Sequence record: LC494302.1
Reading direction: 5' to 3' (one strand)
DNA length: 64,000 nucleotides
Source: Escherichia phage SP27
Part shown: positions 1 to 64,000 of the stretch, piece after piece
How the letters are laid out: the number at the start of each line of letters is the position of its first letter
Numbering within the stretch: position 1 is the first letter of the stretch
The notes under the pieces: model-generated
Database searches by the model: none
Told to the model about the DNA's origin: nothing
Seen by the model: only the letters and a program-made list of their open reading frames with translations
Position numbers and translations under genes: made by a program

Positions 1-1
1 T

Positions 2-361
2 TGCATTACATTAAAAACACCTGTTAGTATTGTAATTAAAAAAAATAAAGATGATGAATTGACATTATCTATTGGTCGTGATAAAATCATTTTAAGTAAT
101 TTGTCTGAAGAAGAATTCTTTCAAAGAAGTACTATTATCGATATGAAAGATTTCACATATGAATCATTGGTTGAACTCAATACACGTTTTAACGATATTC
201 AGGAACGATTGCGACCAATTCTTCGTATCGAAGAAGAAGCCTGGATTGAAAGTATTAGGAAGATGCAAGAAATGTTGAAAGAAAATATTAACAATCTGGG
301 TAAAGCTACAATGGAATTTGGTAAAACTTTTAAACTGAACTTTTCAAAGGATCGTAAATGA
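2..361 (+). CDS. FQxST-motif family protein, 5' end cut by window edge
   Basis: Frame open from nt 2; motif SEEEFFQRSTII shared with paralogs; ATGA overlap with next gene. Confidence 0.6.
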   Translation, partial: CITLKTPVSIVIKKNKDDELTLSIGRDKIILSNLSEEEFFQRSTIIDMKDFTYESLVELNTRFNDIQERLRPILRIEEEAWIESIRKMQEMLKENINNLGKATMEFGKTFKLNFSKDRK

Positions 362-813
362 AAATTGATAATTTGATTCATGTTTTAGGATCTTTACATA
401 AAATATTATCACATCTACATGAGATAAAGAAACTGGGATTTAACATCTCAAATTCAATTGAAACTACATTTAAATATCAATCAATTACTGGTGATGGTTA
501 TTACATAATCGAATATACTTATGAAACCGATCCAGACTTCTATCCTCTTACGTTGAGAATTTATCCAACAAATCCGAGAGGAATTCACGACATATCATCA
601 ATTTCACTTGATCCAGATGGTGAAACGAGTATTGAATACAATAATGATTCAAAACCAGAATTTTACATTGATGATATTAAAATGATGTTCAACGATGAAT
701 ATGTTTTCCAACAAAGTACTGTGCATGATGTTGGAAGTACTAATGGACAATTTTGGAATACATGTTATTATCATATGATTGAAATTTGTAAATTATTAAA
801 AGGCGATGATTAA
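358..813 (+). CDS. FQxST-motif family protein
   Basis: 151-aa ORF, ATGA coupling; C-terminal NDEYVFQQSTVHD motif. Confidence 0.7.
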   Translation: MKIDNLIHVLGSLHKILSHLHEIKKLGFNISNSIETTFKYQSITGDGYYIIEYTYETDPDFYPLTLRIYPTNPRGIHDISSISLDPDGETSIEYNNDSKPEFYIDDIKMMFNDEYVFQQSTVHDVGSTNGQFWNTCYYHMIEICKLLKGDD

Positions 814-1196
814 TGAAATACAGCATTGAAGTACATTACACTACAGGGGACACTGAAACTGAAGATTCAGTTACCAATACATTGGATGTTCAATGGGAAT
901 CAAAGGATGAGGCAGTTGTAGCATTACAGTCTTTGAAAGAGCATTGGGTATTCTTTAAGAAACTCGATGATGCATATAGTAACGAACGTGCGACAATAAT
1001 CGATGAAGCCAAACATAAAGAATGGTTTGATCCAATGTCATGTGAATTCTCTTTCTTTGTAAAAATTGGAGATGAAAAAATTCCAGTACGTACACCGTGG
1101 AACGGCTACTTTGAAACTCTTCATAATGCACGAGTTGTCGCTGTTGATAATCCTGAACAAATCGATTTCGATTCATTGGACTGGAAAAAACTATGA
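813..1196 (+). CDS. hypothetical protein
   Basis: 127-aa ORF, TAATG coupling to upstream gene. Confidence 0.65.
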   Translation: MKYSIEVHYTTGDTETEDSVTNTLDVQWESKDEAVVALQSLKEHWVFFKKLDDAYSNERATIIDEAKHKEWFDPMSCEFSFFVKIGDEKIPVRTPWNGYFETLHNARVVAVDNPEQIDFDSLDWKKL

Positions 1197-1636
1197 CAGT
1201 ACTGCACCAATTGAAGAAGGTTAAGCATCCAGTTGTATATGAGGACTGGAAACGTCAGAAGCTGATGGGTGATTTTTATTTCCCAAAATCTAAAGTACTA
1301 GCAACGTCAAAAGCTATATACTTGAAATATAAGGATGAAGATTGTTTGTGTATTCAAATGGGATTCCATCCTAAAGTTGGTTTGTTTACAACAAATCAAA
1401 CATTTTATAAATTTAGAATTCAAAAAGATACATTTAGTATTCATATCGAAAAGCATGATGTACAAGATACAATTTATCGTGTGGAAAGTGAGCCTTTGAA
1501 TCTTGTTGAGATTCCGTACAATAATTTAGAAGAAATGTACTTTCAGCAGTTGACAATACAAGAAGACTTTGGTATGATAGGACTTCAAGAGTTAGAGATG
1601 ATTAAACAAATTCGTGATATCTACTTTAAGGAGTAA
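1193..1636 (+). CDS. FQxST-motif family protein
   Basis: 147-aa ORF, ATGA coupling; motif LEEMYFQQLTIQED. Confidence 0.7.
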   Translation: MTVLHQLKKVKHPVVYEDWKRQKLMGDFYFPKSKVLATSKAIYLKYKDEDCLCIQMGFHPKVGLFTTNQTFYKFRIQKDTFSIHIEKHDVQDTIYRVESEPLNLVEIPYNNLEEMYFQQLTIQEDFGMIGLQELEMIKQIRDIYFKE

Positions 1637-1638
1637 CT

Positions 1639-1782
1639 ATGCCAGTACGTAACAGTACTTCACGCTTTACGCTTCAACAGAAAGCAGATCTTTTGAATAT
1701 GGCAAACAAAGATTCTAATTTTCACTATCTAGTACTCGGTGGTTCAGTTGAAAAGATTGACCTACGTGAGTGTATGAAATAA
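1639..1782 (+). CDS. small hypothetical protein (47 aa)
   Basis: ATG 5 nt after AAGGAG; fills gap not covered by the 60-aa ORF track. Confidence 0.5.
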   Translation: MPVRNSTSRFTLQQKADLLNMANKDSNFHYLVLGGSVEKIDLRECMK

Positions 1783-1796
1783 CAAAAGGGGCTAAA

Positions 1797-1967
1797 ATGA
1801 GTTTACGTGAATCATGGGAACAATTTAAAGAAGAGATTGGTTATCGTGGTGTTAAGATTGAACCAATCAATCGTACTGAAAGCATCAAAGCTAGTACTAA
1901 TGGTACTACCTATGATCGTTATGATGAAAAGTATGGTTTACATTCTAAACCAAAGGATACTGAGTAA
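1797..1967 (+). CDS. small hypothetical protein (56 aa)
   Basis: Internal ATG of tracked ORF 1770..1967, preceded by AAGGGG. Confidence 0.5.
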   Translation: MSLRESWEQFKEEIGYRGVKIEPINRTESIKASTNGTTYDRYDEKYGLHSKPKDTE

Positions 1968-2110
1968 TGGTGTATACTAATATTTTTACTGGTATTATGC
2001 GTAAATTTATTAATGGTACTGGATACGTATCTAATGACAACGGTAGTACATGGGTAAAAAATAATACGTCTGAATCTTTAGTAAAAAGTCTTCCGTATTA
2101 TAAAGCTTGA
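1967..2110 (+). CDS. small hypothetical protein (47 aa)
   Basis: TAATG coupling; own translation MVYTNIFTGIMRKF...; below track threshold. Confidence 0.45.
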   Translation: MVYTNIFTGIMRKFINGTGYVSNDNGSTWVKNNTSESLVKSLPYYKA

Positions 2111-2135
2111 CACATGAAAATGGAGTATGTATAAT
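2107..2135 (+). promoter_or_regulatory. sigma70-like early promoter
   Basis: TTGACA-17 nt-TATAAT, 33 nt upstream of gene 2168. Confidence 0.6.
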
Positions 2136-2167
2136 ACTCCTATATTAATTAAACGAGGATATACGAA

Positions 2168-2740
2168 ATGGCTGGTGTTGATAAAATTTGTGAATTCAGT
2201 TCAGATTATGAAGGTTACGAAATGTACAAGTCCAAGCGTAATCACATCCAAGTACTGTCAAAGTACCGTAAAGAATTCAGAGGCCACAAAGCAACATTGT
2301 ATGTTTTTGAGAATGGATATTCTGAAGTTTTCACAAGTGGTGGGTACAGTACAGCTAACATGGCACATATCAACCCAAACCCAACTGAAGATGATTGGAA
2401 TAGTGGTAACGCTTTTCGTATTTCAATTTTGAATAAAATGAATCGTTACGACCGTTATTGTACATTCTTTGAAAATATTTCAGAATACAAGCAAGCATTA
2501 AAGAAATATAATCAACGCTTACTAATGAATTATGATTACATTCTTCATGTGCCAACTGTTCCAGGTCAGGTTAATGGTCTGTATACGAATAGTACACATG
2601 ATTTAACTGCGGTGAAGCGTCGCCTCAAACGTATGTTGGGTTGTCGTAATTTAACAATCAAGGTTGTGCGTAATGAATCAATGTATAACTTTTTAGATGT
2701 ACTACACTACACATTGAAGGATAATAATGGAAACGATTAA
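2168..2740 (+). CDS. hypothetical protein
   Basis: 190-aa ORF, GAGGA SD; overlapping ORF 2127..2432 judged spurious. Confidence 0.7.
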   Translation: MAGVDKICEFSSDYEGYEMYKSKRNHIQVLSKYRKEFRGHKATLYVFENGYSEVFTSGGYSTANMAHINPNPTEDDWNSGNAFRISILNKMNRYDRYCTFFENISEYKQALKKYNQRLLMNYDYILHVPTVPGQVNGLYTNSTHDLTAVKRRLKRMLGCRNLTIKVVRNESMYNFLDVLHYTLKDNNGND

Positions 2741-2924
2741 GTTTATGTTTGAGGTGTTTGTTGCATTCATCTTATGTGCTGTGTCTATTACTATTGCTTT
2801 AATCCCAGTAATCGTTTACCAAGTTAATGGTGGGACAGATCCAACAATTGATATTTTACTTCGTTGTTTCGGGTTTTTTATATGGTTGGCGATGTTTATG
2901 TACTACATGCATCTTGAGGATTGA
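2727..2924 (+). CDS. small membrane protein
   Basis: 65 aa with two hydrophobic helices. Confidence 0.6.
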   Translation: METIKFMFEVFVAFILCAVSITIALIPVIVYQVNGGTDPTIDILLRCFGFFIWLAMFMYYMHLED

Positions 2925-3757
2925 TTATGTCATTAGAAAAAATAATCATTTCTGAATTCCGAAAGTATATCATGGATTGTGATAGAGATGTACAGCGTAA
3001 GTTCAATGAGTACCTTGACAAATATCCGTATTTGATGTTTAATCCGTTTGAAACTGATGATGATTTATATCTTGGTTTTTACATAGGATTTACTCAACGA
3101 ATTCTTCATAAAGATGAAATGAAACAATCTGAGATTTGGGTAGAAACTGACTCATCCGAGTCTAATGTTTTTTATCTTTATACATATTATGCCGAAATTG
3201 TTAGAGATACGACACCTGATGGTTGTCTATTTGTACAATCTTCTGATATTGAAAGAATATATATCGAACCTGTATCTTTAGATATGGTTGCACAGCTTCC
3301 AACTATCCAACAGTTAGGTGCAGACGAATTAACTTATTCTGTATTTGAATATCTAGGTAGAGATGATTTGACTCAAGAAATTGATAAAATGGTTTCTAAA
3401 TATACTTCATCACTTATTTCGAATGGTAAACTTAAATTAGAACTAATTTTTGAAGATACTAGTATTAATCCAGTAAGAGGGGTTACAATTGGAAAAGTTA
3501 CCATACGTGTTGTTTACGATAATGAAGTACTAGGATATATTTCAAAACGTGGACATGATTTATGTATAATTAGTACATTCGTTATTTCTCGTAAAAAATG
3601 GAATGATTTAATGCAAAAAATCGTGGACGGCAGTAAAATTCGTGATATAATATGTAATGACATGGTAATTATGAATCCTGATGTTGACTGTGATGTATAT
3701 TTTCCAGTTCCTGGATTTACACGAGAAAACTTTAGTAAATTGAAGGATACGAAATGA
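2921..3757 (+). CDS. hypothetical protein
   Basis: 278-aa ORF, ATGA-type overlap. Confidence 0.7.
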   Translation: MIMSLEKIIISEFRKYIMDCDRDVQRKFNEYLDKYPYLMFNPFETDDDLYLGFYIGFTQRILHKDEMKQSEIWVETDSSESNVFYLYTYYAEIVRDTTPDGCLFVQSSDIERIYIEPVSLDMVAQLPTIQQLGADELTYSVFEYLGRDDLTQEIDKMVSKYTSSLISNGKLKLELIFEDTSINPVRGVTIGKVTIRVVYDNEVLGYISKRGHDLCIISTFVISRKKWNDLMQKIVDGSKIRDIICNDMVIMNPDVDCDVYFPVPGFTRENFSKLKDTK

Positions 3758-4044
3758 AAATTTTAGAAGTCTTGCTAGAAAAAGATGCATCTGGTACTCT
3801 TTATGTTGGTAATGAGTTCAGTCCAGATCCAATTGATATGTTACAGAGAATCCAAACACTGACTCAAAACATCTCGGTTAAAAAACCGTTTCAGAAAGAA
3901 TTGGAAATCTTTTGTGATAAAGATATTGAACAGCATGATAATGTGATTTCAGATATTAAAAGTCTATTGACAAAAAATGGTTATGTAGAGTATAATCCTC
4001 CTATCGTAATCGTTATTCCAGACTTCATGAAAGGAACAATCTAA
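3754..4044 (+). CDS. hypothetical protein
   Basis: 96-aa ORF, ATGA coupling. Confidence 0.65.
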   Translation: MKILEVLLEKDASGTLYVGNEFSPDPIDMLQRIQTLTQNISVKKPFQKELEIFCDKDIEQHDNVISDIKSLLTKNGYVEYNPPIVIVIPDFMKGTI

Positions 4045-4313
4045 TGACTAAAGACGAAATGAAATCTCACTTAAGCGAACTGAAGAAAGAACGTAAACTA
4101 GTACGTTTAGACTGGGATATCCTTAACAGGAAAGATGAGCAATCATATGCTAACTGGAGTTCTGATAAAGTACGAAATGACCGTTCTAAAGAAGATGCAA
4201 AGCAATTCATGGCATTATCGAAGCGACTATCATCTTTGAACAGTGAAATTACTGGCCTTCAGAAAGAGATCATTTCCATTCTTAAAGCGGAGATTGAATC
4301 ACTCTATGAATAA
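4044..4313 (+). CDS. hypothetical protein (charged, coiled-coil-like)
   Basis: 89-aa ORF, TAATG coupling, K/E-rich. Confidence 0.65.
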   Translation: MTKDEMKSHLSELKKERKLVRLDWDILNRKDEQSYANWSSDKVRNDRSKEDAKQFMALSKRLSSLNSEITGLQKEIISILKAEIESLYE

Positions 4314-4602
4314 ACATGAAGTAATTCATTTTGATGATAAGATCTATATTCCAAATATTGATAGTACTGAAACATATTACCTAATCAATAAGATTATGGC
4401 TGAAACAAATACGTGTTGTCGTCAACAGCCAGGAAAATATGAGTTCAGTCAGACTATTGGTTATTACCGATATGATATGTTAGAATCATTTACAATTGAT
4501 AAGTCTAAAGTTATTGACATTCTTGTACAGAATGGATATAATGAAGAACGTGTAAATAATACAGATTTACCAGTTTCAAAAATTGTTCTTTCTAATAATT
4601 AA
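4306..4602 (+). CDS. hypothetical protein
   Basis: Tracked ORF 4243..4602 trimmed to ATG 4306 (MNKHEV...) to limit overlap with upstream gene. Confidence 0.55.
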   Translation: MNKHEVIHFDDKIYIPNIDSTETYYLINKIMAETNTCCRQQPGKYEFSQTIGYYRYDMLESFTIDKSKVIDILVQNGYNEERVNNTDLPVSKIVLSNN

Positions 4603-4605
4603 ACA

Positions 4606-4634
4606 TTGGACAAGAACAGATATTGTGATATAAT
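4606..4634 (+). promoter_or_regulatory. sigma70-like promoter with extended -10
   Basis: TTGGAC-17 nt-TATAAT with TGA just upstream of the -10. Confidence 0.55.
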
Positions 4635-4717
4635 GTTTGTTATCGGCAGATATTAAAATGCAAACCATTCCTCAATGATGAGGGTTTTTCATAAAAAAGA
4701 AATAAAAGGGTATTAAA

Positions 4718-4927
4718 ATGGCTAAAGAAACTAACGCACAAGTACTAGATATCACCGACTTCGACCGCACTGTGAACTACATTCAATTCCAGATTCATCA
4801 AGCAGAAGAAGCTCTAGCAGTATTCCACGGTACTGGTGCAAGGCCAATCCGTTTTGCTCACTTGATTGCATGGAAGAAAAGTCTTCAAGAAGAACTATCT
4901 GAACTGCGTAAAGCAAATCGTAAGTAA
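4718..4927 (+). CDS. hypothetical protein
   Basis: 69-aa ORF between promoter 4606 and terminator 4939. Confidence 0.65.
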   Translation: MAKETNAQVLDITDFDRTVNYIQFQIHQAEEALAVFHGTGARPIRFAHLIAWKKSLQEELSELRKANRK

Positions 4928-4938
4928 TTTATCTTACC

Positions 4939-4966
4939 GCCTCATCATTTTTGATGGGGCATTTTA
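4939..4966 (+). terminator. intrinsic terminator
   Basis: 9-bp stem GCCTCATCA/TGATGGGGC (one G-U), TTTT loop, then ATTTTA. Confidence 0.6.
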
Positions 4967-4992
4967 ATCATATAAAGTAAGAGGATTTATAA

Positions 4993-5499
4993 ATGAGTGT
5001 TGAATATTGGTTTTTGTTTGTGTGTATTGGTACACTTGCATTAATCACCATTGGATTGATTTTCAATACCATGATTAGTGGAAGTAAGTACTTTAAGACA
5101 TTCCAACTTTTAATGTCTGCTATGCCATATAGTGCTGATGCCGAAAAAACAATTTCTCTAATTTTAGATAAGTTCGATGCAAATCTTTTGGTGGCTAAAA
5201 TTTCAGCATGTGATACAAATATTTCATTCTACTCGGTAGACACGGATCTAGATGGAATTGATACACAATACTCAAATCCAGTAGTTGCTGAAATTTTCAT
5301 TGGTTCAAAATATTATGCCTATGGATATGTAAGAAAATATTATTCAGAAGCAAAAGCTGAGTTGACGAAGAAGCGACCATCAATAAAAACTTTAAAACGC
5401 ATCATTGCGTTGGAAAAATCACTTCGTGGTCAAACAAGCGTTAATGAGCCACCATCAGTGATTAAATCCAAAAAAAGTAATGTTGTGGAGTTGGAGTAA
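4993..5499 (+). CDS. membrane-anchored hypothetical protein
   Basis: 168 aa, N-terminal TM helix, GAGGA SD. Confidence 0.65.
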   Translation: MSVEYWFLFVCIGTLALITIGLIFNTMISGSKYFKTFQLLMSAMPYSADAEKTISLILDKFDANLLVAKISACDTNISFYSVDTDLDGIDTQYSNPVVAEIFIGSKYYAYGYVRKYYSEAKAELTKKRPSIKTLKRIIALEKSLRGQTSVNEPPSVIKSKKSNVVELE

Positions 5500-5789
5500 T
5501 GGAACCAGAAAAATCAAGAAAAATTCTTATTGATGTCCAAACTAAATTACTAGATATTATGGAAATCATCAATGAGTTACCACAGGGTTATCAGTACAAA
5601 GTTCGTGAAATGTTATCTTGTGCCGAAACCGTTGTTTCTATGTACGATGATATTCAACATGGTATTATCCCTGATATTCTCAAAGATGACGTAAATATTA
5701 ACACTGAGGTAAAAGAAACTAAATTAGAATCAGAAACAGTATCTAATAAAAAAGTTCTAGACCTTAGTGGTATAAAAATTAATATCTAA
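5499..5789 (+). CDS. hypothetical protein
   Basis: 96-aa ORF, TAATG coupling. Confidence 0.6.
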   Translation: MEPEKSRKILIDVQTKLLDIMEIINELPQGYQYKVREMLSCAETVVSMYDDIQHGIIPDILKDDVNINTEVKETKLESETVSNKKVLDLSGIKINI

Positions 5790-5811
5790 AAAACATCCAA
5801 TAGGAGAAGTA

Positions 5812-5961
5812 ATGAGTAATCAAAAAATCGACTTAGTAGTAAAACTTCAAGAGATTCAAGCACTAGCTAAAGACCTTGATAACACACGTGCATCAGTAGT
5901 TGATTCACTATGTGCAACAATCCTGACTGTTTTTACAGATTACGAAAAGAAATCTGATTAA
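5812..5961 (+). CDS. small hypothetical protein (49 aa)
   Basis: AGGAGA SD, ATG 5812; own translation MSNQKIDLVVKLQE... Confidence 0.5.
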   Translation: MSNQKIDLVVKLQEIQALAKDLDNTRASVVDSLCATILTVFTDYEKKSD

Positions 5962-5975
5962 ACGTTACTTTGTAA

Positions 5976-6004
5976 ATACCCAGTACTTGACTGGGTATTT
6001 TTTT
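5976..6004 (+). terminator. intrinsic terminator
   Basis: ATACCCAGT/ACTGGGTAT 9-bp stem, then T7; loop region contains GTACTTGAC. Confidence 0.65.
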
Positions 6005-6015
6005 AAGGAAATAAA

Positions 6016-6408
6016 ATGACTGAATCAGAACTACACGAAATGATAGATTTCATTTATGAAATGGTACAAGATAAAAATAACATCAATACAATTGCATCAG
6101 GCCCAAGACAAATTGGTAACCAAATAACATATTCTTTGTCCTTATGGTTACACCCGTGCATTAAGGTTGATTGTTTGTATTTCCGTCCTGATATTGATGC
6201 TTATTATTTTGTCAATCATGATGCATTAATGAAACCACATAATCGTCCAGTTGATGATACCTTTGTGACACACCCATTTTACCTGGCTGATTCCGAAGAA
6301 GATGAGTTTCAAAAGAACACAACGTTAAGCCCAGGTGAAATTTGCATCCCTTACGTACTTAAAGATAAAATGAATCACATCACAGAAGTTATGAAAACAT
6401 GCTGGTAG
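6016..6408 (+). CDS. FQxST-family protein (divergent)
   Basis: 130 aa; motif DSEEDEFQKNTTLS about 35 aa from C-terminus. Confidence 0.65.
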   Translation: MTESELHEMIDFIYEMVQDKNNINTIASGPRQIGNQITYSLSLWLHPCIKVDCLYFRPDIDAYYFVNHDALMKPHNRPVDDTFVTHPFYLADSEEDEFQKNTTLSPGEICIPYVLKDKMNHITEVMKTCW

Positions 6409-6456
6409 ATGCAATGAAACTCTGATATAATACAAATAATGATAATAAGAGGATAT

Positions 6457-6675
6457 ATGAAATTTATTGATTTTGATATTTCTAAGGCCAAAGAATTATT
6501 TGTAAGAAATGAAGTTTATGATATCATGTTACATAACGGCACTGTACAAGAAGATGTTGTGTTGTTTTCGTTTGATGGTGAAAATCTCGAAACTATATAT
6601 AAATTCAGCAACTTAGATGGTGACTTTTGGGAAACCAGTGCTGTTAAAATGTATAGAATTAAAAAGGAGCATTAA
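6457..6675 (+). CDS. hypothetical protein
   Basis: Tracked ORF trimmed to ATG 6457 behind AAGAGGA; extended -10 TGATATAAT at 6423-6431. Confidence 0.55.
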   Translation: MKFIDFDISKAKELFVRNEVYDIMLHNGTVQEDVVLFSFDGENLETIYKFSNLDGDFWETSAVKMYRIKKEH

Positions 6676-6676
6676 C

Positions 6677-7165
6677 ATGCCAATTCGTGGTGTACCAGAA
6701 CCATTAATGGAAGTTATTAAGCATGTTCGCATTGGAGATCGAGAAGTTAATCTTCGCCGTAATAACATTTATTACTTTAAAACTTCAGAAATGAGTTCTG
6801 TACAGATTGTCATTGGTACATCTATTAAGATTACTCGTGTACTTGATGGTAGTACTGATTTCGTTGAATATAATGTACTTACTAACAAAGTAATACACAC
6901 ATATAAATGGAGTGGGTATAAAACTATTAAGTATGAGTTTGATGTTGCTAGAACTGAAGAAGAACGATTTATGTTAAGTACTATCAATCCAGCAAACTAC
7001 CCTGACCTTGATACATTTTTGCTAATTTTAAAACTGTATAATGAAGCAAATGGGAAAGCGAAGGAGTATGATAGAATTATGTATGAACGCAAAAAAGAAC
7101 GTGCTCAGAAAAGTTATGATCTTTATGATAACCCATATGTAAAATATAATAAGGGGAGAAAATGA
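6677..7165 (+). CDS. hypothetical protein
   Basis: Tracked ORF trimmed to ATG 6677 behind AAGGAG. Confidence 0.65.
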   Translation: MPIRGVPEPLMEVIKHVRIGDREVNLRRNNIYYFKTSEMSSVQIVIGTSIKITRVLDGSTDFVEYNVLTNKVIHTYKWSGYKTIKYEFDVARTEEERFMLSTINPANYPDLDTFLLILKLYNEANGKAKEYDRIMYERKKERAQKSYDLYDNPYVKYNKGRK

Positions 7166-7566
7166 ATAACGAAGTTCAAATTATCATAACTCCACCTATA
7201 CAAAGTCTTGATGTATCTATTAGTGATTTTTTAGAAAAATATTATGAATGGTTTAATAATGATAATACCATTTATAATCATTCATTACCAGATGGTTTCG
7301 TGGAGCTTATCGAATTAAATTCAAAATCACTATACTTCTGTGTTGAATACAATGATTATATGACAGATGAAGATTATCGCTTTCGTTGTACATTGTATCC
7401 GAATTATTTTTCAATAGGTTATAAAGATTACCAGTACTGTACCACTAACTATAGTGTTGAGGAAGAATTTCAGTACAATTTACTTTATCCTGATTTAGAT
7501 TATACGATTGCAGTACTGTTGACTAAAATCATGGATTTTTATAAAGATAAATATAATGCAGCCTAA
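7162..7566 (+). CDS. FQxST-family protein (divergent)
   Basis: 134 aa, ATGA coupling; motif SVEEEFQYNLLYPD. Confidence 0.65.
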   Translation: MNNEVQIIITPPIQSLDVSISDFLEKYYEWFNNDNTIYNHSLPDGFVELIELNSKSLYFCVEYNDYMTDEDYRFRCTLYPNYFSIGYKDYQYCTTNYSVEEEFQYNLLYPDLDYTIAVLLTKIMDFYKDKYNAA

Positions 7567-7741
7567 GACATTTGATGAGTGGTTTAATCTACACTATAAT
7601 ATAAATGCAGCAGATATATACTATTTTAAGCTTGAATTGTATATATCATTGCGTAACCCAATTGAGTACTATAACAACATTATCAATTGTGATGATTTTG
7701 GTACATATTTTAGTATAGCCGTTATGGATATTAAGAGATGA
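7556..7741 (+). CDS. hypothetical protein
   Basis: 61-aa ORF overlapping neighbours by a few nt. Confidence 0.5.
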   Translation: MQPKTFDEWFNLHYNINAADIYYFKLELYISLRNPIEYYNNIINCDDFGTYFSIAVMDIKR

Positions 7742-7917
7742 CACATGAAGAATGGATGGCAATGATGAAAAAACGTTATGACCAGTTTGGAAATGGATTT
7801 ATTGATGGTCATTTCGATATTTTACGAGACAAATATAAGTTCGAATCATATGTACTAGATGAGAATGGAAATCGTTGGTTCATCTATGAGCTTGCGGTTA
7901 GAGACAAAAAAATATAA
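7738..7917 (+). CDS. MTHEEW-family small protein (59 aa)
   Basis: Own translation MTHEEWMAMMKKRYDQFGNGF...WFIYELAVRDKKI; paralog of 7996, 8515, 9503, 9664. Confidence 0.6.
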   Translation: MTHEEWMAMMKKRYDQFGNGFIDGHFDILRDKYKFESYVLDENGNRWFIYELAVRDKKI

Positions 7918-7919
7918 TA

Positions 7920-7995
7920 ACCTTTTCCATTGTCCATTGCAATGCTTTCTTTACAGAAGAATAAATGAAACACTTAATTGAACTGGATACATAAA
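7920..7995 (+). pseudogene. remnant of a paralog of gene 8298..8513 (3' end only)
   Basis: Aligns to the last ~70 nt of 8298..8513 but has an in-frame TAA and no 5' part. Confidence 0.45.
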
Positions 7996-8172
7996 ATGAC
8001 ACATGAAGAATGGATAGAGTCACTAAAATATAAACATGATCATTTTGGATTTGGTATACGCCAAGGCCATTATGATGTTTTGAACGATAAAAAAACGTTC
8101 GAATCATTGGTTTTGGACGAAGATTCCAACCACTGGTTCATCTACGAGCTTGCTATTAGAGATAAAAAATAG
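7996..8172 (+). CDS. MTHEEW-family small protein
   Basis: Tracked ORF trimmed to MTHEEWIESL...; start context conserved with 8515. Confidence 0.65.
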   Translation: MTHEEWIESLKYKHDHFGFGIRQGHYDVLNDKKTFESLVLDEDSNHWFIYELAIRDKK

Positions 8173-8177
8173 TAAGA

Positions 8178-8513
<336 letters not shown>

Positions 8514-8514
8514 A

Positions 8515-8697
8515 ATGACACACGAAGAATGGATGTCCAAACAGCATAAAGAACATGACTGCTTTGGGAATGGCATTCGTCAGGTACATTATGATATATT
8601 AAGAGATGAAAATCTTTTCAGGTCATATGTTTTGGATACCAGAAAACCCTGGTTTATATGCGAACTGGCATTTAGAAAGTCAAATAATCAAAACTAA
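8515..8697 (+). CDS. MTHEEW-family small protein
   Basis: Tracked ORF trimmed to MTHEEWMSKQ... Confidence 0.65.
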   Translation: MTHEEWMSKQHKEHDCFGNGIRQVHYDILRDENLFRSYVLDTRKPWFICELAFRKSNNQN

Positions 8698-8713
8698 ACA
8701 AGGAATACAAAAA

Positions 8714-8932
8714 ATGGAAACAACTTTATTTGAAGTTATTCAATCATTAAAACCTGAAGATGAGGTTCAAGTACTACTACATGGTTATCGTGTAAAAGGT
8801 ACTGTGGTTTTAGTCAATGATACAACATTGGTTATTACAGAAACAAACCCATATGATAGTAATCAACTTGCCAATATCCATATCGATATCACTGGAATTA
8901 TTGGTGTCGGTGTATCTAAAACACTTGCATAA
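8714..8932 (+). CDS. hypothetical protein
   Basis: Tracked ORF 8606..8932 trimmed to ATG 8714 (METTLFEV) behind AAGGAA. Confidence 0.55.
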   Translation: METTLFEVIQSLKPEDEVQVLLHGYRVKGTVVLVNDTTLVITETNPYDSNQLANIHIDITGIIGVGVSKTLA

Positions 8933-8985
8933 ATCATTAATTCATTATATAATGATTATCACTGGTTCTAGATGAGGATAATATT

Positions 8986-9258
8986 ATGCATTTTGAAAAA
9001 TTCAACGTAAATCGTAACACACGCATTGAAGTTCTTTATGAAACTCAAGACACCATTAGTATTCGTACAAGTAGTGGGGATGTATATCATGACTGTACGA
9101 TTGGCTGGGAACAGGGAAGAACGCGTAGTGCAGTATTTGATAATTATCGCTTTTATCAAGGAGACACTACGATTTGGCCTGAATACGTAGAAGATATTGC
9201 GTTTGAAGATGAACATAAAGATGAATTTATCAAATTTAATCCTCAAACTGAATCATAA
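8986..9258 (+). CDS. hypothetical protein
   Basis: 90-aa ORF, GAGGA SD. Confidence 0.6.
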   Translation: MHFEKFNVNRNTRIEVLYETQDTISIRTSSGDVYHDCTIGWEQGRTRSAVFDNYRFYQGDTTIWPEYVEDIAFEDEHKDEFIKFNPQTES

Positions 9259-9262
9259 ATAA

Positions 9263-9391
<129 letters not shown>

Positions 9392-9395
9392 AAAT

Positions 9396-9497
<102 letters not shown>

Positions 9498-9502
9498 AAA
9501 CC

Positions 9503-9663
9503 ATGACGCATGAAGAATGGATGAATGACATTAATTTTAGATATGCAGGTTTCGGTAACTGGAGAAAGTATCATTGGGAAATCATGTCAGACCCAGCAGA
9601 ATACGATAAACTTATAAACCATGAAGCGTATCCGTGGTTCTTTATTGAAATAATGGTACGAAC

Positions 9664-9667
<4 letters not shown>
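9503..9667 (+). CDS. MTHEEW-family small protein (54 aa)
   Basis: Own translation MTHEEWMNDINFRYAGFGNW...PWFFIEIMVRT. Confidence 0.6.
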
Positions 9668-9829
<162 letters not shown>

Positions 9830-9837
9830 AAAAAAAG

Positions 9838-10247
<410 letters not shown>

Positions 10248-10251
<4 letters not shown>

Positions 10252-10275
10252 CTAAATAATTCAGTACTGAGGATA
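10248..10275 (+). promoter_or_regulatory. degenerate copy of the 9839/10318 promoter
   Basis: TTGACTAAATAATTCAGTACTG conserved, -10 replaced by GAGGATATT; followed by a 9-codon mini-ORF. Confidence 0.35.
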
Positions 10276-10308
10276 TTAATATGTTTAAAGATGAACGTCC
10301 AGATTTGT

Positions 10309-10346
<38 letters not shown>

Positions 10347-10349
10347 GAA

Positions 10350-10691
10350 TTCCACAATCAGACGTATATGGTGTAAGTTACGTCGATGCAATCCAGAACA
10401 AGATCTCTGGTACTCTAGGAAGTGGTGAATGTTAACCTAGACGGGTTTGATAATTGGACGATAGGCAATTATTACTTGACTAGCAGGTTGAAACTAGAGG
10501 TGACAGTCCTTCACCAAACTGGAAAACCGGATGGACTTTTATTTAAAAGGGTAAGGCGTGGAAATATGTTTACAGAAGTTGCTTTTAGTAGCCTGTACGC
10601 CCCACGTCAAGGTAGCCGAAAGGCAAGTTAAAACGGATGGTTATAAAGCTGAATTAACAGCGGCGTTTAAAAGCGTCACCATCCATTTTTT
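10350..10691 (+). ncRNA. candidate structured RNA (alternative: 69-aa GTG-start ORF 10422..10631)
   Basis: GC-elevated, between promoter 10318 and hairpin GGATGGT..ACCATCC+T7; several stems incl. GCC-GAAA-GGC; no good SD for the ORF. Confidence 0.3.
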
Positions 10692-10708
10692 TAATTAAAG
10701 TTGGTGAT

Positions 10709-11473
<765 letters not shown>

Positions 11474-11491
11474 TTCACATGATATAGGGTG

Positions 11492-12161
<670 letters not shown>

Positions 12162-12180
12162 AGAGGTACTTCGAGTATGC

Positions 12181-12304
<124 letters not shown>

Positions 12305-12307
12305 ATA

Positions 12308-12394
<87 letters not shown>

Positions 12395-12449
12395 GACTGC
12401 CAAACAGCTTGAAGTACTTTGTAGTGCTGCACCTATGCCGACACTTGGC

Positions 12450-12550
<101 letters not shown>

Positions 12551-12562
12551 TATCTTACTTCT

Positions 12563-12652
<90 letters not shown>

Positions 12653-12658
12653 TACACT

Positions 12659-13084
12659 ATGAAATACAACATTGTTAAAATGGTGAACTATGTATTAAAA
12701 AACAACGCATGGTCACTGCATGATGTACAATTAGAAGATATTGGTGAAGTTAGAGTATTTTGCTATGATCCAGATTTGAATCAAACCACAGATTTGAGTA
12801 AATGTTTTAATATTTTTCTTGGTTATGAATTCAATAATCATTTTTATTCATTTGATGTGTATTTTGAAAAAGTTATATTCAGAAGTTATGAATGTGATAA
12901 TGAAGATTATGATTATGATGATGAATCAATTGAATTGAATGTTAACGATATTGATACTGAAGAAAAATTCTTCCAGTACTGCCTCCTTAACGACATATTA
13001 GGATTAACATTTGAGGACATTAAAGCTATACTTAAAGTTCAAAAGTTGATTCCAGAAGAGGTACTAAATCCATTAAATGACTAG
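12659..13084 (+). CDS. FQxST-motif family protein (very acidic)
   Basis: 141 aa; motif DTEEKFFQYCLLND. Confidence 0.7.
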   Translation: MKYNIVKMVNYVLKNNAWSLHDVQLEDIGEVRVFCYDPDLNQTTDLSKCFNIFLGYEFNNHFYSFDVYFEKVIFRSYECDNEDYDYDDESIELNVNDIDTEEKFFQYCLLNDILGLTFEDIKAILKVQKLIPEEVLNPLND

Positions 13085-13442
13085 TCTAATAGTACGTATA
13101 ATGCAAGATGTTTGTAATAACCTTTATACAGGCAATTTTGACGATCCGAACATAAAAATATTATGTTATGATGGTTTTACAATGGTACATCCATCCTATT
13201 CAAATAATATCTACGTAGCATATACAGGTGAAAATCTATTATATCAATTTGATATATATAGTACAATGACAAAGATAATTTTGGATGCCTCTAAACCAGC
13301 AATCTTTATTGCTTCTCATGATTACCATTACACTGAAGAATCACTATTTCAGTACTCAATGATTAATGACATTGGTGGGTTGACATTGGATGAGGTTAAT
13401 GCTATACTAGCTGTCTCACGTTTGGTTAAAACCCACAATTAG
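13077..13442 (+). CDS. FQxST-motif family protein
   Basis: 121 aa; motif YTEESLFQYSMIND; tail aligns with 12659 paralog. Confidence 0.7.
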   Translation: MTSLIVRIMQDVCNNLYTGNFDDPNIKILCYDGFTMVHPSYSNNIYVAYTGENLLYQFDIYSTMTKIILDASKPAIFIASHDYHYTEESLFQYSMINDIGGLTLDEVNAILAVSRLVKTHN

Positions 13443-13451
13443 GAGATTCAT

Positions 13452-13643
13452 ATGTTCTGGAATTTATTATGCTTGTTTGGTCGTACATTGGTTCTTGCTA
13501 TTATTCATACACCTGGTATTCGTAATTATGTTTCTTATGAATTTAAGAAAAATTATCACAACAATACTGAAGTTCGTACAACTAAGATGTGCAAAGACTT
13601 CAAGGTAGATGTTCCACCATTCAAGAAGTACGAGGATGAATAA
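13452..13643 (+). CDS. hypothetical protein
   Basis: 63-aa ORF, AGGAGA SD. Confidence 0.6.
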   Translation: MFWNLLCLFGRTLVLAIIHTPGIRNYVSYEFKKNYHNNTEVRTTKMCKDFKVDVPPFKKYEDE

Positions 13644-13927
13644 TGGAATTCATTGTTGCACCTGATGAACTTAAAACATTCACGTTCAGAGATAATAACA
13701 ATTATCCTTATACAAATCATTCATTGAATTCATTACATGTTATTGCAATCATTGCATCTGAATACAGGGATAATCCATGTATTGATTTTAAAACCACTGA
13801 TGGCGAATATACATGGGTGTTCCCAAAAGATAAATATAGTTATCAAGGGGCAGTAGAAATTCGTGACTCGATTCTAAAACAAATCGAAGATGGAAATACT
13901 CATCCTAAACTAAACACTCAGTACTGA
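13643..13927 (+). CDS. hypothetical protein
   Basis: 94-aa ORF, TAATG coupling. Confidence 0.6.
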   Translation: MEFIVAPDELKTFTFRDNNNYPYTNHSLNSLHVIAIIASEYRDNPCIDFKTTDGEYTWVFPKDKYSYQGAVEIRDSILKQIEDGNTHPKLNTQY

Positions 13928-13930
13928 AAT

Positions 13931-13985
13931 CGTTTAACCCGATAGCTTCTAGTCAGTACTGATTCCTCCTTATGTATAGAAGCTA
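13931..13985 (+). terminator. long hairpin terminator
   Basis: 11-bp perfect arms GATAGCTTCTA/TAGAAGCTATC, loop contains CAGTACTG, then T6. Confidence 0.55.
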
Positions 13986-14116
13986 TCACTTTTTTACGTA
14001 TAATGATATTACCCTCAAATTCATTATATTCGTTACCCTCTAACAGTATCTTTTTATTCCTCTTGGATGCTGTAATTTAGAAGTTGACTTTTTAACTTCT
14101 ACTGTGTTATACTTAA

Positions 14117-14143
14117 GGCTGATTCGATGAATCGGCCTTTTTT
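14117..14143 (+). terminator. intrinsic terminator
   Basis: GGCTGATTC/GAATCGGCC 9-bp stem then T6. Confidence 0.65.
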
Positions 14144-14161
14144 CTTATATAGGTGAATGCA

Positions 14162-14581
14162 ATGAGTTATTTGTTTACTTTAATTGATAAGTATGTTGAC
14201 ATTGTATACCGTCAAGTTTGTAGTGATACGTTTGAAACAAAAAACCCAATTAGAGATGGCATTTTTGATGTTGTCGTTGGATCATTTTTGAATGGATACA
14301 CAGAGACATTATACAACAGTAATAATATTTTTATTTCAGTTCAATCCAGACATACATCAGACTATGCTGTTAGCATTGATATTTGGGAAAATAATATAGA
14401 AATAGATATAACGGAACATACTAACATTCATGTTGATGATACATTTAATCAATTAACTGAAGAAATGTACTTGCAGTTGAATTTTGTACATGATCTTACA
14501 AATATCAGTTATGATACATTAAGGAAAATATGTTTTCTTAGTGGGGTGATCCGTAGTAATATGAGTAAGGATAGGAAGTGA
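14162..14581 (+). CDS. FQxST-family protein (divergent)
   Basis: Tracked GTG ORF trimmed to ATG 14162 behind AGGTGA; motif LTEEMYLQLNFVHD. Confidence 0.65.
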   Translation: MSYLFTLIDKYVDIVYRQVCSDTFETKNPIRDGIFDVVVGSFLNGYTETLYNSNNIFISVQSRHTSDYAVSIDIWENNIEIDITEHTNIHVDDTFNQLTEEMYLQLNFVHDLTNISYDTLRKICFLSGVIRSNMSKDRK

Positions 14582-14582
14582 A

Positions 14583-14999
14583 ATGTTAAAAATTCCACCT
14601 AAGTCGTTAACACATCTTATTGAATGTGGTGTAATATTTTCCGAAGGTGATACCTCATCATACACATTGGTCGATGAACCTTATAATTTTTCATACCAAT
14701 CTTATAAAAATAATTCTAAAATTTCTTGTAGATATGCTGAAAACATATTAATAGATGTTTCGTTACATAATGTTCCGAAATTTTACATTGATATCTTTGG
14801 TGATTCTTTGACAATTCGAACATATGATTATTTTATTAATAAAGACCTCTTGAGTCTTCCAATTGAACATGATACTATAGATTCAGAGATGTTCTTTCAA
14901 CTATCAACAGTTTACGATTTACAGGGTTTAACTGTTGAGCAGTTGAATGGAATATTTGAGATTTCACGAAACATACGAAGCAGGAATAAAAATGTCTAA
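14583..14999 (+). CDS. FQxST-motif family protein
   Basis: 138 aa; motif IDSEMFFQLSTVYD. Confidence 0.7.
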   Translation: MLKIPPKSLTHLIECGVIFSEGDTSSYTLVDEPYNFSYQSYKNNSKISCRYAENILIDVSLHNVPKFYIDIFGDSLTIRTYDYFINKDLLSLPIEHDTIDSEMFFQLSTVYDLQGLTVEQLNGIFEISRNIRSRNKNV

Positions 15000-15393
15000 T
15001 ATTTTAAATGAAAAAACAGTTGATGTTGTTATTGGTGTTCTTAACACCGCAACTTCATTTCAGAAGAAACACAGTGTTGTATACTTTGGTGAAGATTGTT
15101 GGCTGAACTATACTAATAATTCGTTTATAATTCGTGTAGAGGCTGATGATATTGGATTAACCGTTCAGGTAGGATGTGCCAAAACTGACAAACAAATCAC
15201 TGTCATTGTTGATAAACTTACGTCTTCTTTTTATGATAGTATAGATGATTGTGAACACTATAGTTCAACATTTTATGATACAGAAGAAGAACATTTTATG
15301 GAAAGTACTGTTCAAGAGTTAGCTATTCCATATAAGCTAATGAAAGCCGTGAGTGATTTAATTTTAAAATATAAAAAAAATAGGAGTTACTAA
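14992..15393 (+). CDS. FQxST-motif family protein
   Basis: Tracked ORF trimmed to ATG 14992 (MSNILNEK); motif DTEEEHFMESTVQE. Confidence 0.7.
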   Translation: MSNILNEKTVDVVIGVLNTATSFQKKHSVVYFGEDCWLNYTNNSFIIRVEADDIGLTVQVGCAKTDKQITVIVDKLTSSFYDSIDDCEHYSSTFYDTEEEHFMESTVQELAIPYKLMKAVSDLILKYKKNRSY

Positions 15394-15839
15394 TGCAATT
15401 TAATGGTAAAGTTTCCAAAGTAGGTTTGGTTTTTGAAAACTGTGAATTTGTTGATATTGATGTAAAGAATGTTTTATGGATGCATATTGCTGATGAGAAG
15501 ACTCTTTGTAGCCGTTTTTCAAACGGACTGACAATTAGTACTGTTATCGGTGAGTTCGGTATTGCATTACGCAGCAATACACCATCGGATTTCATGGACA
15601 ACTCTACACTGTTAGACCGTTTAAAAATGCGTGACGTTACACACGTTTATCTATATGATACTAACGGTGTTGAACAGCGTTATGTAGTTGAATGGGCTAA
15701 TTATAACCTTAGTGATCAATATTCAGTAAACCAGCGTGTTCAAATCACCCCTGGTGGTAATATTGTGTTTGTTAGTTCAACTGGTAAATTAATCAGTGTA
15801 GATGATAAAAACATTGACCTATTCACAGCATATAACTAA
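15393..15839 (+). CDS. hypothetical protein
   Basis: 148-aa ORF, TAATG coupling. Confidence 0.65.
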   Translation: MQFNGKVSKVGLVFENCEFVDIDVKNVLWMHIADEKTLCSRFSNGLTISTVIGEFGIALRSNTPSDFMDNSTLLDRLKMRDVTHVYLYDTNGVEQRYVVEWANYNLSDQYSVNQRVQITPGGNIVFVSSTGKLISVDDKNIDLFTAYN

Positions 15840-15850
15840 TACGAGCTTCC

Positions 15851-16270
15851 ATGAAAACAATCAAAATTCATTTCAAAGACACTTGGACAGAAGTAAGTAC
15901 TGGTAATATTCAGGATATTTTATATAGTACTGAAACTATTCATGTTTATGATGAAGAGACTGCTTCCGAGCAGTTAAAAGTTTTGCATCGTAGTGTTGGT
16001 GTGCACACTGAATATGGCATTAAACATACTCGTGAATTACTTAATACTAATCACATTGAAACCCGTAAAGCAAACTTATCAAAAGAAGAAATGTTCGATT
16101 TCATCCTGAACCATAAAGTTCATATTGAGCCTGATGGGTCTATATGGGAGAACACTGCTGGACAAAAAGTGCTGAAAAAATATCATGTTTCAATTGATAA
16201 TGTAAAAATGTCAGGGTATGATTTGGAAGATGCAATTAATGAATATGTATCTAGGCAGAGGGCAAATTGA
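15851..16270 (+). CDS. hypothetical protein
   Basis: 139-aa ORF in gene train. Confidence 0.65.
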   Translation: MKTIKIHFKDTWTEVSTGNIQDILYSTETIHVYDEETASEQLKVLHRSVGVHTEYGIKHTRELLNTNHIETRKANLSKEEMFDFILNHKVHIEPDGSIWENTAGQKVLKKYHVSIDNVKMSGYDLEDAINEYVSRQRAN

Positions 16271-16641
16271 TGAGCTTGATAACATTTACAATTATTTGTT
16301 GCATTACTATTGTACTTTGTCGCCTGATTCATGTATACTCATATCATAAAGCGTTGCGAATCGAACAAGAGATTTACAACGAAAACCGAGAACCAGAACC
16401 AGTCAAGAAGCCACCATCACCTTATGGGTTGAAACGTGAGATGCATTCTCAAAGTAAAAAGTGGGGTTATGCAATTACTAAAAATGGCTACATCTATACT
16501 GCAAGTAATGGTTATTTTCAAATTCACCACGAATTAGAAGTGGCAGTTCAAATTTTGTGGGAGATGGAGGACATTGGTGGTTATGAGCGTACTAAGTTTG
16601 AATTCATATCAAATGATCCAGGAACTTCACGAGAAACATGA
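16270..16641 (+). CDS. membrane-anchored hypothetical protein
   Basis: ATG 16270 overlaps upstream TGA; N-terminal TM helix. Confidence 0.6.
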   Translation: MSLITFTIICCITIVLCRLIHVYSYHKALRIEQEIYNENREPEPVKKPPSPYGLKREMHSQSKKWGYAITKNGYIYTASNGYFQIHHELEVAVQILWEMEDIGGYERTKFEFISNDPGTSRET

Positions 16642-16675
16642 TATAATTGTTGATGTGGAGAAGAAGGAAGTCGTT

Positions 16676-16786
16676 ATGAAAAAGCAAGCATATAGAATTT
16701 TAGAAGACTTCCATCTAAAAGCATTTATAATGAAGTTCTGTACAGATGAACATCTTACCGGACGAGTAATACGTAAGGAGTTGTAA
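16676..16786 (+). CDS. small hypothetical protein (36 aa)
   Basis: ATG behind AAGGAAG; extended -10 TGATATAAT at ~16639; the long tracked ORF overlaps the upstream gene. Confidence 0.35.
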   Translation: MKKQAYRILEDFHLKAFIMKFCTDEHLTGRVIRKEL

Positions 16787-17128
16787 ATGAACTTAAGTTC
16801 AACAATTCAGTACTTGAGCAGTAACTTCGAGAAAATTATTTCTCGCGGTGGGATGATTGTACACCCAGAAACAGAGGAAATGTACATCATTGGATTTGAT
16901 AAAAATTCTTATGATCAAGTACTTGTAATTTCCAAGTTAGAAAGTTATAATGAAGTTGTTCAGTTTTGCTGTACCGAATTTGGTATCTATATTAAAGACG
17001 CTGAAACTAATACAATTTCGCATTATTTTTACCACACACTGATGGGTACTAAAGACTTCGGCTTGAAGTTCGATGATTTAGTACAATGTCACTATATGTT
17101 TAAAACCTTCCCAGCTAGTGGGCATTAA
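16787..17128 (+). CDS. hypothetical protein
   Basis: 113-aa ORF, AAGGAG SD. Confidence 0.6.
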   Translation: MNLSSTIQYLSSNFEKIISRGGMIVHPETEEMYIIGFDKNSYDQVLVISKLESYNEVVQFCCTEFGIYIKDAETNTISHYFYHTLMGTKDFGLKFDDLVQCHYMFKTFPASGH

Positions 17129-17141
17129 GGAGTATATCAAT

Positions 17142-17930
17142 ATGAGCAACATTTTCTTCAAAACTATTTCTTTCAAAAAAGCATCTTACTCCTACGCCTA
17201 CGTTGATGGTAAAGTGCTTAATATTGTACTGGATGGTGTTGACGTACCAGTTGAATTTAAAACACATGAAGAAGCAGTTGAAGGTGCTAAAGAATTGAAT
17301 TCAATTCTTAATGGTGAAGTAAGTCAAAAACAACATGTAAAATCTGATTTAGATGTACTTTTGGAAAAAATCAAAACTGGTGAAGTATTAGAAATTTTAG
17401 ACAACTGTAATGAAAAACTTCGTAATGTAGTTAATAATGTTCGTGACCAGATTCAAGAAAAAGCACTAGAGCAAGCATTCAAACATGTATCCAAGAATGC
17501 TGAATCTCGTATTGACGGTATGGTTAAAAATCTTGATGATGTACTATCTCATCTCTTTACTAAAGAATACGAACAAGAAGTTGAAGAAGAACCAGTAAAA
17601 GAAACTAAAAAAGAAAAACGTAGCTTTGGCTCAGGTGATGATGTGTTTGGTTTTACGAATGTCAGAACAAGTGCAGATGAACCAAAAGAAATTAGTGAGA
17701 TGCTCATTGGTGACATGACAACTAAGCAGCTTCGTAATGAAATTGACAAGTTTGTAACTAGTTGTATCAAATCAGAACGTGCACAAAGTATGTTTAAAAG
17801 CATTAGTGAGAACTTTGGTCCAGAAGCAACTGAGCAGGCACTAACTGCATTTAAAGAATTGATTTATAATGTAGCCATTAGCAATCCAGATAAAACACTT
17901 GAAGAAGTTCTACGTGACAATTTCAAATAA
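17142..17930 (+). CDS. hypothetical acidic coiled-coil-like protein
   Basis: Trimmed to ATG 17142 behind AAGGAG; 262 aa. Confidence 0.65.
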   Translation: MSNIFFKTISFKKASYSYAYVDGKVLNIVLDGVDVPVEFKTHEEAVEGAKELNSILNGEVSQKQHVKSDLDVLLEKIKTGEVLEILDNCNEKLRNVVNNVRDQIQEKALEQAFKHVSKNAESRIDGMVKNLDDVLSHLFTKEYEQEVEEEPVKETKKEKRSFGSGDDVFGFTNVRTSADEPKEISEMLIGDMTTKQLRNEIDKFVTSCIKSERAQSMFKSISENFGPEATEQALTAFKELIYNVAISNPDKTLEEVLRDNFK

Positions 17931-17945
17931 TTAGATAAAATTAAA

Positions 17946-17971
17946 GCCACTACAATGTAGTGGCTTTTTTT
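17946..17971. terminator. terminator between convergent genes
   Basis: GCCACTAC-AAT-GTAGTGGC then T7 on plus strand. Confidence 0.65.
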
Positions 17972-17972
17972 A

Positions 17973-19127
17973 TTATGCGTTGTAACCAACTATTACGACT
18001 GAGCAGTCAAGCGGTTCTACTACTTTAAGAATTACATTATCATCTTCATCCACTTGTATTTCACTATGAACTACATGATTGTCTGAAGAATATAATTGAA
18101 CTTGTGGTAGTGCTTTACCATGTTCAGTTACTGGAACTGAGATAGAGTACATAGAGTCTTCACCGAGAACCCACTCACTTAAAGTATATTCTTTATGGAA
18201 AGGAGTAGTATGCAGTGTTTTTCCGATTATACTCAAAGAAACAGGTAAATTATCAGTTTGATACACAGTAATATTACCTTCTGCGTCTACAGAAAGATCT
18301 ACACCAACTTGATATAAGTCACCACTGTATGCTTGAAGTGCTAAGTACTGTCCACGATCATGAACATCAAATGGAACAACCGCAGAAAATACACCTTCCG
18401 AAACAGGTTCAAATTGGGATAGAAGAACTGATGTAACAAAATCAATATCCTCACCACTTTCAAGAACATCAAATTCCACCACTTTAGTGTTATAATATGG
18501 AGAAGTGAGCGTAGCAGTACCTTTCCCTGATTGTGTGATAACATCAACTGGAATTGTAAATGCATCATTAACAAATTGGGTAGTAAAGTATTCTGTCCCG
18601 TCTGGTAATACGATTGTTATTACCATACCGTTAGTATCAATTTCTGAACCAGTGTTGAATAATTTACCACTAATTGAGTCATTACCAACAAATACTGGTG
18701 AAATGAGAATATTATCTATATCACGATCTATAATACCACATTCAGGTGTATACATATGATACAAGGTTTGTGAACTACCTAAAATTGTTTTATGTAGCAT
18801 AAATTTATATACAAATCCAGTATCAGTTTCTTGTGGCTCTTCAGAATATCCACGAACAAAGAAACAATTTTTATTAATTTCACTTAATAGTTGGTCATTA
18901 GTTTTATTGTAATTTAATATATAACCTTTATTATCTTTAGTTGTTATTTGTACTTTACGATATATTATATTAGTTCTTGGATCAACTAAATCATATAATC
19001 TATGGCTTCTTTGGCGATAGATTCTAATATTTTTTAGTCTAGTTCCATCGTTGAGGATTGCACCATCAACAACATAACCACATTCACCAAACTTATAGCG
19101 TCCAGCCGCAGCAATTGACCTTGACAT
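17973..19127 (-). CDS. beta-rich hypothetical protein, likely late/structural
   Basis: 384-aa ORF, only minus gene in the left 49 kb; GGAGGG SD and late-type promoter upstream. Confidence 0.75.
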   Translation of the reverse strand: MSRSIAAAGRYKFGECGYVVDGAILNDGTRLKNIRIYRQRSHRLYDLVDPRTNIIYRKVQITTKDNKGYILNYNKTNDQLLSEINKNCFFVRGYSEEPQETDTGFVYKFMLHKTILGSSQTLYHMYTPECGIIDRDIDNILISPVFVGNDSISGKLFNTGSEIDTNGMVITIVLPDGTEYFTTQFVNDAFTIPVDVITQSGKGTATLTSPYYNTKVVEFDVLESGEDIDFVTSVLLSQFEPVSEGVFSAVVPFDVHDRGQYLALQAYSGDLYQVGVDLSVDAEGNITVYQTDNLPVSLSIIGKTLHTTPFHKEYTLSEWVLGEDSMYSISVPVTEHGKALPQVQLYSSDNHVVHSEIQVDEDDNVILKVVEPLDCSVVIVGYNA

Positions 19128-19140
19128 TTATCCCTCCATT

Positions 19141-19170
19141 GGTATAATTATTATAACGTATTTATTATGC
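19141..19170 (-). promoter_or_regulatory. late-type promoter candidate
   Basis: Minus strand reads GCATAATAAATACGTTATAATAATTATACC; resembles T4 late TATAAATA and the RCC1-array cassette promoter. Confidence 0.45.
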
Positions 19171-19187
19171 ATATCCAAAAAATGAGC

Positions 19188-19216
19188 TTGACTGGTGTAT
19201 GATTTGGTGTTATCAT
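19188..19216 (+). promoter_or_regulatory. sigma70-like early promoter
   Basis: TTGACT-17 nt-TATCAT. Confidence 0.6.
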
Positions 19217-19243
19217 GTAGTGAATGAATAATGAGGTGTTTTT

Positions 19244-19828
19244 ATGAATGTTATTGATAATAGATTAGTACTGAAAAATGGAAAAATGACTGTTAAGTTA
19301 TATAAAGATGAAGCTGATTCTTTTATGGCAAAAGCGATTGAAAAATCAGAACGATATAAACTTTTGGCTCCAGCAAGTAAATCGCCATATGGTTTTAATC
19401 ATGCACATAGTCATTTTGTTGGTATGGTGTGTGAGCACGCATCTTTAGTACTTTTTAATGAAATTGAAAACAATACTGGTATTAAACTTAATATCGATCC
19501 AGCATTCCAAAATGAAGCACGTGACGGTGAATGTGATATTAAGGTAAACAACCTTCGTATTGAAGTAAAAGGTATCAAGTATAAATCATGGACTGACTTT
19601 GGACCATGTGTTAGTACTCGACAGTTAAAAAATATCCAGAAAAAAGCTGACGTAATACTATGGGTATTGTATAATGAGAAAAAACAAGAGTTCACGTTTG
19701 AGGGATTCAACTATGTAAAAGATATTAGTTCTATCCCAGTTATCCTCACTGGTGTACCAGGGCGACCAATGATTGAAAATCACCCAGTACTCGGTATTAT
19801 GAAACCACTACAGGAGTTACCATTGTGA
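19244..19828 (+). CDS. hypothetical protein with possible PD-(D/E)XK nuclease motif
   Basis: 194 aa; GECDIKVNNLRIEVKG fits D..(D/E)xK spacing; function tentative. Confidence 0.6.
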   Translation: MNVIDNRLVLKNGKMTVKLYKDEADSFMAKAIEKSERYKLLAPASKSPYGFNHAHSHFVGMVCEHASLVLFNEIENNTGIKLNIDPAFQNEARDGECDIKVNNLRIEVKGIKYKSWTDFGPCVSTRQLKNIQKKADVILWVLYNEKKQEFTFEGFNYVKDISSIPVILTGVPGRPMIENHPVLGIMKPLQELPL

Positions 19829-20052
19829 TTACTGCAACTGTATATCAAGATATCAATGAAGAATTTCATTCTAAAATTGCGTTCTTATCATTTCCTGTAC
19901 TCCCAGTAGTTGGGTCAACGTTGAATCTTACCATTTGTGGGTTTGAGAAATATTATAAAGTTCTAGATATTGAGTACTGTGCTGATGTATATTCATGTAA
20001 TAGTGAAATTGCAATTCCAGTATCAATCGATATTATTGTAAAAGAGGTTTGA
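19825..20052 (+). CDS. hypothetical protein
   Basis: 75 aa, GTGA overlap start, CAGGAG 8 nt upstream. Confidence 0.55.
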   Translation: MITATVYQDINEEFHSKIAFLSFPVLPVVGSTLNLTICGFEKYYKVLDIEYCADVYSCNSEIAIPVSIDIIVKEV

Positions 20053-20054
20053 TT

Positions 20055-20510
20055 ATGTTTAAGAATTTTATGGTTATCGTAGCAGTACTGTTTGGTACAT
20101 CATGTTTTATTTCCCCAGTACACGCAGAAGAACAACGTCAAACTATTAAAACTATTGGGACTGGTAAAACTCCCCCTAAACGTACTGCTGACGAATACAT
20201 GCCTGAAATGCGTGAACGTTATCGTCAGACATACAGGGAAAAACATGCTAATGATAAACCCATCAAGAAGCATAAATGGGAAGTTGTTAAATCTCCTTCA
20301 TTTTGTGCTGGATATGCTAAAGTAAAGATTGAGCAGCACAAAAACCAGTACTATAAAGATATGTATTACTTCTATGACTCCAGAATTTCTGACACAGATA
20401 TGATGGCAGGGAAGGTTGATAAAGAAGAATTTCTACAAGGCTATGATATGATGGACGATGACAAAATCATGGAATGCGTTGAAGTGTATGAAAAATACAG
20501 AGGCTTCTGA
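20055..20510 (+). CDS. secreted hypothetical protein
   Basis: ATG 20055 behind AGAGG; signal peptide ...FISPVHA-EEQ. Confidence 0.65.
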   Translation: MFKNFMVIVAVLFGTSCFISPVHAEEQRQTIKTIGTGKTPPKRTADEYMPEMRERYRQTYREKHANDKPIKKHKWEVVKSPSFCAGYAKVKIEQHKNQYYKDMYYFYDSRISDTDMMAGKVDKEEFLQGYDMMDDDKIMECVEVYEKYRGF

Positions 20511-20986
20511 TGTTAACAATAGTGTTGTTGGTAAGTCCATTTGTGTATTTTGTGCTGTATAATATTTTTAGTAATGCTAATCATTTTAAATATGCACAAA
20601 CAATTGCAAAGCATGAAGGTTTTTGGAATTTTTTCCCAGCATTACTATGCTCATATCTATACCATGAACGCTATTTCATTTTTCCTGAATATAAAAATTA
20701 TGGTTATGATTCTAAAGTAAATGGTATAATTGAGTACTGTATAAGAAATTATCTTAATAATAATGATAACGTCCAAGTAAGAATAGGAAATGGTAATATA
20801 TCAAGAATAGTTTTCATACCTGATATACAAGATCCAATATACTTATATCCATATGATTATAGTATTAGTGTAGGTTGTTCGATACATGGTAGTAAATCTA
20901 TGTACGATTACTTTATCTTACCACCAACACAAATTAGATTAATAGAAAAATATTTGAGGGAAAAGTTTGACAACAAAGATTCTTAG
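20510..20986 (+). CDS. membrane-anchored hypothetical protein
   Basis: 158 aa, TGATG coupling, N-terminal TM. Confidence 0.6.
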   Translation: MLTIVLLVSPFVYFVLYNIFSNANHFKYAQTIAKHEGFWNFFPALLCSYLYHERYFIFPEYKNYGYDSKVNGIIEYCIRNYLNNNDNVQVRIGNGNISRIVFIPDIQDPIYLYPYDYSISVGCSIHGSKSMYDYFILPPTQIRLIEKYLREKFDNKDS

Positions 20987-21027
20987 TATTATAATTAACA
21001 CACCAAGTAACCCAAGGGGGATGGAAA

Positions 21028-21486
21028 ATGGATGTATTAGCTACAAATTTCAAACGTAATGTTGAAGAGCGTGAAGGTTATTTTAGTATTAGTGAAGTTG
21101 TCGATGACAATTTTAAACAATACATTTTTAATAGTGCAATTAAATTAAAATGCACAAAAGATTCACCTGATCGTAGCTTTACTAAATGGATTGCGTATTG
21201 GGAAGATTCACCAGTTGCAATTGAAATGACTGTGATTACAACAGTACTTGAAACTGGTTACATCAAAGCCATTATAGTTGATAAGAAAGTCCGTACTCTT
21301 GATGAAATTAATCCATATCCAGCCCGAAATTCTAAAGTTTTTGGTGTATTGGTTGATGGTAAATTTATGATAGAAAAAGATGCAAAGGAATATGTAATTA
21401 ATAAACTTCAAACTACAGCAGAAAAAAAAGAAGTAGTGGATCAAAACTCAGTTGATGCAATCAAAAAAGCATGGGGACTAAAGTGA
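21028..21486 (+). CDS. hypothetical protein
   Basis: 152 aa, AAGGGGGA SD. Confidence 0.65.
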   Translation: MDVLATNFKRNVEEREGYFSISEVVDDNFKQYIFNSAIKLKCTKDSPDRSFTKWIAYWEDSPVAIEMTVITTVLETGYIKAIIVDKKVRTLDEINPYPARNSKVFGVLVDGKFMIEKDAKEYVINKLQTTAEKKEVVDQNSVDAIKKAWGLK

Positions 21487-21487
21487 T

Positions 21488-21910
21488 ATGTTCACACTAA
21501 GTAATGCAAAATATCTTTTTCTTATTGGTATTATTGGTTGGGTTATGGCTCCAGTGCTAAATGCACTGGGGTTTTCCGATGAACATAAACTTGTAAATGT
21601 TTCAGGTTTAATTCAGGGTATTTCATGGTATACATTAATTACATTTTCAGTGTGCATCAATACATTTGCCCGTGATTATCGACGTTTGTTATATCTGAAA
21701 GTATTTGGAACTACACGATATAGTTTTGTTTACACTTTCATTTTATTACCGTGCATGTTATATGCATTTGTATTTGATTACTATACATATCTATGGGTAT
21801 GTGGAACTATGTTTGTTATGTTGGAATACATCAGAACTGTTCAAAACTCATATGCCGATGAGTTTCATGATCTAGAAGTTAAACGAAAATTAACGGAGCT
21901 AAACAAATGA
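21488..21910 (+). CDS. multi-pass membrane protein
   Basis: 140 aa with ~4 hydrophobic helices. Confidence 0.65.
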   Translation: MFTLSNAKYLFLIGIIGWVMAPVLNALGFSDEHKLVNVSGLIQGISWYTLITFSVCINTFARDYRRLLYLKVFGTTRYSFVYTFILLPCMLYAFVFDYYTYLWVCGTMFVMLEYIRTVQNSYADEFHDLEVKRKLTELNK

Positions 21911-22332
21911 GAGGCTATAATAAGATTTGTATTTTTGTATTTTTAGTTTGTGCATTCAATTCGTTTGGTTACTACTGTACAGAAAATAATATTTCATATG
22001 GTTTAAATCCTTTGTGGTTTACAATTTCCAATGTAGCACAAATTGGTATTGCTCTTATGTCTGCACTTATGTTCTGTCCAATTGTCACTATGGATACGGA
22101 TCATGAAAGGCTTGGATTTCTCCGTGATACTGGAGACGAACCTTACAGTAGATTGATTGTGTTGTATCCATTTATTGTTATTTTAGGTACTAACATCCAA
22201 CTTGGGTCATTATCTAATAGTGTTACATCAGCAGCTATTGCTATATTTGCATTCACATTTTTTATGGTACACAAATCAGTACTTAATTGGTATATCACAA
22301 AAATGGCAGAAGAAGGTACTAAAAATACTTGA
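21907..22332 (+). CDS. multi-pass membrane protein
   Basis: 141 aa, ATGA coupling, ~4 hydrophobic helices. Confidence 0.65.
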   Translation: MRGYNKICIFVFLVCAFNSFGYYCTENNISYGLNPLWFTISNVAQIGIALMSALMFCPIVTMDTDHERLGFLRDTGDEPYSRLIVLYPFIVILGTNIQLGSLSNSVTSAAIAIFAFTFFMVHKSVLNWYITKMAEEGTKNT

Positions 22333-22357
22333 CATAATTTAGTATGTTATATATAAT
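22329..22357 (+). promoter_or_regulatory. sigma70-like early promoter
   Basis: TTGACA-17 nt-TATAAT overlapping stop of 21907..22332. Confidence 0.65.
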
Positions 22358-22391
22358 TATTTTGTTAAAAACAAATTAGAGTAAGGAACTT

Positions 22392-22643
22392 ATGAACATC
22401 GATACGGTCAAAGAACTTAGTGCTGCACTAATTAAGAATGAAGAAGTTTGTGAAGAACTTCGCAGTACTATCAAAGTTGAGTACGCACGACTCCAAGGTA
22501 TGCTTCAAGAATCAGAATGGGTAGTAACTAAATCTATCGAAGCAATCTATAAGGATATCGAATCCCTTTTCAACAAGAAAAGTAAGATTGAATCTGATTC
22601 ATATAACAAACGTAAAGAGTTATCTACTGCACTTGGTATCTAA
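22392..22643 (+). CDS. hypothetical protein
   Basis: 83 aa, AAGGAA SD. Confidence 0.65.
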   Translation: MNIDTVKELSAALIKNEEVCEELRSTIKVEYARLQGMLQESEWVVTKSIEAIYKDIESLFNKKSKIESDSYNKRKELSTALGI

Positions 22644-22649
22644 AAGTAT

Positions 22650-22678
22650 TTGACATAACAAATAATATGGAGTACAAT
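22650..22678 (+). promoter_or_regulatory. sigma70-like early promoter
   Basis: TTGACA-17 nt-TACAAT. Confidence 0.65.
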
Positions 22679-22717
22679 GTGCTCCTAATTTAATTATCAG
22701 CTAGAAAGGAAAACATT

Positions 22718-22978
22718 ATGAAATCTATTCTCGTTGCAGTTAACCTAGTTGCTTCCCCATCTTTCAACTTCAAACAAGTGGTTGCTGATAATCTGAAGAA
22801 GATCTGTCCAAACGCTGAATTAACTTTCTGTGTGTTTGATTCAGAAAAAGTAACTAAAGTTGATCTAAACTATCTTTTGAACGAAGTAAAAAGCGTTTCT
22901 GGTGAAAGTAACTTAAAAGTTCTTCATGATATTGCTGATGATTATGATGATACACTTGTAATTTCGGAGAAATTCTAA
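22718..22978 (+). CDS. hypothetical protein
   Basis: 86 aa, AAAGGAAA SD. Confidence 0.65.
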   Translation: MKSILVAVNLVASPSFNFKQVVADNLKKICPNAELTFCVFDSEKVTKVDLNYLLNEVKSVSGESNLKVLHDIADDYDDTLVISEKF

Positions 22979-22983
22979 ATAAA

Positions 22984-23403
22984 ATGTTTAGATTTCTTCA
23001 GTACTTAATCATTAAATTTTTTGGCTATTATACGATTGAAGGCAAAGCTACACTCGCACATAGAATCTTTGTAGCATTATGTACGGGTGATTATGACGTA
23101 TTGAATAAGTACTGTAAATCTAAAGCATGTATTGATATAATGGCACTTCGTATCTATGAGTGCCGTTCCAATAGATACAATTTTTACCAATACAGATTTG
23201 ATGAAAAAGAATTTGATAGCATCAAAATGCTTAAGAATTTATGTAACAATAAAAAGAATATGCATATATCAGAATTTGTTGCTTTGTATTTTTATTTAAA
23301 AAGTTCATTGTATATGAACACAATGCAAAGATTCGATACTAGAATTAATGTATTCACCGATAAAGAATTTTATATATACGATAAATTCTTAGATAAGGTT
23401 TAA
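22984..23403 (+). CDS. hypothetical protein
   Basis: 139-aa ORF, weak SD. Confidence 0.55.
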   Translation: MFRFLQYLIIKFFGYYTIEGKATLAHRIFVALCTGDYDVLNKYCKSKACIDIMALRIYECRSNRYNFYQYRFDEKEFDSIKMLKNLCNNKKNMHISEFVALYFYLKSSLYMNTMQRFDTRINVFTDKEFYIYDKFLDKV

Positions 23404-23404
23404 T

Positions 23405-23902
23405 ATGACAACTGTTTATATTGATAAACGATTAAATTTATTGATTACCGATTCTAGAGTTACGTCAACTATACCACGAAACTTATTTGGTTTTTTCCCA
23501 CTAAGACCAAAATATCAATATGGAGTTGTTAATCAAAAAACTTTATATGTACATGACCGTTTATTCAGTGCTAGTGGGGTAGTAAGTGAAATTGATAAAG
23601 TACTGGATTGGTTAATTAATAAAGTACCAGTTATACCTGACAGAAAGTTAAGTTGCCATTGTGTGCTTCTTTCTAAAGATTATGTTATTCATATGATTTT
23701 AACTAAAGGAAAGTTTATTAAAAAACTTGAATATCTACATGAAGACTACACTTTCTTTATGGGAAGTGGTGGAGAATACATGCTAGATGCTGCTATTCAT
23801 GAAGAACATACAACTTTATATGATAAAGTGTTTAGTACTTTCATGGATGTGCACAACCATGATTGCTTCACAGATGATAATATTAATGTATATCGATTTT
23901 GA
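23405..23902 (+). CDS. possible HslV/proteasome-beta-like Ntn hydrolase
   Basis: Starts MTT (Thr after Met), later FMGSGGEYM resembles HslV GSGG motif; similar size (165 aa); weak by-eye similarity only. Confidence 0.5.
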   Translation: MTTVYIDKRLNLLITDSRVTSTIPRNLFGFFPLRPKYQYGVVNQKTLYVHDRLFSASGVVSEIDKVLDWLINKVPVIPDRKLSCHCVLLSKDYVIHMILTKGKFIKKLEYLHEDYTFFMGSGGEYMLDAAIHEEHTTLYDKVFSTFMDVHNHDCFTDDNINVYRF

Positions 23903-23923
23903 TTTCGTCATTAGGAGATGTAA

Positions 23924-24889
23924 GTGAAAAAGCTTGATTTAAATACAATTGCCGAAGAAGTTCTGGATGAATGTTTTGCTAATGAAGAAGTCAACACACT
24001 AGAAGCCTTAGATTTCGTTGAAGATAAAGATGATAATGAAGGTAAAGTACAAAGCAGTTTCAAATATAATATTACACTTAAGCGACCACCAAATGTTTCC
24101 AATGAAGATCTAATTCGTGATATTCAAGCTGGTATCAATGTAAAGAAAAACACTGAACTGTTAGTTCGTTACAATTATGGACTGATTATTGATGTAGCAA
24201 GTAAATGTACTTGTTATATCCCATTTGAAGATAAGATTTCATATGGTGTTGAGGGGTTCATGAGAGCACTAAAAACCTTTGATCTTAATAAGAATGTTAA
24301 GTTCATTACCTATGCTTCTTCTAGTATTTACATGACAGTCTATAACGAAAGTTCTGACGCTAACTATATGGTACACTTCCCACGTTATATGAGTGTTCAT
24401 AAGATCAAAGTAAAAAGATTCTGCCAGGAATATATGCGTAAACATGGTGTTCGCCCAACACCTGAAATAATCTCAGAGGGTACTGGGATTGAGATTCAGC
24501 ATGTTAATAATTGTTTATTATTTCAAAGCGAATACACTTCACTGGATGCACCATTAGACGGTGTTACAGATGGTACATTAGGTGACATTATTCATTCACC
24601 TGCTTCTGATTTTAACCTCAATGTTGATAGTATCCGTGCACCTTTACGTTATGCTATCAATGAACTGACTAACGAATTGAGTACTAAAGAACGTGAGATT
24701 ATCCAGCGTGTTCATGGTCTAGGTGAATATGAACCTGAAACGCTTCGTGAGATTGCTGATAATGGTTTTGTTGATGATAATGGAAAATATGTTAAATCCC
24801 GTTCATCAATACACCGAAAGTACAGTGAAGCTATGCAAAAGCTTAAGAAGTTAGTACTTGCAAAAGGGTACGAATACGAAGATTTCTAA
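23924..24889 (+). CDS. sigma-70 family RNA polymerase sigma factor
   Basis: 321 aa; region-2-like YNYGLIIDVASK...EGFMRALKTFD...FITYASSSIY, region-4-like LSTKEREIIQRVHGLG...TLREIAD; GTG start behind AGGAG. Confidence 0.8.
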   Translation: MKKLDLNTIAEEVLDECFANEEVNTLEALDFVEDKDDNEGKVQSSFKYNITLKRPPNVSNEDLIRDIQAGINVKKNTELLVRYNYGLIIDVASKCTCYIPFEDKISYGVEGFMRALKTFDLNKNVKFITYASSSIYMTVYNESSDANYMVHFPRYMSVHKIKVKRFCQEYMRKHGVRPTPEIISEGTGIEIQHVNNCLLFQSEYTSLDAPLDGVTDGTLGDIIHSPASDFNLNVDSIRAPLRYAINELTNELSTKEREIIQRVHGLGEYEPETLREIADNGFVDDNGKYVKSRSSIHRKYSEAMQKLKKLVLAKGYEYEDF

Positions 24890-24897
24890 AGAACAAG

Positions 24898-24923
24898 GGT
24901 TGGCTTATGCCAACCTTTTTTTT
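24898..24923 (+). terminator. intrinsic terminator of sigma gene
   Basis: GGTTGGC-TTAT-GCCAACC then T8. Confidence 0.75.
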
Positions 24924-24944
24924 ATGGGATGAAGTAAAAGTTTG

Positions 24945-24953
24945 TGATATAAT
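24945..24953 (+). promoter_or_regulatory. extended -10 promoter candidate
   Basis: TGATATAAT, no clear -35; precedes ORF-free structured region. Confidence 0.4.
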
Positions 24954-24959
24954 TATCTT

Positions 24960-25445
24960 GTACAATTCTGTTGGCATGATATTCATGTACCTGATCCACT
25001 CGAAAACGTAGAGGGCAGTTGAGCAGTCCGACAGTGCGAACAGCAAAAGAAACCCGTTAGATGTGGGCATAGTTTGAACCCCTCACGGCAATGCGGCTGT
25101 ATAAAGAACCACGTTAGGATAGCTGGTGGTTCCTTGATAGACATATAAGGATAACACCTTACGAATTATCTAAGGGAGAGTTATCGAATTTTGTACAGGA
25201 AAGTTGCGTCCAAAATTTGAGTACTCACATTAAGTATTTGATTGCATAGATACTTAATGAAGATACACTATGTTTAAAAGTGTAGACCGTCATATGAAAC
25301 TGAAGTAGAGAGAAACAGGATGACCCGCTTTCGCACTCGTTATGAGTAATCTTCAATGCAATAGCTCTGATACCATCAGCGTCAAATTTCCCTCCTTGTG
25401 GGGGGAAGAAAAATCCCTTCCTCAAATCCCGTCAATATTAAAAGT
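24960..25445 (+). ncRNA. candidate large structured RNA (about 480 nt, class unknown; strand uncertain)
   Basis: Stops in all plus frames, GC higher than flanks, many nested stems (GAACCAC/GTGGTTC, GATAAC[CCTTA..TAAGG]GTTATC, TAAGTAT/ATACTTA, TTCCCTCC/GGGGGGAA). Confidence 0.35.
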
Positions 25446-25447
25446 CC

Positions 25448-25476
25448 TTGACAGTTATTAATCATTCGCGTAGAAT
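25448..25476 (+). promoter_or_regulatory. sigma70-like promoter
   Basis: TTGACA-17 nt-TAGAAT; drives 25541-26767 operon. Confidence 0.65.
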
Positions 25477-25540
25477 ACGTAGTATTAGAAGCGAACAGAC
25501 ATCTCGAAGAGATGGATGATTAACCATTAAGGAATATCAA

Positions 25541-25750
25541 ATGAATTCAGTAATCTTTTTAGTAGTCGCTTTCTCTGTTAATTCCGGTGTACAAATAACC
25601 CCAATGAATTCCATGAATCAATGCATAGCAGTACGTGATAGTACATACGAACAAGTAAACAAAGATATTTGGATTACAGTTAGTAAAGAACAAATGTGGT
25701 GTTACAATAGTAATACTAACACAAAGCTTATTGTAGGACAAACTCAATGA
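25541..25750 (+). CDS. small secreted/anchored protein
   Basis: 69 aa, AAGGAA SD, hydrophobic N-terminus. Confidence 0.55.
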   Translation: MNSVIFLVVAFSVNSGVQITPMNSMNQCIAVRDSTYEQVNKDIWITVSKEQMWCYNSNTNTKLIVGQTQ

Positions 25751-25977
25751 GTTATGGCGTTCGTTTTGAGATTCGTTCTATTGTCATCAATGCAGAGAAA
25801 CAAGTATCGTTGGATGGTGATATACGTGAAATTTATCTATCATGTATCCGTGCGAAATCTGAAGCAGATGCCTTAGTACAAATGTATAGTTTTAACTTTT
25901 CAAATGGATTCTATTTGGTACGAGTTATTGAAGTGAAAAAAGTACTTATTGGTTGTAGCATAGAAGGATTAATGTAA
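25747..25977 (+). CDS. small protein, SExDAL family
   Basis: ATGA coupling; IRAKSEADALVQMY resembles 30024 IRALSEVDALFKLF. Confidence 0.55.
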   Translation: MSYGVRFEIRSIVINAEKQVSLDGDIREIYLSCIRAKSEADALVQMYSFNFSNGFYLVRVIEVKKVLIGCSIEGLM

Positions 25978-25978
25978 A

Positions 25979-26767
25979 ATGAGCACTATAGATGAACTGA
26001 TTCGACGGAATTCAAAATATTACCAACCATCAGAAATTGTAGGTAACATTACCAAATCAGAGTTTGGTCCAAATACTCGAAAACTCATTCATGTAATGTC
26101 ACGTGATGGCTTTAAATGTGATTGTTGCGGTGAATCTAATGTAGTATTCACTTTACACAAGCACAGTACTAAAGATCGTTATAAATTCAGACCTTATGTA
26201 CTTAAAGGGAAACGCCTTGTACGCATGACGTTAGACCATAATGTACTGGACTGTCTTCAGGGCGGTAATGATAAAGAGAACATGACTGCACTGTGTGAAG
26301 ATTGTAACGCATTACGCCAGCATAAGTTTGCTGAATACAGTGAGTTTAAACACTGGTATCATAACGCGGATCGTTCAATCGAGCCTGACGTTAACTACTG
26401 CTTCATTGAGTACATTAAGAATGCCAAAGATACATACATTCTTAAATCAATGTCACCTATTACCGTGTTTCCTGAGAACCTATTCACTACATTAAAGAAT
26501 AGTTTTATTGTAGGTGATATTGATGCATTCAAGTATTTTGACAAAGGTGCAAAACATTTTGAAATTCAATGTCTTAGTACTGCACTATGTGAACTCATTA
26601 AAATTTACATAAAAGAGTATTTGGGTATTGACAATGTACGTGTACCAGAGTATACTTTTTCTATTGAATTCGATTGTGAATCAATCAAAGAGTTTGGAAT
26701 TCTTTTCAATAAACAAATAGAACTTGCAATTCAAAACGAAATCAAGTACTATACTACTAACATTTAA
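25979..26767 (+). CDS. HNH endonuclease (free-standing)
   Basis: CDCCG...TLDHNVLDCLQGGNDKENMTALCEDCNALRQ = Cys pairs plus H-N-N of the beta-beta-alpha-Me fold in the N-terminal half. Confidence 0.8.
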   Translation: MSTIDELIRRNSKYYQPSEIVGNITKSEFGPNTRKLIHVMSRDGFKCDCCGESNVVFTLHKHSTKDRYKFRPYVLKGKRLVRMTLDHNVLDCLQGGNDKENMTALCEDCNALRQHKFAEYSEFKHWYHNADRSIEPDVNYCFIEYIKNAKDTYILKSMSPITVFPENLFTTLKNSFIVGDIDAFKYFDKGAKHFEIQCLSTALCELIKIYIKEYLGIDNVRVPEYTFSIEFDCESIKEFGILFNKQIELAIQNEIKYYTTNI

Positions 26768-26782
26768 TCAGAGGAAATTATC

Positions 26783-26965
26783 ATGCAAATTATCATTCTT
26801 ATCGTTGGCATCATGCTGGGTGTTTACGGTCACTCCTGGATGAACGAGAAGTTTCCTAATACGCGTCCTGAGTATTGCAGTTCTAATGTATTCCAGAATG
26901 GTGAGAAACCAAAGGAAAGCATTGGTAAAAAGCTGGATAAAGTACTTGATGTGATCAATGAATAA
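26783..26965 (+). CDS. small membrane-anchored protein
   Basis: 60 aa, AGAGGAAA SD, N-terminal TM. Confidence 0.55.
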   Translation: MQIIILIVGIMLGVYGHSWMNEKFPNTRPEYCSSNVFQNGEKPKESIGKKLDKVLDVINE

Positions 26966-26975
26966 GGGCCATAAA

Positions 26976-27176
26976 ATGTTTAAACCGAATTCCAATGTTG
27001 GTAAGAAAGTTCAATTACTTGAAGATGTATCCACCATGAGTGGAATTTTCCCAAGAGGTCACATCATGACTATTATTGCCGAAACATCCCGTGGGTGGGA
27101 TTTGGAAGATGCTGATGGTAATCGCATCCTTGAGGCTGGATTCTATGGTCATCGTGAATATAAAATCGTTGATTAA
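26976..27176 (+). CDS. hypothetical protein
   Basis: Trimmed to ATG 26976 behind AAGGG; 26958 also possible. Confidence 0.55.
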   Translation: MFKPNSNVGKKVQLLEDVSTMSGIFPRGHIMTIIAETSRGWDLEDADGNRILEAGFYGHREYKIVD

Positions 27177-27185
27177 GGATACAAC

Positions 27186-27269
27186 ATGACTTTAGAGATT
27201 GTCTTTGGTATTGTTAGCTTAGTCGTCTGTGTGGGTTGGTTTGGGTATCTGATGATTTTTAGTGATTAA
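27186..27269 (+). CDS. 27-aa hydrophobic peptide
   Basis: AAGGA SD; own translation MTLEIVFGIVSLVVCVGWFGYLMIFSD. Confidence 0.45.
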   Translation: MTLEIVFGIVSLVVCVGWFGYLMIFSD

Positions 27270-27272
27270 TAC

Positions 27273-27300
27273 TTGACATAAGATATCAGTACTGTATAAT
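27273..27300 (+). promoter_or_regulatory. early promoter with CAGTACTG dyad in spacer
   Basis: TTGACA-taagataTCAGTACTG-TATAAT. Confidence 0.65.
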
Positions 27301-27345
27301 GTTTATATCAAACGAAATCCACTTTAACAAATGATAGGAAATATT

Positions 27346-27624
27346 ATGTCTTTTTCTAAAGAAGAACGTGACCTTATTAAAAAAGCAATTTGGTTTTATG
27401 CTAATGAAGGGAAGTGCGATGAAGAAAAAGCACGTGAACTGTGTAATATTCTTGAGAAGAAACAAGAACTGAAAGTGTATCGTATCCGTGATTTGGATGA
27501 AGGGGATCGTATTGTCCTAGCTGAAACAAAAGAAGAAGCAGAACAAATCTTCACTGATAAAAACGAAAATCCACATTGGATGGAAGAAGTCTGTGATGTT
27601 AAAAAAGGTACTTATATCGATTGA
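27346..27624 (+). CDS. hypothetical acidic protein
   Basis: Trimmed to ATG 27346 behind AGGAAA. Confidence 0.6.
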   Translation: MSFSKEERDLIKKAIWFYANEGKCDEEKARELCNILEKKQELKVYRIRDLDEGDRIVLAETKEEAEQIFTDKNENPHWMEEVCDVKKGTYID

Positions 27625-27649
27625 CAGTACTGAATAATAGCAGTATTAT
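27621..27649 (+). promoter_or_regulatory. promoter with GTACTGAAT abutting -35
   Basis: TTGACA-GTACTGAATaatagcag-TATTAT; overlaps stop of 27346..27624. Confidence 0.55.
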
Positions 27650-27662
27650 GTTTTATATAAAA

Positions 27663-27722
27663 GGGAATGCAGTGAAAGGAAAGACAGCATAATCGTACTC
27701 GTCACTGCGTTCCCGCCCTTTT
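27663..27722 (+). terminator. 13-bp hairpin plus T-run, just downstream of promoter 27621
   Basis: GGGAATGCAGTGA/TCACTGCGTTCCC (one G-U), 26-nt loop, then GCCCTTTT. Confidence 0.55.
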
Positions 27723-27743
27723 AAATTAAATGAGGAATTAACT

Positions 27744-28052
27744 ATGTTTCAAACTAACACTCAAGGTTTTGTAATCATCGATTTGAATCAAAACAGCGGT
27801 TATTGGATGAAACCTACTGACGCATGTATGCAGTTTGATTTTTTAGGTTACAGGATTAGTGTAAGTACTGGTGCTTCTGTACTGAGAGGTGGTTGTATCG
27901 TTGAACATCTGGTAACTGATCCAGAAGGTCGTGAGTATGAAATCGCAGGTTCAGTACAAGATGCCATTATGTTTGTATGTCAGCGTGAAATGAATGGTTC
28001 GAATTCAAATGCACTGACTCATGCTCTTTCTCAAGAAGTGGAGGTTCGTTAA
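27744..28052 (+). CDS. hypothetical protein
   Basis: 102 aa, GAGGAA SD. Confidence 0.65.
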   Translation: MFQTNTQGFVIIDLNQNSGYWMKPTDACMQFDFLGYRISVSTGASVLRGGCIVEHLVTDPEGREYEIAGSVQDAIMFVCQREMNGSNSNALTHALSQEVEVR

Positions 28053-28297
28053 TGAAATACATTGTAGCAGTACTCGTCGCATTTCTACTCACTGCATGTG
28101 ATGCTTCTACCAAAGAACGTACAAGTGATTTTGTTCTACCTGCTGAATTAAAAGAAGCAGGGTGTAAGATTTATCGTATGCAACAAGATGGTGCTGGTGC
28201 AACTTTATACACTGTGTACTGTCCTAATGCAAATACAAGTACTGGATACACTAGCGGTAAAACACGAATCAACACTTCCGTAATTCATGGAGAATAA
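28052..28297 (+). CDS. lipoprotein
   Basis: Signal peptide with lipobox LLTAC; TAATG coupling. Confidence 0.7.
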   Translation: MKYIVAVLVAFLLTACDASTKERTSDFVLPAELKEAGCKIYRMQQDGAGATLYTVYCPNANTSTGYTSGKTRINTSVIHGE

Positions 28298-28299
28298 CA

Positions 28300-28668
28300 A
28301 TGAGCCTTGATACAACACGTGCAGCAGATTTATTAACTCGTCTGAATGATGAAGAATATCTTGCTGAGATAAAGTACAAGCTTGACAAACTTGTTCGAAG
28401 TGCTGAAGTAATTGAAGTTGAAGGTCACTTACCGATGGATCAATACCATAGGTTCAAGGAAGATATGGTTTATTATCCTAATGAAATTTGGATTGAGTGG
28501 CAACATTGGACTAACAAAACTCTTCGCATTGAAGGGTATTGTGTGAAGTATGAAAGTTCACCTGGTGATGTTACAAAAACTCTATCAATTTGGTGTACAA
28601 AAACAAATGAACTCGTTGAGGTGAATTTGAATTATATGAATGGATTCCGTTGGGGTGATGTTAAATGA
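28300..28668 (+). CDS. hypothetical protein
   Basis: 122 aa, GGAGA SD. Confidence 0.65.
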   Translation: MSLDTTRAADLLTRLNDEEYLAEIKYKLDKLVRSAEVIEVEGHLPMDQYHRFKEDMVYYPNEIWIEWQHWTNKTLRIEGYCVKYESSPGDVTKTLSIWCTKTNELVEVNLNYMNGFRWGDVK

Positions 28669-28940
28669 TTAAAAAACTCTTGACTGGAATCATTGTGTGC
28701 AGTACAATGTTTCTTACAGCATGTAATGATGACGGCAGGTTTAGTGCAAAAGACTTAGTTCGTCAGGATTGTACATTCACAGGTAAGTCTTTTATTAACG
28801 AGTATGAAATATGTACACAATCAGGTCGTATCTGTGGTGGTTGGGAAAAACGTCAGGAGCGATTGTATGTATATGAATGCCCTGGACATCACAACAAAGT
28901 ACTAAGCACACACAAACTTGTTTATGATAAGGTTGAATAA
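28665..28940 (+). CDS. lipoprotein
   Basis: Signal peptide with lipobox FLTAC; ATGA coupling. Confidence 0.7.
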   Translation: MIKKLLTGIIVCSTMFLTACNDDGRFSAKDLVRQDCTFTGKSFINEYEICTQSGRICGGWEKRQERLYVYECPGHHNKVLSTHKLVYDKVE

Positions 28941-29155
28941 TGACTACCAATGAAATGATGCAGGTTATTTGGGATAAAGGTTGTGATATTAAAATCACTA
29001 GTACTGATGTTCGTGTATTCAAAACTGAATATATGGAGTACTTGGACCTTGATACTTATAATAATATTGTATCAATTGAACACAAAGGTGCAGTACTGGA
29101 AACCATTGACGTAGTACTCAAGAAAGCTACCGACCTATTAGGAGTGGCAGTGTGA
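28940..29155 (+). CDS. hypothetical protein
   Basis: 71 aa, TAATG coupling. Confidence 0.6.
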   Translation: MTTNEMMQVIWDKGCDIKITSTDVRVFKTEYMEYLDLDTYNNIVSIEHKGAVLETIDVVLKKATDLLGVAV

Positions 29156-29298
29156 ATAACAAAGAGTGGGAAGATTACCGCAAGAAGTGCAGGGAGTTTG
29201 ATAAAGAACTTACTGGTACAGTGAATGCAGTAATGTGGGTATCTGTAATTATTGCAGTTCTTGCGTTGGGTGCTATTATTATTAATAAATTATTCTAA
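29152..29298 (+). CDS. 48-aa C-terminally anchored membrane peptide
   Basis: GTGA overlap start, GGAG 7 nt upstream; own translation ...VMWVSVIIAVLALGAIIINKLF. Confidence 0.45.
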   Translation: MNNKEWEDYRKKCREFDKELTGTVNAVMWVSVIIAVLALGAIIINKLF

Positions 29299-29308
29299 GG
29301 CGAATATC

Positions 29309-29509
29309 ATGTTTACTTTATATCTCGCAGTAGTTCTCACCAATGGTGAAATCACTCGTACTATTGGTGAAGGTGTATATAAAACACCAGACCAGTGCTA
29401 CTCTGCCACTCATTGGCCTCGCGATAGTGGGGATGAAACTCGCACTGAATTCAAATGCATGAAAGTAAAAGGTGATTTTGTTAACCTTAAGGTTATCGAG
29501 GCGAAATAA
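29309..29509 (+). CDS. small secreted/anchored protein
   Basis: Tracked ORF trimmed to ATG 29309 (MFTLYLAVV...). Confidence 0.5.
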   Translation: MFTLYLAVVLTNGEITRTIGEGVYKTPDQCYSATHWPRDSGDETRTEFKCMKVKGDFVNLKVIEAK

Positions 29510-30027
29510 TGGATATTAATGAGTTGTTGAAATTAGTGTTTAATCGTGAACGCCGCGATACAAGACCAATTGAATATCAAGATGTGATACGCATTGAAAC
29601 TGATTTCTGTTATGGTAAAACAACTCATGACCTTTTGAATCTCTCTGGAAAACGCTATGCTGATGTTTGTTTTTCAGAGAGAAGTGATGGTTCAGAAATA
29701 ACGAGTACTGATATTGTTTGTTACGCACGCAGTGCTGATAAATCTTATGAAATAGAACTTATATATTCCCCTAGTTCTAAAACAAATCATCACCGCCATA
29801 TTTTATATGATGTTTATACACCACCTGGTATTGCTGAATATTTTGTTATTGATTATAGTACTGAAGAAAATGTGTTTCAACAAAGTTTGATTCATAACTT
29901 TGAGGTGAATGATCCATTAGTACCAAAGTTGTTCAAACTACTTGACACCATAGATGTTGATTTTGAATTTGTTATGTGCATTAGAACTTCTTTATTCAAT
30001 GAATTCATGGAACTTTTTAATATATGA
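29509..30027 (+). CDS. FQxST-motif family protein
   Basis: 172 aa; motif STEENVFQQSLIHN. Confidence 0.7.
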   Translation: MDINELLKLVFNRERRDTRPIEYQDVIRIETDFCYGKTTHDLLNLSGKRYADVCFSERSDGSEITSTDIVCYARSADKSYEIELIYSPSSKTNHHRHILYDVYTPPGIAEYFVIDYSTEENVFQQSLIHNFEVNDPLVPKLFKLLDTIDVDFEFVMCIRTSLFNEFMELFNI

Positions 30028-30245
30028 ATAGATACTATGTTGTGTATGAACACGTCTCTGAATTTAATAACATACGCGGGTTTTCCAGAGTAGTCACCAA
30101 GATGGATGTATTCATTCGTGCTCTTAGTGAAGTAGATGCACTGTTTAAATTGTTTGATGAAATTACAAAGTATAACACACCTAAAACACACCGCTATGTG
30201 GAAACTGTACATAGCATTATGCTAACTGAAAGTGATGAGGAATGA
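30024..30245 (+). CDS. small protein, SExDAL family
   Basis: 73 aa, ATGA coupling; IRALSEVDALFKLF. Confidence 0.55.
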   Translation: MNRYYVVYEHVSEFNNIRGFSRVVTKMDVFIRALSEVDALFKLFDEITKYNTPKTHRYVETVHSIMLTESDEE

Positions 30246-30248
30246 TAA

Positions 30249-30467
30249 ATGAATTTATATCTAGTTGAAGGTTTAGTACAAGTCTATAAACCAGAAGGTG
30301 AAGGTCAACGTTTTTCACACGTAGAAGAATTTAAGTACGTTGTACAGGCTGATGGTCAGTACGATGCGGAAATTCAAGTAGATGAATCATTCCGTAAGAA
30401 AAATGAAATTGGTAAATTTCAATACCAGAACTTACAATATAAAGTATGGCCTAGTATAAATGACTAA
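30249..30467 (+). CDS. small protein, SExDAL-like
   Basis: 72 aa, GAGGAA SD; VQADGQYDAEIQV. Confidence 0.55.
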   Translation: MNLYLVEGLVQVYKPEGEGQRFSHVEEFKYVVQADGQYDAEIQVDESFRKKNEIGKFQYQNLQYKVWPSIND

Positions 30468-30675
30468 GATGTGGTGGTGTCATGGTGTATATAACGTGTA
30501 TGTAAATGGTAGATATAAAATGTCTAGTACCTATGCAAGACGTGTTAATGCGAACAACCAAGTTGATGCTGCTTGTGAGATCATTGAGTGGTATGCTGAG
30601 TTCAATGCACCTGACTATATGTACGAAATAGTTACAATAAATGTTGTACAAATCGATACATCTTTGATACAATAA
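30460..30675 (+). CDS. small protein, SExDAL-like
   Basis: 71 aa, 8-nt overlap, weak SD; NANNQVDAACEII. Confidence 0.45.
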   Translation: MTKMWWCHGVYNVYVNGRYKMSSTYARRVNANNQVDAACEIIEWYAEFNAPDYMYEIVTINVVQIDTSLIQ

Positions 30676-30708
30676 CCACATCAAAAAAAATTGCATCTGA
30701 GGATACTT

Positions 30709-31371
30709 ATGTTAGTTAATCTTAATTTCATCACTTCACCTGACTGGGCATTACGTGGAGTTTCTTTAAACTTCAAGGAAACTATGTTTGACTACATTGG
30801 TGAGTGTACATTGGTAAATGCAACTTTTGATCCAAATCATCCGTTTTGGGCTGAAATTCATGATCCAAATGTAAACAACAATACATCTGTTATGACTATT
30901 GTCCAGACTAAACATGCAGGTATCCTTGCAGGTTATCGACCTGCACATGCAATTGAACACTTCACTGATTACGATGTCGTGGATGAATACCCAATGATCC
31001 ATGAAGATGGAAGTCTATACACATCTGAAGACTTCCGTGCTATCTTTAATAGTACTGATGATATTCTACCAAGTGGACGTCCACGTCCTGAGTCTTATCT
31101 TATGCATCCATCTTATGGTGTAGCAGATACGCTTGAACAGATTATGAATAAGTACAAGAACCTAATTGAAGGTCCAGAAGAAATTGTCCTGTGCTATCAC
31201 CCAGTACTGAAGTCTGAACAACCAAAGGATGGTGGATGGCGTTGGCATAAGAATGGTGAGTATATCGGTACTAAACGAAGTAAAGAACGTTTTGAGTACT
31301 TGTGTGATGAGCCAGATGTTGATGTGGTTTTGTGTTATAATTTTATTAAGGTGAAAAAGAAATGTATCTAG
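30709..31371 (+). CDS. hypothetical protein
   Basis: Tracked TTG ORF trimmed to ATG 30709 behind TGAGGA. Confidence 0.65.
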   Translation: MLVNLNFITSPDWALRGVSLNFKETMFDYIGECTLVNATFDPNHPFWAEIHDPNVNNNTSVMTIVQTKHAGILAGYRPAHAIEHFTDYDVVDEYPMIHEDGSLYTSEDFRAIFNSTDDILPSGRPRPESYLMHPSYGVADTLEQIMNKYKNLIEGPEEIVLCYHPVLKSEQPKDGGWRWHKNGEYIGTKRSKERFEYLCDEPDVDVVLCYNFIKVKKKCI

Positions 31372-31604
31372 TACTAAGTTTTGTTGTTGCACTATTGTTT
31401 ATGTTCTATCCTACACTAGTGGCATTAGCCACTAGACGAACGATGGTAGATCTCACTACTGTATTCTTGCTAAACGTGGCATTAGTACTGGTGTCTATTA
31501 TCATTCCAGTGAGCTTTACAGTTATTGATATTATTTCGGTATTACTCTTCGTGTTAAGTTATCTTATGCTTATTGAAGAAACAAATGTTGACAAACGTTC
31601 GTAG
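31362..31604 (+). CDS. small membrane protein
   Basis: 80 aa, 2-3 TM helices. Confidence 0.6.
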   Translation: MYLVLSFVVALLFMFYPTLVALATRRTMVDLTTVFLLNVALVLVSIIIPVSFTVIDIISVLLFVLSYLMLIEETNVDKRS

Positions 31605-31615
31605 TACTGTATAAT
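31588..31615 (+). promoter_or_regulatory. early promoter with TAGTACTG in spacer
   Basis: TTGACA-16 nt-TATAAT embedded in 3' end of 31362..31604. Confidence 0.6.
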
Positions 31616-31661
31616 GGTTCCTGTAGTCTGAAACTTAACACTTAAACTTGAGGTAAAAAAT

Positions 31662-31988
31662 ATGCTATCAGTACTAATTTCAATTCCGTCTTTAATTCTG
31701 ATTTGGCTTCTGGTTTACGAATGCTTTATTACTGATGATAATGATAAAAAAGAGTTCTCTGAGTTGTTTATGCTTGATTCGCCGATTGTGCGTATTTTCT
31801 ATACAGTCGTTGTGGTTTCAGTAATTGTATGGGTTTTGAGTTTTATCTTCCCACTCGGTGCAGTAGTTAAAACTTTGGATTTAGTTGAGAACTTTGTTGC
31901 AATTATGTGGCTAATCAAAGCACTATTTGCAGGAAATGTTAAAATTTGGATTGATATTATCAAATTCAAGTTCACGAATAAGATGTAA
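31662..31988 (+). CDS. membrane protein
   Basis: 108 aa, GAGG SD, 3 TM helices. Confidence 0.65.
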   Translation: MLSVLISIPSLILIWLLVYECFITDDNDKKEFSELFMLDSPIVRIFYTVVVVSVIVWVLSFIFPLGAVVKTLDLVENFVAIMWLIKALFAGNVKIWIDIIKFKFTNKM

Positions 31989-32012
31989 CAGTGAAAATAT
32001 CTCTATAGTATT

Positions 32013-32049
32013 AAATACTTCTGTACATATATATAGTACAGAAGTATTT
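32013..32049. terminator. 37-bp near-perfect palindrome / hairpin
   Basis: AAATACTTCTGTAC-atatatata-GTACAGAAGTATTT; weak T-run follows. Confidence 0.5.
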
Positions 32050-32066
32050 CTCGTTAGAGGTTTGTT

Positions 32067-32426
32067 ATGAAGAGTTATATAAAATTAATAGCACTTGTGT
32101 GTGCATTATTTTCATGTTTTAGTTATGGTGCAGCAGCAGAAACATATTGTCGTAGTACTAAGGGAACGTGGCATGTATTGACTAACGACCCTAGAAATGG
32201 TAAAAATATAGTTGTTGATGGTGTGATTTATCGTTTTAAAGTAGAAAGTATTATCGGTAATAAAAAAATCTCGACTTATAGAGATGATTCTGGTACATTA
32301 GCAAACGTAATATTAATTGTAGACCCAAGAACTGGTAATGGTGATATCTATATAGTAATTTACTTGGACTCATCGGTACGCCGTGACCTAGATATAGATA
32401 AATTGAACTTACACTGTGAAATATAG
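32067..32426 (+). CDS. secreted protein (paralog of 32818)
   Basis: Signal peptide ...FSYG-AAAE; shares DG..Y.F core with 32818. Confidence 0.65.
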   Translation: MKSYIKLIALVCALFSCFSYGAAAETYCRSTKGTWHVLTNDPRNGKNIVVDGVIYRFKVESIIGNKKISTYRDDSGTLANVILIVDPRTGNGDIYIVIYLDSSVRRDLDIDKLNLHCEI

Positions 32427-32437
32427 GACTTAAAAAA

Positions 32438-32815
32438 ATGGTAAACACTATTTTACTTTTGTTGTTGAATATTCCAATTATTCTGTCTTTTTTAATTTCT
32501 ATTTTTATGGCAGGATATTGTTTAGTTGCAGTAATTCATTTCATTTTAACAAACAAATATGTCCTAATTTCTAAGCTTGATTCTATTTTTGCTTGCGATT
32601 CGATTGCTTATAACTTGTGGTTAATTTGTTCTTGCATTATGGGAGTAACTTTCCTTCTGTATGTATTTGATGTCCTTGACCAAAAGTTCGTATACATCAG
32701 TACTGGATTGGCTCTTTATCCTGCTACGTGGTACTTGATTTACGTTGGTGATATATGGTATAGTACTTATAAAGAATATCAGTACAAGAAATCACTTAAC
32801 GTTGGAGGAAAATAA
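32438..32815 (+). CDS. multi-pass membrane protein
   Basis: 125 aa, 3-4 TM helices. Confidence 0.65.
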   Translation: MVNTILLLLLNIPIILSFLISIFMAGYCLVAVIHFILTNKYVLISKLDSIFACDSIAYNLWLICSCIMGVTFLLYVFDVLDQKFVYISTGLALYPATWYLIYVGDIWYSTYKEYQYKKSLNVGGK

Positions 32816-32817
32816 TC

Positions 32818-33192
32818 ATGAAAATTATTTTATTTTTTGTATGTATGTTAATGTGTGGATTGTCATATGCTGAACCATTGGAAGGTTTAGTTTGTACAGA
32901 TGGTAATATTAAACATATCTATCAAGGTGATAGTGACGATCGAGATATTGTATATATTGATGGACAATCATATACGTTTGTTAAAGAGCATACAGTAGGC
33001 GACATTAGCTTCACTGAGTTTTCTAACGACACAGACCCTAACTTCTTAGCGTTTATTGAAGTAGATGTATATGAAGATAGTAATGGCACACAATATGCTA
33101 AATTAGTTATGATGCGTCGTGGTGCTAAAGAAACTAGTTTTGGTGGCTTGTGTAAATATAAGGATTGGTATTATGTTGATTTATCAAAGTGA
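32818..33192 (+). CDS. secreted protein (paralog of 32067)
   Basis: Signal peptide ...GLSYA-EPLE; GGAGGA SD. Confidence 0.65.
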   Translation: MKIILFFVCMLMCGLSYAEPLEGLVCTDGNIKHIYQGDSDDRDIVYIDGQSYTFVKEHTVGDISFTEFSNDTDPNFLAFIEVDVYEDSNGTQYAKLVMMRRGAKETSFGGLCKYKDWYYVDLSK

Positions 33193-33364
33193 TAATATTC
33201 GTGTTATGCAGCATCCCTACTTACAAATCTTTGATGTGCAGCAGTATATGGAAGGTGATGACCCAAGAACCTATGGTCGTAAGTATGATTACTTCACTGT
33301 AAAGCAGTGTAAAAATATTAACGAAGTACGACAATTAGTTCAAGAACTTCAAAACAAAGGTTGA
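33173..33364 (+). CDS. hypothetical protein
   Basis: Tracked GTG ORF trimmed to ATG 33173 behind AAGGA; stop TGA lies in the TTGAC of the next cassette. Confidence 0.5.
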   Translation: MLIYQSDNIRVMQHPYLQIFDVQQYMEGDDPRTYGRKYDYFTVKQCKNINEVRQLVQELQNKG

Positions 33365-33390
33365 CTTCGGTCAGCCTTTTTTGTTATAAT
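33359..33390 (+). promoter_or_regulatory. fused terminator/early-promoter cassette (-35 inside hairpin)
   Basis: GGTTGAC-TTCG-GTCAGCC, T6, then TATAAT 18 nt after TTGACT. Confidence 0.7.
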
Positions 33391-33418
33391 TCTCTTAATA
33401 AATTAGAGGATTTTAATT

Positions 33419-33859
33419 ATGTATGTATATCGTTTTGAACTTAAATTTAGTTACATTGAACCTAACTTAGATCCTGCACGAACTGTAGGTCCGTTTGCAC
33501 GGTATTCAACCAGATACAGTACTAAAAATGGATTTGACCGTTTGCTTATGACTACACCTTCTCAATTCCAACCTGAACCAACTGAGGATGGGATCTATTC
33601 AATCAAAAGTGGATGGGTATTTGGCTGTCAAAGTTTGAAAGATTTGTTCAGATTCTTCACTATGGACTTGGGTAAATTGCATCGTGCTGGGTTTGCTATA
33701 TCTGTATATGAAGTTCCAGACCACCATGTAGACATTGGTCGTAATCAGGTTCAGTACTATTGCGGTAGTGCTAAATTAGTTCGTATCATGTCAGTTAAGG
33801 AAGCAAAGGATGAGTTCCGACAAAGTAAAAGAGAAACACATGAGGTAATATATGGATAA
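33419..33859 (+). CDS. hypothetical protein
   Basis: 146 aa, AGAGGA SD. Confidence 0.65.
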   Translation: MYVYRFELKFSYIEPNLDPARTVGPFARYSTRYSTKNGFDRLLMTTPSQFQPEPTEDGIYSIKSGWVFGCQSLKDLFRFFTMDLGKLHRAGFAISVYEVPDHHVDIGRNQVQYYCGSAKLVRIMSVKEAKDEFRQSKRETHEVIYG

Positions 33860-34196
33860 AACTCAAATAGAATTAAAGAAATTTGTTTCATTCTATCTTC
33901 CTGATGACCCACGTAATTCACAAAAAGATATTGAATATTATAATATCCTATCTAAACAGTTAATGAGAAAGTTTCAACAGTGTTTAACTATATTCAATAC
34001 AGATGGAAGACGTAGATACCGAATCGTTTCAATGAATGATGAAAACGCAAATTTCTTTGATTACGATGTAGTTTTTAGAGCATATAATGATGATCGTATA
34101 AAATTAAATTATGATCAAATTATACTTGACCTGAATGTTATATGTGTTATAATCACTCACGTAGCCGAACTTAATGGTTTTAAAGAATGGTATTGA
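33852..34196 (+). CDS. hypothetical protein
   Basis: 114 aa, GAGG SD, 8-nt overlap. Confidence 0.6.
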   Translation: MDKTQIELKKFVSFYLPDDPRNSQKDIEYYNILSKQLMRKFQQCLTIFNTDGRRRYRIVSMNDENANFFDYDVVFRAYNDDRIKLNYDQIILDLNVICVIITHVAELNGFKEWY

Positions 34197-34210
34197 ATAG
34201 AGGATAACAT

Positions 34211-34477
34211 ATGAAGCTTAAATTACAATATAATGGATTTACTTTACGTAATGATACTGAATTTATTAATCGTTCTCCTGGTGCTGAACTGTTTTTACGA
34301 GAGATGAACATTCCTTTCATCATTACTACAGTGGGCGACCGTGAAGTTCTACAATATGCAGAGCATCCGATTATTGATGTTCCTTGGTACTCTGAGCATA
34401 TGTACATGGATATGGCACGTCGCTACAACTGTAAGTTCGTAGTTGAAGGTGATAAAATTACAGTCGAATTTAAATAA
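34211..34477 (+). CDS. hypothetical protein
   Basis: 88 aa, AGAGGA SD. Confidence 0.6.
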   Translation: MKLKLQYNGFTLRNDTEFINRSPGAELFLREMNIPFIITTVGDREVLQYAEHPIIDVPWYSEHMYMDMARRYNCKFVVEGDKITVEFK

Positions 34478-34489
34478 GGTAAATTAAAA

Positions 34490-34783
34490 ATGATCAGTAC
34501 TTCAGTTAATGAAAGCATCGTCGCTGACGTAGAAATGGTTAAAGAATGTGCAGATGAAACTCTTCGTGATATGTACATTAATGATTTAATTACTGAATAC
34601 GGTAGTCGTGGTGTACACGAATTTATTCGTTTAAGTGGAGAGTTGATGAAAAATCGAATTCGTATGAAGCTTAACGTACATCCAAAAGCATGGGCATTTA
34701 CATTAAAATACGCAGAAGATATTGTTAATTTGCGTCGAACTGAAGTATATGAACGTTTGCACAATGGTATGTTAGATAAATGA
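34490..34783 (+). CDS. hypothetical protein
   Basis: 97 aa, AAGG SD; antisense ORF 34423..34764 judged spurious. Confidence 0.6.
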   Translation: MISTSVNESIVADVEMVKECADETLRDMYINDLITEYGSRGVHEFIRLSGELMKNRIRMKLNVHPKAWAFTLKYAEDIVNLRRTEVYERLHNGMLDK

Positions 34784-34792
34784 TTGTAAAAT

Positions 34793-34819
34793 AGGAATTC
34801 TTAAATGAATTCCTTTTTG
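34793..34819 (+). terminator. intrinsic terminator
   Basis: AGGAATTC-TTAAAT-GAATTCCT then T5. Confidence 0.65.
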
Positions 34820-34835
34820 TTTATAAGGTATAGTA

Positions 34836-35057
34836 ATGAAATATATAGTACTTGTACTGATATTATTCAGTACTGTTGTAAGTGCTAAACAAAAAGAATA
34901 TGTTAAATGTATAAATTATGAAGAGAAATATGTTGAAACATATAAAAAAAGTATAATTAAAAACGTTTCGATTACTAACAGAGCAACAATCATTGTACTT
35001 AAAAATGGGTTAATTATGCTATATAAACCACACGTTAAATGTGAAATTATTAATTGA
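34836..35057 (+). CDS. small secreted protein
   Basis: Signal peptide ...STVVSA-KQKE. Confidence 0.6.
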   Translation: MKYIVLVLILFSTVVSAKQKEYVKCINYEEKYVETYKKSIIKNVSITNRATIIVLKNGLIMLYKPHVKCEIIN

Positions 35058-35064
35058 GGAAATT

Positions 35065-35637
35065 ATGAATCGTAAAGGTCGTTTTAAAGTATCAAAAAAG
35101 AACAAAAGTTCTAGGTTTAAACCTATTGTTTTAACAGTTAAATCTAACAAAGATTTAACTGCACTTAGTAAAAAGATAATTTCATCTAAGATTGAAGTAT
35201 CATACGTAAATTCATTAAAATATATGAATGTCAAACCACTGGACCAACTCATTTCACTTATATTTGAACGTAATGATTTTGAGATATCAGTAGATGATTA
35301 TAGAGCCTATAATGCTGGTTTCATTAATGTTACTTGTAATAAAAAACTAACTGAGTTGGAAAATTTGTCATGTATAATAAATCTAGATAAAGGTGTTGTG
35401 AAGTACCATTTTGTACATTTCACTAATATCAATAATGGAATGGGTGTACAATCCAGACCTATAGTGCCTACGTGTGATGTTACTAAATTAGCAAAGCTCA
35501 ATGATGAAGAATATTTTCAAGAAAGCATTGTAACTGAGCATTTAGATGATATAATAGCTACTTACAAAGAATGCATATGGGTGTTGAATGCTATAAAACC
35601 TAAATTGTGTTTAATGAATATTGTTCGTGATTTATGA
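35065..35637 (+). CDS. FQxST-motif family protein
   Basis: Trimmed to ATG 35065 behind TGAGGAA; motif NDEEYFQESIVTEH. Confidence 0.7.
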   Translation: MNRKGRFKVSKKNKSSRFKPIVLTVKSNKDLTALSKKIISSKIEVSYVNSLKYMNVKPLDQLISLIFERNDFEISVDDYRAYNAGFINVTCNKKLTELENLSCIINLDKGVVKYHFVHFTNINNGMGVQSRPIVPTCDVTKLAKLNDEEYFQESIVTEHLDDIIATYKECIWVLNAIKPKLCLMNIVRDL

Positions 35638-35650
35638 ATGGGGAATCGTA

Positions 35651-36094
35651 ATGAGTTGGGTAAATGTTAATAGTATTGAACTTAACGAACAAGATATTTT
35701 TGCATTTGTAAATTTAACTAATAACACAGTACTAAAAGGGCGTTTGTTCAGTGCTAGTGATGGGTACAAATGGATCTCTTTGATGGATGATAGTGGTGTG
35801 ATTTATAATGTAATGCAATTACCCCAATGGGTATATAGTAACACTGCTGACGATGTTCTTACCGCAGTTATGCGTGAGTTTGAAAAACTCCCAGGTGGTG
35901 ATATCAAAAACAAAGTTTTTAATGCAGAACGTAAAAATTATACAGCACAGCAGTTGGAATCCGTTGCCATTGCTGCTTATCAAGCTGCTATTAAGAAGCC
36001 AGAGTGCGTTATTCTTAAGTATGTACCAGACTTAAAACTTACGTTGGAAGACATGGATGCATTCATTTTTACATCTGAACTTGATCAGTACTAA
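35651..36094 (+). CDS. hypothetical protein
   Basis: Trimmed to ATG 35651 (MSWVNVNS...). Confidence 0.65.
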   Translation: MSWVNVNSIELNEQDIFAFVNLTNNTVLKGRLFSASDGYKWISLMDDSGVIYNVMQLPQWVYSNTADDVLTAVMREFEKLPGGDIKNKVFNAERKNYTAQQLESVAIAAYQAAIKKPECVILKYVPDLKLTLEDMDAFIFTSELDQY

Positions 36095-36102
36095 TTTAAC
36101 TT

Positions 36103-36131
36103 TGGGACAACCATTCTTATTATGATATAAT
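36103..36131 (+). promoter_or_regulatory. sigma70-like promoter with extended -10
   Basis: TGGGAC-17 nt-TATAAT preceded by TGA. Confidence 0.55.
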
Positions 36132-36210
36132 GTTTTATGTCATTCGATATAAATGACAAACGGAACTATAAATATTATAGTAAAATTTATCTCTTATAGG
36201 AGTTATAAAA

Positions 36211-36594
36211 ATGGTTGATAAATGGAATAAGAAAGATCCATCACATGATGTTGATATTTCTGGTCTAGACAATGCACATAAGCACAAGTATCTAGATTCA
36301 CTAGGTCTTCTAAAACCAGACCAAAGTCTTGCACATGATCGTCCATCCCGTGAAAAAGCATTTAGCCTAGAATCACTAGGTCATGAGCTTAATCGTGTGT
36401 TTGAGGATCACCCAATCTATGTACGTGATATTATCGAGAAACTTAAAGTAACTCCTAAAGAGCACTTTAAAGCAACTGTACACTCTGCATTCCGTGCATT
36501 ACATGAATCTCTAAAGAAAACTCACAATCTTCGTAAAATTCATGATGAAATCGTGAATGCAATCGAAAGTGAAAAACATAAGTTCAAGAAGTAA
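36211..36594 (+). CDS. hypothetical protein (paralog of N-part of 36840)
   Basis: 127 aa; KYLDSLGLLKPDQ and ...IIEKLKVTPKEHFKATV align with 36840. Confidence 0.65.
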   Translation: MVDKWNKKDPSHDVDISGLDNAHKHKYLDSLGLLKPDQSLAHDRPSREKAFSLESLGHELNRVFEDHPIYVRDIIEKLKVTPKEHFKATVHSAFRALHESLKKTHNLRKIHDEIVNAIESEKHKFKK

Positions 36595-36600
36595 TAAAAA

Positions 36601-36633
36601 GGGTTGACTAAGGTCAGCCCTTTGTTGTATCAT
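36601..36633 (+). promoter_or_regulatory. fused terminator/early-promoter cassette
   Basis: GGGTTGAC-TAAG-GTCAGCCC, TTTGTTG, TATCAT 18 nt after TTGACT. Confidence 0.65.
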
Positions 36634-36662
36634 AACTTCTCAATATAACTGAGGTATCATAT

Positions 36663-36776
36663 ATGCAAGGTTTAAAATTTGTAGTTGCTGCACTCATCGC
36701 CGCAGTACTGGTTGGTGGTGTATTCTATGTAGTGGATCAAAAAGTAAATCCACCTGCACAAGAACAATCTAAGTAA
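36663..36776 (+). CDS. 37-aa single-TM peptide
   Basis: GAGG SD; own translation MQGLKFVVAALIAAVLVGGVFYVVDQKVNPPAQEQSK. Confidence 0.5.
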   Translation: MQGLKFVVAALIAAVLVGGVFYVVDQKVNPPAQEQSK

Positions 36777-36784
36777 CAAAATAA

Positions 36785-36822
36785 GGTTGACTTCGGTCAG
36801 CCTTTTCTTTATACTATAAATA
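36785..36822 (+). promoter_or_regulatory. fused terminator/early-promoter cassette plus TATAAATA late-type box
   Basis: GGTTGAC-TTCG-GTCAGCC, TTGACT-17-TATACT, then TATAAATA at 36815-36822. Confidence 0.6.
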
Positions 36823-36839
36823 TAGACATAGAGAAAAAA

Positions 36840-38117
36840 ATGAAATCTATGGAGAGAAATCAAATGCCAAGTAATTTTACTGATAAAAATGGTGGTAACA
36901 TGGCTGGTCACTCTGATAAATGGAGTGAACGCAACCGCCGTCCAAATAGTTATCAAGCAGGTCAAGGTTCACGTGGATCACGTAACCAAGGAACTGGTCT
37001 AGCTGGTAAAGCAAACGCAGAAGCAGGTGAAGTTAAGAGTACTGAGAACATGACTGAGCTAGAAAAGCTACGTTATGTTAATTCATTGGGACTTCTTAAT
37101 GCTACACAAAAACAACGCCTAGCTGATATGGAACGTGAAGAAAAAGAAAAGTCTGCTCCTGCGAAAGAAGAACCAAAACAAGAAGCACCAAAGGCGGTTA
37201 ACCCTGTCAAAGAACTGTCTGATAAGTTAGGTAAGATTTTTGCTAATAAACCACAACTTATCCAAGGTATTGTGAAAGAATTGCAATCTGTACCTAAAGA
37301 AGAATTAAAAGTCAAAGCACAAGCTGTGCTTGATGCAATGAGTGGAAATACCAGTACTGAACCAACTGAAGTATTCAGTACTATAATGCGTGCACTTGAA
37401 GGTACGCAACAAGGTGATGTGCCTGCACAAGAGGAAGTAAGTCTTGAAAGCGTACTTAAAACATTTGATAGTATTGGTAAAGAAGACCGTGCTAATGCTC
37501 AACAAGTTAAGAATGTACTAGCTAAGTTAGAAAACCGTCTGGAAGGTAAAGACGATAAGATTAAATTAGTATCTGATGCAGTTAACGATGCACTTAAATC
37601 TTATGTACAAGGTGAAAAGAGTCGTTTTGTAACTGCAATGGATGCTGCATTCAATACTATGAAAAAGTATGAAGCTGATCATGGTGAGAAGGTTACACGA
37701 GATGGTTATCTGATGCGTGATGATGAAGAAGGTGCAGTAGAACAGAACGATGTTCATTCAGACGAAGAAATTGATGACATGGAAGCTGAACTGTCACAAG
37801 ACCGCCAAATGACTGAAAAATCCCATAACGAACTACAGAAATTAATGCAATGGGTTGCAGATGTTGGTGAAAAAGCTGGTGCTGATAAGAAGAGTATAAA
37901 TCGAAATCTTAGTTGGATTAAAGATAAAGTTGGTAACAACGCTCGTAAACTACAAAAAGCGTGGACTGATGTAGTGAATGGTGCTGTTGATATTGATGTT
38001 GAATCCGGTGAGGCATATGATTATGCATTGACTACACTTGATGACTCTTTCCGTGATTACGAAAATGGAAATGTAACTCCTTGGGAAAAGGACATCATGA
38101 GCAAATACGGTAAATGA
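36840..38117 (+). CDS. large charged hypothetical protein (start may be 36864)
   Basis: 425 aa, K/E/D-rich; N-part paralogous to 36211..36594; antisense ORFs judged spurious. Confidence 0.7.
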   Translation: MKSMERNQMPSNFTDKNGGNMAGHSDKWSERNRRPNSYQAGQGSRGSRNQGTGLAGKANAEAGEVKSTENMTELEKLRYVNSLGLLNATQKQRLADMEREEKEKSAPAKEEPKQEAPKAVNPVKELSDKLGKIFANKPQLIQGIVKELQSVPKEELKVKAQAVLDAMSGNTSTEPTEVFSTIMRALEGTQQGDVPAQEEVSLESVLKTFDSIGKEDRANAQQVKNVLAKLENRLEGKDDKIKLVSDAVNDALKSYVQGEKSRFVTAMDAAFNTMKKYEADHGEKVTRDGYLMRDDEEGAVEQNDVHSDEEIDDMEAELSQDRQMTEKSHNELQKLMQWVADVGEKAGADKKSINRNLSWIKDKVGNNARKLQKAWTDVVNGAVDIDVESGEAYDYALTTLDDSFRDYENGNVTPWEKDIMSKYGK

Positions 38118-38127
38118 TAAAACAAAA

Positions 38128-38159
38128 GGTTGACTTCGGTCAGCCTTTTTTTGTAAATA
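38128..38159 (+). promoter_or_regulatory. fused terminator/promoter cassette (weak -10, TAAATA)
   Basis: GGTTGAC-TTCG-GTCAGCC, T7, then GTAAATAC. Confidence 0.55.
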
Positions 38160-38188
38160 CAAAAGAGGAATTAAGAAGAGGGATTACA

Positions 38189-38440
38189 ATGAAAAAATAT
38201 ATTATATTTGGAATTGTATTATTTTCCAGTACTGCTTATGGTGCAGATTATCATTGCTCCGTAGCAAGGCAGGATTTCAGAAATGGGGAGTTCTATACTA
38301 CCTCATACACAAAAGGAATAATACACGACACCGACAGAACTATTGGATTTAATGCGTTTGACAACAAAGATTCATATACTTCAGGTATACTATCTGAGCG
38401 TAAGACTGATGTAATGGGAATAGAAAAAGAGTTTCGGTGA
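38189..38440 (+). CDS. small secreted protein
   Basis: Trimmed to ATG 38189 behind AGAGGGA; signal peptide ...SSTAYG-ADYH. Confidence 0.6.
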   Translation: MKKYIIFGIVLFSSTAYGADYHCSVARQDFRNGEFYTTSYTKGIIHDTDRTIGFNAFDNKDSYTSGILSERKTDVMGIEKEFR

Positions 38441-38450
38441 TTCCGTGGCA

Positions 38451-38774
38451 ATGTGTAATGACATTGAAAGTACTAAAACAATTTATTATAATAATGAACG
38501 TAACTATCGTTTTCATAATTTAACCACAAATAAAAGTTTACTATTTTACAATTGTAAAGAAGTAATACTCCCATCAGACAATAGCTGTACTCCAACTAAT
38601 CAACCCCCAGCACAATGTAATACTCCCTCTGAACCTGATAAAAATAAAAAAGACAAAGATAAAGATAAAAAAGAAGACAAAAAACCTTTAAAAGATAAAA
38701 AGAAAGATAAAAAACCTAATCCGTTTAAAAATAATAAACCAGCACAACCCGATATGACGTGTAAAATAAAATAA
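38451..38774 (+). CDS. hypothetical protein with K/D-rich low-complexity tail
   Basis: ATG 38451; no clear SD; PDKNKKDKDKDKKEDKKPLKDKKKDKK tract. Confidence 0.45.
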   Translation: MCNDIESTKTIYYNNERNYRFHNLTTNKSLLFYNCKEVILPSDNSCTPTNQPPAQCNTPSEPDKNKKDKDKDKKEDKKPLKDKKKDKKPNPFKNNKPAQPDMTCKIK

Positions 38775-38783
38775 GGATATATA

Positions 38784-39203
38784 ATGAAAAAGATTTTTTT
38801 AAGTATTATTTTAGTACTTTTTAGTTTTAATGTATATGCAGCAGATGCTAAACAGGTTGCTAATACAGTAAAAGATGTTATAGTAGACAATGCTCCTACC
38901 TTAGAGGAAATTGGGGTAAAAACTTGTGATATAGTAATATATAATTTAGTTAATGATGAACGAGTTATGTTGAATACGTATGAACAAGTAGTCCCATTGG
39001 TTGAATCTGGTGATGCTTTTAGCTTTACATATAAAGTTAAATTAACAGGAGGGGTTGAAGTTAATCTTGACATTGATACCGCTTCAGTACTAAAAGATAA
39101 ACTAGGATATGTGTTCAATCGTATTCGTGAAGAAGGTCATCTTAAGTATGTTTATGAAAGTAAAATACTAAAACGTGCAATAGTTATAGAAAACTGTAAA
39201 TGA
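38784..39203 (+). CDS. secreted protein
   Basis: AAGGA SD; signal peptide ...SFNVYA-ADAK; antisense 172-aa ORF judged spurious. Confidence 0.65.
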   Translation: MKKIFLSIILVLFSFNVYAADAKQVANTVKDVIVDNAPTLEEIGVKTCDIVIYNLVNDERVMLNTYEQVVPLVESGDAFSFTYKVKLTGGVEVNLDIDTASVLKDKLGYVFNRIREEGHLKYVYESKILKRAIVIENCK

Positions 39204-39212
39204 TAATAAAAG

Positions 39213-39244
39213 GGTTGACTTCGGTCAGCCTTTTTTGTTATGAT
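39213..39244 (+). promoter_or_regulatory. fused terminator/early-promoter cassette
   Basis: GGTTGAC-TTCG-GTCAGCC, T6, TATGAT 18 nt after TTGACT. Confidence 0.65.
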
Positions 39245-39272
39245 GTTGATATTAACTACAGAGGATAAAGTA

Positions 39273-39914
39273 ATGACTAAGCAAGAAATATTCAAAACTT
39301 TAATTGACATTTTGCGTCCATCAAAAACTCGTTGTGCGATGGAGTTTGATATTCCTTATGCTGAACGCGTAATCTTTCCACAAGTTAAAGCTGCTGGACT
39401 TACTTTGCTTGGAATGGGGATGTACTCTGTAGTAGTTGAACATAAAAACTATCCTGGACGAGCATTTAAAGTAACCACTTCACGCTGGGATGGTTTTCGT
39501 GCTTATGCAAAGTACTGCATTGAAAACGCAGGAACCAAGTTTCTTCCAGTGATCTACAGTGCCAACGAACAAGGAAACTTTGGATGGTATGAGATGGACA
39601 AGTACTATCCTATAATTAAACAAAAAAATAATTATGATGACTTTGTTAGTACTAAAATTGGAGATTTATATTCTTATGCACATGCTGGTCAGTACGCTAC
39701 TTCAGTGAATGATATGCGTGGAAATTCTGAAGAGATTGCTATTGCGACGGTCGCTGCTAACATCATGAAAGAGTTTCACGGGCGTTTTGTACCAGACATT
39801 CATTCAAGTAATGTAATGATGGATAAAGATGGGAATGTATTCATTACTGATCCTCTTTCGTGTGATGTGCGTAGAGAAATACCAATTACTGAAGAAGATC
39901 CAGTTTTTTATTGA
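39273..39914 (+). CDS. protein-kinase-like fold protein (APH/LPS-kinase type)
   Basis: Trimmed to ATG 39273 (downstream of cassette -10); RAFKV lysine, catalytic DIHSSNVMMDKDGNVFITDP resembles D-L-H-x-G-N ... I-D. Confidence 0.6.
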   Translation: MTKQEIFKTLIDILRPSKTRCAMEFDIPYAERVIFPQVKAAGLTLLGMGMYSVVVEHKNYPGRAFKVTTSRWDGFRAYAKYCIENAGTKFLPVIYSANEQGNFGWYEMDKYYPIIKQKNNYDDFVSTKIGDLYSYAHAGQYATSVNDMRGNSEEIAIATVAANIMKEFHGRFVPDIHSSNVMMDKDGNVFITDPLSCDVRREIPITEEDPVFY

Positions 39915-39939
39915 CAGAACTGATGTTCTGATGTATTCT
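39911..39939 (+). promoter_or_regulatory. sigma70-like promoter
   Basis: TTGACA-17 nt-TATTCT overlapping stop of 39273..39914. Confidence 0.5.
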
Positions 39940-39975
39940 TAATAAACCATAAAAATTGCGGTAAAGGATAAAATC

Positions 39976-40257
39976 ATGCGTTCATTTGAAAACTTAATAG
40001 GTAAGCATCTTTTATCTGAAATTGATGCAGACGTTAAAGAATTATCCAAATCAAAAAGTTACATTCATTTGGATGAACTATTTGTTAAGTACGGTGAGAT
40101 TGGTTTTAAGTCATTATTTGTTTTTACTATGAAAGTACATAGTTTAAAGTACTTCGATTTGAGTGCTAAAGATGGTGAACCGAATCTATATTACATGTAT
40201 TACCTTAAGAACAAAGATGAAGCTAATACATTACTCTCTGAATATATATTGGGGTAA
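39976..40257 (+). CDS. hypothetical protein
   Basis: 93 aa, AAGGA SD. Confidence 0.6.
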   Translation: MRSFENLIGKHLLSEIDADVKELSKSKSYIHLDELFVKYGEIGFKSLFVFTMKVHSLKYFDLSAKDGEPNLYYMYYLKNKDEANTLLSEYILG

Positions 40258-40259
40258 AA

Positions 40260-40598
40260 ATGGAACAATATTTTGAATTAATAAACAAAGTATCATTTTA
40301 TGTAGTATCTTTGGTTTGGGTGTATTATATGTTTTGCTACATTATTGCATTCTTCCGATACACTACTTTATATGAACGTATCTACTATGATGCCCCAATT
40401 TCATTCTTGATGTTTTGTGCATGTACGTGGGGAATATTAGAAGTACTGATATGTGGGTATAGTACTGATGAATTAAATCTGGTATCGGTCTTGACTGGGT
40501 TTTCATTTGTTGTTATGATAGCTGCCGTTCCAGTATGGTTGTTCTTTGGACTAGTTCATCGCATTGATATATGGCGTTCTAATATCCCTGAAAAGTAA
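40260..40598 (+). CDS. small multi-pass membrane protein, family TM-R.N.P (member 1)
   Basis: 112 aa, ~3-4 TM; C-terminus RSNIPEK. Confidence 0.7.
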   Translation: MEQYFELINKVSFYVVSLVWVYYMFCYIIAFFRYTTLYERIYYDAPISFLMFCACTWGILEVLICGYSTDELNLVSVLTGFSFVVMIAAVPVWLFFGLVHRIDIWRSNIPEK

Positions 40599-40607
40599 GG
40601 ATTGGTA

Positions 40608-40949
40608 ATGATTTATTACACTAACATGTTTGCCTATGCTGTTGCTTGCATTTACATTGTTTACTTCTTATTTGGTGGAGTACTGTGCTTCTTTAAGTAC
40701 AAAACGTTGTTCAACCGAATGTACCCAAATCATCCAATTGTAGTTGTACTTTTGATTCTTTCAGTTTCTCAAATAATCGTTGAAACTACAATGGGTATCA
40801 GTAGTGTACATTATAGTTTTGGTACTATAGTAATTATTACTATGCTTATTGCATACATTTTAGTACTTGGATATGGTATCTTTGGTAATATTGGTATGAA
40901 AATGTATCATCGAATTAAAACATTACGTGATAATCTACCGGAGCGTTGA
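40608..40949 (+). CDS. small multi-pass membrane protein, same family (member 2)
   Basis: ATG 40608 behind AAGGAT; C-terminus RDNLPER. Confidence 0.7.
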   Translation: MIYYTNMFAYAVACIYIVYFLFGGVLCFFKYKTLFNRMYPNHPIVVVLLILSVSQIIVETTMGISSVHYSFGTIVIITMLIAYILVLGYGIFGNIGMKMYHRIKTLRDNLPER

Positions 40950-40950
40950 T

Positions 40951-41295
40951 ATGTATAATTTGAACCTAATCTCATATATTATAACAACACTGTTTACATT
41001 CTATGCCTTTGTTGGTATAATCCTACTGTACTTTAAATTTTATAAAGTGTTTAACCGTTTCTATCCTTCAATGGAGAATGAGTTTTTCTTTGTGTTGTAC
41101 GTATGTTACACATTCATGGCTACATGTTTCACTGTAGTCGATGGTGTCATCGGCATTAAAACTGCTGCACCAAATGGTAGTACGCTGGTTGCATTTATTC
41201 TTACCGGATTCCTTGCAACTTATATTGCCTTCATTGCAACATGGTCAGTGGTTGAATTTCTCTTGCGACTACGAAAGAATATGCCGAATCGATAG
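40951..41295 (+). CDS. small multi-pass membrane protein, same family (member 3)
   Basis: ATG 40951 behind GGAG; C-terminus RKNMPNR. Confidence 0.7.
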   Translation: MYNLNLISYIITTLFTFYAFVGIILLYFKFYKVFNRFYPSMENEFFFVLYVCYTFMATCFTVVDGVIGIKTAAPNGSTLVAFILTGFLATYIAFIATWSVVEFLLRLRKNMPNR

Positions 41296-41304
41296 GAGAC
41301 ATAT

Positions 41305-41559
41305 ATGTTTGCATTGCGTAACAAAAACACTAAAGAAATATTATGTTTAGATACCGTATGGGATTGTGCGGGATCAACTACAGTTCTTGAAGAAGGAACT
41401 GGATATTGCGTGTTTGTTGTACATGATAGGAATGAACTCGAATTATTACTTGCTGAGTTCAATGCTGGTGGTAATCCTAACAGTACTGAATACCCTGAGA
41501 TTATCAATCCAGCACCACCAGGCTCTTATGAAATTCTACAACTGTGGGAGTTGAAGTAA
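41305..41559 (+). CDS. hypothetical protein (paralog of 43431)
   Basis: 84 aa, AGGAGA SD; MFALRNKN.. versus MYALYNKE.. Confidence 0.6.
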   Translation: MFALRNKNTKEILCLDTVWDCAGSTTVLEEGTGYCVFVVHDRNELELLLAEFNAGGNPNSTEYPEIINPAPPGSYEILQLWELK

Positions 41560-41939
41560 TGCGTCAAATGCACAAAGTAACCGAGCTAAACAAGCGTCTG
41601 GTTAAACAATCAATGTTCGAGGATAAAGAGTCTTATTATAACTTTAAACGTGCAGTAGAGGCTGCTATCCACATTCAGAAGCTTAAAGAACGTGGTTGTA
41701 TTATTCTGGAAAATGGTTCGGAAGTTGTAACGGATGACTTTAGTGTAGCGTTTGATGTTTCACCTGACGGGACGCTATCAATGCCCCGCTTAGGAACTGG
41801 AAACATGACTGTTTGGGTTGGCTTCACTATGGGGAATGTACCTGGTACTGTGTACGTAGATGATGCGGAATTGAAAGACAGTTTCAAAAACTTATCGTAC
41901 CTTGAACCACAATACGCACATGAAATGAATTTATTTTGA
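41559..41939 (+). CDS. hypothetical protein
   Basis: Trimmed to ATG 41559 (TAATG coupling, GGGAG SD). Confidence 0.6.
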   Translation: MRQMHKVTELNKRLVKQSMFEDKESYYNFKRAVEAAIHIQKLKERGCIILENGSEVVTDDFSVAFDVSPDGTLSMPRLGTGNMTVWVGFTMGNVPGTVYVDDAELKDSFKNLSYLEPQYAHEMNLF

Positions 41940-41940
41940 G

Positions 41941-41998
41941 TTGACAAACACATTCAGTACTGTATAATGTTTATCAAGGGGATGAACTTCTCATCCCC
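41941..41998 (+). promoter_or_regulatory. early promoter with CAGTACTG dyad followed by stem-loop
   Basis: TTGACA-aacacatTCAGTACTG-TATAAT, then GGGGATGA-ACTTC-TCATCCCC. Confidence 0.6.
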
Positions 41999-42015
41999 AC
42001 AATCGAGGAATTGTC

Positions 42016-42570
42016 ATGATTACTTTTAAGAAAACTGCTAACCACATCCATGAAATCTACATTAACGGTCACAAAGCTGGCCTTCTTCGTTTACTCGCCC
42101 ATCACCCTGATGCTACCGTATCTGATAATGAACCTAAAGATTGGCGTGTCTTTTTCTTTGGAAAGTACAGTGATTTTCAAGTATCAAACCTGAAGAACAT
42201 TCGTTCAGTATGCACGTTAACTGAAATTAAAGAAAAGTTAGCACAAGCATTGAAAACTAATCCAGATGGTGTTCTTCCACCTGATAACTTTGTAGAGAAA
42301 GGTTATGCCTTAGCTCATTTCAAAGATGGTACTATTCAATCTATCAGTACTGAATATGAATATCATTGGACTGAGTACTTCACTTATGGTTCGAGTAATA
42401 CATTGATGGATTCACGTAGTAAATTGGAAGAAGTACTGACTCGTATGAATGAACGCGAGCGTCAGTTATATGACAAACCAGAAATGTGGAGTTCAACTTA
42501 CATTGACCGTATTGACTATGTTATTATGACTCCAATCTTTGACACTGCTTACTATGATTCTTTGAAATAA
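42016..42570 (+). CDS. hypothetical protein
   Basis: 184 aa, GAGGAA SD. Confidence 0.65.
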   Translation: MITFKKTANHIHEIYINGHKAGLLRLLAHHPDATVSDNEPKDWRVFFFGKYSDFQVSNLKNIRSVCTLTEIKEKLAQALKTNPDGVLPPDNFVEKGYALAHFKDGTIQSISTEYEYHWTEYFTYGSSNTLMDSRSKLEEVLTRMNERERQLYDKPEMWSSTYIDRIDYVIMTPIFDTAYYDSLK

Positions 42571-42581
42571 GGATAACTTAT

Positions 42582-42758
42582 ATGAAACTACGTACTCGTA
42601 ATCGACTGATGGATGCACTGTACCATGAACAGCTTTCACTGAATGAAGTGAAGCGTCAGTTAATGTACACATATCAGTTTCCCGCTCGCATTGCAAAACA
42701 ACGTGCTAAAGAATTGCTGAAAGAAGCAATAGAGTACTGGGAATCTGATTCGTACTAA
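42582..42758 (+). CDS. 58-aa helical basic protein (possible DNA binder)
   Basis: AAGGATA SD; own translation MKLRTRNRLMDALYHEQLSLNEVKRQL...; function speculative. Confidence 0.5.
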   Translation: MKLRTRNRLMDALYHEQLSLNEVKRQLMYTYQFPARIAKQRAKELLKEAIEYWESDSY

Positions 42759-42797
42759 TATTACGTGATATGTCACGTTAATTAAGTGAGGCGATAA

Positions 42798-43049
42798 ATG
42801 AAAATATTATTAGTTCTAATACTACTAATAGTTTTACCATTTACTTTAGTATCCCCTGGACTTGCATGGAATGTATTTGTGTACTTAGTATGTACTATTG
42901 TAGTAAATGGTATCTTGTTCTTAGTTCTATTCATAAATGGAATAGGACACGGTGGAGGATGGACCAGTACTGCTGATATCGTACATAAAACCACTATGTC
43001 TTTATTTGTAATGTGGAATTTGTTCTGGACTTGGTTTGTGTTCTTCTAA
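42798..43049 (+). CDS. small membrane protein
   Basis: 83 aa, 3 TM helices, GTGAGG SD. Confidence 0.6.
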   Translation: MKILLVLILLIVLPFTLVSPGLAWNVFVYLVCTIVVNGILFLVLFINGIGHGGGWTSTADIVHKTTMSLFVMWNLFWTWFVFF

Positions 43050-43057
43050 TTAAAAAT

Positions 43058-43429
43058 ATGAATATAGATTTGAAAGGTGCAACCCGAACTGTTATCCTCA
43101 TTGGGGAATACGCTATCAAGATTCCAACCTTCAAAAGCTGGAAGTTATTCCTAACTGGAATGATAGCTAACCTCAATGAACGTTCATGGATGCAGTACTC
43201 CAATCGTAGTGATAGTGGTATCTGCCCTACTTTGTGGTCATCATGTACAGGACTAGTAACTGTACAGAAACGTTGTAAGCCAGTTCAACATAGGGGTTTA
43301 TTTTGGGTGGAGTTGTGTGCTTTAGCATTGAATTCAGAGTTAAGTACTGACTTCTTTTATTCAGATGCGAAGCCAGAAAACTTTGGTTATCTGAATGGTA
43401 AGTTAGTTAAACTTGATTATGGAGATTAA
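43058..43429 (+). CDS. minimal protein-kinase-like protein (123 aa)
   Basis: Trimmed to ATG 43058; YAIKIP lysine, catalytic DAKPENFG, DYG (DFG-like) at extreme C-terminus. Confidence 0.6.
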   Translation: MNIDLKGATRTVILIGEYAIKIPTFKSWKLFLTGMIANLNERSWMQYSNRSDSGICPTLWSSCTGLVTVQKRCKPVQHRGLFWVELCALALNSELSTDFFYSDAKPENFGYLNGKLVKLDYGD

Positions 43430-43430
43430 G

Positions 43431-43700
43431 ATGTACGCACTGTATAATAAAGAAAAGAAACGATTTGCTAAGGTTGAAATTTCGATTGATACCTTTGATA
43501 TGTTGGAGTACTGTATTGTGACGGACCTATATGCTAACTTGTATTACGTTCTTGATGACGTATCAGTACTGCAACGATTGCTTGAGAATTCCAAAAGTCA
43601 ATGCCAGGGCATCCATGATGGTTCATCTTATGAAACACCTGAGTGTTCCTACGGCTATCTGGACGGGTATGAGATTGTGAAGTTGGGGATTGTTGAATAA
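43431..43700 (+). CDS. hypothetical protein (paralog of 41305)
   Basis: Trimmed to ATG 43431 behind TGGAGA. Confidence 0.55.
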   Translation: MYALYNKEKKRFAKVEISIDTFDMLEYCIVTDLYANLYYVLDDVSVLQRLLENSKSQCQGIHDGSSYETPECSYGYLDGYEIVKLGIVE

Positions 43701-43706
43701 AGAAAA

Positions 43707-43739
43707 GGGTTGACTACGGTCAGCCCTTTTTGCTATAAT
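43707..43739 (+). promoter_or_regulatory. fused terminator/early-promoter cassette
   Basis: GGGTTGAC-TACG-GTCAGCCC, T5, TATAAT 18 nt after TTGACT. Confidence 0.7.
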
Positions 43740-43767
43740 CATTTCATCGAAACGAGAGGATGAATAC

Positions 43768-44283
43768 ATGACACGCATTAACTTAGTACACGTTAAAGAA
43801 CTTGCTGACCAACATCTGATGGCTGAATATCGTGAACTCCCACGTGTATTTGGTGCTGTACAAAAACACGTTCAAGCACGTAAGCGTGTACGTGATTTCA
43901 AAATTAACAGTACTTATCTGTTAGGTTCAGGTCATGTGACATTCTTTTACGACAAGTTGCTGTACTTACAGAAGCGTCATATCGATATTGTTAACGAATG
44001 TTTGCGTCGTGGTATGAAGATTCAAAACACTGAAGTAAACGACATTAGCGGCTTCCCTGCTGAGTTTTGTAATGACTACGTACCAACGGAGTCAGAGATT
44101 AAAATGTCTCGTGATCGTTTGATTGAGAAGCTCCAGATGAAGCCTACGTGGTATAAGTTTACTGATGTTGAATGTCCACAGTACGTTAAAGATATGCAGA
44201 ACGTAAGTAGTAAGAACGAATCTAGTACTGATATGTTCGACGAAATTGAAGAACAAATCAAAGATGAAATGAATAATTATTAA
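43768..44283 (+). CDS. denV: pyrimidine dimer DNA glycosylase (T4 endonuclease V homolog)
   Basis: [30 protein letters not shown]...KRVRDFKI...[10 protein letters not shown] nearly identical to my recollection of T4 EndoV; extra acidic ~35-aa tail. Confidence 0.93.
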
Positions 44284-44289
44284 AGGAAA

Positions 44290-44310
44290 GGGTTGACTTC
44301 GGTTACACAA
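44290..44310 (+). promoter_or_regulatory. degenerate copy of the hairpin/promoter cassette
   Basis: GGGTTGACTTCGGTTAC: left arm and loop kept, right arm and T-run lost. Confidence 0.35.
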
Positions 44311-44321
44311 AGGAACATAAC

Positions 44322-44516
44322 ATGTTATTAGTATATTCAACGCGTTTCTGGATTTCTTTTATTGTACTATCGCTAATCGGCTTCGGTTTGAGTATACTCT
44401 TTTCGTGGGATGAATTGGGTACATGGTATTATGAAGTCCCGTGGTACATGAAGATAGCTCCTTGTTATGCGGCATTGTTCGTGTCATTCCTTATTGTTGT
44501 CTTCAGCGAGGATTAG
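44322..44516 (+). CDS. small membrane protein
   Basis: 64 aa; PWYMKI segment resembles 46911 member (PWYMKV). Confidence 0.55.
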   Translation: MLLVYSTRFWISFIVLSLIGFGLSILFSWDELGTWYYEVPWYMKIAPCYAALFVSFLIVVFSED

Positions 44517-44567
44517 TTGATGTAGTATGTGCTACACCAAAGTATTTGGATATTTTAGATATAAACA

Positions 44568-44596
44568 TTGACACCTGTTATATCTTTCTGTATTAT
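44568..44596 (+). promoter_or_regulatory. sigma70-like early promoter
   Basis: TTGACA-17 nt-TATTAT. Confidence 0.6.
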
Positions 44597-44622
44597 GTAC
44601 ATCACCAAATGAGGAATACAAC

Positions 44623-44982
44623 ATGGCATCTTTAAGTGAAATCGCAGAATACAACCCACTAACAATCTCAACAATTCAACGTACAAAAACTTTTTATTTC
44701 CGTCCTGCTGATGGATGGAAACGTGGAATGAATGGTGACTATCGAGTACTGGAAGATTCACTAATCGAGCGTATCAACTCTGAACTACAGAAGTATGAAG
44801 GTGTTAAAGTTGTGCGTTCAACTTCTCGTTATTTTGAGTACTACATTGAGTCTTCAACTGTAAATGAAAACTCATCATTATCGGTGGACAACACTGATAT
44901 TCTTCGTAATGCAGTTGGTATGTTATGCAACATTGCAGAAGAAATGGGATTAACTATTAGTACTATGAGTGAGTTGGAATAA
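44623..44982 (+). CDS. hypothetical protein
   Basis: 119 aa, GAGGAA SD. Confidence 0.65.
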   Translation: MASLSEIAEYNPLTISTIQRTKTFYFRPADGWKRGMNGDYRVLEDSLIERINSELQKYEGVKVVRSTSRYFEYYIESSTVNENSSLSVDNTDILRNAVGMLCNIAEEMGLTISTMSELE

Positions 44983-44988
44983 CATAAA

Positions 44989-45021
44989 GGGTTGACTTCG
45001 GTCAGCCCTTTTTGCTATAAT
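44989..45021 (+). promoter_or_regulatory. fused terminator/early-promoter cassette
   Basis: GGGTTGAC-TTCG-GTCAGCCC, T5, TATAAT; almost identical to 43707 copy. Confidence 0.7.
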
Positions 45022-45049
45022 TATTTCATCAACTGAAGAGGGTAAAGAA

Positions 45050-45820
45050 ATGACCAGAGAAGCACGCAGCATTCAAATTCAGAAAAACTTCAACTCCATG
45101 ATGGTTGCTCTTGAGTGTTTGCTCGATGATAGCAGTACTGTAAAAAGTATGGTTGTCAGTGGTGCTCCTGGTGTTGGTAAGACTTACACCTTGTCCCAAC
45201 GTCTCCAGAAGGCTCATGACGCAGCAGAATGGAACGTAGCTACTATCAGTGGTAAGATGACTACACTGGCTCTGTACGAAGTTCTGTACAAGAATCGTCA
45301 CAGCACCAACGTGTTAGTACTGGATGATATGGACAGCATCTTTGATTCTGAAGACGGTATGAACCTGCTCAAAGCTGTTTTGGATAGTGGTAAGCGTACT
45401 GTATCTTATATGACTAGCTCTAAGTACTTGAGCACTAACGGCATTCCTAATAGCTTTGATTTTAATGGTCGCATCGTATTCATTACTAACAAAGATTTAG
45501 CGTTAGATGCTAAAGCTAAAACTAAAATGTCTGCTCATTATGCTGCTCTTATGTCTCGTTCTGTGTACGTGGATTTACAGATTCAGACTAAAAGTGATAT
45601 CATGATTCATATTGAAAATGTAATGACTAAGACTAATATCCTTGCATCTAAAGGTGTTAACAGTAACGGTAGTAAAGCAATTCTGAACTGGATGTTAAAA
45701 CATGAAGATAATCTTCGTGCACCATCCCTGCGTATGCCTTTGTTGATTTCAGCAGTATATAACAACAATCCGTATGATTGGGAAGAACAATGTGAAAACT
45801 TGTTCCTTGAGAAAATCTAA
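45050..45820 (+). CDS. P-loop AAA-type ATPase
   Basis: Walker A GAPGVGKT, Walker B VLVLDDMD; 256 aa. Confidence 0.8.
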   Translation: MTREARSIQIQKNFNSMMVALECLLDDSSTVKSMVVSGAPGVGKTYTLSQRLQKAHDAAEWNVATISGKMTTLALYEVLYKNRHSTNVLVLDDMDSIFDSEDGMNLLKAVLDSGKRTVSYMTSSKYLSTNGIPNSFDFNGRIVFITNKDLALDAKAKTKMSAHYAALMSRSVYVDLQIQTKSDIMIHIENVMTKTNILASKGVNSNGSKAILNWMLKHEDNLRAPSLRMPLLISAVYNNNPYDWEEQCENLFLEKI

Positions 45821-45829
45821 TTACATATG

Positions 45830-45858
45830 TTGACAGTACTACCATAGTGTAGTACTAT
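45830..45858 (+). promoter_or_regulatory. promoter with two AGTACT boxes
   Basis: TTGACA-GTACTaccatagtgtAG-TACTAT. Confidence 0.55.
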
Positions 45859-45887
45859 AACTTAATATTCACCACCGGAGATACGAT

Positions 45888-46229
45888 ATGCTTGAGTTTT
45901 TTAATTCAGATACAATGCTTGGTATCACGCTAATTTACATGTTTGTATTCTTGTTTTATCATTCAATTGTAATTAGTCTTTGGTATTTTAAAAGGAAAGT
46001 TGTTTTTAAATTGTATTCGTATGATAATGTACTCTTAGTAGTATATAGCATTATACAAGGTGGGTTTATTTTATTTGGTGTGATGACATATGTGATTTAC
46101 ATGTTACAAATTGATAATACACCACACATTACACAATATGTTGTGTTTTCAGGACTAATCGTCTGGTTATTGGTGTGTACTCTGTATTTTATTATTAAAG
46201 CTCGTGATAACTTTAAATGGGGATTCTAA
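45888..46229 (+). CDS. small multi-pass membrane protein, TM family (member 4)
   Basis: 113 aa; MLEFFNSDTM.. start near-identical to next gene; WYFKRK after TM1. Confidence 0.7.
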   Translation: MLEFFNSDTMLGITLIYMFVFLFYHSIVISLWYFKRKVVFKLYSYDNVLLVVYSIIQGGFILFGVMTYVIYMLQIDNTPHITQYVVFSGLIVWLLVCTLYFIIKARDNFKWGF

Positions 46230-46567
46230 TGTTAGAATTTTTTAAATCAGATACAATGATTAGTATTACTTTGATTTATCTGTTTGGTTTTTTCTTTTAT
46301 CATGCACTAGTTGTAGTACTATGGTATTTTAAAAAGAAAATTGTTTTTAAACTGTATCCAGTGAGGAATTCATCACTAGTTCTTTACACACTTGTTCAAG
46401 GTTTGTTTGCAATTGTTGGTCTTATGGCACACTTAATTTATTGTGCCAATCCTCACTTGAACTCAATCTCACAATATATTGTATTCTTTGGGTTGTTCAT
46501 TTGGTTAGTTGTATACTTAATCCATCTCATTATTCATGGTAGAGATAAAATTCGCGGAGACTTCTAA
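46229..46567 (+). CDS. small multi-pass membrane protein, TM family (member 5)
   Basis: TAATG coupling; MLEFFKSDTM... Confidence 0.7.
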   Translation: MLEFFKSDTMISITLIYLFGFFFYHALVVVLWYFKKKIVFKLYPVRNSSLVLYTLVQGLFAIVGLMAHLIYCANPHLNSISQYIVFFGLFIWLVVYLIHLIIHGRDKIRGDF

Positions 46568-46914
46568 TGTTTGAAGCTTATCTTGAGTTTTTAAGGAGTA
46601 GTCCAGTTGCACATTCACTTGCAGGGATTATTCTAACAACTTATGTATCATTTTGGGTAGTTATGTTTCTAGGATGGTATTTTAAACGACAATTCTATAA
46701 ACGTAATGGTGAAGATTTTATGAATTCTGTCATTAATCAATCGTTGTTTGCATCAACATTGATTGCATGTATTGTAGCAACACTCACAGGAAAGGTACTA
46801 CCAGCTTTTTCCGCAGTTTACGGCACACTTGGGATGATATGTTTAACTTTTATATTGACCATTAAAATTTGTTGTGTTATGATTGAACTTCGAAATAAGA
46901 TACCGGAGGAATGA
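46567..46914 (+). CDS. small multi-pass membrane protein, TM family (member 6)
   Basis: TAATG coupling; C-terminus LRNKIPEE links both arrays. Confidence 0.7.
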   Translation: MFEAYLEFLRSSPVAHSLAGIILTTYVSFWVVMFLGWYFKRQFYKRNGEDFMNSVINQSLFASTLIACIVATLTGKVLPAFSAVYGTLGMICLTFILTIKICCVMIELRNKIPEE

Positions 46915-47249
46915 TGGAGTACTTTATTGATTTACTGCCGTGGTATATGAAAGTTAGTACCATGTACTATATTATTAGTGCTGGATTCTACTTTCTGATG
47001 TGGTTCTTTAAACGACCAATTTCAGTATTCATCGCTGATAACATGTTGCAATTAAAATTACACGCATGGTTTGGTATGGCGATGATTATGCCTATTATTC
47101 ACTACTCAATGATTAGTAGAGGTTTCCGTTCTAATGGTGAACCAATTGTATTAGTATTCTATTGGGGTTCAACTATTGCATATGTAAGTTTGTTGTTGTT
47201 CCCAGTCGTTCATAAGTTACGTGCTAAAGTTCCTGATGCGAGGTACTAA
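46911..47249 (+). CDS. small multi-pass membrane protein, TM family (member 7)
   Basis: ATGA coupling; C-terminus LRAKVPDARY. Confidence 0.7.
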   Translation: MMEYFIDLLPWYMKVSTMYYIISAGFYFLMWFFKRPISVFIADNMLQLKLHAWFGMAMIMPIIHYSMISRGFRSNGEPIVLVFYWGSTIAYVSLLLFPVVHKLRAKVPDARY

Positions 47250-47563
47250 TGGATATAGTAACATTGATTTACACGTTGTATTCATTCTATTTCATTATGT
47301 GTTGGGTTGGATTTTTATTTGTACTCAAGATGTTTGATTATGTTGAAAAACAGATAAAAGAATTTTGTATTCCTTTTATCGGTTCAACCATTATTAGTGT
47401 TTCTTGTGTGTATTTTTTGGTTTTTGATCCACCAGATAACACTGCAATGATTGACTTGATGTTACTACCAACAACTGTTACTTTTTTATGTAGTCTGATG
47501 CCGCCGATTAGCCGTGGACTAACAGAATTTAGACGCAATCAAAAGCGTAAACGAGGGATGTAA
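47249..47563 (+). CDS. small multi-pass membrane protein, TM family (member 8)
   Basis: TAATG coupling; basic tail RRNQKRKRGM. Confidence 0.65.
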   Translation: MDIVTLIYTLYSFYFIMCWVGFLFVLKMFDYVEKQIKEFCIPFIGSTIISVSCVYFLVFDPPDNTAMIDLMLLPTTVTFLCSLMPPISRGLTEFRRNQKRKRGM

Positions 47564-47931
47564 TGGAAATTGCTCTTATTATCTTAACTGCTATGCTGTT
47601 TATTAGTACTGTGGTTATAATTGGTAAATTCTTTTGTGTATCATTTTTAGAAACGGTATACGATGAAATTGCTGATGATTATGAATTACAAGCCGGATTT
47701 TTCATTACGTATTGGCTTAGTTTATTTTGTCTAGTCATTGCTTGGATTTTACATATCTTTAAATGGGGTATGGTAGACGGTGATCCTATTATGGCAATTA
47801 TTGTTCTAGTGTTTGGTATCCTTGGTGGTGCAGTGCATAATCTAATGGTTATCTGGCAAACTGTTCAATATGTTTTGGTTCCCTATTTCGAAAAGATGCA
47901 CAGTACAATTAAAAAACGTAAACGAGGTTAG
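47563..47931 (+). CDS. small multi-pass membrane protein, TM family (member 9)
   Basis: TAATG coupling; basic tail KKRKRG. Confidence 0.65.
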   Translation: MEIALIILTAMLFISTVVIIGKFFCVSFLETVYDEIADDYELQAGFFITYWLSLFCLVIAWILHIFKWGMVDGDPIMAIIVLVFGILGGAVHNLMVIWQTVQYVLVPYFEKMHSTIKKRKRG

Positions 47932-47932
47932 T

Positions 47933-48295
47933 ATGAACGGGATAGAATTATCTTTCGTTGGTCAATTACTAGTAATGGCGTATACATTTATCTTCTCACT
48001 GAATGCATTCGTGTGCATTGGGAAGTACTTCCATAAGCGACCATTATCAAATATATATGATGTAATCCAAAAGAGATATAGTCCAGCATATACTGTGTTG
48101 GGTACAGTATTCAATTTTGGTTTTATTGTATTAATAATTGGACTGTTCACATCCTCTTTGAATACAATAACCTTCGGTCTTATGATATGTTCATTGGTAT
48201 TAGCCGTAATTATATGTTGTTTAGTACTGCACCTTGTGGTACTATTGTATATAAAGATCTCTGAAATCCACCAACGTTTGGGTATGAGGAAATAA
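47933..48295 (+). CDS. small multi-pass membrane protein, TM family (member 10)
   Basis: Trimmed to ATG 47933 behind GAGG. Confidence 0.65.
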   Translation: MNGIELSFVGQLLVMAYTFIFSLNAFVCIGKYFHKRPLSNIYDVIQKRYSPAYTVLGTVFNFGFIVLIIGLFTSSLNTITFGLMICSLVLAVIICCLVLHLVVLLYIKISEIHQRLGMRK

Positions 48296-48296
48296 T

Positions 48297-48668
48297 ATGA
48301 GTTACCGTGAGATATTTTCCATTATTTCAATTATTATGTTCAGTACTGGAACACTGGTATGGTTATTATACTTCTTCTGTATTAATCCAGTGTATAATAT
48401 GTTATGTAATATTAAATCAAGTGCCGGATATATCACTTTTATGGTCTTTATGGGATATTATTGTCTAAGCATTTTAGGTGTTGTTTTGGTTGTTATATTT
48501 GATGTGGGACCAAATAGTGATGGTATGGAAATACATGAATTAATAACCATGTTTGGATGTATGATACCAACAGCACTACTGTTTGTAGCTACTGGTAGTG
48601 GATTGATAAAATTATATAATTATTTAAAATCCATTCATAATTCCATTCATAATAAGCGTATGTCATAA
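48297..48668 (+). CDS. small multi-pass membrane protein, TM family (member 11)
   Basis: 123 aa, AGGAAA SD. Confidence 0.65.
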   Translation: MSYREIFSIISIIMFSTGTLVWLLYFFCINPVYNMLCNIKSSAGYITFMVFMGYYCLSILGVVLVVIFDVGPNSDGMEIHELITMFGCMIPTALLFVATGSGLIKLYNYLKSIHNSIHNKRMS

Positions 48669-48675
48669 TAAAAAA

Positions 48676-48697
48676 TCCAGTACTATTAAGTACTGGA
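48676..48697 (-). terminator. hairpin acting as minus-strand terminator (A6 on plus = T6 on minus)
   Basis: TCCAGTACT-ATTA-AGTACTGGA; T-run only on minus-strand side. Confidence 0.45.
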
Positions 48698-48710
48698 TGT
48701 ATAAGGAGTT

Positions 48711-49373
48711 ATGATGAAATCAAAATTAGGTTTGTTTTATAAAAACTATTTTGTTAAACAACGTAAATTTATAAAAAAATATTTCTCTGGCGAGAAGTCT
48801 AGTCCTATAATCTTTAAAAGACCAAGTTATAATACTTACTTAGCTGGTGCTAAACAGTCTAAGAAATTTATTACTCTTTTACATAAAAACAAAATTAAAG
48901 CTTCTTATGTTGAAACGAGAAGAAACTCATCAATAACTCCTGGTGATTTTATTGAGTACGGATGTTTCAATATTAAGTACAATGATAATACATACTTTAT
49001 GGATATTGATTGTAATACATCCAATCTTTTTAACATTGTAGTAAATCCATTAAAACAATATAATGTTTATGGTGATTCTATTATCAAATTAATCAAAAAC
49101 AAAGATAGCTTTGATTTTGAAATAAATGTTTTAGATGATAATTTTGACGAAGTACCAGTAAACCCTGAAATCTGTGATATTTTAAACAGTTTAAAAGGTA
49201 GTACCTACACTATATCATCTGATTTAATGTTTCAGTACTCATTAATCCATAAAGATATTGAAAAGTATATTGAATGCTCCAGAATTTTGAATTTTCTCTA
49301 TGATGAATTTAAAAAGAGTTCTAAAATAACTGCATACACTTTGTACAATATTCCTAAAATGGTGAATCTTTAA
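48711..49373 (+). CDS. FQxST-motif family protein
   Basis: 220 aa, AAGGAG SD; motif SSDLMFQYSLIHKD; last plus-strand gene. Confidence 0.65.
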   Translation: MMKSKLGLFYKNYFVKQRKFIKKYFSGEKSSPIIFKRPSYNTYLAGAKQSKKFITLLHKNKIKASYVETRRNSSITPGDFIEYGCFNIKYNDNTYFMDIDCNTSNLFNIVVNPLKQYNVYGDSIIKLIKNKDSFDFEINVLDDNFDEVPVNPEICDILNSLKGSTYTISSDLMFQYSLIHKDIEKYIECSRILNFLYDEFKKSSKITAYTLYNIPKMVNL

Positions 49374-49777
49374 CAAATACAGTACTGGCAACTCCACCGT
49401 CTGTAATATATTGTCCAGTACTGTAAATTTGTATACCATCGGTTAAGTAAGTTCTGTATAAAGTTGCTGTAACATATACGTTATTCATATTCATCTCTAT
49501 TGGTAGTACACATTTGGTATAGGCCGACACATCTGTTTGTGTACCTATACCCAATTGACCTGCGTTATCGCCTGTGTTATTACCAGTTGCGTAAACACCC
49601 AATGAAGTTATAATATGATTAGAAAAATATGAATAACCCAAACTCTTGAGATTCTCTACTGTACAACGTACCATCTGACATAAGGGCAAAAACTGTTGTA
49701 TCAGATGAAGCTATTTTTGTTACAGAAGGTTGTATGTTCTGTTTTGATGATGTGATAATTCTTCGAAAGGGTAGCAT
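49354..49777 (-). pseudogene. collapsed RCC1-like paralog (first blade fused out of frame to last blades)
   Basis: ATG 49777 gives MLPFRRIITSS...DGTLYS then stop at 49619; other frame (49354..49689) encodes C-terminal blades GVYATGNNTGDNAGQLGIG. Confidence 0.55.
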
Positions 49778-49849
49778 TGTATCCTCCAAATGTAAATCGT
49801 TATTATATTTAGGACAAAAAAATGCCAGTACAAGGCACTGGCATAAAAT
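49778..49849 (-). promoter_or_regulatory. array cassette, diverged copy
   Basis: Minus strand: GCCAGTGCCTTGTACTGGC, T7, TAAATATAATA, GGAGGA, ATG. Confidence 0.5.
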
Positions 49850-51019
49850 CTAAGCAGAAGGCATATCCTTCATCTTAATAAATGAAAATTGTGTACCAGT
49901 ATTTGTGGTTTGATCAGTAAAATATGAATTACTACCAGCCCAGTACAATTCATTATTAACTATACAATATATAACAGAACTCGAACTCTGTGAATACACA
50001 CGACTTATATTTGATGGTTCTACTCCAGTACTGAACTGAACCGAACCCAACTGTGAACTTGGTATCACATCAGTTGGTCTACCTAAACCATTAACACCAG
50101 CCCCACCACCACATGTATATACCCCAGTACTATCAGTTGATATATTAACATAACCATTTCCAGCATTTTCAAATAGTATTTCACTGGGAACAACACCAAA
50201 TCCTGTAAGATCTATTTTCCTGAATGTAGTATAAACCGTAGAACCGCCAACACCTCTTCCACCATAATCATTAGAACCAGCCATATAGATACTATATCCA
50301 GAACTTCCTAAACATAATAACTGTACGTTGTCATATAATATTTGCATAGATATAACGTTATCAGGAATACTCAATACCGTAAAAGTAGTTAAAGAAGAAC
50401 TTCCAATATTACTACCAACCGATGTTCCACATCTGTAGTACTTACCGCCCTTTATATAATGGAATGATGAACCACCTAATTTATGTGCTCCTATTGCACT
50501 TACCTCAGTATCTATGAGAATGGGAGATACAACTTTGTTATTAACACCTAACTCAGATCTACTGTTCATACCGAACCCATATAAACGACCATCTAACATC
50601 AATATTAGTGTACTACCTGATGTACCCGCTGATGTAAATTCTATATTCTTTATCTGTGACACGTCAATACCTACAAATAATGAAGTTACTTCAGTCCAGT
50701 TAACATATGAACCACTAGCCCCAAAATATCCACCCATGTATAGTCCGGCACAATATAACTTATTATCAACCGTCTTTATTAATGTACCGGATACACACGC
50801 CCAAAAATCATCAACTTCATAGGGTACATGTACCCAACCACCTAATACATCACTATCATTCCCTGTTCCTAATTTGTAGTTCGATCCAGAACCACGCATA
50901 TACATATTCCCTGTACTATAAAGTAATCCGACATGTAATTGACTACCATCCAATTTCTTTATTTCGGGAAGAGTTGGTTTAATATTTCCGTACTTTAACA
51001 TTCTTCCAAAAGGTAACAT
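49850..51019 (-). CDS. RCC1-like repeat protein with MLPF tag
   Basis: Trimmed to MLPFGRMLKYGNIKP; blades with GSNYKLGTGN, GMNSRSELGVNN. Confidence 0.8.
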   Translation of the reverse strand: MLPFGRMLKYGNIKPTLPEIKKLDGSQLHVGLLYSTGNMYMRGSGSNYKLGTGNDSDVLGGWVHVPYEVDDFWACVSGTLIKTVDNKLYCAGLYMGGYFGASGSYVNWTEVTSLFVGIDVSQIKNIEFTSAGTSGSTLILMLDGRLYGFGMNSRSELGVNNKVVSPILIDTEVSAIGAHKLGGSSFHYIKGGKYYRCGTSVGSNIGSSSLTTFTVLSIPDNVISMQILYDNVQLLCLGSSGYSIYMAGSNDYGGRGVGGSTVYTTFRKIDLTGFGVVPSEILFENAGNGYVNISTDSTGVYTCGGGAGVNGLGRPTDVIPSSQLGSVQFSTGVEPSNISRVYSQSSSSVIYCIVNNELYWAGSNSYFTDQTTNTGTQFSFIKMKDMPSA

Positions 51020-51097
51020 AATTCCTCCTTTATTCATTATACTATATTTAATACAAATAAGAAAGCCAGTACAAAGTACTGGCATAGTTTTATAGTA
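51020..51097 (-). promoter_or_regulatory. array cassette (hairpin terminator + late-type promoter + SD)
   Basis: Minus: GCCAGTAC-TTT-GTACTGGC, TTTCTTATTTGTATTAAATATAGTATAATGAATAAAGGAGGAATT-ATG. Confidence 0.7.
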
Positions 51098-52207
51098 TTA
51101 TTTCGGCATTGTAATTGCAGACCATGAGTTCGTGGTAATAGGACCTGGTACATACAAAAAAGAACCACAAGCATAAATTTGATTATTACCATCAAATACT
51201 ATACTAAAATGTGCACATGTGTATAATGATGATTTTTCTGGGTTGTAATTATCTAAAGTTAGTGTATTGGTGAATCTACTCAAACCACCTCCCGAACCAT
51301 TTCTACCAAATTCACCAGTACTGTATATCTTTCCTTCGGTTGTTGCGTACATATTAACATATGAAGTCGCACTTGATTTTGATATTTTATGTATCTTACT
51401 ATCAATAGTAGTGGAGTTAAATGCAAATGGATATACTTGTGTGTTCGTTGTAATACCGTTACCAAGTTGACCAATATACTGCCAACCTGCGTTGTATATA
51501 TTGCTGGCTGAATAAGCAAGAGTACCAGTACTGTTACCACCAAATAGTTTAACACTTGTTAACCTGCTTACTAGTGTAGTATACTGTCCTGGACTTACGC
51601 CAAGTGAACCATACCCACTGCTCCCGCAACCGAGAAGTTCATTATTTGATGTTAATATTAATGTGTTATTCTGTGTACCCAATATATCAAGAACTGTATT
51701 AGCTCCGGTATTAATAACTGAAACAAAAGTACTCTGAGCCGTGGAATACCCACCACCGAGTGAATAGTTACCATTCATGCCTCTACCATAAACAATCGAA
51801 CCACTAGCATCAACGTAGTGCATTGTATCTGCACCAATTGATATCATTTTAATATTAGATATATGTGGAAATGAAGAAGTAACATTCAAACCACCCAACG
51901 GAATCATAGTATTTCCTGTGCCTAATTGTGTGGTAACTCCATGCATTATGAATTCTTCACCCTTGAGATAAAGAATATTGTACGCACCAGCCCATGCATC
52001 AGTAACACCTTCTGAAATTAATATCCAAGTATTTCTTGTTGCTGTATTTTCAACGTTTAACTGCAAATACGTATTAACCCCACAACCATAAAGTGAGCCA
52101 TCGCCATAGAGGACGTACAAATTATCAAGACCGCACAGTACTTTCTTTATCTTTGGAGCTTCAGGTGCAATATTTCCGTACTTAACCATTCTAGCAAAAG
52201 GTAACAT
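51098..52207 (-). CDS. RCC1-like repeat protein with MLPF tag
   Basis: MLPFARMVKYGNIAP; GSSGYGSLGV, IGQLGNGI; SD directly after upstream stop (no cassette). Confidence 0.8.
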   Translation of the reverse strand: MLPFARMVKYGNIAPEAPKIKKVLCGLDNLYVLYGDGSLYGCGVNTYLQLNVENTATRNTWILISEGVTDAWAGAYNILYLKGEEFIMHGVTTQLGTGNTMIPLGGLNVTSSFPHISNIKMISIGADTMHYVDASGSIVYGRGMNGNYSLGGGYSTAQSTFVSVINTGANTVLDILGTQNNTLILTSNNELLGCGSSGYGSLGVSPGQYTTLVSRLTSVKLFGGNSTGTLAYSASNIYNAGWQYIGQLGNGITTNTQVYPFAFNSTTIDSKIHKISKSSATSYVNMYATTEGKIYSTGEFGRNGSGGGLSRFTNTLTLDNYNPEKSSLYTCAHFSIVFDGNNQIYACGSFLYVPGPITTNSWSAITMPK

Positions 52208-52217
52208 AAATTCCTCC

Positions 52218-53397
52218 TTAAATTTGTGGCAATTGGTATTCAGTTAAAGTCCATGTACCAACAACTGTCCCTACTGGAGACATACCAGTGTAGTATAATT
52301 TCCCATTCACATATGCAAATAATGCATTGTCATTCGCAGCAACCAACGATGTTGACGGATCATAAACTACAGAATTTGGAAATTGTGCTTGGACGAAAAT
52401 TGAAGCATTATTAGATGAATTGTTACCAAGCTGTCCATAATTATTATACCCTGTTCCAAAAATACGACTTCCATTTCTATATAATAATCCCCTAGGATTT
52501 TGTGAATATGTTTGTATAAATTCAAAATCGGAAACATTAGTTAATTGTAAATAAGTACTTTGTGGCGTTAAAGATATCTTATTAGTATTAGATAGAACAC
52601 CATTTCCTAATTGTCCGTGAATTTTGTGACCCTACACCATATAGCGGATAAGTATTATCTACATTAAGAACTATACCCAACATATTGTTATATGAAATTA
52701 TATCAACGGGGTACTGGCCTGTAGGAAAACTATACTTTGTCCAACTCGTCAAAGTATCAGTAGCAGAACCAGTTAACAATGTACCAGTACTAGTTTTACC
52801 ACATCGCCATACTGAATTATCATTTTTAATTATCCAAGTCGGACTATTGAAAAATGAACTAACCTTTTTAACATTAATATTAACCTGTGTAAATGATGTA
52901 AGTGTAGATGAACTACTACCCAACTCATAGGTCGAATTATCACCTATTGCGTAAAGAACACTATCATTTGTTAGTAAAAACATATTACGAACATTTGGAT
53001 ATATCTCCTTGATATTATCCACATTAAAACCTGAAAAATAAGACGTACAATCAACAAATGTAGTACTTTGAACTGCACTAGATGTACCAGTCCAAAGGTT
53101 CCAACCTGCATAATAAAATTTATTATCATTGGTCTGAACTAAGCTATATGAAGCATTCCTTGTGCACCAAAAATTTTTCACATTTTGCATTAAGCGAACC
53201 CATTTGGTCTGTGTCGTTGTATTTCCAAGACCGAATATACCAGCATTGTTACCGCCAATACCCCACAAATCACCGTTCTTATACAGAATCATCAATGTGT
53301 TGTTGGTAAAAGCCGATGGTGCTTGCATTTTAATTACACTAGATTCATATATAGGTGCTATATTCCCGTACTTAACCATTCTTGCAAAAGGTAACAT
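52218..53397 (-). pseudogene. RCC1-like paralog interrupted by a +1 frameshift
   Basis: Frame A MLPFARMVKYGNIAP... stops at 52588; +1 frame continues HGQLGNG...GYNNYGQLGNNS... to TAA 52218; shift near A4 run 52622-52625. Confidence 0.6.
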
Positions 53398-53505
53398 AAA
53401 TCCCTCCTTTATTCATTATACTATATTTAATACAAAAAGAAATGCCAGTATCAAGTACTGGCATTATGTTAATTAATAGTGTCTTTCTAAACACATTTCG
53501 TGCCT
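53398..53505 (-). promoter_or_regulatory. array cassette (longer copy)
   Basis: Same hairpin/promoter/SD plus ~37 extra nt after upstream stop. Confidence 0.7.
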
Positions 53506-54681
53506 TTATTCAGGTAGTACCAATTTCTTCATTGTAACTTGTTGTGTACCTGGACTCTGTTCCTGAAACATAGACCCGTTACCACACCAGTACACCTCAT
53601 TAGTCCCCACTAACGCGTATAACACACCAGAACCACCTTGTACTGAAAATGCATTAACATCTGGTGCAACATCCATATCCTCATATTGTACCTGGTGGTA
53701 ATAAGATCTTTCTGATGCAGTAGTAACAGGCCAACCAAGAGGAACACCACTACCACATGTATAAAGTTTACCATTCTGTGTCATTGCCATTATAAAATAA
53801 TTCAAACTGTGATTGTTCATCGACCCAGCATCTGGTATAATACCACTAATTTCGGGAGTAGCACTAAATGGACTCATTGTAACCTTCGTGTCTCCATACC
53901 CAATTCCTAAACAATAATCAGTGTTTATCCCAGCAGTATATACTCTAATATTACCCTTATTCGATGTAAGTACTGAAGTCGTCAAATTAGTACATGAAAT
54001 ACCAATAACTGTTCCAGATATATCAGTACTTACTGTAAATGTGGATAGTTTAGATGCACTTGTACCTAGGTTATAACTTGCGTTATTACCACATCTGTAA
54101 TATTGACCATTTTTAACATAATGTAAAGCACCACCAAAGTGTGTACCAGCAATCATAGTAACACCAGTATCAATCTTAATCGGTGTCGCTTTTGCACCAG
54201 AAACACCCAGTTCACCTCCAGTATTACTACCTATCCCGTATAAATCACCATTGCTTAACATAATTAATAAAGTACCATTTGAAGCGACAGTCTCAGTAGA
54301 AGCTATATCTTGAACTGTAGTAAGGCTTGGTATTGTAGACAATATTGATGTAATATTTGTCCATCCTGGAACAGGCGATTTGACCACACCAAGGTATCCC
54401 ATTTGTCCTGCTAAGTAAAATTCTCCTTCAGTCGTAAGTATAATGGTCCCTGCGGATAAACACCAAACATTAGCAACTTTATATGGACACTGTATCCATC
54501 CATTTTGTAAATACGCAGTACTATCATTTCCTAGCCTATATTGTGCACCATTACCACGTAGATATAAATTGCCACTATCGAACAACATACCCACATGTGT
54601 TGTAGATGTAGCAATCTTCAGTACACCCGAAGGTGCTGGTTTAACATTCCCGTACTTAACCATTCTTGCAAAAGGTAACAT
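53506..54681 (-). CDS. RCC1-like repeat protein with MLPF tag
   Basis: MLPFARMVKYGNVKP; GSNTGGELGVSG. Confidence 0.8.
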   Translation of the reverse strand: MLPFARMVKYGNVKPAPSGVLKIATSTTHVGMLFDSGNLYLRGNGAQYRLGNDSTAYLQNGWIQCPYKVANVWCLSAGTIILTTEGEFYLAGQMGYLGVVKSPVPGWTNITSILSTIPSLTTVQDIASTETVASNGTLLIMLSNGDLYGIGSNTGGELGVSGAKATPIKIDTGVTMIAGTHFGGALHYVKNGQYYRCGNNASYNLGTSASKLSTFTVSTDISGTVIGISCTNLTTSVLTSNKGNIRVYTAGINTDYCLGIGYGDTKVTMSPFSATPEISGIIPDAGSMNNHSLNYFIMAMTQNGKLYTCGSGVPLGWPVTTASERSYYHQVQYEDMDVAPDVNAFSVQGGSGVLYALVGTNEVYWCGNGSMFQEQSPGTQQVTMKKLVLPE

Positions 54682-54753
54682 AAATTCCTCCTTTATTCAT
54701 TATACTATATTTAATACAAAAAGAAATGCCAGTACTTGAGTACTGGCTTTATG
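54682..54753 (-). promoter_or_regulatory. array cassette
   Basis: GCCAGTACT-CA-AGTACTGGC hairpin, conserved promoter/SD block. Confidence 0.7.
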
Positions 54754-55905
54754 TCAATAAACATCCCAAGGTAATGGTGTCTTTCTAAACCCATACCTAG
54801 TTGCGTTCTGCCCATCTCCGGCAATGTATCTACCGGTCCCACACTGATATAATTCAGTACTGCTACATATCGCACCACCAATAGTACCACTACACCACTG
54901 TGTTATATTAGAATATAATATTGGTAAATCACTACATTTGGTATATAATGCAACAGTGGCAGCCCCGCTCGGACCACCAAACACACTTCGGTTCGAACCC
55001 GTGTAATATATGCCATCTGGACTCATAAATGCAGATGTATAAGTTGTACTGCAATCCACTGGACTTCTTATATTATTAAGATCGCTTGGGTATGCTCTAG
55101 CACCATATGTGTATACATTACCAGCAGTAGTAATACCATTACCTAACTGACCATCATTTTGTCCACCACATGTAACCAACGATGCAGTACCGGAAACAAT
55201 TGCAGTAGCATTATACGAAGTACCTATAGCAATAGAAGCACCCGCCCTTTGGGATGGGGTAGGAACTGCGGCTGCGTTCCCCTGACCTAATTCACCATTG
55301 ACATTTCTTCCCCATCCATATACCGAGGTGGTATCTAATTGACATAGTACTGTACCATAACTAAACGTATATCGTATATCTTTCACAGCCGATGGTAAAC
55401 CACTAACTTTAGTTGCAACACTAATAACTCCAGAAACACCAGTAACTCCAGCGTTTGCGTTCATATTACGTCCATATGCGTATAAAGAACCATCAGCAGT
55501 TTTAATATGCATCATGCCATCTGTGCAATATAATGCATCGATGCTATCCACTACAACCGCTCCCATACTAGACGTTATATCGTTCCACCCAAGCGTTGTA
55601 GTACTAGAAATTAAGTTATTTCCGGCGTAAAGTATTCTATTATCATTTGTAACAACTACAGTATAATTGGTAGTAACGCCAATTAATCTAACATTCTCAT
55701 GTATCTTAGACCACATTCCTATTGAATTTGTGTTAGCGTCCAGAAATCCCAACTGACCAGCGGTATTATATCCAATACCCCACACATCACCTTCACTGTC
55801 CAATAACACTTCATGTGAAAAGCCAATCTTAAAATCTTTTATTGTAGGAACTACTGGAACTGGTGCAATATTCCCGTACTTAACCATTCTTCCAAAAGGT
55901 AACAT
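54754..55905 (-). CDS. RCC1-like repeat protein with MLPF tag
   Basis: MLPFGRMVKYGNIAP; GYNTAGQLG, WGRNVNGELGQGN, GQNDGQLGNG. Confidence 0.85.
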   Translation of the reverse strand: MLPFGRMVKYGNIAPVPVVPTIKDFKIGFSHEVLLDSEGDVWGIGYNTAGQLGFLDANTNSIGMWSKIHENVRLIGVTTNYTVVVTNDNRILYAGNNLISSTTTLGWNDITSSMGAVVVDSIDALYCTDGMMHIKTADGSLYAYGRNMNANAGVTGVSGVISVATKVSGLPSAVKDIRYTFSYGTVLCQLDTTSVYGWGRNVNGELGQGNAAAVPTPSQRAGASIAIGTSYNATAIVSGTASLVTCGGQNDGQLGNGITTAGNVYTYGARAYPSDLNNIRSPVDCSTTYTSAFMSPDGIYYTGSNRSVFGGPSGAATVALYTKCSDLPILYSNITQWCSGTIGGAICSSTELYQCGTGRYIAGDGQNATRYGFRKTPLPWDVY

Positions 55906-55977
55906 AATTCCCCTCCTTATTCATTATACTATATTTAATACAAATAAGAAAGCCAGTATCAAGTACTGGCCTATATT
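55906..55977 (-). promoter_or_regulatory. array cassette
   Basis: Conserved hairpin/promoter/SD block. Confidence 0.7.
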
Positions 55978-56715
55978 TTAGACTGAATTGTTAGGATAAT
56001 ATCTCCCACGTCCCCATATTATTCGCACAGCACCACCACCAGCAGCCGTATAAGAAAAATTATCCCATATACTACCACCACCACCATACATCTTACCAGC
56101 ACCACCACTACCAGCACCACCATTATATGAACCATCGTATCTACCGCCAATACCATTAGCACCTTGAACAATGATACCAGTACCACCACCCGTACCAATG
56201 AACGAGGTATTATAGAATGCACCACCACCACCGCCGCCGCCAGCACCATTTTCACCAGTGATTGCATCTCCGTTACCACCTTTACCAGTGTAGCCACCAG
56301 CACCACCACCAATGACTGCACCACCACTTACACCAGCGTTGCCCCCATTACCACCACCATCATTAATAGCGTTAGCAGCTTTCCCACCTAGTCCACCAAC
56401 CCTATATTCACCAGTGAAGCTAACACATAGTTTTTCAGTTCCACGATATAAACCGTTTTCAACTGCTGTAGTAGTGTTGGGATGTGTAAGAGAAACACTT
56501 AAGTACTCACCACTAGTAACCGGAATATTATTACGCCACGATAAGCCGCCACCAGCACCACGTTGACCACCCGGCGAAATAACACATACTGATATTTCGG
56601 TAACGCCAGCAGGAACTGTAAATTGTGTTGTTCCTATTGTCGTGATTAATTGTTCACCATCTGGCTTATATTCAATTTTATTCCCGTACTTTACCATTCT
56701 TCCAAAAGGTAACAT
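55978..56715 (-). CDS. glycine-rich protein carrying the same MLPF tag
   Basis: Trimmed to MLPFGRMVKYGNK; FTVPAGVTEISV..., long GGxGG tracts, ends GGGAVRIIWGRG...; no RCC1 blades. Confidence 0.75.
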   Translation of the reverse strand: MLPFGRMVKYGNKIEYKPDGEQLITTIGTTQFTVPAGVTEISVCVISPGGQRGAGGGLSWRNNIPVTSGEYLSVSLTHPNTTTAVENGLYRGTEKLCVSFTGEYRVGGLGGKAANAINDGGGNGGNAGVSGGAVIGGGAGGYTGKGGNGDAITGENGAGGGGGGGAFYNTSFIGTGGGTGIIVQGANGIGGRYDGSYNGGAGSGGAGKMYGGGGSIWDNFSYTAAGGGAVRIIWGRGRYYPNNSV

Positions 56716-56786
56716 ACTTCCTCCTTTATTCATTATACTATATTTAATACAAATAAGAAAGCCAGTACTCAGTACTGGCTATTATA
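56716..56786 (-). promoter_or_regulatory. array cassette
   Basis: Conserved hairpin/promoter/SD block. Confidence 0.7.
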
Positions 56787-57974
56787 TTATAATTGTCGGG
56801 GTGTATCTAGTACATATCTAGTTGTACTAGGACCACCATCATCATAAGTTCCGGTTGAATATATATTTTTCATATCAGTTAGAAATGTACGATATGAACC
56901 TCTATATATTTTTATTTTATCATACATAGAATATGTTATTTGTGTAGGCATTGGACATGCAGTAAACTTACCAACAGTTGCACTAGTACCAATACCCAAT
57001 GAACCAGCATAACTACTGGCATTTAAACCAGTTGCATATACACCAGTACTCGTAATTAGTATACTAGATTGTGGTGGGTATCCAGTATGAATTGAATACA
57101 AAGTACCGGGTGGTAACGTCGTACTGTTATTTCCTAAAACTCCATTAACAGAGCTAGATGTAGTGTTATTTCCCCATGCCCCATTATTAGCTAACCCACC
57201 GACAAGGAACTGACGTGCTCCTGTATTTGGATTTTCAACTAAAGCACTTACTGCACCAGTTGAGCATCCTGTGTATTGTAACGTTTTTGTGTATGTTGTA
57301 TTTGGTTGATATAAAGTATATTGATTATATGAAGTCCATGTAGTCGCGGAACTTATACCGGATGTAACACCACCAATATATAAATTATTTTGTTTATCAA
57401 ACAACAATACACAGTTATTTGTTGACTGTATTTGTGCAATATCAACATTAGGTGTGACCGCTTTTACAAATGAACCATCGGTTATTTCATAAGTAGTTCC
57501 CGTTCCATCGGCGAATTGTCTAGCACTGTTCCACCCTGTACTCCATATTGTATTATTGTCCATTAAGAAAGTAAACCACGTAGTACCTCCATACATCTGT
57601 TTAATTGAAGTACTTGAACTTTGTGTGTACAAATTTTGAATATATTGGTTATAACTTAAAAACGTAGTAGTACTAGTTGATAAACCAATATGACTACCAT
57701 ATCCACAGTAATAATAATTTGAGTCATTGTCTTTTACTAATAAAGTTCCTTGTGTAAGCCAGCAATCGTTAACGTTTTCTCTAATTAATGTCCATGATTT
57801 TAATGCAGTGTTGTTTCCTCTACCGAATTTCCCAAAACTATTATTCCCACGTGCATATAGTTGACCATCCGTATACAGAACCACAACATCTAAATCAGTT
57901 GGGATTATTTTCTTAATTTGAAGTGGTACTGGGGCAATATTCCCATAATTCATCATTCTTGCAAAAGGTAACAT
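56787..57974 (-). CDS. RCC1-like repeat protein with MLPF tag
   Basis: MLPFARMMNYGNIAP; GNNSFGKFGRGN, GWNSARQF. Confidence 0.8.
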   Translation of the reverse strand: MLPFARMMNYGNIAPVPLQIKKIIPTDLDVVVLYTDGQLYARGNNSFGKFGRGNNTALKSWTLIRENVNDCWLTQGTLLVKDNDSNYYYCGYGSHIGLSTSTTTFLSYNQYIQNLYTQSSSTSIKQMYGGTTWFTFLMDNNTIWSTGWNSARQFADGTGTTYEITDGSFVKAVTPNVDIAQIQSTNNCVLLFDKQNNLYIGGVTSGISSATTWTSYNQYTLYQPNTTYTKTLQYTGCSTGAVSALVENPNTGARQFLVGGLANNGAWGNNTTSSSVNGVLGNNSTTLPPGTLYSIHTGYPPQSSILITSTGVYATGLNASSYAGSLGIGTSATVGKFTACPMPTQITYSMYDKIKIYRGSYRTFLTDMKNIYSTGTYDDGGPSTTRYVLDTPRQL

Positions 57975-58045
57975 AAATTCCTCCTTTATTCATTATACTA
58001 TATTTAATACAAATAAGAAAGCCAGTATCAAGTACTGGCATTAAA
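57975..58045 (-). promoter_or_regulatory. array cassette
   Basis: Conserved hairpin/promoter/SD block. Confidence 0.7.
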
Positions 58046-59194
58046 TCATTGTATAAATGACATATCAACTTCTGTATAACTAAGAATGTTTTGTCCAGCA
58101 ATTCCCCCCATTACTACCATAGCATACCCACAATAATATAATTGCTCAGTGTCCGTAAGTATAAGTGAACCAGATGGAGTGCGTACCAAATTACACGAAC
58201 TATTAAACGAAGTATACGAAGGAGTATATGAGTACTGATTAATATTATTACCAACACCTAATTGACCAAATCCATTCGACCCAGATGCGTATAGAACTTC
58301 ATCACCTTTAGCTATATGTGATGCCATGTTACTAACACACGTATATAGAGTATAAACTCCTGAACTCAATAATGTCGGAGTTTTGTATTGTATATCGGTA
58401 GATGAAGAAGTACCACCTGTGCCAAATTCGTTCCCGTATTGTGCACCGAACTGTTTACCACAAGCGTACAAATTATTATCCGATTTAATAAAAAATGTAC
58501 TTTGATAACTTACATCAAAATCTATAACATCCGAAGCAATCATCGTCACCCCAGTAATAGAAGTTTGATTACCTGTACCTAACTGATAGTAATAGTTAAA
58601 ACCACAACCCCATAAAGTATTATCTTCTTTTAGGTATATGTTACCAACTGCCTTTTTAACCGAAGTTATAGTATCTACCCTTTTGAATGTGTTAAAAGAA
58701 TTAATGTTTGTACCATCACCAAATGATGATAGGTTCGAGTTATTGTTAACTCCACAACAATACAACGTACCATCGTTTGTTATCAAATTCACCTTCATAT
58801 CATTAAAACTACTCATGTATTTTATATCAGAAACATTAATACCACCTGATGTTATCCACGTAGTACAGTCCGTCCACAAAGTTTTTGTATCAGTTACACC
58901 AGTGAATGCCTTCGTGTTACCAGTGATAAAAACTTTTCCAGTACCTTTCTCTTCATACAATTGACAACTACTACTGTTATCTTCCAATAGAACTCGTTTA
59001 ACATTCTCCGCACAAAGAATAAATTTACTCGATGCTACACCTGTACCAGTACCCCAATTCGTCGAAGAAGATGCATACAACTTATTAGTATAAGTATCAT
59101 GAAGATACATAGAATCACTTGAATATATTTTAAAACGCCTATCCTTACCAGGGGCAATATTCCCATAATTCATCATTCTTACAAAAGGTAACAT
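58046..59194 (-). CDS. RCC1-like repeat protein with MLPF tag
   Basis: MLPFVRMMNYGNIAP; GFNYYYQLGTGN, GSNGFGQLGVGN. Confidence 0.8.
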   Translation of the reverse strand: MLPFVRMMNYGNIAPGKDRRFKIYSSDSMYLHDTYTNKLYASSSTNWGTGTGVASSKFILCAENVKRVLLEDNSSSCQLYEEKGTGKVFITGNTKAFTGVTDTKTLWTDCTTWITSGGINVSDIKYMSSFNDMKVNLITNDGTLYCCGVNNNSNLSSFGDGTNINSFNTFKRVDTITSVKKAVGNIYLKEDNTLWGCGFNYYYQLGTGNQTSITGVTMIASDVIDFDVSYQSTFFIKSDNNLYACGKQFGAQYGNEFGTGGTSSSTDIQYKTPTLLSSGVYTLYTCVSNMASHIAKGDEVLYASGSNGFGQLGVGNNINQYSYTPSYTSFNSSCNLVRTPSGSLILTDTEQLYYCGYAMVVMGGIAGQNILSYTEVDMSFIQ

Positions 59195-59265
59195 ATTTCC
59201 CTCCTTTATTCATTATACTATATTTAATACAAATAAGAAAGCCAGTACAGTGTACTGGCATTATA
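59195..59265 (-). promoter_or_regulatory. array cassette
   Basis: Conserved hairpin/promoter/SD block. Confidence 0.7.
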
Positions 59266-60405
59266 TTATTTCCACGGTAGAAGTGAATCAGGAACCCTTG
59301 TTGGTACAGTAGTTGAAGACATTCCAGTAAGATTGGGTACACCACATGTGTATAAATTATTATATTCGTCAACTAACATCGTATAAGAATAGCTCTTACA
59401 AAAACTACTAAGATTACTACCTTCTAATGCAGTAAGATCCATTTCAGCGAATGATGTTATATACATATCAGTTGTACCAATACCACATTGACCATTTGAA
59501 TTAAGGCCACATGAAAATAACTTATTATTATTATTAATTATACAGGATGGTCCGGTAAGGTTTGTCCCAAGCTCACCCACCAACTCCACTTCTCCTTGGA
59601 ATGATAAATTTGGAATTAATGTACTCATTGGGGCTACTGACCTATTTCCTGTACCTGCTTGTCCATAGTCGTTAATAGATGCAACTTTAACATTACCATC
59701 ATTAAGAAATATATAAGAAGTTTCATTTGTATTGACTGCTTTAATTGCATTACTAATCGAAGTATCTTGTGTAAATGTGAGCAAGTTTTGTGTCGTCGTT
59801 CCTGATACAAACGTTCTACCTGCATACCAATATGAACCATCATTTAGTACTAATCCAGTACTATATATTGCACAACCAGCACTGATAACATTTTCTATTG
59901 TACTATAGGTGAATCGTGAAACGCTTGAAGTTGATCCATTCCCAAAAACACCACCAGTACCAGCACCACAGTAGAACCACTTTCCATTTTTTAAAAATAC
60001 ACGCATACACGAAGATATCACAACACTATCAATATCATCTGCACTGACACCGAAATCAGTAAAGTTCTGTGTTATATCAACCCAAACGCCGTTAGTGTTT
60101 GAAGATAGTATTGGAATAACAGTACGTCTACCAGTGTACCAAATAGTACCATCTTTCTTTATAGCAATTGTTCCTTGTACCCCACCCCAATATCGTGTAA
60201 CATTTGAGTTGACAAGAGTCCATTCAGTTGAAGAGTCCAATGAACCATTACCACTTTGTCCATATGCTGAAGAACCAAACCAATATAGATTGCCATTTGT
60301 GTGTAAATAAAATTTGGCATCAGCAGAACATTGTAACCTGTTTTTAGGTAGAATCAGTTCAGGTGCGATATTCCCGTACTTAACCATTCTTGCAAAAGGT
60401 AACAT
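59266..60405 (-). CDS. RCC1-like repeat protein with MLPF tag
   Basis: Tracked ORF reads through the cassette; trimmed to MLPFARMVKYGNIAP at 60405; GLNSNGQCGIGT, NDYGQAGTGN. Confidence 0.8.
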   Translation of the reverse strand: MLPFARMVKYGNIAPELILPKNRLQCSADAKFYLHTNGNLYWFGSSAYGQSGNGSLDSSTEWTLVNSNVTRYWGGVQGTIAIKKDGTIWYTGRRTVIPILSSNTNGVWVDITQNFTDFGVSADDIDSVVISSCMRVFLKNGKWFYCGAGTGGVFGNGSTSSVSRFTYSTIENVISAGCAIYSTGLVLNDGSYWYAGRTFVSGTTTQNLLTFTQDTSISNAIKAVNTNETSYIFLNDGNVKVASINDYGQAGTGNRSVAPMSTLIPNLSFQGEVELVGELGTNLTGPSCIINNNNKLFSCGLNSNGQCGIGTTDMYITSFAEMDLTALEGSNLSSFCKSYSYTMLVDEYNNLYTCGVPNLTGMSSTTVPTRVPDSLLPWK

Positions 60406-60475
60406 ATTCCCTCCTTTATTTGTTATACTATATTTAATACAAATAAGAAAGCCAGTACTCTGTACTGGCATTATG
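60406..60475 (-). promoter_or_regulatory. array cassette
   Basis: Conserved hairpin/promoter/SD block. Confidence 0.7.
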
Positions 60476-61585
60476 TTATTTTGGTAAATCAATTTTAGTA
60501 AAGACTGCAACATCCTCGATTGCACCTGGAATGGCGTAATACGATCCAGTACTATACACATCTCCATTTTTGGTTAATATCGATGTCAAACCATCACTAA
60601 AAAGAACATCCCTAATCTCACTAACTTCAACGGGTAATTGTAAATTGGTAGCACTATATATAGCACCAGTTTGAGAATTGTTTAATCCCAAACCACGGTT
60701 CGCCCCAACACCCTTCTGATATGTACTAGTAATTACCATTTGTGTAGCAGTATTTAAGGCAGGTGAATTCGTCATAAACAACGGAGAACTATTAGGCAAA
60801 GTACTTAAAGGAACTGCACGGAATGTAGTCGTACCTGAACTAAGAAAGTTTGGAGTTTGACCACATACGAAATATGATGTACCATTATAGTAATTTAATG
60901 CATTACCACCAATGGCTGCATCGATTACACCAGAACTACGCAATCCCCAAGTGTTAATTTGTGTTTGGTTCCCCGTACCATGCTGCCCACTACTATTCCA
61001 TCCAGAACTATATAGCTTATTATCTAATGTAAGATACATACTATCATTCGCATTGGTCATTACTTTACGAACGTTCGTAGCACATTGAGTTAATGTGTAA
61101 ATTGATGATGAACCAATACCCAAAGAACCACGATATCCATTATCTCCTGCACCATAGAGTACTGAATTAGTGCTAAGTACAAATATTAAACCATTTGTAC
61201 ATACAATATTAGCAATTTCACTTACTGGTATAGCATTGGTAAACCAATTAGTTCTTTCAACTAATACAGTACTGTAAGAAGTAGTTGTAGAAGATGAGAA
61301 CCAGTACGTTTGACCTGATGTCCATATCGTATTATCATTTTTAATAATAACAAGTGTACGATCACCCACGAAAAAATTAGAAACATCTGCACTTACTAAT
61401 GTCCACGAAGACACCGTGTTGGTATTACCATTTCCAGATTCACCACCTTGATTTCTACCTATGTAATATAAATCATGTGAATCAGTCAATAAGAATTGGC
61501 CTTGGGTAGAAGCACCAACTTTAATTATTTTTTTAGGACCAGGGACAATATTTCCATACATAATCATTCTTCCAAAAGGTAACAT
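60476..61585 (-). CDS. RCC1-like repeat protein with MLPF tag
   Basis: Trimmed to MLPFGRMIMYGNIVP; GRNQGGESGNGN, GWNSSGQHGTGN; SD directly after upstream stop. Confidence 0.8.
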   Translation of the reverse strand: MLPFGRMIMYGNIVPGPKKIIKVGASTQGQFLLTDSHDLYYIGRNQGGESGNGNTNTVSSWTLVSADVSNFFVGDRTLVIIKNDNTIWTSGQTYWFSSSTTTSYSTVLVERTNWFTNAIPVSEIANIVCTNGLIFVLSTNSVLYGAGDNGYRGSLGIGSSSIYTLTQCATNVRKVMTNANDSMYLTLDNKLYSSGWNSSGQHGTGNQTQINTWGLRSSGVIDAAIGGNALNYYNGTSYFVCGQTPNFLSSGTTTFRAVPLSTLPNSSPLFMTNSPALNTATQMVITSTYQKGVGANRGLGLNNSQTGAIYSATNLQLPVEVSEIRDVLFSDGLTSILTKNGDVYSTGSYYAIPGAIEDVAVFTKIDLPK

Positions 61586-61593
61586 ATTCCCTC

Positions 61594-62796
61594 CTATTGT
61601 TGCCATAACTGCGATGGCATTAATGTTAGTGTAGTAATACTATAAGTGCCATCTGGCAATCTACCACCATTTCCATTCCAGCCACCACATGCATATAATT
61701 TATAATCTTTAGTAATTATTATGGTTCTGCTCCAATCTTTAGATGCCATAAGAACATTGTCATAACCACTACTTATTGCACTAAGATTAAAAATATTCCA
61801 AGTTCTAACTAATGTATTAGTTCCATTACCTTCTTGACCATATGAGTTAGCACCACTACTTCTAACATATGGTGCGTATTGTGCCATAGGTGCACCAATT
61901 GATGCATTTCCCATATTACTTGGACAAATAAAAGTACTGTACTTACTTACATCAACCGTGACCGATGTGTTCCTAATTGGTGTTAGCTGATTTACCGATG
62001 TAGTCGTACCATTACCAGCTTGTCCAGAACTGTTAGCCCCGCTATAATATACAGACCCACCAGTAGTAAACCACCAAGTAACATCGTATGTAGTACTAAT
62101 ATGTTCTACATTACTAATCACGAATTTGTTCAAATATACAACAGAACTACCACCACATCCACTTTCACCAAAGTTATCCTTACCACAAAACCATGCATCT
62201 TTATTTGATTTGATATAGTGCGTTCCTTGTAATGAACATGCCATATGTGTAACTTCACCCATATTAGTCATAACTGTGAGTGTAGGGATGGAATTTTTAT
62301 TCCCAGAGCCACATTCACCATTAGTATTTCTTCCACACGCAATTACTCTACCATCGGTTAATAATATTCTAGTACTTTCACCTATATATACACTCTTGAT
62401 CATATTAGCCATAACACCTATTTTATTAAATGCAACAGTAACATCAGTCCATGTTGTCAAATAACCATTAACAGGTGTTGCATCTCCATAATCAGAAAAT
62501 GCACCAACCGACCCAGTGTAGTATATTTTATTATCCAAATCAATCATCAATGAACCTTGAACACCAAGCCAAAAGGCTGCACAGTTCCTTGCAAGTACTG
62601 TAAATGACGAAACTGCTGCTGAATTCCCAAGACCAAATTGATAAAAGTTATTACTACCATAACCATATAAAGTATTAGTTGGGTTATGGAGATACATACA
62701 GTTTGTATAATGTTGTTGTAAAACATCTGAGAACTCTACAGGTTCTGGACCTGGTGCAATATTTGCGTACTTAACCATTCTTCCAAAAGGTAACAT
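61594..62796 (-). CDS. RCC1-like repeat protein with MLPF tag
   Basis: MLPFGRMVKYANIAP; GRNTNGECGSGN, GANSSGQAGNGT, GANSYGQEGNGT. Confidence 0.85.
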   Translation of the reverse strand: MLPFGRMVKYANIAPGPEPVEFSDVLQQHYTNCMYLHNPTNTLYGYGSNNFYQFGLGNSAAVSSFTVLARNCAAFWLGVQGSLMIDLDNKIYYTGSVGAFSDYGDATPVNGYLTTWTDVTVAFNKIGVMANMIKSVYIGESTRILLTDGRVIACGRNTNGECGSGNKNSIPTLTVMTNMGEVTHMACSLQGTHYIKSNKDAWFCGKDNFGESGCGGSSVVYLNKFVISNVEHISTTYDVTWWFTTGGSVYYSGANSSGQAGNGTTTSVNQLTPIRNTSVTVDVSKYSTFICPSNMGNASIGAPMAQYAPYVRSSGANSYGQEGNGTNTLVRTWNIFNLSAISSGYDNVLMASKDWSRTIIITKDYKLYACGGWNGNGGRLPDGTYSITTLTLMPSQLWQQ

Positions 62797-62867
62797 ATTT
62801 CCCTCCTTTATTCATTATACTATATTTAATACAAAAAGAAATGCCAGTATCAAGTACTGGCATAATA
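62797..62867 (-). promoter_or_regulatory. array cassette
   Basis: Conserved hairpin/promoter/SD block. Confidence 0.7.
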
Positions 62868-64000
62868 TTATCGGTTAAATTTAAAATCTGTTATGTGTGT
62901 CCATGTATGATTTAATGGGGTACTCATTGGTGTAAAGCCAGCAGGGTCTGACAAAGCTGTACCACGTGCGTACATAAATTGATTGCCAGTACAATCCATT
63001 ATAGCATAAGAACGTGTTGCTGTGCCACATTTGAACCCAACTGCACTACTTGGGGTCGGTAATACTTCAAATGTAGGTGCATTTGAACTACCACCCCCAT
63101 CTTTTGTTCCAGCTATGTACAGAACTCCATTAGTATCAATGATTAAGTTAGTCCAATATGCTTGTTCTCGACCAGCATAAAAATATGTTAAATCACCGGG
63201 TACAAATGGTAACGTTCCTTTATATATTGTGGTATTAACATTCACTGGTGCACCAGCTACACCCCATGAACTCATATAGTTTCTCCCACTTGCGTAGAAT
63301 GTAGTTCCTTTACCGTAAAGTATTAATGTTGCTTGACTTGTTCGCATTGCATTATATTCAAACTCAGGATCATCAGTAGCGTCCTTAAAAATCTGTGTCC
63401 ATGTTGTTATATTGCCAGTAGTTGTAACACCCATTTGATAATAATAATTATCACCAGTAGCATAGAATTCTTTAGGGCCAGTTTGTACAATTGCATTCCC
63501 ATTAGTTAACCAAAAATCTAATGTATTAGTCTTGATCTTGGTTGGTGTGTAATTCGCCACGGTATTTCCTTTTCCGAAATAACCATTAGCGTTATTTCCA
63601 TGACCCCATAAATCACCATTAGTTGTGCGTAGGAATAATGTACCAGTATTGAATCCAACTTTTTCTATAGTACTTATGTCAATACCAACAGTCGTGTACT
63701 TCGTTGTAAAATCTTGAAAAGTACTCCAATAATTAGATGAACCATTAAACATGGTTTGTCTACCAGTGTACTTCACTTTATTATCGTTAGTGATAAGTAA
63801 TGTCCCCCACACTGACGCGAACATTAACTTAACATTTTCCATAACAAAGTATGGCTTACCGTATGCTGACGCGGTAGTGTTTAAACCTAATAGTTGTCCA
63901 TCATTACTACAACCCCATACTTCGCCGTTATCCAAAAGCATCAACATAGTAGGTTTGCCGGATGATACATCCAAAAAGAAATCTTTTGGTGTTGGTACAC
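62868..64000 (-). CDS. RCC1-like repeat protein, 5' end beyond window
   Basis: Frame stays open to nt 64000; WGCSNDGQLLG, GHGNNANGYFGKGN. Confidence 0.7.
   Translation of the reverse strand, partial: VPTPKDFFLDVSSGKPTMLMLLDNGEVWGCSNDGQLLGLNTTASAYGKPYFVMENVKLMFASVWGTLLITNDNKVKYTGRQTMFNGSSNYWSTFQDFTTKYTTVGIDISTIEKVGFNTGTLFLRTTNGDLWGHGNNANGYFGKGNTVANYTPTKIKTNTLDFWLTNGNAIVQTGPKEFYATGDNYYYQMGVTTTGNITTWTQIFKDATDDPEFEYNAMRTSQATLILYGKGTTFYASGRNYMSSWGVAGAPVNVNTTIYKGTLPFVPGDLTYFYAGREQAYWTNLIIDTNGVLYIAGTKDGGGSSNAPTFEVLPTPSSAVGFKCGTATRSYAIMDCTGNQFMYARGTALSDPAGFTPMSTPLNHTWTHITDFKFNR

Follow-up and report, generated by a model that had tools for sequence, protein, structure and literature searches.

AGTACT is hyper-abundant in the DNA of RaK2-like jumbo phages and may be a selectively maintained genome-wide signature

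AGTACT is the most over-represented hexamer

The palindrome AGTACT occurs 192 times (3.0 per kb) in positions 1 to 64,000 of Escherichia phage SP27 (LC494302.1), the 64 kb stretch analysed here (the window), which belongs to an Asteriusvirus jumbo coliphage of the PBECO4/121Q group. Coding sequence holds 153 of the copies, 38 are intergenic and one lies across a gene boundary. Base composition predicts 21.9 copies, and 100 dinucleotide-preserving shuffles gave 20.0 ± 4.0 (maximum 29). Among all 4,096 hexamers in the window, AGTACT has the top z-score at Markov orders 1 to 3, with observed/expected ratios of 9.7, 5.0 and 2.6, respectively. The ratio at order 4 is only 1.28, but that comparison is circular, the order-4 model being built on AGTAC and GTACT, two pentamers that are themselves inflated. 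The octamer CAGTACTG was found 38 times against 0.9 expected (order 1). In the complete genome of CRJP21, which is 98 to 99.8% identical to the window phage and served as its whole-genome proxy, AGTACT is again the top hexamer (893 copies, 99 expected). A sequence-only reading of the window had estimated by eye a roughly ten-fold excess; its local counts for nt 1-2000 (8 copies) and nt 30001-32000 (7 copies) are exact, and the observation is right and understated.

Density reaches seven sites in 625 bp of coding sequence (31051..31675), and the longest stretch of the window without a copy is 1615 bp (58237..59845). In a 50 kb sample of E. coli K-12 the density is 0.06 per kb compared with 2.6 to 3.0 per kb in the phage, roughly a 45-fold difference. 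On balance, we put it at about even that selection maintains AGTACT as a DNA signature throughout the genomes of RaK2-like jumbo phages, a viral counterpart of the cyanobacterial palindrome HIP1.

Codon usage does not explain the excess

Coding context was assessed using our own ORF calls (128 ORFs, 86% of the window coding). The palindrome had been said to occur in all three reading frames, and it does: 73 of the 153 CDS copies are AGT-ACT, 46 are xxA-GTA-CTx and 34 are xAG-TAC-Txx. Non-coding DNA is denser in sites (4.2 per kb, n = 38) than CDS (2.8 per kb). Codon-preserving shuffles failed to reproduce the CDS count: shuffling synonymous codons within each gene gave 44 ± 6 copies, shuffling codon order 25 ± 5 and shuffling third positions with dinucleotides preserved 99 ± 6, every one of them 9 to 25 standard deviations below the 153 observed. 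Neither outcome named beforehand as refuting the excess, a matching count in codon-preserving shuffles or a whole-genome count within expectation, was seen. Since the last of these recovers 99 of the 153 coding copies, local context contributes. This recovery, the low order-4 ratio and the AGTACT carried by hairpin and promoter cassettes are what might be expected of a compositional or repeat artefact, whether through bias in codons or dinucleotides, through proteins rich in Ser-Thr, or through a mobile cassette (hairpin, promoter or terminator). However, unique coding sequence holds 80% of the sites, spread over three frames, and T4, which has the same G+C content, shows no enrichment (1.4-fold). 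The shuffles and outgroups together refute an artefact, which we regard as having almost no chance of being correct. The enrichment is real, and codon, dinucleotide and amino-acid usage are not its source.

AGTACT is created wherever coding allows, and this shifts dipeptide usage. Overall, 35 to 55% of synonymous opportunities are realised compared with 6 to 15% expected from codon usage: S-T dipeptides are encoded as AGT-ACT in 55% of cases (15% expected), and the V-L and Y frames are used at 40% (9% expected) and 35% (6% expected). The dipeptide skew follows the direction of the motif only, with S-T at 1.44-fold and T-S at 0.97-fold, and AGT plus ACT is enriched only at zero spacing.

Promoters, stems and terminators

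Some copies lie in promoter-like and terminator-like sequences, as the sequence-only reading had claimed for promoters and terminator stems, although these form a minority of AGTACT sites. In an early-type promoter (10313..10346, + strand) two copies 20 bp apart are arranged as AAAA-AGTACT, TGACT (-35), AGTAC, TG, A and TATAAT (extended -10), an architecture that recurs in the terminal repeat of a related genome. A second promoter-like pair (AGTACTGGACAATAGTTTTCAGTACTGATATAAT) is at 11084..11117 (+ strand). In both (copies at 10313/10333 and 11084/11104), AGTACT abuts the -35 element and also supplies the TG of the extended -10.

Both arms of an intergenic hairpin at 48676..48697 (TCCAGTACT-ATTA-AGTACTGGA, -14.3 kcal/mol) contain AGTACT (48679 and 48689). 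It is one of the stems that resemble terminators and are built as GCCAGTACT..(A)GTACTGGC; others separate most genes of a paralog array. On the - strand, between RCC1-like paralogs, they include 54728..54747 (GCCAGTACT..AGTACTGGC, after which come a T-run and a TATAAT-type promoter) and 56761..56779 (GCCAGTACTGAGTACTGGC). A cassette spacer of the array (53398..53505, - strand) contains the hairpin GCCAGTACTTGATACTGGC, with one perfect AGTACT and one degenerate arm; equivalent spacers are at 55906-55977, 57975-58045 and 62797-62867, and the spacer at 59195-59265 (GCCAGTACACTGTACTGGC) has no perfect copy. Of two further sites pointed out earlier, that at 13931 is a stem with AGTACTG at either end (13920..13960), and the terminator at 5976 has a single intergenic AGTACT (5982..5987).

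Distribution across phages

The enrichment is clade-wide and host-independent. AGTACT is the top hexamer, at 5.5- to 7.4-fold, in Asteriusvirus, Alcyoneusvirus, Eneladusvirus, Mimasvirus and phages Munch, EJP2, XbC2 and XaC1; all RaK2-like genera sampled carry the enrichment, which holds across genera whose proteins are just 26 to 38% identical. It is absent from the distant jumbo phage Vibrio phage 2.275.O (0.65-fold). There is apparently no earlier report of hyper-abundant AGTACT in the searchable literature, nor experimental digestion or methylome data at this hexamer.

Many phages manipulate host cell division, and the SlmA consensus, which we take to be GTGAGTACTCAC, has an AGTACT core. 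A phage could therefore gather sites in order to titrate or recruit a host DNA-binding protein such as this E. coli nucleoid-occlusion factor. However, the flanks typical of SlmA are those least often found around AGTACT, with G at -1 in only 10% of sites and C at +1 in only 6%. The complete SlmA 12-mer is absent and GAGTACTC occurs four times. Furthermore, enrichment is equally strong in XbC2 and XaC1, which were isolated on Xanthomonas. A host-factor site is already disfavoured and very improbable.

Conservation, turnover and spacing of sites

AGTACT sites are conserved above background, yet their gain and loss are balanced. Between positions 20000 and 44999 of the window and phage vB_Ec-M-J (85.5% nucleotide identity), 50 of 69 aligned sites are kept, a retention of 72.5% compared with 48 to 52% for control hexamers (P = 0.0008); 19 sites are found only in the window and 15 only in the relative. 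In five core genes of CRJP21 and RaK2, conservation of AGTACT is 47% versus 20%, with 48 of 78 site columns lineage-specific. Codons within AGTACT are also better kept at synonymous sites in all 14 distant comparisons made (identity approximately 0.72 within the motif, 0.58 elsewhere).

The spacing of sites is somewhat more even than if they had been drawn at random from the available positions. In 500 bp bins the variance-to-mean ratio is 0.93, whereas random draws from opportunities give 1.09 ± 0.05 (P < 0.001), and gaps above 1.5 kb are rarer than in such draws, although the effect is modest and not significant in 2 kb bins. The preferred context is C-AGTACT-G, with the -1 and +1 preferences mutually independent. 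The flanks carry a weak symmetric signature that recurs in distant genera and could derive partly from coding context: G is avoided at -1 in favour of C, with T at -3/-4 and A at -7 to -9. One-sided GTACT shows no bias between coding and template strands (373 versus 384), nor does it have a polarity along the genome. Together these features fit a signal that is symmetric in double-stranded DNA.

A strong biased-repair drive would likewise leave sites conserved above background. In this model a mismatch nuclease specific for the motif, possibly working with a methyltransferase, converts near-cognates to AGTACT, and abundance is a by-product with no selected function. Very-short-patch repair in E. 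coli is a precedent, and T4-like phages recombine intensively, so there would be many heteroduplexes for a repair bias to act on. The phage encodes two orphan methyltransferases, and a drive is compatible with the high use of synonymous opportunities and with balanced turnover. However, there is no sign of deamination-repair drive, as the deamination-product neighbours AATACT/AGTATT are not depleted (1.24-fold), and one-mismatch neighbours are mildly enriched rather than drained, except for AGGACT/AGTCCT. A Pfam census of 342 ORFs (105 to 900 aa only, most proteins having no Pfam match) had no Vsr or MutH family among those listed, at most 25 per batch, and a site-blind drive does not predict spacing evener than a random draw. 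We think a drive improbable, though it is the strongest of the competing explanations.

An operon without ACT

Outside the window, Asteriusviruses carry an operon of 4.4 to 7.8 kb whose coding strand is without any ACT, a striking feature in its own right. In this block AGTACA takes the place of AGTACT (40 copies, 3.6 expected; 5.3 per kb on the + strand), in all frames and in non-synonymous contexts as well, so that GTACT stays dense on the opposite strand. The enriched variants are all at position 6, namely AGTACA and, in JNE01, AGTACC. The six inner-mismatch variants that match at five of six positions do not accumulate, which also counts against a repair drive. No such block was found in the syntenic 50 kb of RaK2. 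The literature searched contains neither a natural phage operon free of one trinucleotide nor an ACU-only endoribonuclease. The nearest parallel, also a long transcript without one trinucleotide, is engineered rather than natural: the ACA-less transcripts, immune to MazF, of the single-protein-production system (PMC5408214).

That the motif persists as AGTACA in a block whose mRNA has no room for ACU shows DNA to be the level at which the pressure acts. A motif in transcripts, such as a processing or protein-binding site, might have been considered in a phage rich in RNA-processing genes, particularly as both strands yield the same RNA word and every transcript thus carries AGUACU. However, an RNA signal does not require a palindrome, non-coding DNA, including promoter regions upstream of -35, is densest in sites, one-sided variants have no coding-strand bias, and ACT-free transcripts cannot hold AGUACU while their DNA is still dense in AGTACA. 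An RNA-level role is hardly credible. The earlier preference for DNA-level selection over codon or dinucleotide bias is supported by the shuffles, use of synonymous opportunities, non-coding density, dipeptide skew, cross-genus persistence, conservation and the AGTACA block. The causes put forward with it, a binding or modification site, a recombination or packaging signal, or a nicking site, may each apply.

The block does lend something to another explanation, a strand-specific primase signal in single-stranded DNA, in which ACT is the recognition trinucleotide, (A)GTACT a strong start (primer pppGUACU) and the palindrome the cheapest way of placing it on two strands. The word banned from one strand is exactly a half-site of AGT/ACT (a chance of 2 in 64 for a trinucleotide picked at random) and the other strand retains GTACT. 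Trinucleotides in the template are what known primases of bacteria and phages recognise (GTT/GCT in T4), with T7 preferring GTC-based pentanucleotide sites; such short one-strand words would be needed frequently on both strands. DnaB and Toprim proteins are encoded by the phage, and a density of one site per 350 bp or so, with mild evenness, would also suit priming. Against this, one-sided sites (BGTACT/AGTACB) outside the block are barely enriched (1.5- to 2.2-fold, no more than inner-mismatch variants) when the palindrome is at 9-fold. ACT alone is already common (19 per kb), so hexamer enrichment would be needed only if the primase required a long site. RaK2 is enriched but lacks the block, a total ban suggests that one copy is harmful (cleavage), beyond mere priming, and the flank signature spans approximately 9 bp on either side. 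We know of no primase site that is palindromic or enriched many-fold. A primase signal is also improbable, slightly more so than a repair drive.

Purged palindromes and a candidate reader

The clade purges nearly all other GC-containing palindromes (23 to 24 avoided); the 346 kb genome has no copy of GCGC or of 23 palindromic hexamers. The AGTACT excess (about 800) is not a by-product of this purging because only about 450 copies of the purged palindromes would be expected in the whole genome, and none of these palindromes is a single mutation from AGTACT.

A clade-conserved orphan Dam-family methyltransferase (PF05869) is the sole candidate reader seen. CRJP21 and RaK2 both have it, next to the same cytidyltransferase gene, and adenine methyltransferases have been reported in RaK2, CBB, GAP32, phAPEC6 and Sharanji. 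Its relatives in other phages are mostly annotated as GATC enzymes, which counts against a role at AGTACT.

Comparison with known systems

The closest known system is HIP1 (GCGATCGC), the highly iterated palindrome found in cyanobacteria (Xu, Lawrence and Durand 2018, PMC5861425; Elhai 2015, PMC4390886), and the repair drive considered above is modelled on Elhai's account of it. Both are short palindromes, hyper-abundant genome-wide in all frames and intergenic DNA, lineage-wide and conserved beyond neutral, in genomes that also encode orphan DNA methyltransferases, and for both selection competes with biased repair as the explanation. HIP1 is a different, longer sequence of bacterial chromosomes enriched 15- to 300-fold, whereas AGTACT is a hexamer (9-fold), or the octamer CAGTACTG (43-fold), of an AT-rich virus and coexists with near-total loss of other GC-containing palindromes.

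The DUS of Neisseria and USS of Haemophilus are likewise dense self-marking words (about 1 per kb), far rarer in foreign DNA and, like the array hairpins, often inverted pairs forming terminators. However, they are asymmetric 9- to 12-mers read by bacterial competence machinery, and a lytic phage has no uptake step. The Dam system shares a short palindrome, whose usefulness with MutH/SeqA depends on density along the chromosome, and a Dam-family adenine methyltransferase, here encoded by the phage. GATC, though, is a tetramer near chance frequency that needs no enrichment, and the census listed no MutH-like or SeqA-like protein. AGTACT is also the type II restriction-modification target of ScaI and its isoschizomers, and such palindromes are recognised by dimeric enzymes. 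Phages normally avoid restriction sites, to an extreme degree in these same genomes, yet AGTACT runs the opposite way, with no ScaI-like nuclease among the families listed.

If AGTACT is a maintained signature, it would probably be read as double-stranded DNA by a clade-encoded factor with two-fold symmetry. Selection would act on density or coverage, about 1 site per 350 bp, rather than on particular sites, and early promoters and terminator stems would have recruited a minority of the copies. Most speculatively, the reader may be the orphan Dam-family adenine methyltransferase or a dimeric DNA-binding protein, and the mark may distinguish or organise phage DNA for some DNA transaction, for example its protection or compaction, or the telling apart of strands during repair or recombination. 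A clade of giant phages (approximately 350 kb) has filled its DNA with one palindrome, about nine-fold above chance, and the abundance of AGTACT bends both codon choice and protein sequence.

Abundance of AGTACT in the window and the genome

AGTACT occurs 192 times in the window, compared with 20.0 ± 4.0 in dinucleotide-preserving shuffles. An approximately ten-fold excess had been claimed in the sequence-only reading, whose local counts by eye (8 and 7) were reproduced exactly on recounting. The count for the whole genome is also outside expectation, with 893 copies against 99 in the 346 kb of unique sequence of the near-identical phage CRJP21 (OQ708376.1). Among all 4096 hexamers of the window, AGTACT ranks first at Markov orders 1 to 3 (observed/expected ratios of 9.7, 5.0 and 2.6, respectively). 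At order 4 the ratio is 1.28, a low value since the model already contains the inflated pentamers AGTAC and GTACT. No other palindrome is strongly enriched, the runner-up in the window being GAATTC (2x). Copies are densest in the terminal repeats (6-7/kb), intermediate in early regions (~3/kb) and sparsest in genes for structure and replication (1.1-2/kb).

Enrichment is confined to zero spacing between AGT and ACT, as AGT-N(1-6)-ACT and ACTAGT are at or below chance. One-mismatch neighbours are mildly enriched (1.2-2.2x), except AGGACT/AGTCCT. The favoured context is C-AGTACT-G. The octamer CAGTACTG is present in 185 copies, where 4.3 are expected, and makes up 20% of AGTACT sites; this matches 40% x 49%, showing that the two flank preferences are independent.

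A signature of VSP-type repair or deamination was rejected. AATACT and AGTATT, the products of deamination, together number 491 genome-wide against 395 expected (1.24x) and 76 against 76.5 in the window; as they are not depleted, there is no VSP-like signature.

Selection acts on the DNA rather than on codon usage

In the window, 153 of the 192 sites lie inside coding sequences, divided 73/46/34 between the three frames and uniform along gene length, while 38 are non-coding (4.2/kb, compared with 2.8/kb in coding sequence). DNA-level selection had been proposed in the sequence-only reading with the reservation that codon or dinucleotide bias could contribute. The excess clearly goes beyond codon bias since the 153 coding copies compare with 25 ± 5 when codon order is shuffled, 44 ± 6 when synonymous codons are shuffled within genes and 99 ± 6 when third positions are shuffled so that protein and dinucleotides are both kept.

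The same pressure is seen in the choice of codons throughout CRJP21. Ser-Thr dipeptides are written AGT-ACT in 55% of cases (15% expected from codon usage), and AGTACT is used at 40% of x-Val-Leu opportunities (9% expected) and 35% of x-Tyr-x opportunities (6% expected). Dipeptides of the proteome are skewed only in the direction of the motif: S-T is at 1.44x and T-S at 0.97x, V-L at 1.38x and L-V at 0.99x, and Q-Y at 1.47x and Y-Q at 1.05x.

Sites are also retained between genomes. Between 20 and 45 kb of the window, 50 of 69 AGTACT sites (72.5%) are kept in the relative vB_Ec-M-J (85.5% identity), compared with 48% for all hexamers and 52% for hexamers of the same composition (P = 0.0008). 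With 19 sites present only in the window and 15 only in the relative, gain and loss are balanced. When five core genes were aligned across nine phages, 47% of CRJP21 sites were kept in RaK2 (20% for arbitrary hexamers), and 48 of 78 site columns were unique to one lineage. Retention of synonymous codons was ~0.72 inside the motif and 0.58 outside it; individual tests were weak (n ~30 each), but the value was higher inside in 14 of 14 distant comparisons.

Spacing was compared with random draws from 1648 synonymous opportunities, matched for class and 20 kb block. Sites are more even than in this null (variance/mean in 500 bp bins of 0.93 compared with 1.09 ± 0.05, P < 0.001) and gaps above 1.5 kb are fewer (27 compared with 35, P = 0.02); in 2 kb bins the difference in evenness is not significant. 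It can be stated with high confidence that AGTACT is a real, selected DNA-level signature.

A trait of the clade

The window is 98-99.8% identical to the Asteriusvirus jumbo coliphages JP4, CRJP21, PBECO4, 121Q and phAPEC6, which have genomes of 348-374 kb with direct terminal repeats of ~20 kb; its counterpart in CRJP21 lies at ~279-343 kb. For a wider comparison within the clade of RaK2-like jumbo phages, a homologous structural region of ~42 kb was taken from eight relatives (Ecwhy_1, JNE01, A4, RaK2, Serratia BF, GAP32, Munch and EJP2), whose marker protein ranges from 79% to 32% identical. AGTACT is the top hexamer in all eight (5.5-7.4x), and also in the Xanthomonas-isolated phages XbC2 (6.5x) and XaC1 (7.1x). 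Enrichment is absent in T4 (1.4x), which has equal G+C, and in a Vibrio jumbo phage of 349 kb that is less closely related (0.65x). In E. coli K-12, a 50 kb sample gave 0.06 AGTACT/kb, in contrast to 2.6-3.0/kb in phage. AGTACT enrichment is a trait of the clade and not of the host.

SlmA binds the consensus GTGAGTACTCAC. Recognition of AGTACT by SlmA or another host factor was rejected as the G...C flanks are those least used, the 12-mer is absent and phages isolated on Xanthomonas share the enrichment. A polar motif of the Chi or KOPS type was likewise rejected, AGTACT being palindromic; its one-sided form GTACT shows no preference between coding and template strands (373 compared with 384) and no polarity along the genome. 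The uptake sequences DUS and USS are asymmetric and bacterial, whereas AGTACT is a palindrome in a phage.

The closest known phenomenon is HIP1 of cyanobacteria, a hyper-abundant palindrome which is independent of frame, conserved by selection and accompanied by orphan methyltransferases (PMC5861425, PMC4390886). HIP1 function is still without explanation, a puzzle now 30 years old. AGTACT resembles it in its many-fold genome-wide excess, its presence in all frames and between genes, its independence of codon usage and its conservation between genomes above neutral expectation. It differs in that the word is another and shorter one, is found in a virus and has a purge of palindromes alongside. 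HIP1 proper, which is GCGATCGC in a cyanobacterial genome, was rejected, as the motif here is AGTACT and the genome that of an enterobacterial jumbo phage. AGTACT works like a HIP and has the features by which HIPs are described, but is not HIP1. No mention of AGTACT in this clade was found in the searched literature.

Palindrome purge and other word biases

In the window, 24 of the 64 palindromic hexamers are missing. From the 346 kb genome, 23 of these (450 copies expected) and the tetramer GCGC (177 expected) are missing altogether. GCGC is at zero in every RaK2-like phage sampled, while T4 and the Vibrio jumbo phage have it and the host has 6.8/kb. ACGCGT, CACGTG, GTGCAC and AACGTT escape the purge, perhaps through protection by a C5 methyltransferase. 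The excess of AGTACT (~800 copies) was considered as a by-product of this purge and the idea rejected, since no purged palindrome can reach AGTACT by fewer than two mutations and their total would not supply the excess. When RaK2 DNA was described in 2013 as having 'restriction resistance', the cause may for the most part have been a lack of sites and not modification.

Other words are also biased. The most under-represented hexamers of the window are TATTTA (18, 62 expected) and TAAATA (26, 73 expected), both similar to the central part of TATAAATA, the T4-type late promoter. For CBB and GAP32 the late promoter has been reported as ATAAATA, and the shortage of these words suggests that both strands are kept clear of spurious late promoters. 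The E. coli Chi octamer GCTGGTGG is found 25 times in CRJP21 (18 on the + strand and 7 on the - strand; ~3 expected), and the Chi core CTGGTG ranks near the top of the hexamers in the structural regions of every clade member. This excess may stem from codon usage (Leu-Val, Gly-Gly) or be related to RecBCD.

Copies within promoters and terminators

The window has 128 ORF calls (86% coding), among which small early-type ORFs predominate, and encodes a sigma-70-family factor, an AAA ATPase, a virion protein, a T7 gp0.7-like kinase (39240-39914) and a DenV glycosylase (43768-44283). An array of ~12 RCC1-like paralogs occupies 49850-63998 on the minus strand. Each paralog is ~380-430 aa in length with RCC1-like beta-propeller repeats, and the genes are parted by near-identical cassettes of ~72 bp, made up of a GCCAGTACT..GTACTGGC hairpin, a T-run, a promoter-like element (TATTAAATATAGTATAAT) and a Shine-Dalgarno sequence.

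Early promoters, found chiefly in the terminal repeat, have the form AAA-AGTAC-TTGCAA/TTGACT-N17-TATAAT. A second copy of the motif can give AGTAC-TG-n-TATAAT with an extended -10, as at 10313/10333 and 11084/11104. Terminator-like stems of the form GCCAGTACT..(A)GTACTGGC lie between the RCC1-like paralogs and also at 48679/48689. The motif had been reported from the sequence alone in promoters, array hairpins and a terminator stem near 48676, and was found in all of them. Pairs of sites 20-23 bp apart are in modest excess genome-wide (23, ~9 expected), from which it follows that promoter and terminator uses cover a minority of AGTACT sites. AGTACT as an element of sigma-70 promoters or intrinsic terminators was therefore rejected as the general explanation: a fixed regulatory position fits a minority of copies, most of those in the window being inside coding sequence.

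An ACT-free block outside the window

Just inside the left terminal repeat of the CRJP21 genome lie its two longest stretches without AGTACT. One of them contains a block at 27771-35270 of OQ708376.1 (L001:27771-35270 in our numbering of CRJP21 loci) in which the coding (+) strand has no ACT at all across 7,500 bp, where ~145 are expected; AGT is normal. The next-best run free of any trinucleotide in this genome has only 25 expected copies. Homologous blocks are found in 121Q (L021:9005-16515), Ecwhy_1 (L022:8352-16190; 82% nucleotide identity) and JNE01 (L023:9728-14174; 4.4 kb). The blocks are 4.4-7.8 kb in length with ~17 co-oriented genes, and have 0 ACT against 87-174 expected. One block protein that was tested has homologues in JNE01 and Turkey5 that share only 24-29% identity with it. 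As four independent assemblies contain the block, with protein identity as low as this, it is not an assembly artefact. It has been kept across Asteriusviruses despite its fast-diverging proteins, for which Pfam and PHROG searches gave unknown function only. No such block was seen in RaK2 within the 50 kb of synteny that was scanned.

The ban on ACT spans all frames, and the Thr codon ACT is used at 0%, compared with 42% in the adjacent region. Depletion extends in part to TCT (0.23-0.57x), but not to CCT or GCT. In place of AGTACT, the block has AGTACA, with 40 copies against 3.6 expected. These are divided 12/11/10 between frames, with a further 6 non-coding and one in an ORF call on the opposite strand. 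They include non-synonymous contexts (x-Val-His/Gln), keep the C and G flanks and write 12 of 13 Ser-Thr dipeptides as AGT-ACA. None of the six inner-mismatch variants of AGTACT is enriched in the block, and outside it AGTACA is just 1.6-1.7x enriched. A site matching at five of six positions is strongly selected only where the full site is forbidden, which points to selection for local AGTACT density with diminishing returns. Since transcripts of the block are unable to contain AGUACU, the target of the pressure is DNA, not an RNA word.

The banned ACT is the exact half-site of AGT/ACT, and a unified ACT-centred mechanism was therefore kept as a reading. It is nevertheless unlikely that a single clade-specific ACT/ACU recognition system lies behind both the palindrome and the ACT-free operon. 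With such a system, AGT/ACT would be an inverted pair of ACT kept dense on phage DNA, and the Asteriusviruses would have an operon of 4.4-7.8 kb that is naturally 'ACU-less' and so escapes an ACU-directed activity. Candidates for this activity are an endoribonuclease of phage or host, a nickase specific for one strand and the primase of the phage. The block may give a naturally 'ACU-less' transcript that an ACU-directed nuclease cannot attack, or may represent a strand on which neither priming nor nicking can take place. For AGTACT as a possible primase site, at which primers would start on single-stranded template, the evidence is indirect, with the ACT-free strand on one hand and weakly enriched one-sided sites on the other. 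The nearest precedent for the operon is the engineered MazF/ACA-less single-protein-production system (PMC5408214), of which an ACU-less operon would be the natural analogue. Neither a natural trinucleotide-free phage operon nor an ACU-only RNase was found described in the searched literature.

The second AGTACT-free stretch (CRJP21 20016-25194, 5.2 kb) consists of small overlapping paralogous ORFs of ~70 aa. GTAC and CAGT are depleted here, and TGTACT is present in 10 copies (1.2 expected), mostly in the conserved paralog motif gcTGTACTt/g.

Between 50 and 130 kb, CRJP21 (L002-L003) has an unusually rich set of genes for RNA repair and processing. These encode a PNKP phosphatase, a T4 Rnl1-type ligase, RlaP, a cyclic-phosphate-processing REC domain, an enzyme of the CCA-adding/poly(A) polymerase family, a Nudt16-like decapping Nudix protein, and PIN_4 and PhoH domains, as well as a ribosome hibernation factor and a protein of the Sir2 type. 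This gene set suggests that RNA cleavage is a field of intense conflict, possibly with a bearing on the ACT/ACU-free block.

Candidate readers of the motif

Sites genome-wide have a weak symmetric flank signature: C occupies -1 in 45% of them and G in 8%, 42% have T at -3/-4 and 38-42% have A at -7 to -9. The weak pattern AAA-NN-TT-N-C-AGTACT-G-N-AA-NN-TTT recurs when distant genera are pooled, and may be the footprint of a reader of AGTACT or a DNA-bending preference. Together with the lack of strand bias in one-sided GTACT, the mild enrichment of one-mismatch neighbours and the missing VSP-like signature, these flanks fit a symmetric, probably dimeric, clade-specific factor that reads duplex AGTACT, for which we infer a footprint of ~24 bp. 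Our confidence in such a factor is moderate, and for any particular function it is low.

Two orphan methyltransferases are encoded by the genome: a Dam-family adenine methyltransferase (PF05869, 173 aa; CRJP21 59509-60030, gp088 in RaK2), whose gene adjoins a cytidyltransferase gene in both CRJP21 and RaK2, and a C5 methyltransferase (PF00145; CRJP21 278049-278909) encoded just upstream of the window. Comparable enzymes have been reported in papers on RaK2, CBB, GAP32, phAPEC6 and Sharanji, and 5mC in CpG context has been reported in RaK2 DNA. The phyletic distribution of these enzymes (tblastn) was rejected as a pointer to the reader because families of the PF05869 and PF00145 types are too widespread, with 2221 and 1150 phage records. 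In published digests, DNA of the Asteriusvirus fEgEco12 was cut as predicted by ten ordinary enzymes, ScaI not among them, which indicates that there is no global hypermodification.

A Pfam census of the proteome covered 342 ORFs, entered as pseudo-alignments, most of which had no match. The families listed, at most 25 for each batch of ORFs, include one TnsA-like PD-(D/E)xK protein, a T4-type topoisomerase II, DnaB, Toprim proteins and a large RNA-repair set; no ScaI-like nuclease, MutH or Vsr is among those listed. CRJP21 product labels were left out of the analysis as they are offset relative to gene sizes. Product names in OQ708376.1 are shifted relative to the genes, making the annotation untrustworthy: an ORF of 300 bp bears the name 'terminase large subunit', small ORFs of the plus strand bear RCC1 labels and 'methylase' stands one gene upstream of the true Dam-family ORF. 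A nuclease behind the labels 'restriction enzyme' and 'endonuclease V' was rejected, the domains found in window ORFs being those of the kinase, DenV glycosylase and AAA ATPase only.

Implications for the RaK2-like phages

The clade can be recognised from raw sequence as AGTACT-rich, GCGC-free and palindrome-purged. Its hosts include E. coli, Klebsiella, Salmonella, Serratia, Cronobacter, Erwinia and Yersinia, and Xanthomonas was the isolation host of two members. ScaI-type restriction systems should act as potent barriers to these phages or as useful diagnostics for them. Since recoding and fitness assays take days in a phage, the clade would offer a tractable experimental model for the HIP1 puzzle if the signature is functional. 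Identifying the reader of AGTACT would then reveal a new DNA transaction or a mechanism of self/non-self discrimination in phages without a nucleus or hypermodified DNA. If AGTACT is functional, a clade of therapeutically relevant jumbo phages carries a dense and previously unnoticed chromosomal code, strong enough to shape both codon choice and protein sequence.

Follow-up and report, generated by a model that had tools for sequence, protein, structure and literature searches.

T7 Ocr and T4 Arn exemplify the early inhibitors and DNA mimics of phages, which are small and acidic, and the multigene accessory families of large viruses are multicopy, fast evolving, and variable in copy number. 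The recognition sites of the TEV NIa and picornaviral 3C proteases read E-x-x-Y-x-Q↓G/S and Q↓G, respectively; the T4 gp21-like prohead protease cleaves after Glu. A helix N-capping box with an acidic first turn is a general protein structure motif. The window, i.e., the whole 64,000-nucleotide stretch of Escherichia phage SP27 that was analyzed (LC494302.1; an E. coli jumbo phage of the PBECO4/121Q type, 97 to 98% identical to the Asteriusvirus phages PBECO4 and slurp01), contains a family of small proteins, most of them acidic, that has been duplicated many times, as evident from motif and HMM tests. These proteins resemble the Ocr- and Arn-type inhibitors in being small, acidic, nonenzymatic-looking, and probably early, and the accessory families in being multicopy, fast evolving, and of a copy number that varies between related phages; no sequence or fold similarity to Ocr, Arn, or accessory multigene families was found. 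Their signature, TEExFFQxST, most likely marks a structural helix buried in the domain and not a protease cutting site.

The initial annotation had proposed a family of at least 16 paralogs and listed 15 ORFs. All of these are present on the + strand and carry the motif, and a sixteenth was added (6617-7165, TEEERFMLST). The strict pattern [DE][DE]x[FYLVHMER]F[QM]x[STNC][TLIVM] occurs 10 times in the 141 nonoverlapping ORFs of the window, compared with a mean of 0.02 by chance (1000 residue shuffles; maximum of 1 per shuffle). In a leave-one-out test with an HMM of the 42-aa block, 14 of the 16 candidate members were recovered above all other ORFs (E 3e-7 to 3.5e-3), the exceptions being ORF 48711, which was marginal (E 0.045), and ORF 10709, which failed (E 0.22). 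An iterated HMM showed 11 + strand ORFs (2, 358, 1193, 6617, 9898, 12659, 13077, 14153, 14583, 14947, and 29509) to be homologous over a domain of about 100 residues, whereas for ORFs 6016, 7162, 10709, 35041, and 48711 both the iterated HMM and hhalign gave matches of 17 to 26 residues confined to the motif. A large family defined by its signature is thus real, but whole-domain homology is demonstrable for 11 members only. Two further descriptions needed correction: the motif, said to lie 35 to 45 residues from the C terminus, has its Gln at 29 to 36 residues in 11 of the 16 members and at 39 to 79 in the other five, and the marked acidity ascribed to many members applies to 11 of 16 with a pI below 5 (28% among other window ORFs), but not to the remaining five.

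The 11 full-domain members are robust. The window edge cuts the family array and truncates ORF 2-361 (+ strand, as are all ORFs below) at its 5′ end; its motif (SEEEFFQRSTIID, 104-142) is followed by an unusually long C-terminal tail. It is the ortholog of PBECO4 gp414 (171 aa, full-length copy; iterated HMM E 2.9e-12, leave-one-out E 2.5e-5), and upstream PBECO4 carries, besides gp414, seven members within gp419-gp426. ORF 358-813 (151 aa, pI 4.8; NDEYVFQQSTVHD at 691-729; iterated HMM E 3.9e-10) belongs to phrog_21500, to which PHROGs assigns no function, and keeps the motif in orthologs at 55 to 99% identity. ORF 1193-1636 (147 aa; LEEMYFQQLTIQE at 1526-1564) was matched by the A3 subfamily HMM (E 1.9e-4, profile positions 55-123) and the iterated HMM (E 8.6e-22). 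ORF 6617-7165, the one absent from the initial list, encodes 182 aa with a basic C-terminal tail and has Met instead of Gln in its motif (TEEERFMLSTINP, 6953-6991; iterated HMM E 3.2e-20, leave-one-out E 2.3e-5). ORF 9898-10251 (117 aa, pI 4.4; TEEEYFQMSTVQE at 10144-10182) matched the full profile of the iterated HMM (E 1.8e-23), and the promoter scan placed a σ70-like promoter with 11/12 matches at 9839-9866. ORF 12659-13084 (141 aa, pI 4.2; phrog_17453; TEEKFFQYCLLND at 12956-12994), whose orthologs have an acidic loop of variable length directly before the motif, and ORF 14583-14999 (138 aa; DSEMFFQLSTVYD at 14880-14918; iterated HMM E 1.3e-25) are related to ORF 13077-13442 by BLASTP (E 9e-12 and 7e-6, respectively); the latter ORF encodes 121 aa with the motif TEESLFQYSMIND at residues 86-98 (13332-13370). 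ORF 14153-14581 (142 aa from GTG 14153 or 139 aa from ATG 14162; TEEMYLQLNFVHD at 14456-14494) gave E values of 4e-39 (A3 HMM) and 2.9e-22 (iterated HMM). ORF 14947-15393 (148 aa, or 133 aa from ATG 14992; TEEEHFMESTVQE at 15280-15318; iterated HMM E 4.1e-18) again has Met for Gln, as do six of the six orthologs read (P0015 to P0022: FM[DA]ST). ORF 29509-30027 (172 aa; TEENVFQQSLIHN at 29860-29898; iterated HMM E 7.7e-12) lies outside the main arrays, and its syntenic JNE01 ortholog was recruited too.

Among the motif-only ORFs, three are probable members. ORF 6016-6408 (130 aa, pI 4.8; SEEDEFQKNTTLS at 6292-6330) gave E 2.1e-3 with the leave-one-out block HMM, E 0.17 with the full-domain HMM, and an hhalign match of 25 columns only (probability 0.7%). 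For ORF 7162-7566 (134 aa, pI 4.1; SVEEEFQYNLLYP at 7453-7491; leave-one-out E 5.7e-4), the hhalign match was confined to the motif, and the JNE01 ortholog was recruited by the iterated family HMM (E 0.007). ORF 35041-35637 (198 aa, or 190 aa from ATG 35065; NDEEYFQESIVTE at 35500-35538) is basic (pI 9.1), with a Lys-rich N-terminal extension; its leave-one-out E value was 1.2e-3, its iterated HMM score borderline (E 0.008), and its hhalign match limited to the motif. The remaining two are possible members: ORF 10709-11098 (129 aa; degenerate motif DEADEFQKRTVYE at 10979-11017; hhalign probability 0.6%), whose 73%-identical JNE01 ortholog (FQKST) was recruited by the iterated HMM (E 4.7e-4), and ORF 48711-49373 (220 aa, pI 9.2, basic; iterated HMM E 0.45; hhalign 18 columns, probability 5.6%), whose motif (SSDLMFQYSLIHK, 49215-49253) lacks the acidic cap and is invariant in six orthologs.

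An exhaustive search of 1.84 billion protein representatives matched only 75 clusters. Those sampled traced to short contigs or to jumbo phages with genomes near 350 kb; all but two of the 75 measured 87 to 176 aa, the outliers being a 249-aa protein and a 5608-aa protein with 20 matched stretches. No Pfam domain was found in the 66 new small cluster representatives, and the family, which had not been recognized from the sequence, indeed has no relative in Pfam, NCBIfam, PADLOC, or PDB. In PHROGs it is split over at least 22 groups, none with an assigned function (including phrog_17453, 21500, 23719, 24027, 34619, 28118, 24941, and 24510); each window member matches its own PHROG (E 1e-58 to 1e-133) and cross-matches others over the motif region. 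These groups are the same proteins as the window family, and no database unites them in a single family or mentions the signature. The family is found in jumbo phages of Enterobacterales with genomes of about 350 kb, namely Asteriusvirus and Alcyoneusvirus. For RaK2, an HMM trained on the window only detected at least 13 ORFs with the motif within 40 kb, and the iterated HMM recruited 15; ten of the 15 coincide with an annotated CDS, all "hypothetical protein," and neither of the "virion structural protein" CDSs in the same stretch (ORF182 and ORF233) is a family member. JNE01 has 16 members in 40 kb. By sequence the family also occurs in Salmonella SE_PL/Munch and Erwinia Hallingskeid; uncharacterized proteins of Pectobacterium CBB and Yersinia fHe-Yen9-04 match by predicted fold only. 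The motif is kept in orthologs and in other genera; a lack of conservation in orthologs had been named as counterevidence.

The family genes are surrounded by tRNA genes and by small ORFs of early type. A promoter scan gave 11 σ70 consensus matches of at least 11/12, and early expression of the family genes is plausible because all 11 of these best matches lie on the coding strand; at a loose threshold, matches were not enriched (76 versus 88 in shuffles). Identity to JNE01 orthologs was lower for members than for neighbors (median, 42% versus 57%; p = 0.02). Compared with PBECO4, pN/pS was 0.38 for members and 0.15 for neighbors, an excess of amino acid changes that comprises only about 30 substitutions; as the member value is below 1, it does not demonstrate positive selection.

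AlphaFold2 models, likewise suggested at the outset, were produced for two members, of which ORF 13077-13442 (51-sequence alignment) gave a confident model (pLDDT 89.3, pTM 0.84) and ORF 7162-7566 one of low confidence (pLDDT 48.7). The former features helices at residues 4-15, 87-96, and 104-114 and strands at 26-32, 44-51, 54-61, 64-68, and 76-79, so that the predicted domain starts with a helix, continues with an antiparallel sheet of five strands, and ends in a helix-turn-helix. The fold of p32/gC1qR/Mam33 (Pfam MAM33) was considered and rejected: five strands are present rather than seven, the match scored below many clearly unrelated ones, and there was no Pfam match. Motif residues 86-98 form the N-cap and the penultimate helix 87-96 (blockwise pLDDT 88-90), which at 3.19 bits per position is conserved more than any other element, whereas strands 4 and 5 and the adjoining loops are least conserved. 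In the logo of 93 unique sequences (T60, E81, E77, F90, Q82/M11, S77, D70), columns 12, 16, and 20 are variable, and conservation peaks at a helical periodicity of 105 degrees throughout the family. It is strongly indicated that T-E-E-x-[FYL]-F-[Q/M]-x-S-[TL]-[VIL]-x-D spans the penultimate helix from its N-cap through an acidic first turn into the helix body. The beginning resembles a capping box, with T, S, or D just before the predicted helix start (T86 in ORF 13077-13442) and then E-E-(E/S); such a box is generic and defines no family, but in these proteins it is followed directly by a helix body, F-Q-x-S-T-V-x-D, of unusual invariance. F, Q/M, T/L, and V/I probably lie on one contiguous face packing on the sheet, while positions i, i+4, and i+8 are free to vary and probably point into the solvent; that F, Q, S, and D are buried is deduced from helical geometry, with a confident model for one member. 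Given this shared face, the motif would be a fold-determining element inherited by all paralogs, without a processing role. Note that the conserved polar residues (E, E, Q, S, and D) are unusual in a purely structural helix and may leave room for a shared functional site.

These data bear directly on the suggestion that the motif is a 3C/TEV-type site, in which a Gln-specific protease would cut E-E-x-[FY]-F-Q and release a tail of roughly 30 residues. Most members do fit the TEV-type consensus E-x-x-Y-x-Q, with E at P6, an aromatic residue at P3, F at P2, and Q at P1, but the likeness is linear only: the motif is predicted to be helical within a compact, high-confidence domain, its conservation is helically periodic family-wide, P1 is Met in 11/93 sequences (12%), and conservation extends into the residues behind the motif, which belong to the same domain. 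Furthermore, P1′, directly behind the Gln, holds varied, bulky residues across the 93 sequences (Q, L, Y, or M, without G or S, the Ser being at P2′). The only protease mentioned in the RaK2 paper is a T4 gp21-like prohead protease. We know of no cognate 3C/TEV-like protease in this phage lineage. On the strength of the helix model, the helical periodicity, the Gln/Met exchange, and the bulky P1′, cleavage is unsupported and extremely unlikely, and the fold motif, the alternative named in the initial annotation, is supported.

Other functions can be imagined for so constant a helix. The C-terminal helix-turn-helix might be a docking module tethering all paralogs to one host or phage partner, which would make this an adaptor family, similar in logic to viral families that pair variable repeats with a conserved docking box at the C terminus. 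Many conserved residues are polar (E81, E77, Q82, S77, and D70 of 93), the conserved arc spans more than one helix face, and a variable N-terminal body is combined with a constant C-terminal module across genera. However, a motif helix wrapped by the sheet and by the two remaining helices should show this pattern as well, the Gln-to-Met exchange suggests packing more than hydrogen-bond recognition, and neither fusions nor a conserved neighboring partner gene were seen; we regard this reading, in which the docking surface would be in particular the polar E10/S17/D21 stripe of the logo plus the EE cap and the variable sheet would recruit different targets, as rather unlikely. It is improbable that the polar motif residues, joined in the 12659/13077/14153/14583 subfamily by the sheet residues N44 and D59, form a small-molecule, nucleotide, or metal pocket that sequesters signals or cofactors. 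While the 51-sequence alignment of this subfamily shows no variation at N44, D59, or Q92, and small, stand-alone, probably early proteins would suit such a sponge or sensor, N44 and D59 are not conserved family-wide, the Gln is replaceable by Met, and about 20 paralogs per genome are hard to reconcile with a single ligand; no structural similarity to known sponge or binding folds was found. That the proteins belong to the virion or its assembly, for instance as internal head proteins or assembly chaperones, and share a targeting element is very improbable, as the family ORFs are "hypothetical protein" in both RaK2 and PBECO4 next to neighbors called "virion structural protein," and the genes lie amid small early-type ORFs, tRNA genes, and σ70-like promoters.

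We therefore favor, as the probable reading, a lineage-specific tandem family of single-domain proteins that are built on the fold motif, made early, and bind host or defense targets. The host takeover or antidefense role proposed from the sequence is plausible in view of the coding-strand σ70 promoters, the acidity, the fast divergence, and the turnover in copy number. Tandem duplication would give rise to stand-alone, mostly acidic proteins of about 115 to 180 aa, synthesized early from host σ70-type promoters. Each paralog would act, probably stoichiometrically, by binding a different host or defense macromolecule through those strands and loops that vary, among them the variable acidic loop that precedes the motif, and the family would grow and turn over by tandem duplication and fast divergence. 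The conserved domain would thus serve as a scaffold on which early-made proteins contact host or defense targets via variable surfaces.

All 15 ORFs that the initial annotation listed as paralogs sharing a C-terminal motif exist in the window and carry the signature, for which TEExFFQxST serves as the consensus, and a sixteenth motif ORF was found at 6617-7165 (TEEERFMLST). The strict motif occurs 10 times in the 141 non-overlapping ORFs of the window, compared with a mean of 0.02 and a maximum of 1 in 1000 residue shuffles. Pairwise BLASTP comparisons linked only ORFs 12659, 13077, and 14583 (designated by their start coordinates; E values of 1e-11 to 1e-5) and ORFs 9898 and 14947 (E 2e-3), and the family is therefore very divergent. 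When an HMM of a 42-residue block was used in a leave-one-out analysis, 14 of the 16 members ranked above all other ORFs, with ORF 48711 being marginal and ORF 10709 failing. The 12659/13077/14153/14583 subfamily, together with its homologs in the databases (115 proteins; alignment A3), served to build a full-length HMM, which was then iterated against the ORFs in the window and in a locus of the jumbo phage RaK2. At convergence, it comprised 27 ORF entries and nothing else, i.e., 15 RaK2 ORFs and 11 distinct window members (ORFs 2, 358, 1193, 6617, 9898, 12659, 13077, 14153, 14583, 14947, and 29509), ORF 2-361 entering the count twice (also as 59-361); most entries covered the whole 101-position profile. 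ORF 35041 was borderline (E 0.008), and ORFs 6016, 7162, 10709, and 48711 of the window were not recruited. For these five ORFs, profile-profile comparison with the family (hhalign) paired the motif, over 17 to 26 residues, and nothing more, so that full-domain homology is unproven; the syntenic orthologs of ORFs 7162 and 10709 in the jumbo phage JNE01 were recruited by the family HMM. The HMM and profile-profile results thus define 11 robust members and five probable or possible ones. The motif chance test and the HMMs confirm that the family is real, and it proved larger than the at least 16 paralogs first stated.

The first 16 kb of the window are 97 to 98% identical to Asteriusvirus jumbo coliphages of ~350 kb (PBECO4, slurp01, BAU.Micro_ELP-22, and others); in the RefSeq annotation of PBECO4, all ORFs of this stretch are "hypothetical protein" except for one "membrane protein." The first member, which is cut by the window edge, is the ortholog of PBECO4 gp414, and seven further members lie directly upstream in PBECO4, within gp419-gp426 (NC_027364.1 222858-226583, L003 2559-6284, - strand in that locus), adjoining a DNA methyltransferase gene. 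A methyltransferase gene is embedded in the RaK2 array, too. Comparison of window positions 6439-7165 with PBECO4 L001 6456-7515 revealed a local rearrangement between near-identical phages: ORFs of 189 and 162 aa are annotated in PBECO4 where SP27 has a 78-aa ORF and a 182-aa member, and the N terminus of this family member therefore differs between the two. With an HMM trained on window sequences only, at least 13 ORFs with TEExYFQxSTxxD were found in the syntenic 40-kb stretch of Klebsiella phage RaK2, which belongs to a different genus from the window's phage, and 40 kb of JNE01 hold 16 members, including a run of seven where SP27 has five.

A word-indexed homolog search with a profile of 15 paralogs returned 22 matches, all from close Asteriusvirus relatives, and an exhaustive HMMER search through 1.84 billion representative proteins yielded only 75 clusters at E <= 1e-3. 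The proteins of 73 of these clusters measure 87 to 176 aa, the exceptions being one of 249 aa and one of 5608 aa; the latter, with 20 matched stretches, was taken as a false positive and left out of the set of 66 representatives. All 66 new small representatives possess the signature, positioned 27 to 50 residues from the C terminus in 64 of them and 65 and 101 residues from it in the other two. Ten clusters were sampled, of which four originate from contigs of ~350 to 360 kb, including JNE01 and Salmonella SE_PL/Munch, and six from contigs of 0.7 to 78 kb. Erwinia phage Hallingskeid was added as a source of relatives by tblastn, and a fold search added uncharacterized proteins of Pectobacterium CBB and Yersinia fHe-Yen9-04. 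Neither the 15 window members scanned nor the 66 remote representatives gave anything above noise in Pfam(-A), NCBIfam, or PADLOC, and no structure in the PDB matched significantly by sequence profile or by fold. In PHROGs, all ten window members scanned matched profiles over their full or nearly full length, and the 66 representatives fall in 22 PHROGs, all of "unknown function"; the family is thus scattered over at least 22 PHROGs. The family is not described in the searchable literature on Asteriusvirus, RaK2, PBECO4, Sharanji, and jumbo phages generally; the RaK2 paper states only that ~10% of the RaK2 gene products are paralogs. No relative with a known structure or function was detected for the family.

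AlphaFold2 was run for ORF 13077-13442 with an input of 51 sequences, giving a model with a pLDDT of 89.3 and a pTM of 0.84. The predicted elements are a helix (residues 4 to 15), five strands (26 to 32, 44 to 51, 54 to 61, 64 to 68, and 76 to 79), and two helices (87 to 96 and 104 to 114); for comparison, the MAM33/p32 fold consists of a helix, a 7-stranded sheet, and two helices. Helix 87 to 96 lies inside the compact domain with pLDDT values of 88 to 90, and the motif T86-E-E-S-L-F-Q-Y-S-M-I-N-D98 therefore comprises the N-cap residue and the penultimate helix. For ORF 7162, a motif-only member with only two close homologs, the pLDDT of the AlphaFold2 model was 48.7, too low to be informative. 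A logo, which does not depend on the model of ORF 13077-13442, was derived from 93 unique sequences, drawn from the remote representatives as well as from the window, PBECO4, and RaK2. In this logo, the motif is T/S/D (82), E (81), E (77), x, F/Y/L (F35, Y23, L15), F (90), Q (82) or M (11), x, S (77), T/L, V/I/L, x, D/E (82), and after it come a turn and then a second helix, also capped. The three free positions are spaced i, i+4, and i+8, and the conservation profile peaks at 105 degrees, i.e., a period of 3.4 residues, which is α-helical and not β. Both data sets agree with a helix N-capping box, with S, T, or D at the N-cap directly before the helix and acidic residues at N1 to N3: T86 directly precedes helix 87 to 96, T, S, or D occupies logo column 9 in 82/93 sequences, and columns 10 and 11 are E or D in 88/93, with E in only 36/93 at column 12. 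From helical-wheel geometry, we infer that F, Q/M, T/L, V/I, and the next L/F/I form one contiguous face, and the exchange of Gln for Met is consistent with a side chain that is buried and packs at this position. Within the subfamily alignment, conservation is highest in the signature helix (3.19 bits per position) and lowest in strands 4 and 5 with adjoining loops (~2.0 bits). The helix downstream of the motif is conserved as part of the domain. Orthologs of 12659-13084 (P0056, P0109, P0116, and P0123) carry an acidic low-complexity loop insert just before the signature helix, the length and sequence of which vary between phages (e.g., DNFNDNFNDNYYD, FEFDDEDEDGDGDDKS, and CDHEDYECDHEECECECEDDKS).

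These data bear on the initial suggestion that the motif might be a 3C/TEV-type cleavage site, with a docking or fold motif as the alternative. The linear resemblance stands, since the logo of the 93 sequences contains E-x-x-[YF]-x-Q at positions P6, P3, P2, and P1, but other features of such sites are absent. Specifically, P1 is Met instead of the strictly required Gln in 11/93 sequences, P1′ is not a small residue (G, S, or A) but Q (19), L (18), Y (16), M (12), E (6), or D (6), and the conserved Ser (77/93) sits at P2′ and not at P1′. Furthermore, the motif does not form an exposed, extended, or disordered linker; in the model, it forms a helix within a compact domain, and the tail freed by such a cleavage would be one of the domain's own conserved helices. 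Prohead proteases of the T4 gp21 type cut after Glu. A T4 gp21-like prohead protease is the sole protease mentioned in the RaK2 paper, and the sole protease entry in ~66 kb of PBECO4 annotation (stretches of 16 kb and 50 kb) is an "ATP-dependent protease." The cleavage site was rejected on account of the helix prediction, the helical periodicity of conservation, the Gln-to-Met exchange, and the bulky P1′ residues, and processing of the 3C/TEV type is unsupported. The helix prediction and the conservation period speak instead for the fold motif; a docking role shared by the family is conceivable for the conserved polar stripe of the signature helix. Treating the proteins as one family also removes the tempting but misleading idea of viral 3C/TEV-like processing in a phage, on which experiments would otherwise be wasted.

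Members lie in runs that resemble operons, in which stop and start codons overlap, surrounded by small ORFs and six tRNA genes. The G+C content of the window is ~33%, and the coding strand is + up to ~49.4 kb and - thereafter. One of these tRNA genes, at 11128-11219 (+), was called by ARAGORN as tRNA-Ser with the anticodon ACT. An A in position 34 is unusual in bacteria and phages, and the gene may encode a modified, inosine-type or aberrant tRNA, unless ARAGORN miscalled it. A second paralogous family of 54 to 66 aa is encoded on the + strand within 7738-9828 (7738-7917, 7978-8172, 8497-8697, 9503-9667, and 9664-9828), featuring MTHEEWM at the N terminus or a few residues after the listed TTG start and a C-terminal motif of the form "...W/PWF(I/F)xE(L/I)xxR..."; the one copy tested had no match in Pfam. 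The syntenic region of JNE01 includes a run of 54-aa (165-nt) ORFs, two of which are the best matches of window copies. About a dozen paralogous predicted multi-pass membrane proteins of 104 to 141 aa form a tandem array at 40260-48668 (+), many with C termini like R..(N/K)(I/M)P(E/N)(K/R), and the first of them had no Pfam match. At least 11 paralogs of 250 to 430 aa at 49850-63974 (-) share the N-terminal motif MLPF(A/G)RM(V/M)KYGNI(A/K)P; the one tested matches Pfam RCC1-like repeats, the Gly-rich 251-aa protein at 55978-56733 has the same N terminus without an RCC1 match, and as a guess these paralogs may be fiber or "hair" proteins. Recognizable genes among the unknowns (all +) encode a sigma-70-family factor with regions 2, 3, and 4 (23924-24889), a pyrimidine-dimer DNA glycosylase (Pfam Pyr_excise; 43768-44283), and a P-loop AAA/STAND-like NTPase (45050-45820). 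Small ORFs at 28052-28297, 28665-28940, 32067-32426, 32818-33192, 34836-35057, and 38784-39203 (+) begin like signal peptides or lipoproteins (MK... and a hydrophobic stretch followed by C or A), which suggests a set of putatively secreted or envelope-targeted proteins.

Sigma-70 consensus matches of at least 11/12 positions were all located on the coding strand (11/11), four of them being perfect. A pI below 5 was calculated for 11/16 members versus 28% of the other ORFs. The median identity to JNE01 orthologs is 42% for members versus 57% for neighbors (p = 0.02), and pN/pS against PBECO4 is 0.38 and 0.15, respectively; positive selection was dismissed, as the value for members, although above that of the neighbors, is below 1 and derives from few substitutions. 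By these comparisons, the members diverge faster than their neighbors and remain under purifying selection. The family displays no catalytic signatures or domain fusions, and RaK2 members coinciding with an annotated CDS are labeled "hypothetical protein" and not "virion structural protein." A conserved scaffold bearing variable surfaces accounts most economically for these features; the proteins would be made early and act by binding host or defense macromolecules, and the family would expand through tandem duplication. Tentatively, and with more doubt than confidence, the unrecognized fold may be imagined as a diversifying arsenal of ~20 paralogs per Rak2-like genome, each neutralizing a different host or defense protein, in which the invariant helix might also dock all of them to one partner as in an adaptor system.

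The proteins have so far been annotated merely as "hypothetical protein," although they account for roughly 3 to 4% of the genes of Rak2-like jumbo phages. Once grouped into a single family, they provide a sharp diagnostic signature, a fold model of high confidence that matches no solved structure, and a concrete, bounded set of candidates for host-takeover or anti-defense screens in coliphages under development for therapy.

Follow-up and report, generated by a model that had tools for sequence, protein, structure and literature searches.

The window analysed here, a 64,000-nucleotide stretch of Escherichia phage SP27 (LC494302.1), encodes a sigma-70-family factor of 321 aa (23924..24889, plus strand, GTG start), and the question raised by this locus is which promoters such a factor serves in a phage of the T4 type. 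The sigma itself, already known as the annotated sigma factor of the 121Q/RaK2-type giant phages, is not news, while its promoter target appears to be new as a question. The gene is preceded by a ribosome-binding site, AGGAG (23913..23917, plus strand), read from the sequence 6 nt before the GTG, and this start is supported by the N-terminus MKKLDLN..., which the orthologs of every lineage share.

Pfam, NCBIfam, PHROG, PDB and structural comparisons all identify the ORF as encoding a real sigma-70-family protein. The Pfam model Sigma70_r3 was matched over its gathering threshold (E=2e-9, 37.8 bits, GA 25.3), while r4 (E=3e-5, 23.8 bits, covering only the first half) and r2 (E=7e-5, 23.0 bits) scored within 1 bit under theirs (24.1 and 24.0, respectively). 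In addition, the ORF matched PHROG 351 'RNA polymerase sigma factor' (E=2e-60) and NCBIfam RpoD_Cterm (E=6e-25), scored over the cut-off of the NCBIfam sigma-70 superfamily model TIGR02937, and matched PDB sigma chains (best E=7e-17), its residues 74-279 corresponding to residues 373-578 of E. coli sigma70. The sigma2, sigma3 and sigma4 blocks of its AF2 model have pLDDT values of 80-90, and sigma factors were the sole Foldseek matches of this model (prob 1.0). The initial annotation, which had proposed a sigma-70-family factor with regions 2 and 4 at exactly 23924-24889 and sigma HMMs as the means of checking it, is thus upheld, and region 3 can be added. Its term 'full-length' holds for sigma2-4 and not beyond: regions 1.1 and 1.2 (PF03979 and PF00140) were not found in Pfam at E<=1, the non-conserved region is absent, and the ORF scores far under all RpoD/RpoS equivalog cut-offs (RpoD_Cterm, 88 bits vs the 354-bit RpoD cut-off; PRK05658, 64 vs 555), which does not correspond to a group 1 primary sigma. 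The ORF is not a late sigma of the T4 gp55 type either, as it matches sigma2-4 models instead.

Along the plus strand, the protein begins with an acidic region (aa 1-50, 23924..24073, net charge -9), which the initial annotation had also noticed and which contains 14 D/E vs 5 K/R. The region is predicted to be disordered, with the N-terminal 49 residues disordered in the AF2 model, and aa 1-23 (MKKLDLNxIxxEVLDECF) are conserved throughout this phage sigma family; a functional analogy to region 1.1 is possible. The sigma2 domain (aa 59-146, 24098..24361), for which NCBIfam and PDB alignments span sigma70 373-456, has a conserved region 2.2 core-binding helix and keeps the motif D-x-I-x-x-G-x-x-G-x-M-x-A, with G108, G111 and A115 invariant. 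In region 2.3-2.4 (24296-24358), Y430 of sigma70 is kept, W433/W434 are replaced by S/S, Q437 by M and T440 by Y, and the W433/W434 dyad was found in 0 of 18 representatives of this phage sigma family. Region 3.0 (24374-24400), with H455 replaced by Y and E458 by V, precedes the sigma3 domain (aa 154-199, 24383..24520; Pfam, PDB and AF2 model), which is followed by the region 3.2 'finger' (24542-24592); here LDAPLDGVTDGTLGDII aligns to sigma70 METPIGDDEDSHLGDFI. The sigma4 domain (aa 234-314, 24623..24865; Pfam and AF2 model) is complete in the AF2 model, -35 HTH included (pLDDT 84-89).

The turn of the region-4.2 HTH contains a 12-residue segment, NGFVDDNGKYVK (24761..24796, plus strand), which is modelled as a beta-hairpin and is about 7-9 residues longer than the sigma70 counterpart GKQFDV; the sequence G-(F/Y/L)-x-D-x-x-G-K in this insertion is a hallmark of the phage sigma family. 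Next to it lies the recognition helix SRSSIHRKYSEAMQKLKK (24797..24850, plus strand), in which RSSIHRK stands for RERIRQI of sigma70, R584 being kept and E585S, R588H and Q589R being substituted. This helix can be aligned to sigma70 by hand and with MAFFT; the MAFFT alignment of distant orthologs put the sigma70 helix onto the insertion, and a separate alignment and the hand alignment were used instead. Only Y430 and R584 are retained among the sigma70 promoter-reading residues examined. Within a phage sigma family that is conserved elsewhere, this recognition helix varies the most, which favours a co-evolving specificity. Binding of core RNA polymerase and promoter-specific initiation are predicted, with indirect support from the conserved interaction surfaces and from the covariation with a promoter class described below.

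The sigma belongs to a RaK2/121Q-clade subset of PHROG 351, defined by full-length similarity and by the motifs MKKLxLxxIxxEVLDECF and G-(F/Y/L)-x-D-x-x-G-K, both kept in most clade members. Among 1.84 billion sequences, 15 representatives were found at E<=1e-30, aligned across residues 1-320, and a score gap from 118 to 88 bits sets the clade sigmas apart from generic sigmas, whose alignments end at about residue 279. The same gene is found as 121Q gp167, RaK2 ORF244, CBB_513 and Sharanji RpoD (WNN14470), and in PBECO4, phAPEC6 and GAP32, with 99% identity to Asteriusvirus entries and 35-44% to RaK2, GAP32 and CBB; the clade orthologs share its position in the early region. Pairwise identities give the relationships ((121Q,fEgEco12),RaK2),(Munch,(CBB,XbC2)). 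Ecwhy_1 was reported to lack the sigma, but its ORF is intact and the 'absence' stems from the annotation. In PHROG and Pfam, the ten ORFs neighbouring the sigma gene matched only families of unknown function, apart from a weak HslV-like match. The CBB paper counted the sigma among the early genes and listed a divergent promoter class. No cognate promoter, helix/-35 covariation or HTH insertion was reported for a clade sigma in the literature searched, and functional data on it were not found in the RaK2, phAPEC6, Sharanji, fEgEco12, PA5oct and Paride papers.

Upstream of the sigma gene, the plus strand carries early promoters of the form TTGACA-N17-TATAAT at 20967..20995 and 22329..22357 (both 12/12 consensus) and TTGACA-N17-TACAAT at 22650..22678 (11/12), the last being the closest. 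No strong terminator lies between the promoter at 22329 and the sigma gene, and the transcription unit ends at an intrinsic terminator (24895..24925, plus strand; 10-bp stem AAGGGTTGGC/GCCAACCTTT and T8) located 6 nt past the sigma stop. Early expression of the sigma is favoured because of these upstream consensus promoters and the lack of a strong terminator until just past the gene. The window and the near-identical JP4 are unusually rich in perfect-consensus promoters (TTGACA-N16-18-TATAAT, 32 observed vs 1.4 expected), and this early TTGAC class is unchanged between lineages.

The T4-type context assumed in the initial annotation is borne out by homologs of gp23, gp20, gp43, gp46/47, UvsX/W, RNaseH and gp55 in JP4 and in RaK2. 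The presence of a gp55 homolog, which that annotation had left to be checked, is confirmed in JP4 (329940-330779), where a gene distinct from the SP27-type sigma encodes 279 aa and is followed by gp47/gp46 (SbcD/SbcC) homologs in the same order as in T4. The C-terminal half of this protein matches cyanophage gp55 (tblastn, E~1e-8), while a Pfam scan of it gave no match; T4 gp55 has a length of 185 aa. As had been noted, sigma70-consensus promoters and TAAATA-type boxes both occur in the window. The latter include the promoters of the RCC1-array cassettes (51038..62828, minus strand), nine copies of TAAATATAGTATA, eight of them then with ATgaataaaGGAGG, in which a terminator hairpin and T-run are followed by TAT-TAAATA-TAGTATAAT and an RBS, with no -35 and no TG. 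Since head, tail and baseplate gene promoters have the same architecture, the cassettes are of the late TATAAATA type, presumably served by the gp55-type sigma, and stand outside the predicted regulon of the phage sigma.

The CBB -35 motif TGAAACG is nearly absent from JP4 (1 site vs 5.4 expected), and the promoter class described here therefore had to be discovered de novo. This class, termed class M, is GGGACA-N16-TGnTATAAT, and the de novo motif search found no other over-represented promoter class fit as a sigma target. The pattern [GT][GA]GACA-N13-16-TGnTATAAT has 19 sites in JP4, all on the coding strand, vs 0.0 expected, these genome-wide counts being taken from JP4, which is mosaic relative to the SP27 window. 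When TGn was not required, it was present in 15 of 17 G[GA]GACA-N16/17-TATAAT sites vs 5 of 50 TTGACA/CTTGCA sites (Fisher p=5e-9). Class M is found 5' of primase, the DNA-polymerase region, ssb, exonucleases and the thymidylate-synthase operon, as well as 5' of tRNAs, a structured-RNA family and the gp55-type late sigma gene. On the plus strand of the window, GGGACA-N13-TGATATAAT occurs at 36104..36131 and at 9264..9291, the latter directly 5' of a tRNA gene (9302-9388), and TGGACA-N13-TGATATAAT, which is class-M-like, occurs at 4607..4634. Just past the sigma unit lies GGGATG-N13-TGATATAAT (24926..24953, plus strand), of which the orthologous site reads GGGACA... in fEgEco12 and TGAACA... 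in RaK2. Weaker class-M-like candidates are located at 3624-3651 (TGGACG) and 11089-11117 (TGGACA, spacer 17). In JP4, WPEC3, Munch, XbC2 and CBB, the gp55-like gene has a class-M site directly 5' of it; in RaK2, this gene has TGAATA-N17-TATAAT upstream, without TGn. We newly infer that the JP4 promoters fall into three tiers, namely early TTGACA-type, class M and late TATAAATA-type.

Directly 3' of the sigma gene, an unannotated, covariation-supported structured RNA family of about 390 nt was observed, with four to five copies per genome. Copy 1 (24956..25440, plus strand) has its core at 24999-25386 and a closing helix at 25014-25021/25374-25383. Each copy sits behind a class-M promoter, and copy 1 is predicted to be transcribed from one. 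Neither Rfam (at gathering, and for three copies also at E<=1 or 10) nor ARAGORN gave anything relevant in this gap, and single-sequence folding of it was not significant (z = -1.3 and -1.6); the structure emerged solely in comparative analysis. The gap is 97-100% identical between the SP27 window and fEgEco12, and HNH-mediated co-conversion was set aside as the cause, since identity drops to 77-87% across the ORFs that separate the element from the HNH gene.

In the relatives, of which 40-90 kb each were covered by the motif comparison, the class-M hexamer changes together with the recognition helix. GGGACA is found with helix R-S/T-S-x-H-R in 121Q-like phages, WPEC3 and Munch, TGAACA with R-G-T-x-H-Y in RaK2, and GAAACG/GGAACG with K-A-T-x-S-R in CBB and XbC2, which share the hexamer although their hosts differ (Pectobacterium vs Xanthomonas). 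Each of the two hexamer switches is accompanied by substitutions at residues that correspond to sigma70 584, 588 or 589. These three motif states among five lineages suggest that the class-M -35 hexamer follows the region-4.2 helix of the sigma and not the sigma tree, in agreement with the passing suggestion of the initial annotation that the factor might read another promoter class. A residue-to-base helix code was dropped: CBB agrees with it (H588S with G to A), whereas RaK2 retains H588 even though a G of the 121Q hexamer is replaced by A in its own. PA5oct-type phages, with gp55 in 11 Pseudomonas records, provide a natural control: the sigma matches include no Pseudomonas record, and the orthologous gp55 promoter of PA5oct is host-type, TTGACT-N17-TAAAAT. 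The published PA5oct promoters are TTGAC/TATAATA.

Taken at the sequence level, these data make it probable that the phage sigma is the middle-gene sigma of a three-step cascade and directs the host polymerase to class M. In the first step, of which the architecture is visible and the timing is deduced, the host sigma70 holoenzyme would read the TTGACA-N16/17-TATAAT early promoters, and those at 20967, 22329 and 22650 would give rise to transcripts that run across the sigma gene and stop at the terminator at 24895. In the second, the phage sigma would bind host core polymerase via the conserved surfaces of regions 2.2, 3.2 and 4 and bring it to class M, where the place of TTGACA is taken by a lineage-specific hexamer (GGGACA here) located 16 bp before an extended -10 that is obligatory (TGnTATAAT), the hexamer being read by the diverged region-4.2 helix beside the family-specific beta-hairpin. 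In the third, by analogy with T4, the gp55-type sigma would read the (T)ATAAATA late promoters, the RCC1-array ones among them. Whether the sigma and its promoters moreover form a co-evolving host-orthogonal pair built on a rapidly diversifying region-4.2 helix, a private middle channel of RaK2/121Q-type jumbo phages controlling gp55 and the structured RNAs, we regard as evenly balanced.

Some observations speak against the middle-sigma reading. Class M has a -10 and TG of the textbook sigma70 kind, but the sigma70 residues reading them are replaced in the phage sigma, and region 2.4 differs between lineages (Y-M vs R-Q) although all of them have the same TATAAT. At an extended -10 promoter, host sigma70 can do without a good -35, and it might read class M in this way with a phage activator on the hexamer, the phage sigma targeting something else; this would account for the canonical sigma70 extended -10 opposite a sigma without -10/TG-reading residues. 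T4 middle promoters have exactly such a layout, with a sigma70 -10 and an activator box in the -35 place, and most phage ORFs have no known function, so that any of hundreds of them could be a MotA-like reader co-varying equally well. We nevertheless hold this to be unlikely, as neither MotA nor AsiA appears in the JP4 annotation, which is PHROG-based, the hexamer has the usual -35 spacing (16-17 bp) and follows the helix substitutions of the sigma itself more closely than the tree, and the motif search left the sigma with no other target class. An HTH regulator adjoining the sigma in CBB and XbC2 was also rejected as the class-M reader; its homolog is absent from JP4 and from the window, and it is therefore not a clade-wide alternative.

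It is quite improbable that the sigma substitutes for sigma70 on consensus TTGACA/TATAAT promoters and so sustains early and delayed-early phage transcription after inactivation of the host factor. The large excess of such promoters and the fact that RpoD-type models give the ORF its best scores among curated models would fit; however, of the four residues that classically read the -35, three are substituted, the HTH is lengthened by an insertion, and the helix differs between lineages whereas TTGACA does not. A role mainly as competitor or decoy, in which the protein occupies core or titrates a host factor via its acidic N-terminus and so shuts off host transcription, could be read from the family-wide loss of the melting dyad and from the conserved N-terminal motif without an assigned role, but the protein still has sigma3, the 3.2 finger and a complete sigma4 whose recognition helix is basic, and group 3 sigmas likewise lack the W dyad yet are active, which makes it very improbable. 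Least probable, and not supported, is the proposal of the initial annotation that the sigma might serve the TAAATA-N-TATAAT promoters of the RCC1 array: despite a perfect TATAAT, these cassettes have neither -35 hexamer nor TG, the terminator T-run fills the -35 region, the distance from TATAAT to the start codon is just 17 nt, head, tail and baseplate promoters have a matching TAAATA box and spacing (e.g. tail-tube TAAATAAAGTATAAT), and a gp55-type sigma, in T4 the known reader of TATAAATA, is present.

If the middle-sigma reading is true, the 121Q/RaK2/CBB jumbo phages would run a T4-like early/middle/late programme with the middle switch made by sigma replacement, and the phage sigma would be the likely regulator of the structured RNA family beside its gene. 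The natural helix variants with their matching -35 hexamers would offer a ready system for the evolution of region 4 specificity, as well as a source of orthogonal sigma/promoter pairs working with E. coli core polymerase. Moreover, gene timing in poorly annotated 350-kb therapeutic-candidate phages could be classified from sequence alone.

Among known factors, E. coli sigma70 (RpoD) and sigmaS (RpoS) are the best sequence and structure matches of the phage sigma, with which they share the sigma2/3/4 folds and conserved regions 2.2 and 3.2. The phage sigma differs from them in lacking Pfam matches to regions 1.1/1.2 as well as the non-conserved region, in the replacement of W433/W434, Q437, T440, H455, E458, E585, R588 and Q589, and in the beta-hairpin of the 4.2 HTH. 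With the MotA/AsiA system of T4, class M shares middle promoters in which a host-like -10 is combined with a phage-specific element replacing the -35; T4, however, has no sigma2-4 factor of its own and remodels the sigma70 of the host instead, and sigma replacement would here do what appropriation of sigma70 does there. In its mode of working alone, the phage sigma may be likened to gp28 of the Bacillus phage SPO1, an early-made phage sigma that replaces the host primary sigma for middle genes; SPO1 makes this middle sigma from host-sigma early promoters and then uses a separate late factor, gp33/gp34. Promoter architecture and covariation fit such a class, at the level of sequence, with the differences that SPO1 middle promoters depart from the host in both -35 and -10, whereas class M keeps a host-like -10, and that the late factor is of the T4 gp55 type here. 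Experimentally proven phage sigmas acting on enterobacterial core RNA polymerase with their own consensus are gp36 of phiEco32 and gp47 of Salmonella phage 7-11, which use tAATGTAtA as a single element or GTAAtg-16-aCTA at middle/late or late genes. Both phages belong to the small podoviruses, and their sigmas are ECF-like and very divergent, unlike the SP27 sigma, and the difference in specificity between the two has been attributed to region 4.

The 321-aa ORF at window 23924–24889 (+) was delimited exactly in the initial annotation, with a GTG start preceded by AGGAG 6 nt upstream, and this start is confirmed by an N-terminus kept in every ortholog. The acidic character claimed for that N-terminus was also borne out (14 D/E versus 5 K/R in residues 1–50), and sigma models were matched in Pfam, PHROG and NCBIfam. 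Pfam Sigma70_r3 was above gathering (E=2e-9), with r4 (E=3e-5) and r2 (E=7e-5) less than 1 bit below it; PHROG 351 'RNA polymerase sigma factor' gave E=2e-60, and NCBIfam RpoD_Cterm gave E=6e-25, while the one NCBIfam model whose cut-off was exceeded was the generic model of the sigma-70 superfamily. PDB sigma chains matched with E-values as low as 7e-17, and residues 74–279 aligned with E. coli sigma70 373–578. In the AlphaFold2 model, sigma2, sigma3 and sigma4 are confident (blocks of pLDDT 80–90) and residues 1–49 and 223–235 disordered; all Foldseek matches were sigmaS/sigmaA chains at probability 1.0. The product belongs to the sigma-70 family and is neither a group 1 RpoD equivalog nor a gp55.

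The window comes from an Asteriusvirus-type jumbo coliphage; positions 22000–27000 are 99.4% identical to phage JP4 and 98% to 121Q and PBECO4, and outside this segment the window is mosaic relative to JP4. Annotations of this gene exist already in 121Q, RaK2, GAP32 and CBB, and more than 20 records call it 'RNA polymerase sigma factor'. In the CBB paper the ortholog, CBB_513, is grouped with the early genes, a gp55-like sigma is described and promoters are listed in three classes; Iyer et al. described RpoD-like plus minimal sigmas as typical of jumbo-phage group 2, and the Sharanji paper treats the gene as a hallmark of that group. The observation therefore holds but is not new. Neither a promoter-class assignment nor any experiment for this gene was found in the literature searched. 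The fEgEco12 paper counted the gene as missing from Ecwhy_1 (MH791411.1), but it is intact there as a full-length ORF with a GTG start (segment L020, 1662–2627, -) and a mere misc_feature in an UNVERIFIED record, so the 'absence' is an annotation artefact. Directly upstream of the sigma gene, the product of window 23405–23902 (+) shows weak homology to HslV-family peptidases (PHROG 1040, E=9e-6); its fEgEco12 counterpart is likewise placed and is annotated HslV. JP4 90611–91252 (window ~39268–39909, +), also in this early region, is annotated as a T7 gp0.7-like protein kinase ('inhibitor of host transcription') and might be another candidate modifier of host RNA polymerase.

The DNA-reading parts of the factor have diverged from those of sigma70. 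In an alignment with the E. coli sequence, verified by its length and by eleven landmark residues, Y430 and R584 are retained, while region 2 carries W433S, W434S, R436Y, Q437M and T440Y, and further changes are H455Y, E458V, E585S, R588H and Q589R. Moreover, a 12-residue segment, NGFVDDNGKYVK, occupies the turn of the 4.2 helix-turn-helix and is modelled by AlphaFold2 as a beta-hairpin (pLDDT ~85). An exhaustive search of 1.84 billion representatives returned only 15 relatives at E<=1e-30, all aligning over the full length and separated by a score gap from generic sigmas, whose alignments end before the insertion. Members of this family conserve the N-terminal motif and the G-(F/Y/L)-x-D-x-x-G-K insertion; all of them lack the W dyad, and variation is greatest in the recognition helix.

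A gp55 homolog, whose presence the initial annotation had raised as a question, was found when the whole JP4 genome was examined: JP4_CDS0688 (JP4 329940–330779, 279 aa), annotated 'sigma factor for late transcription' and followed by SbcD/SbcC (gp47/gp46), the order also seen in T4. It had no Pfam match, but in its C-terminal half it is similar to annotated gp55 proteins from T4-like cyanophages (E~1e-8). Across the clade it is far better conserved than the sigma70-like factor (69–96% versus 29–75% identity).

Promoters were counted in JP4 with the second copy of a ~20-kb repeat masked. Early TTGACA-N16-18-TATAAT promoters numbered 32 against 1.4 expected, and a repeat cassette, AAAAAGTACTTGCAA-N16-TATAATGTTTTACATC-hairpin (CTTGCA-N16-18-TATAAT), 18 against 0.2. 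A further motif, [GT][GA]GACA-N13-16-TGnTATAAT (class M), occurred 19 times against 0.0 expected, always on the coding strand (19/19). When TG was not required in the search, TGn was present in 15 of 17 G[GA]GACA-N16/17-TATAAT sites, compared with 5/32 TTGACA and 0/18 CTTGCA sites (Fisher p=5e-9); class M is a distinct promoter class. It precedes the primase, exonucleases, the DNA-polymerase region, ssb (two sites), the thymidylate-synthase operon, a protease, tRNAs and the gp55-like gene. Window sites lie at 4607, 9264, 24926 and 36104, and positions 3624 and 11089 hold weaker candidates; the sigma gene itself follows consensus early promoters at 20967, 22329 and 22650 and is closed by a strong terminator at 24895–24925. 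As had been proposed, TAAATA-type boxes coexist with the sigma70-consensus promoters: (T)ATAAATA/TAAATA stands 25–50 nt 5' of head, tail and baseplate genes. The late motif TATAAATA is depleted about 4-fold in JP4 (15 observed, 64.6 expected), as is ATAAATA (53 versus 224), yet TATAAATA is found upstream of structural genes, a pattern of avoidance that a genuine late-promoter signal should show. The counts span the JP4 genome, with window examples at 36167 and 36815; in the gp55/baseplate divergent region TATAAATA lies on the reverse strand, back-to-back with a class-M promoter.

Several other repeated elements accompany these promoters. About 20 near-identical early cassettes (AAAAAGTACTTGCAA-N16-TATAATGTTTTACATC, then a GC hairpin, RBS and small ORF) occupy JP4 124.4–142 kb and none the window; the block recurs at 144.5–162 kb, and this tandem ~20-kb duplication is probably a terminal repeat assembled internally. 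'Dyad' cassettes (AAAGGGTTGACTTCGGTCAGCCCTTTTTGcTATAAT; window 33361–33390, 36604–36633, 36787–36815, 39215–39244, 43710–43739 and 44992–45021, +) comprise a UUCG-loop terminator hairpin with a TTGAC -35 within its 5' arm and a T-run forming the spacer of a consensus promoter, and are combined terminator and re-start signals between early genes. As well, the palindrome-like CAGTACTG / AGTACT recurs in the window, for example at 9839–9866, 10318–10346, 27273–27300, 31588–31615 and 41941–41968: in many early-promoter spacers just before the -10, upstream of -35 elements (AAAGTAC-TTGAC) and in RCC1 terminator stems (GCCAGTACTTGATACTGGC; loops at 52–63 kb), and could be a regulator or modification site.

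The initial annotation had left room for the factor to read another class, and class M, with its lineage-specific hexamer, does track the helix. The published CBB 'Promoter 1', TGAAAC(G)/TGGAAC(G) followed by TGnTATAAT, has class-M architecture with a different -35 and also precedes CBB gp55. Collinear gp55-to-primase regions of XbC2, RaK2, WPEC3 (fEgEco12 lineage) and Munch were compared with these, and the hexamers, set in one register, were GGGACA/GAGACA in JP4 (7 sites) and WPEC3 (8), GGGACA in Munch (11), TGAACA in RaK2 (4), and GAAACG/GGAACG in XbC2 (11), identical to CBB. The sigma genes of CBB, RaK2, Munch, XbC2 and fEgEco12 were also taken in; sigma identities group 121Q, fEgEco12 and RaK2 against Munch, CBB and XbC2, so the hexamer does not follow the sigma tree. 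Instead, it follows the residues at sigma70 positions 584/585/586/588/589: R-S-S-H-R (121Q, fEgEco12) or R-T-S-H-R (Munch) with GGGACA, R-G-T-H-Y with TGAACA (RaK2), and K-A-T-S-R with GAAACG in CBB and XbC2, even though their hosts differ (Pectobacterium and Xanthomonas, respectively). CBB and JP4 do not differ in the early TTGAC class. The gp55 promoter of RaK2 is TGAATA-N17-TATAAT; PA5oct has a gp55 homolog (11 Pseudomonas records) behind a host-type TTGACT-N17-TAAAAT, no sigma70-like gene was detected in PA5oct, and no Pseudomonas record was among the sigma matches listed. The covariation appears over three motif states, without a clean residue-to-base code.

Beyond the sigma terminator, a ~500-nt gene-free stretch opens with a class-M promoter (GGGATG-N13-TGATATAAT in the window, GGGACA in fEgEco12, TGAACA in RaK2) and is 97–100% identical between window and fEgEco12, against 45–87% for flanking coding DNA. 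It holds a ~390-nt structured RNA (window 24956–25440, core 24999–25386, +) with paralogs at JP4 ~201377–201930, ~255726–256250 and 334584–335100, Munch segment L017 42015–42500 and XbC2 segment L014 10152–10650. The unannotated family numbers 4 copies in each Asteriusvirus genome and 5 in those of CBB-like phages, ~70% identical across the RaK2/121Q/CBB clade; every JP4 copy follows on a class-M promoter, and an intrinsic terminator closes most of the copies. In an 8-sequence alignment, 47 of 89 predicted pairs showed compensatory changes, 95.8% of cells were paired versus 38–44% with partners slid, and 0/500 shuffles reached any measure. Rfam 15 and ARAGORN gave no Rfam or tmRNA/tRNA match, and an invariant block occurs only in ~350–371-kb viral contigs or their fragments. 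Of all that the locus contains, this RNA family is probably the most novel.

The most economical reading is a cascade of three steps. In it, host sigma70 would make the phage sigma from early promoters; the phage sigma would redirect core polymerase to class-M (middle) promoters, its diverged helix reading the lineage-specific -35; and the gp55-type sigma, one class-M product, would turn on late genes. The protein family, the promoter classes, their positions and the covariation are observed, whereas we infer the timing, the core binding and the reader of each class, and lean towards a middle-gene sigma. The chief difficulty is that class M keeps the textbook sigma70 extended -10 and the phage sigma lacks sigma70's cognate residues, so host sigma70 with a postulated MotA-like activator stays a serious rival as its reader. 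The proposal that the phage sigma reads the TAAATA-N-TATAAT promoters of the RCC1 array is not supported, as every RCC1 gene has a cassette (hairpin, T-run, TAT-TAAATA-TAGTATAAT, RBS) without -35 or TG, with TATAAT only 17 nt from the ATG and with a TAAATA box and spacing matching structural-gene promoters such as that of the tail tube (TAAATAAAGTATAAT). These promoters are late-type, and their reader is therefore most likely the gp55-type sigma. Compared with JP4, the array (window 49850–63974, -) has its copies in another order and a diverged sequence (85–97% identity, with blocks rearranged), whereas 99% identity holds over most of the window; it appears to be a family of late genes that evolves fast and recombines.

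In its proposed role, the middle-gene sigma would resemble SPO1 gp28 and the proven sigmas of phages phiEco32 and 7-11 in function, and would parallel T4 MotA/AsiA middle-mode transcription in logic.
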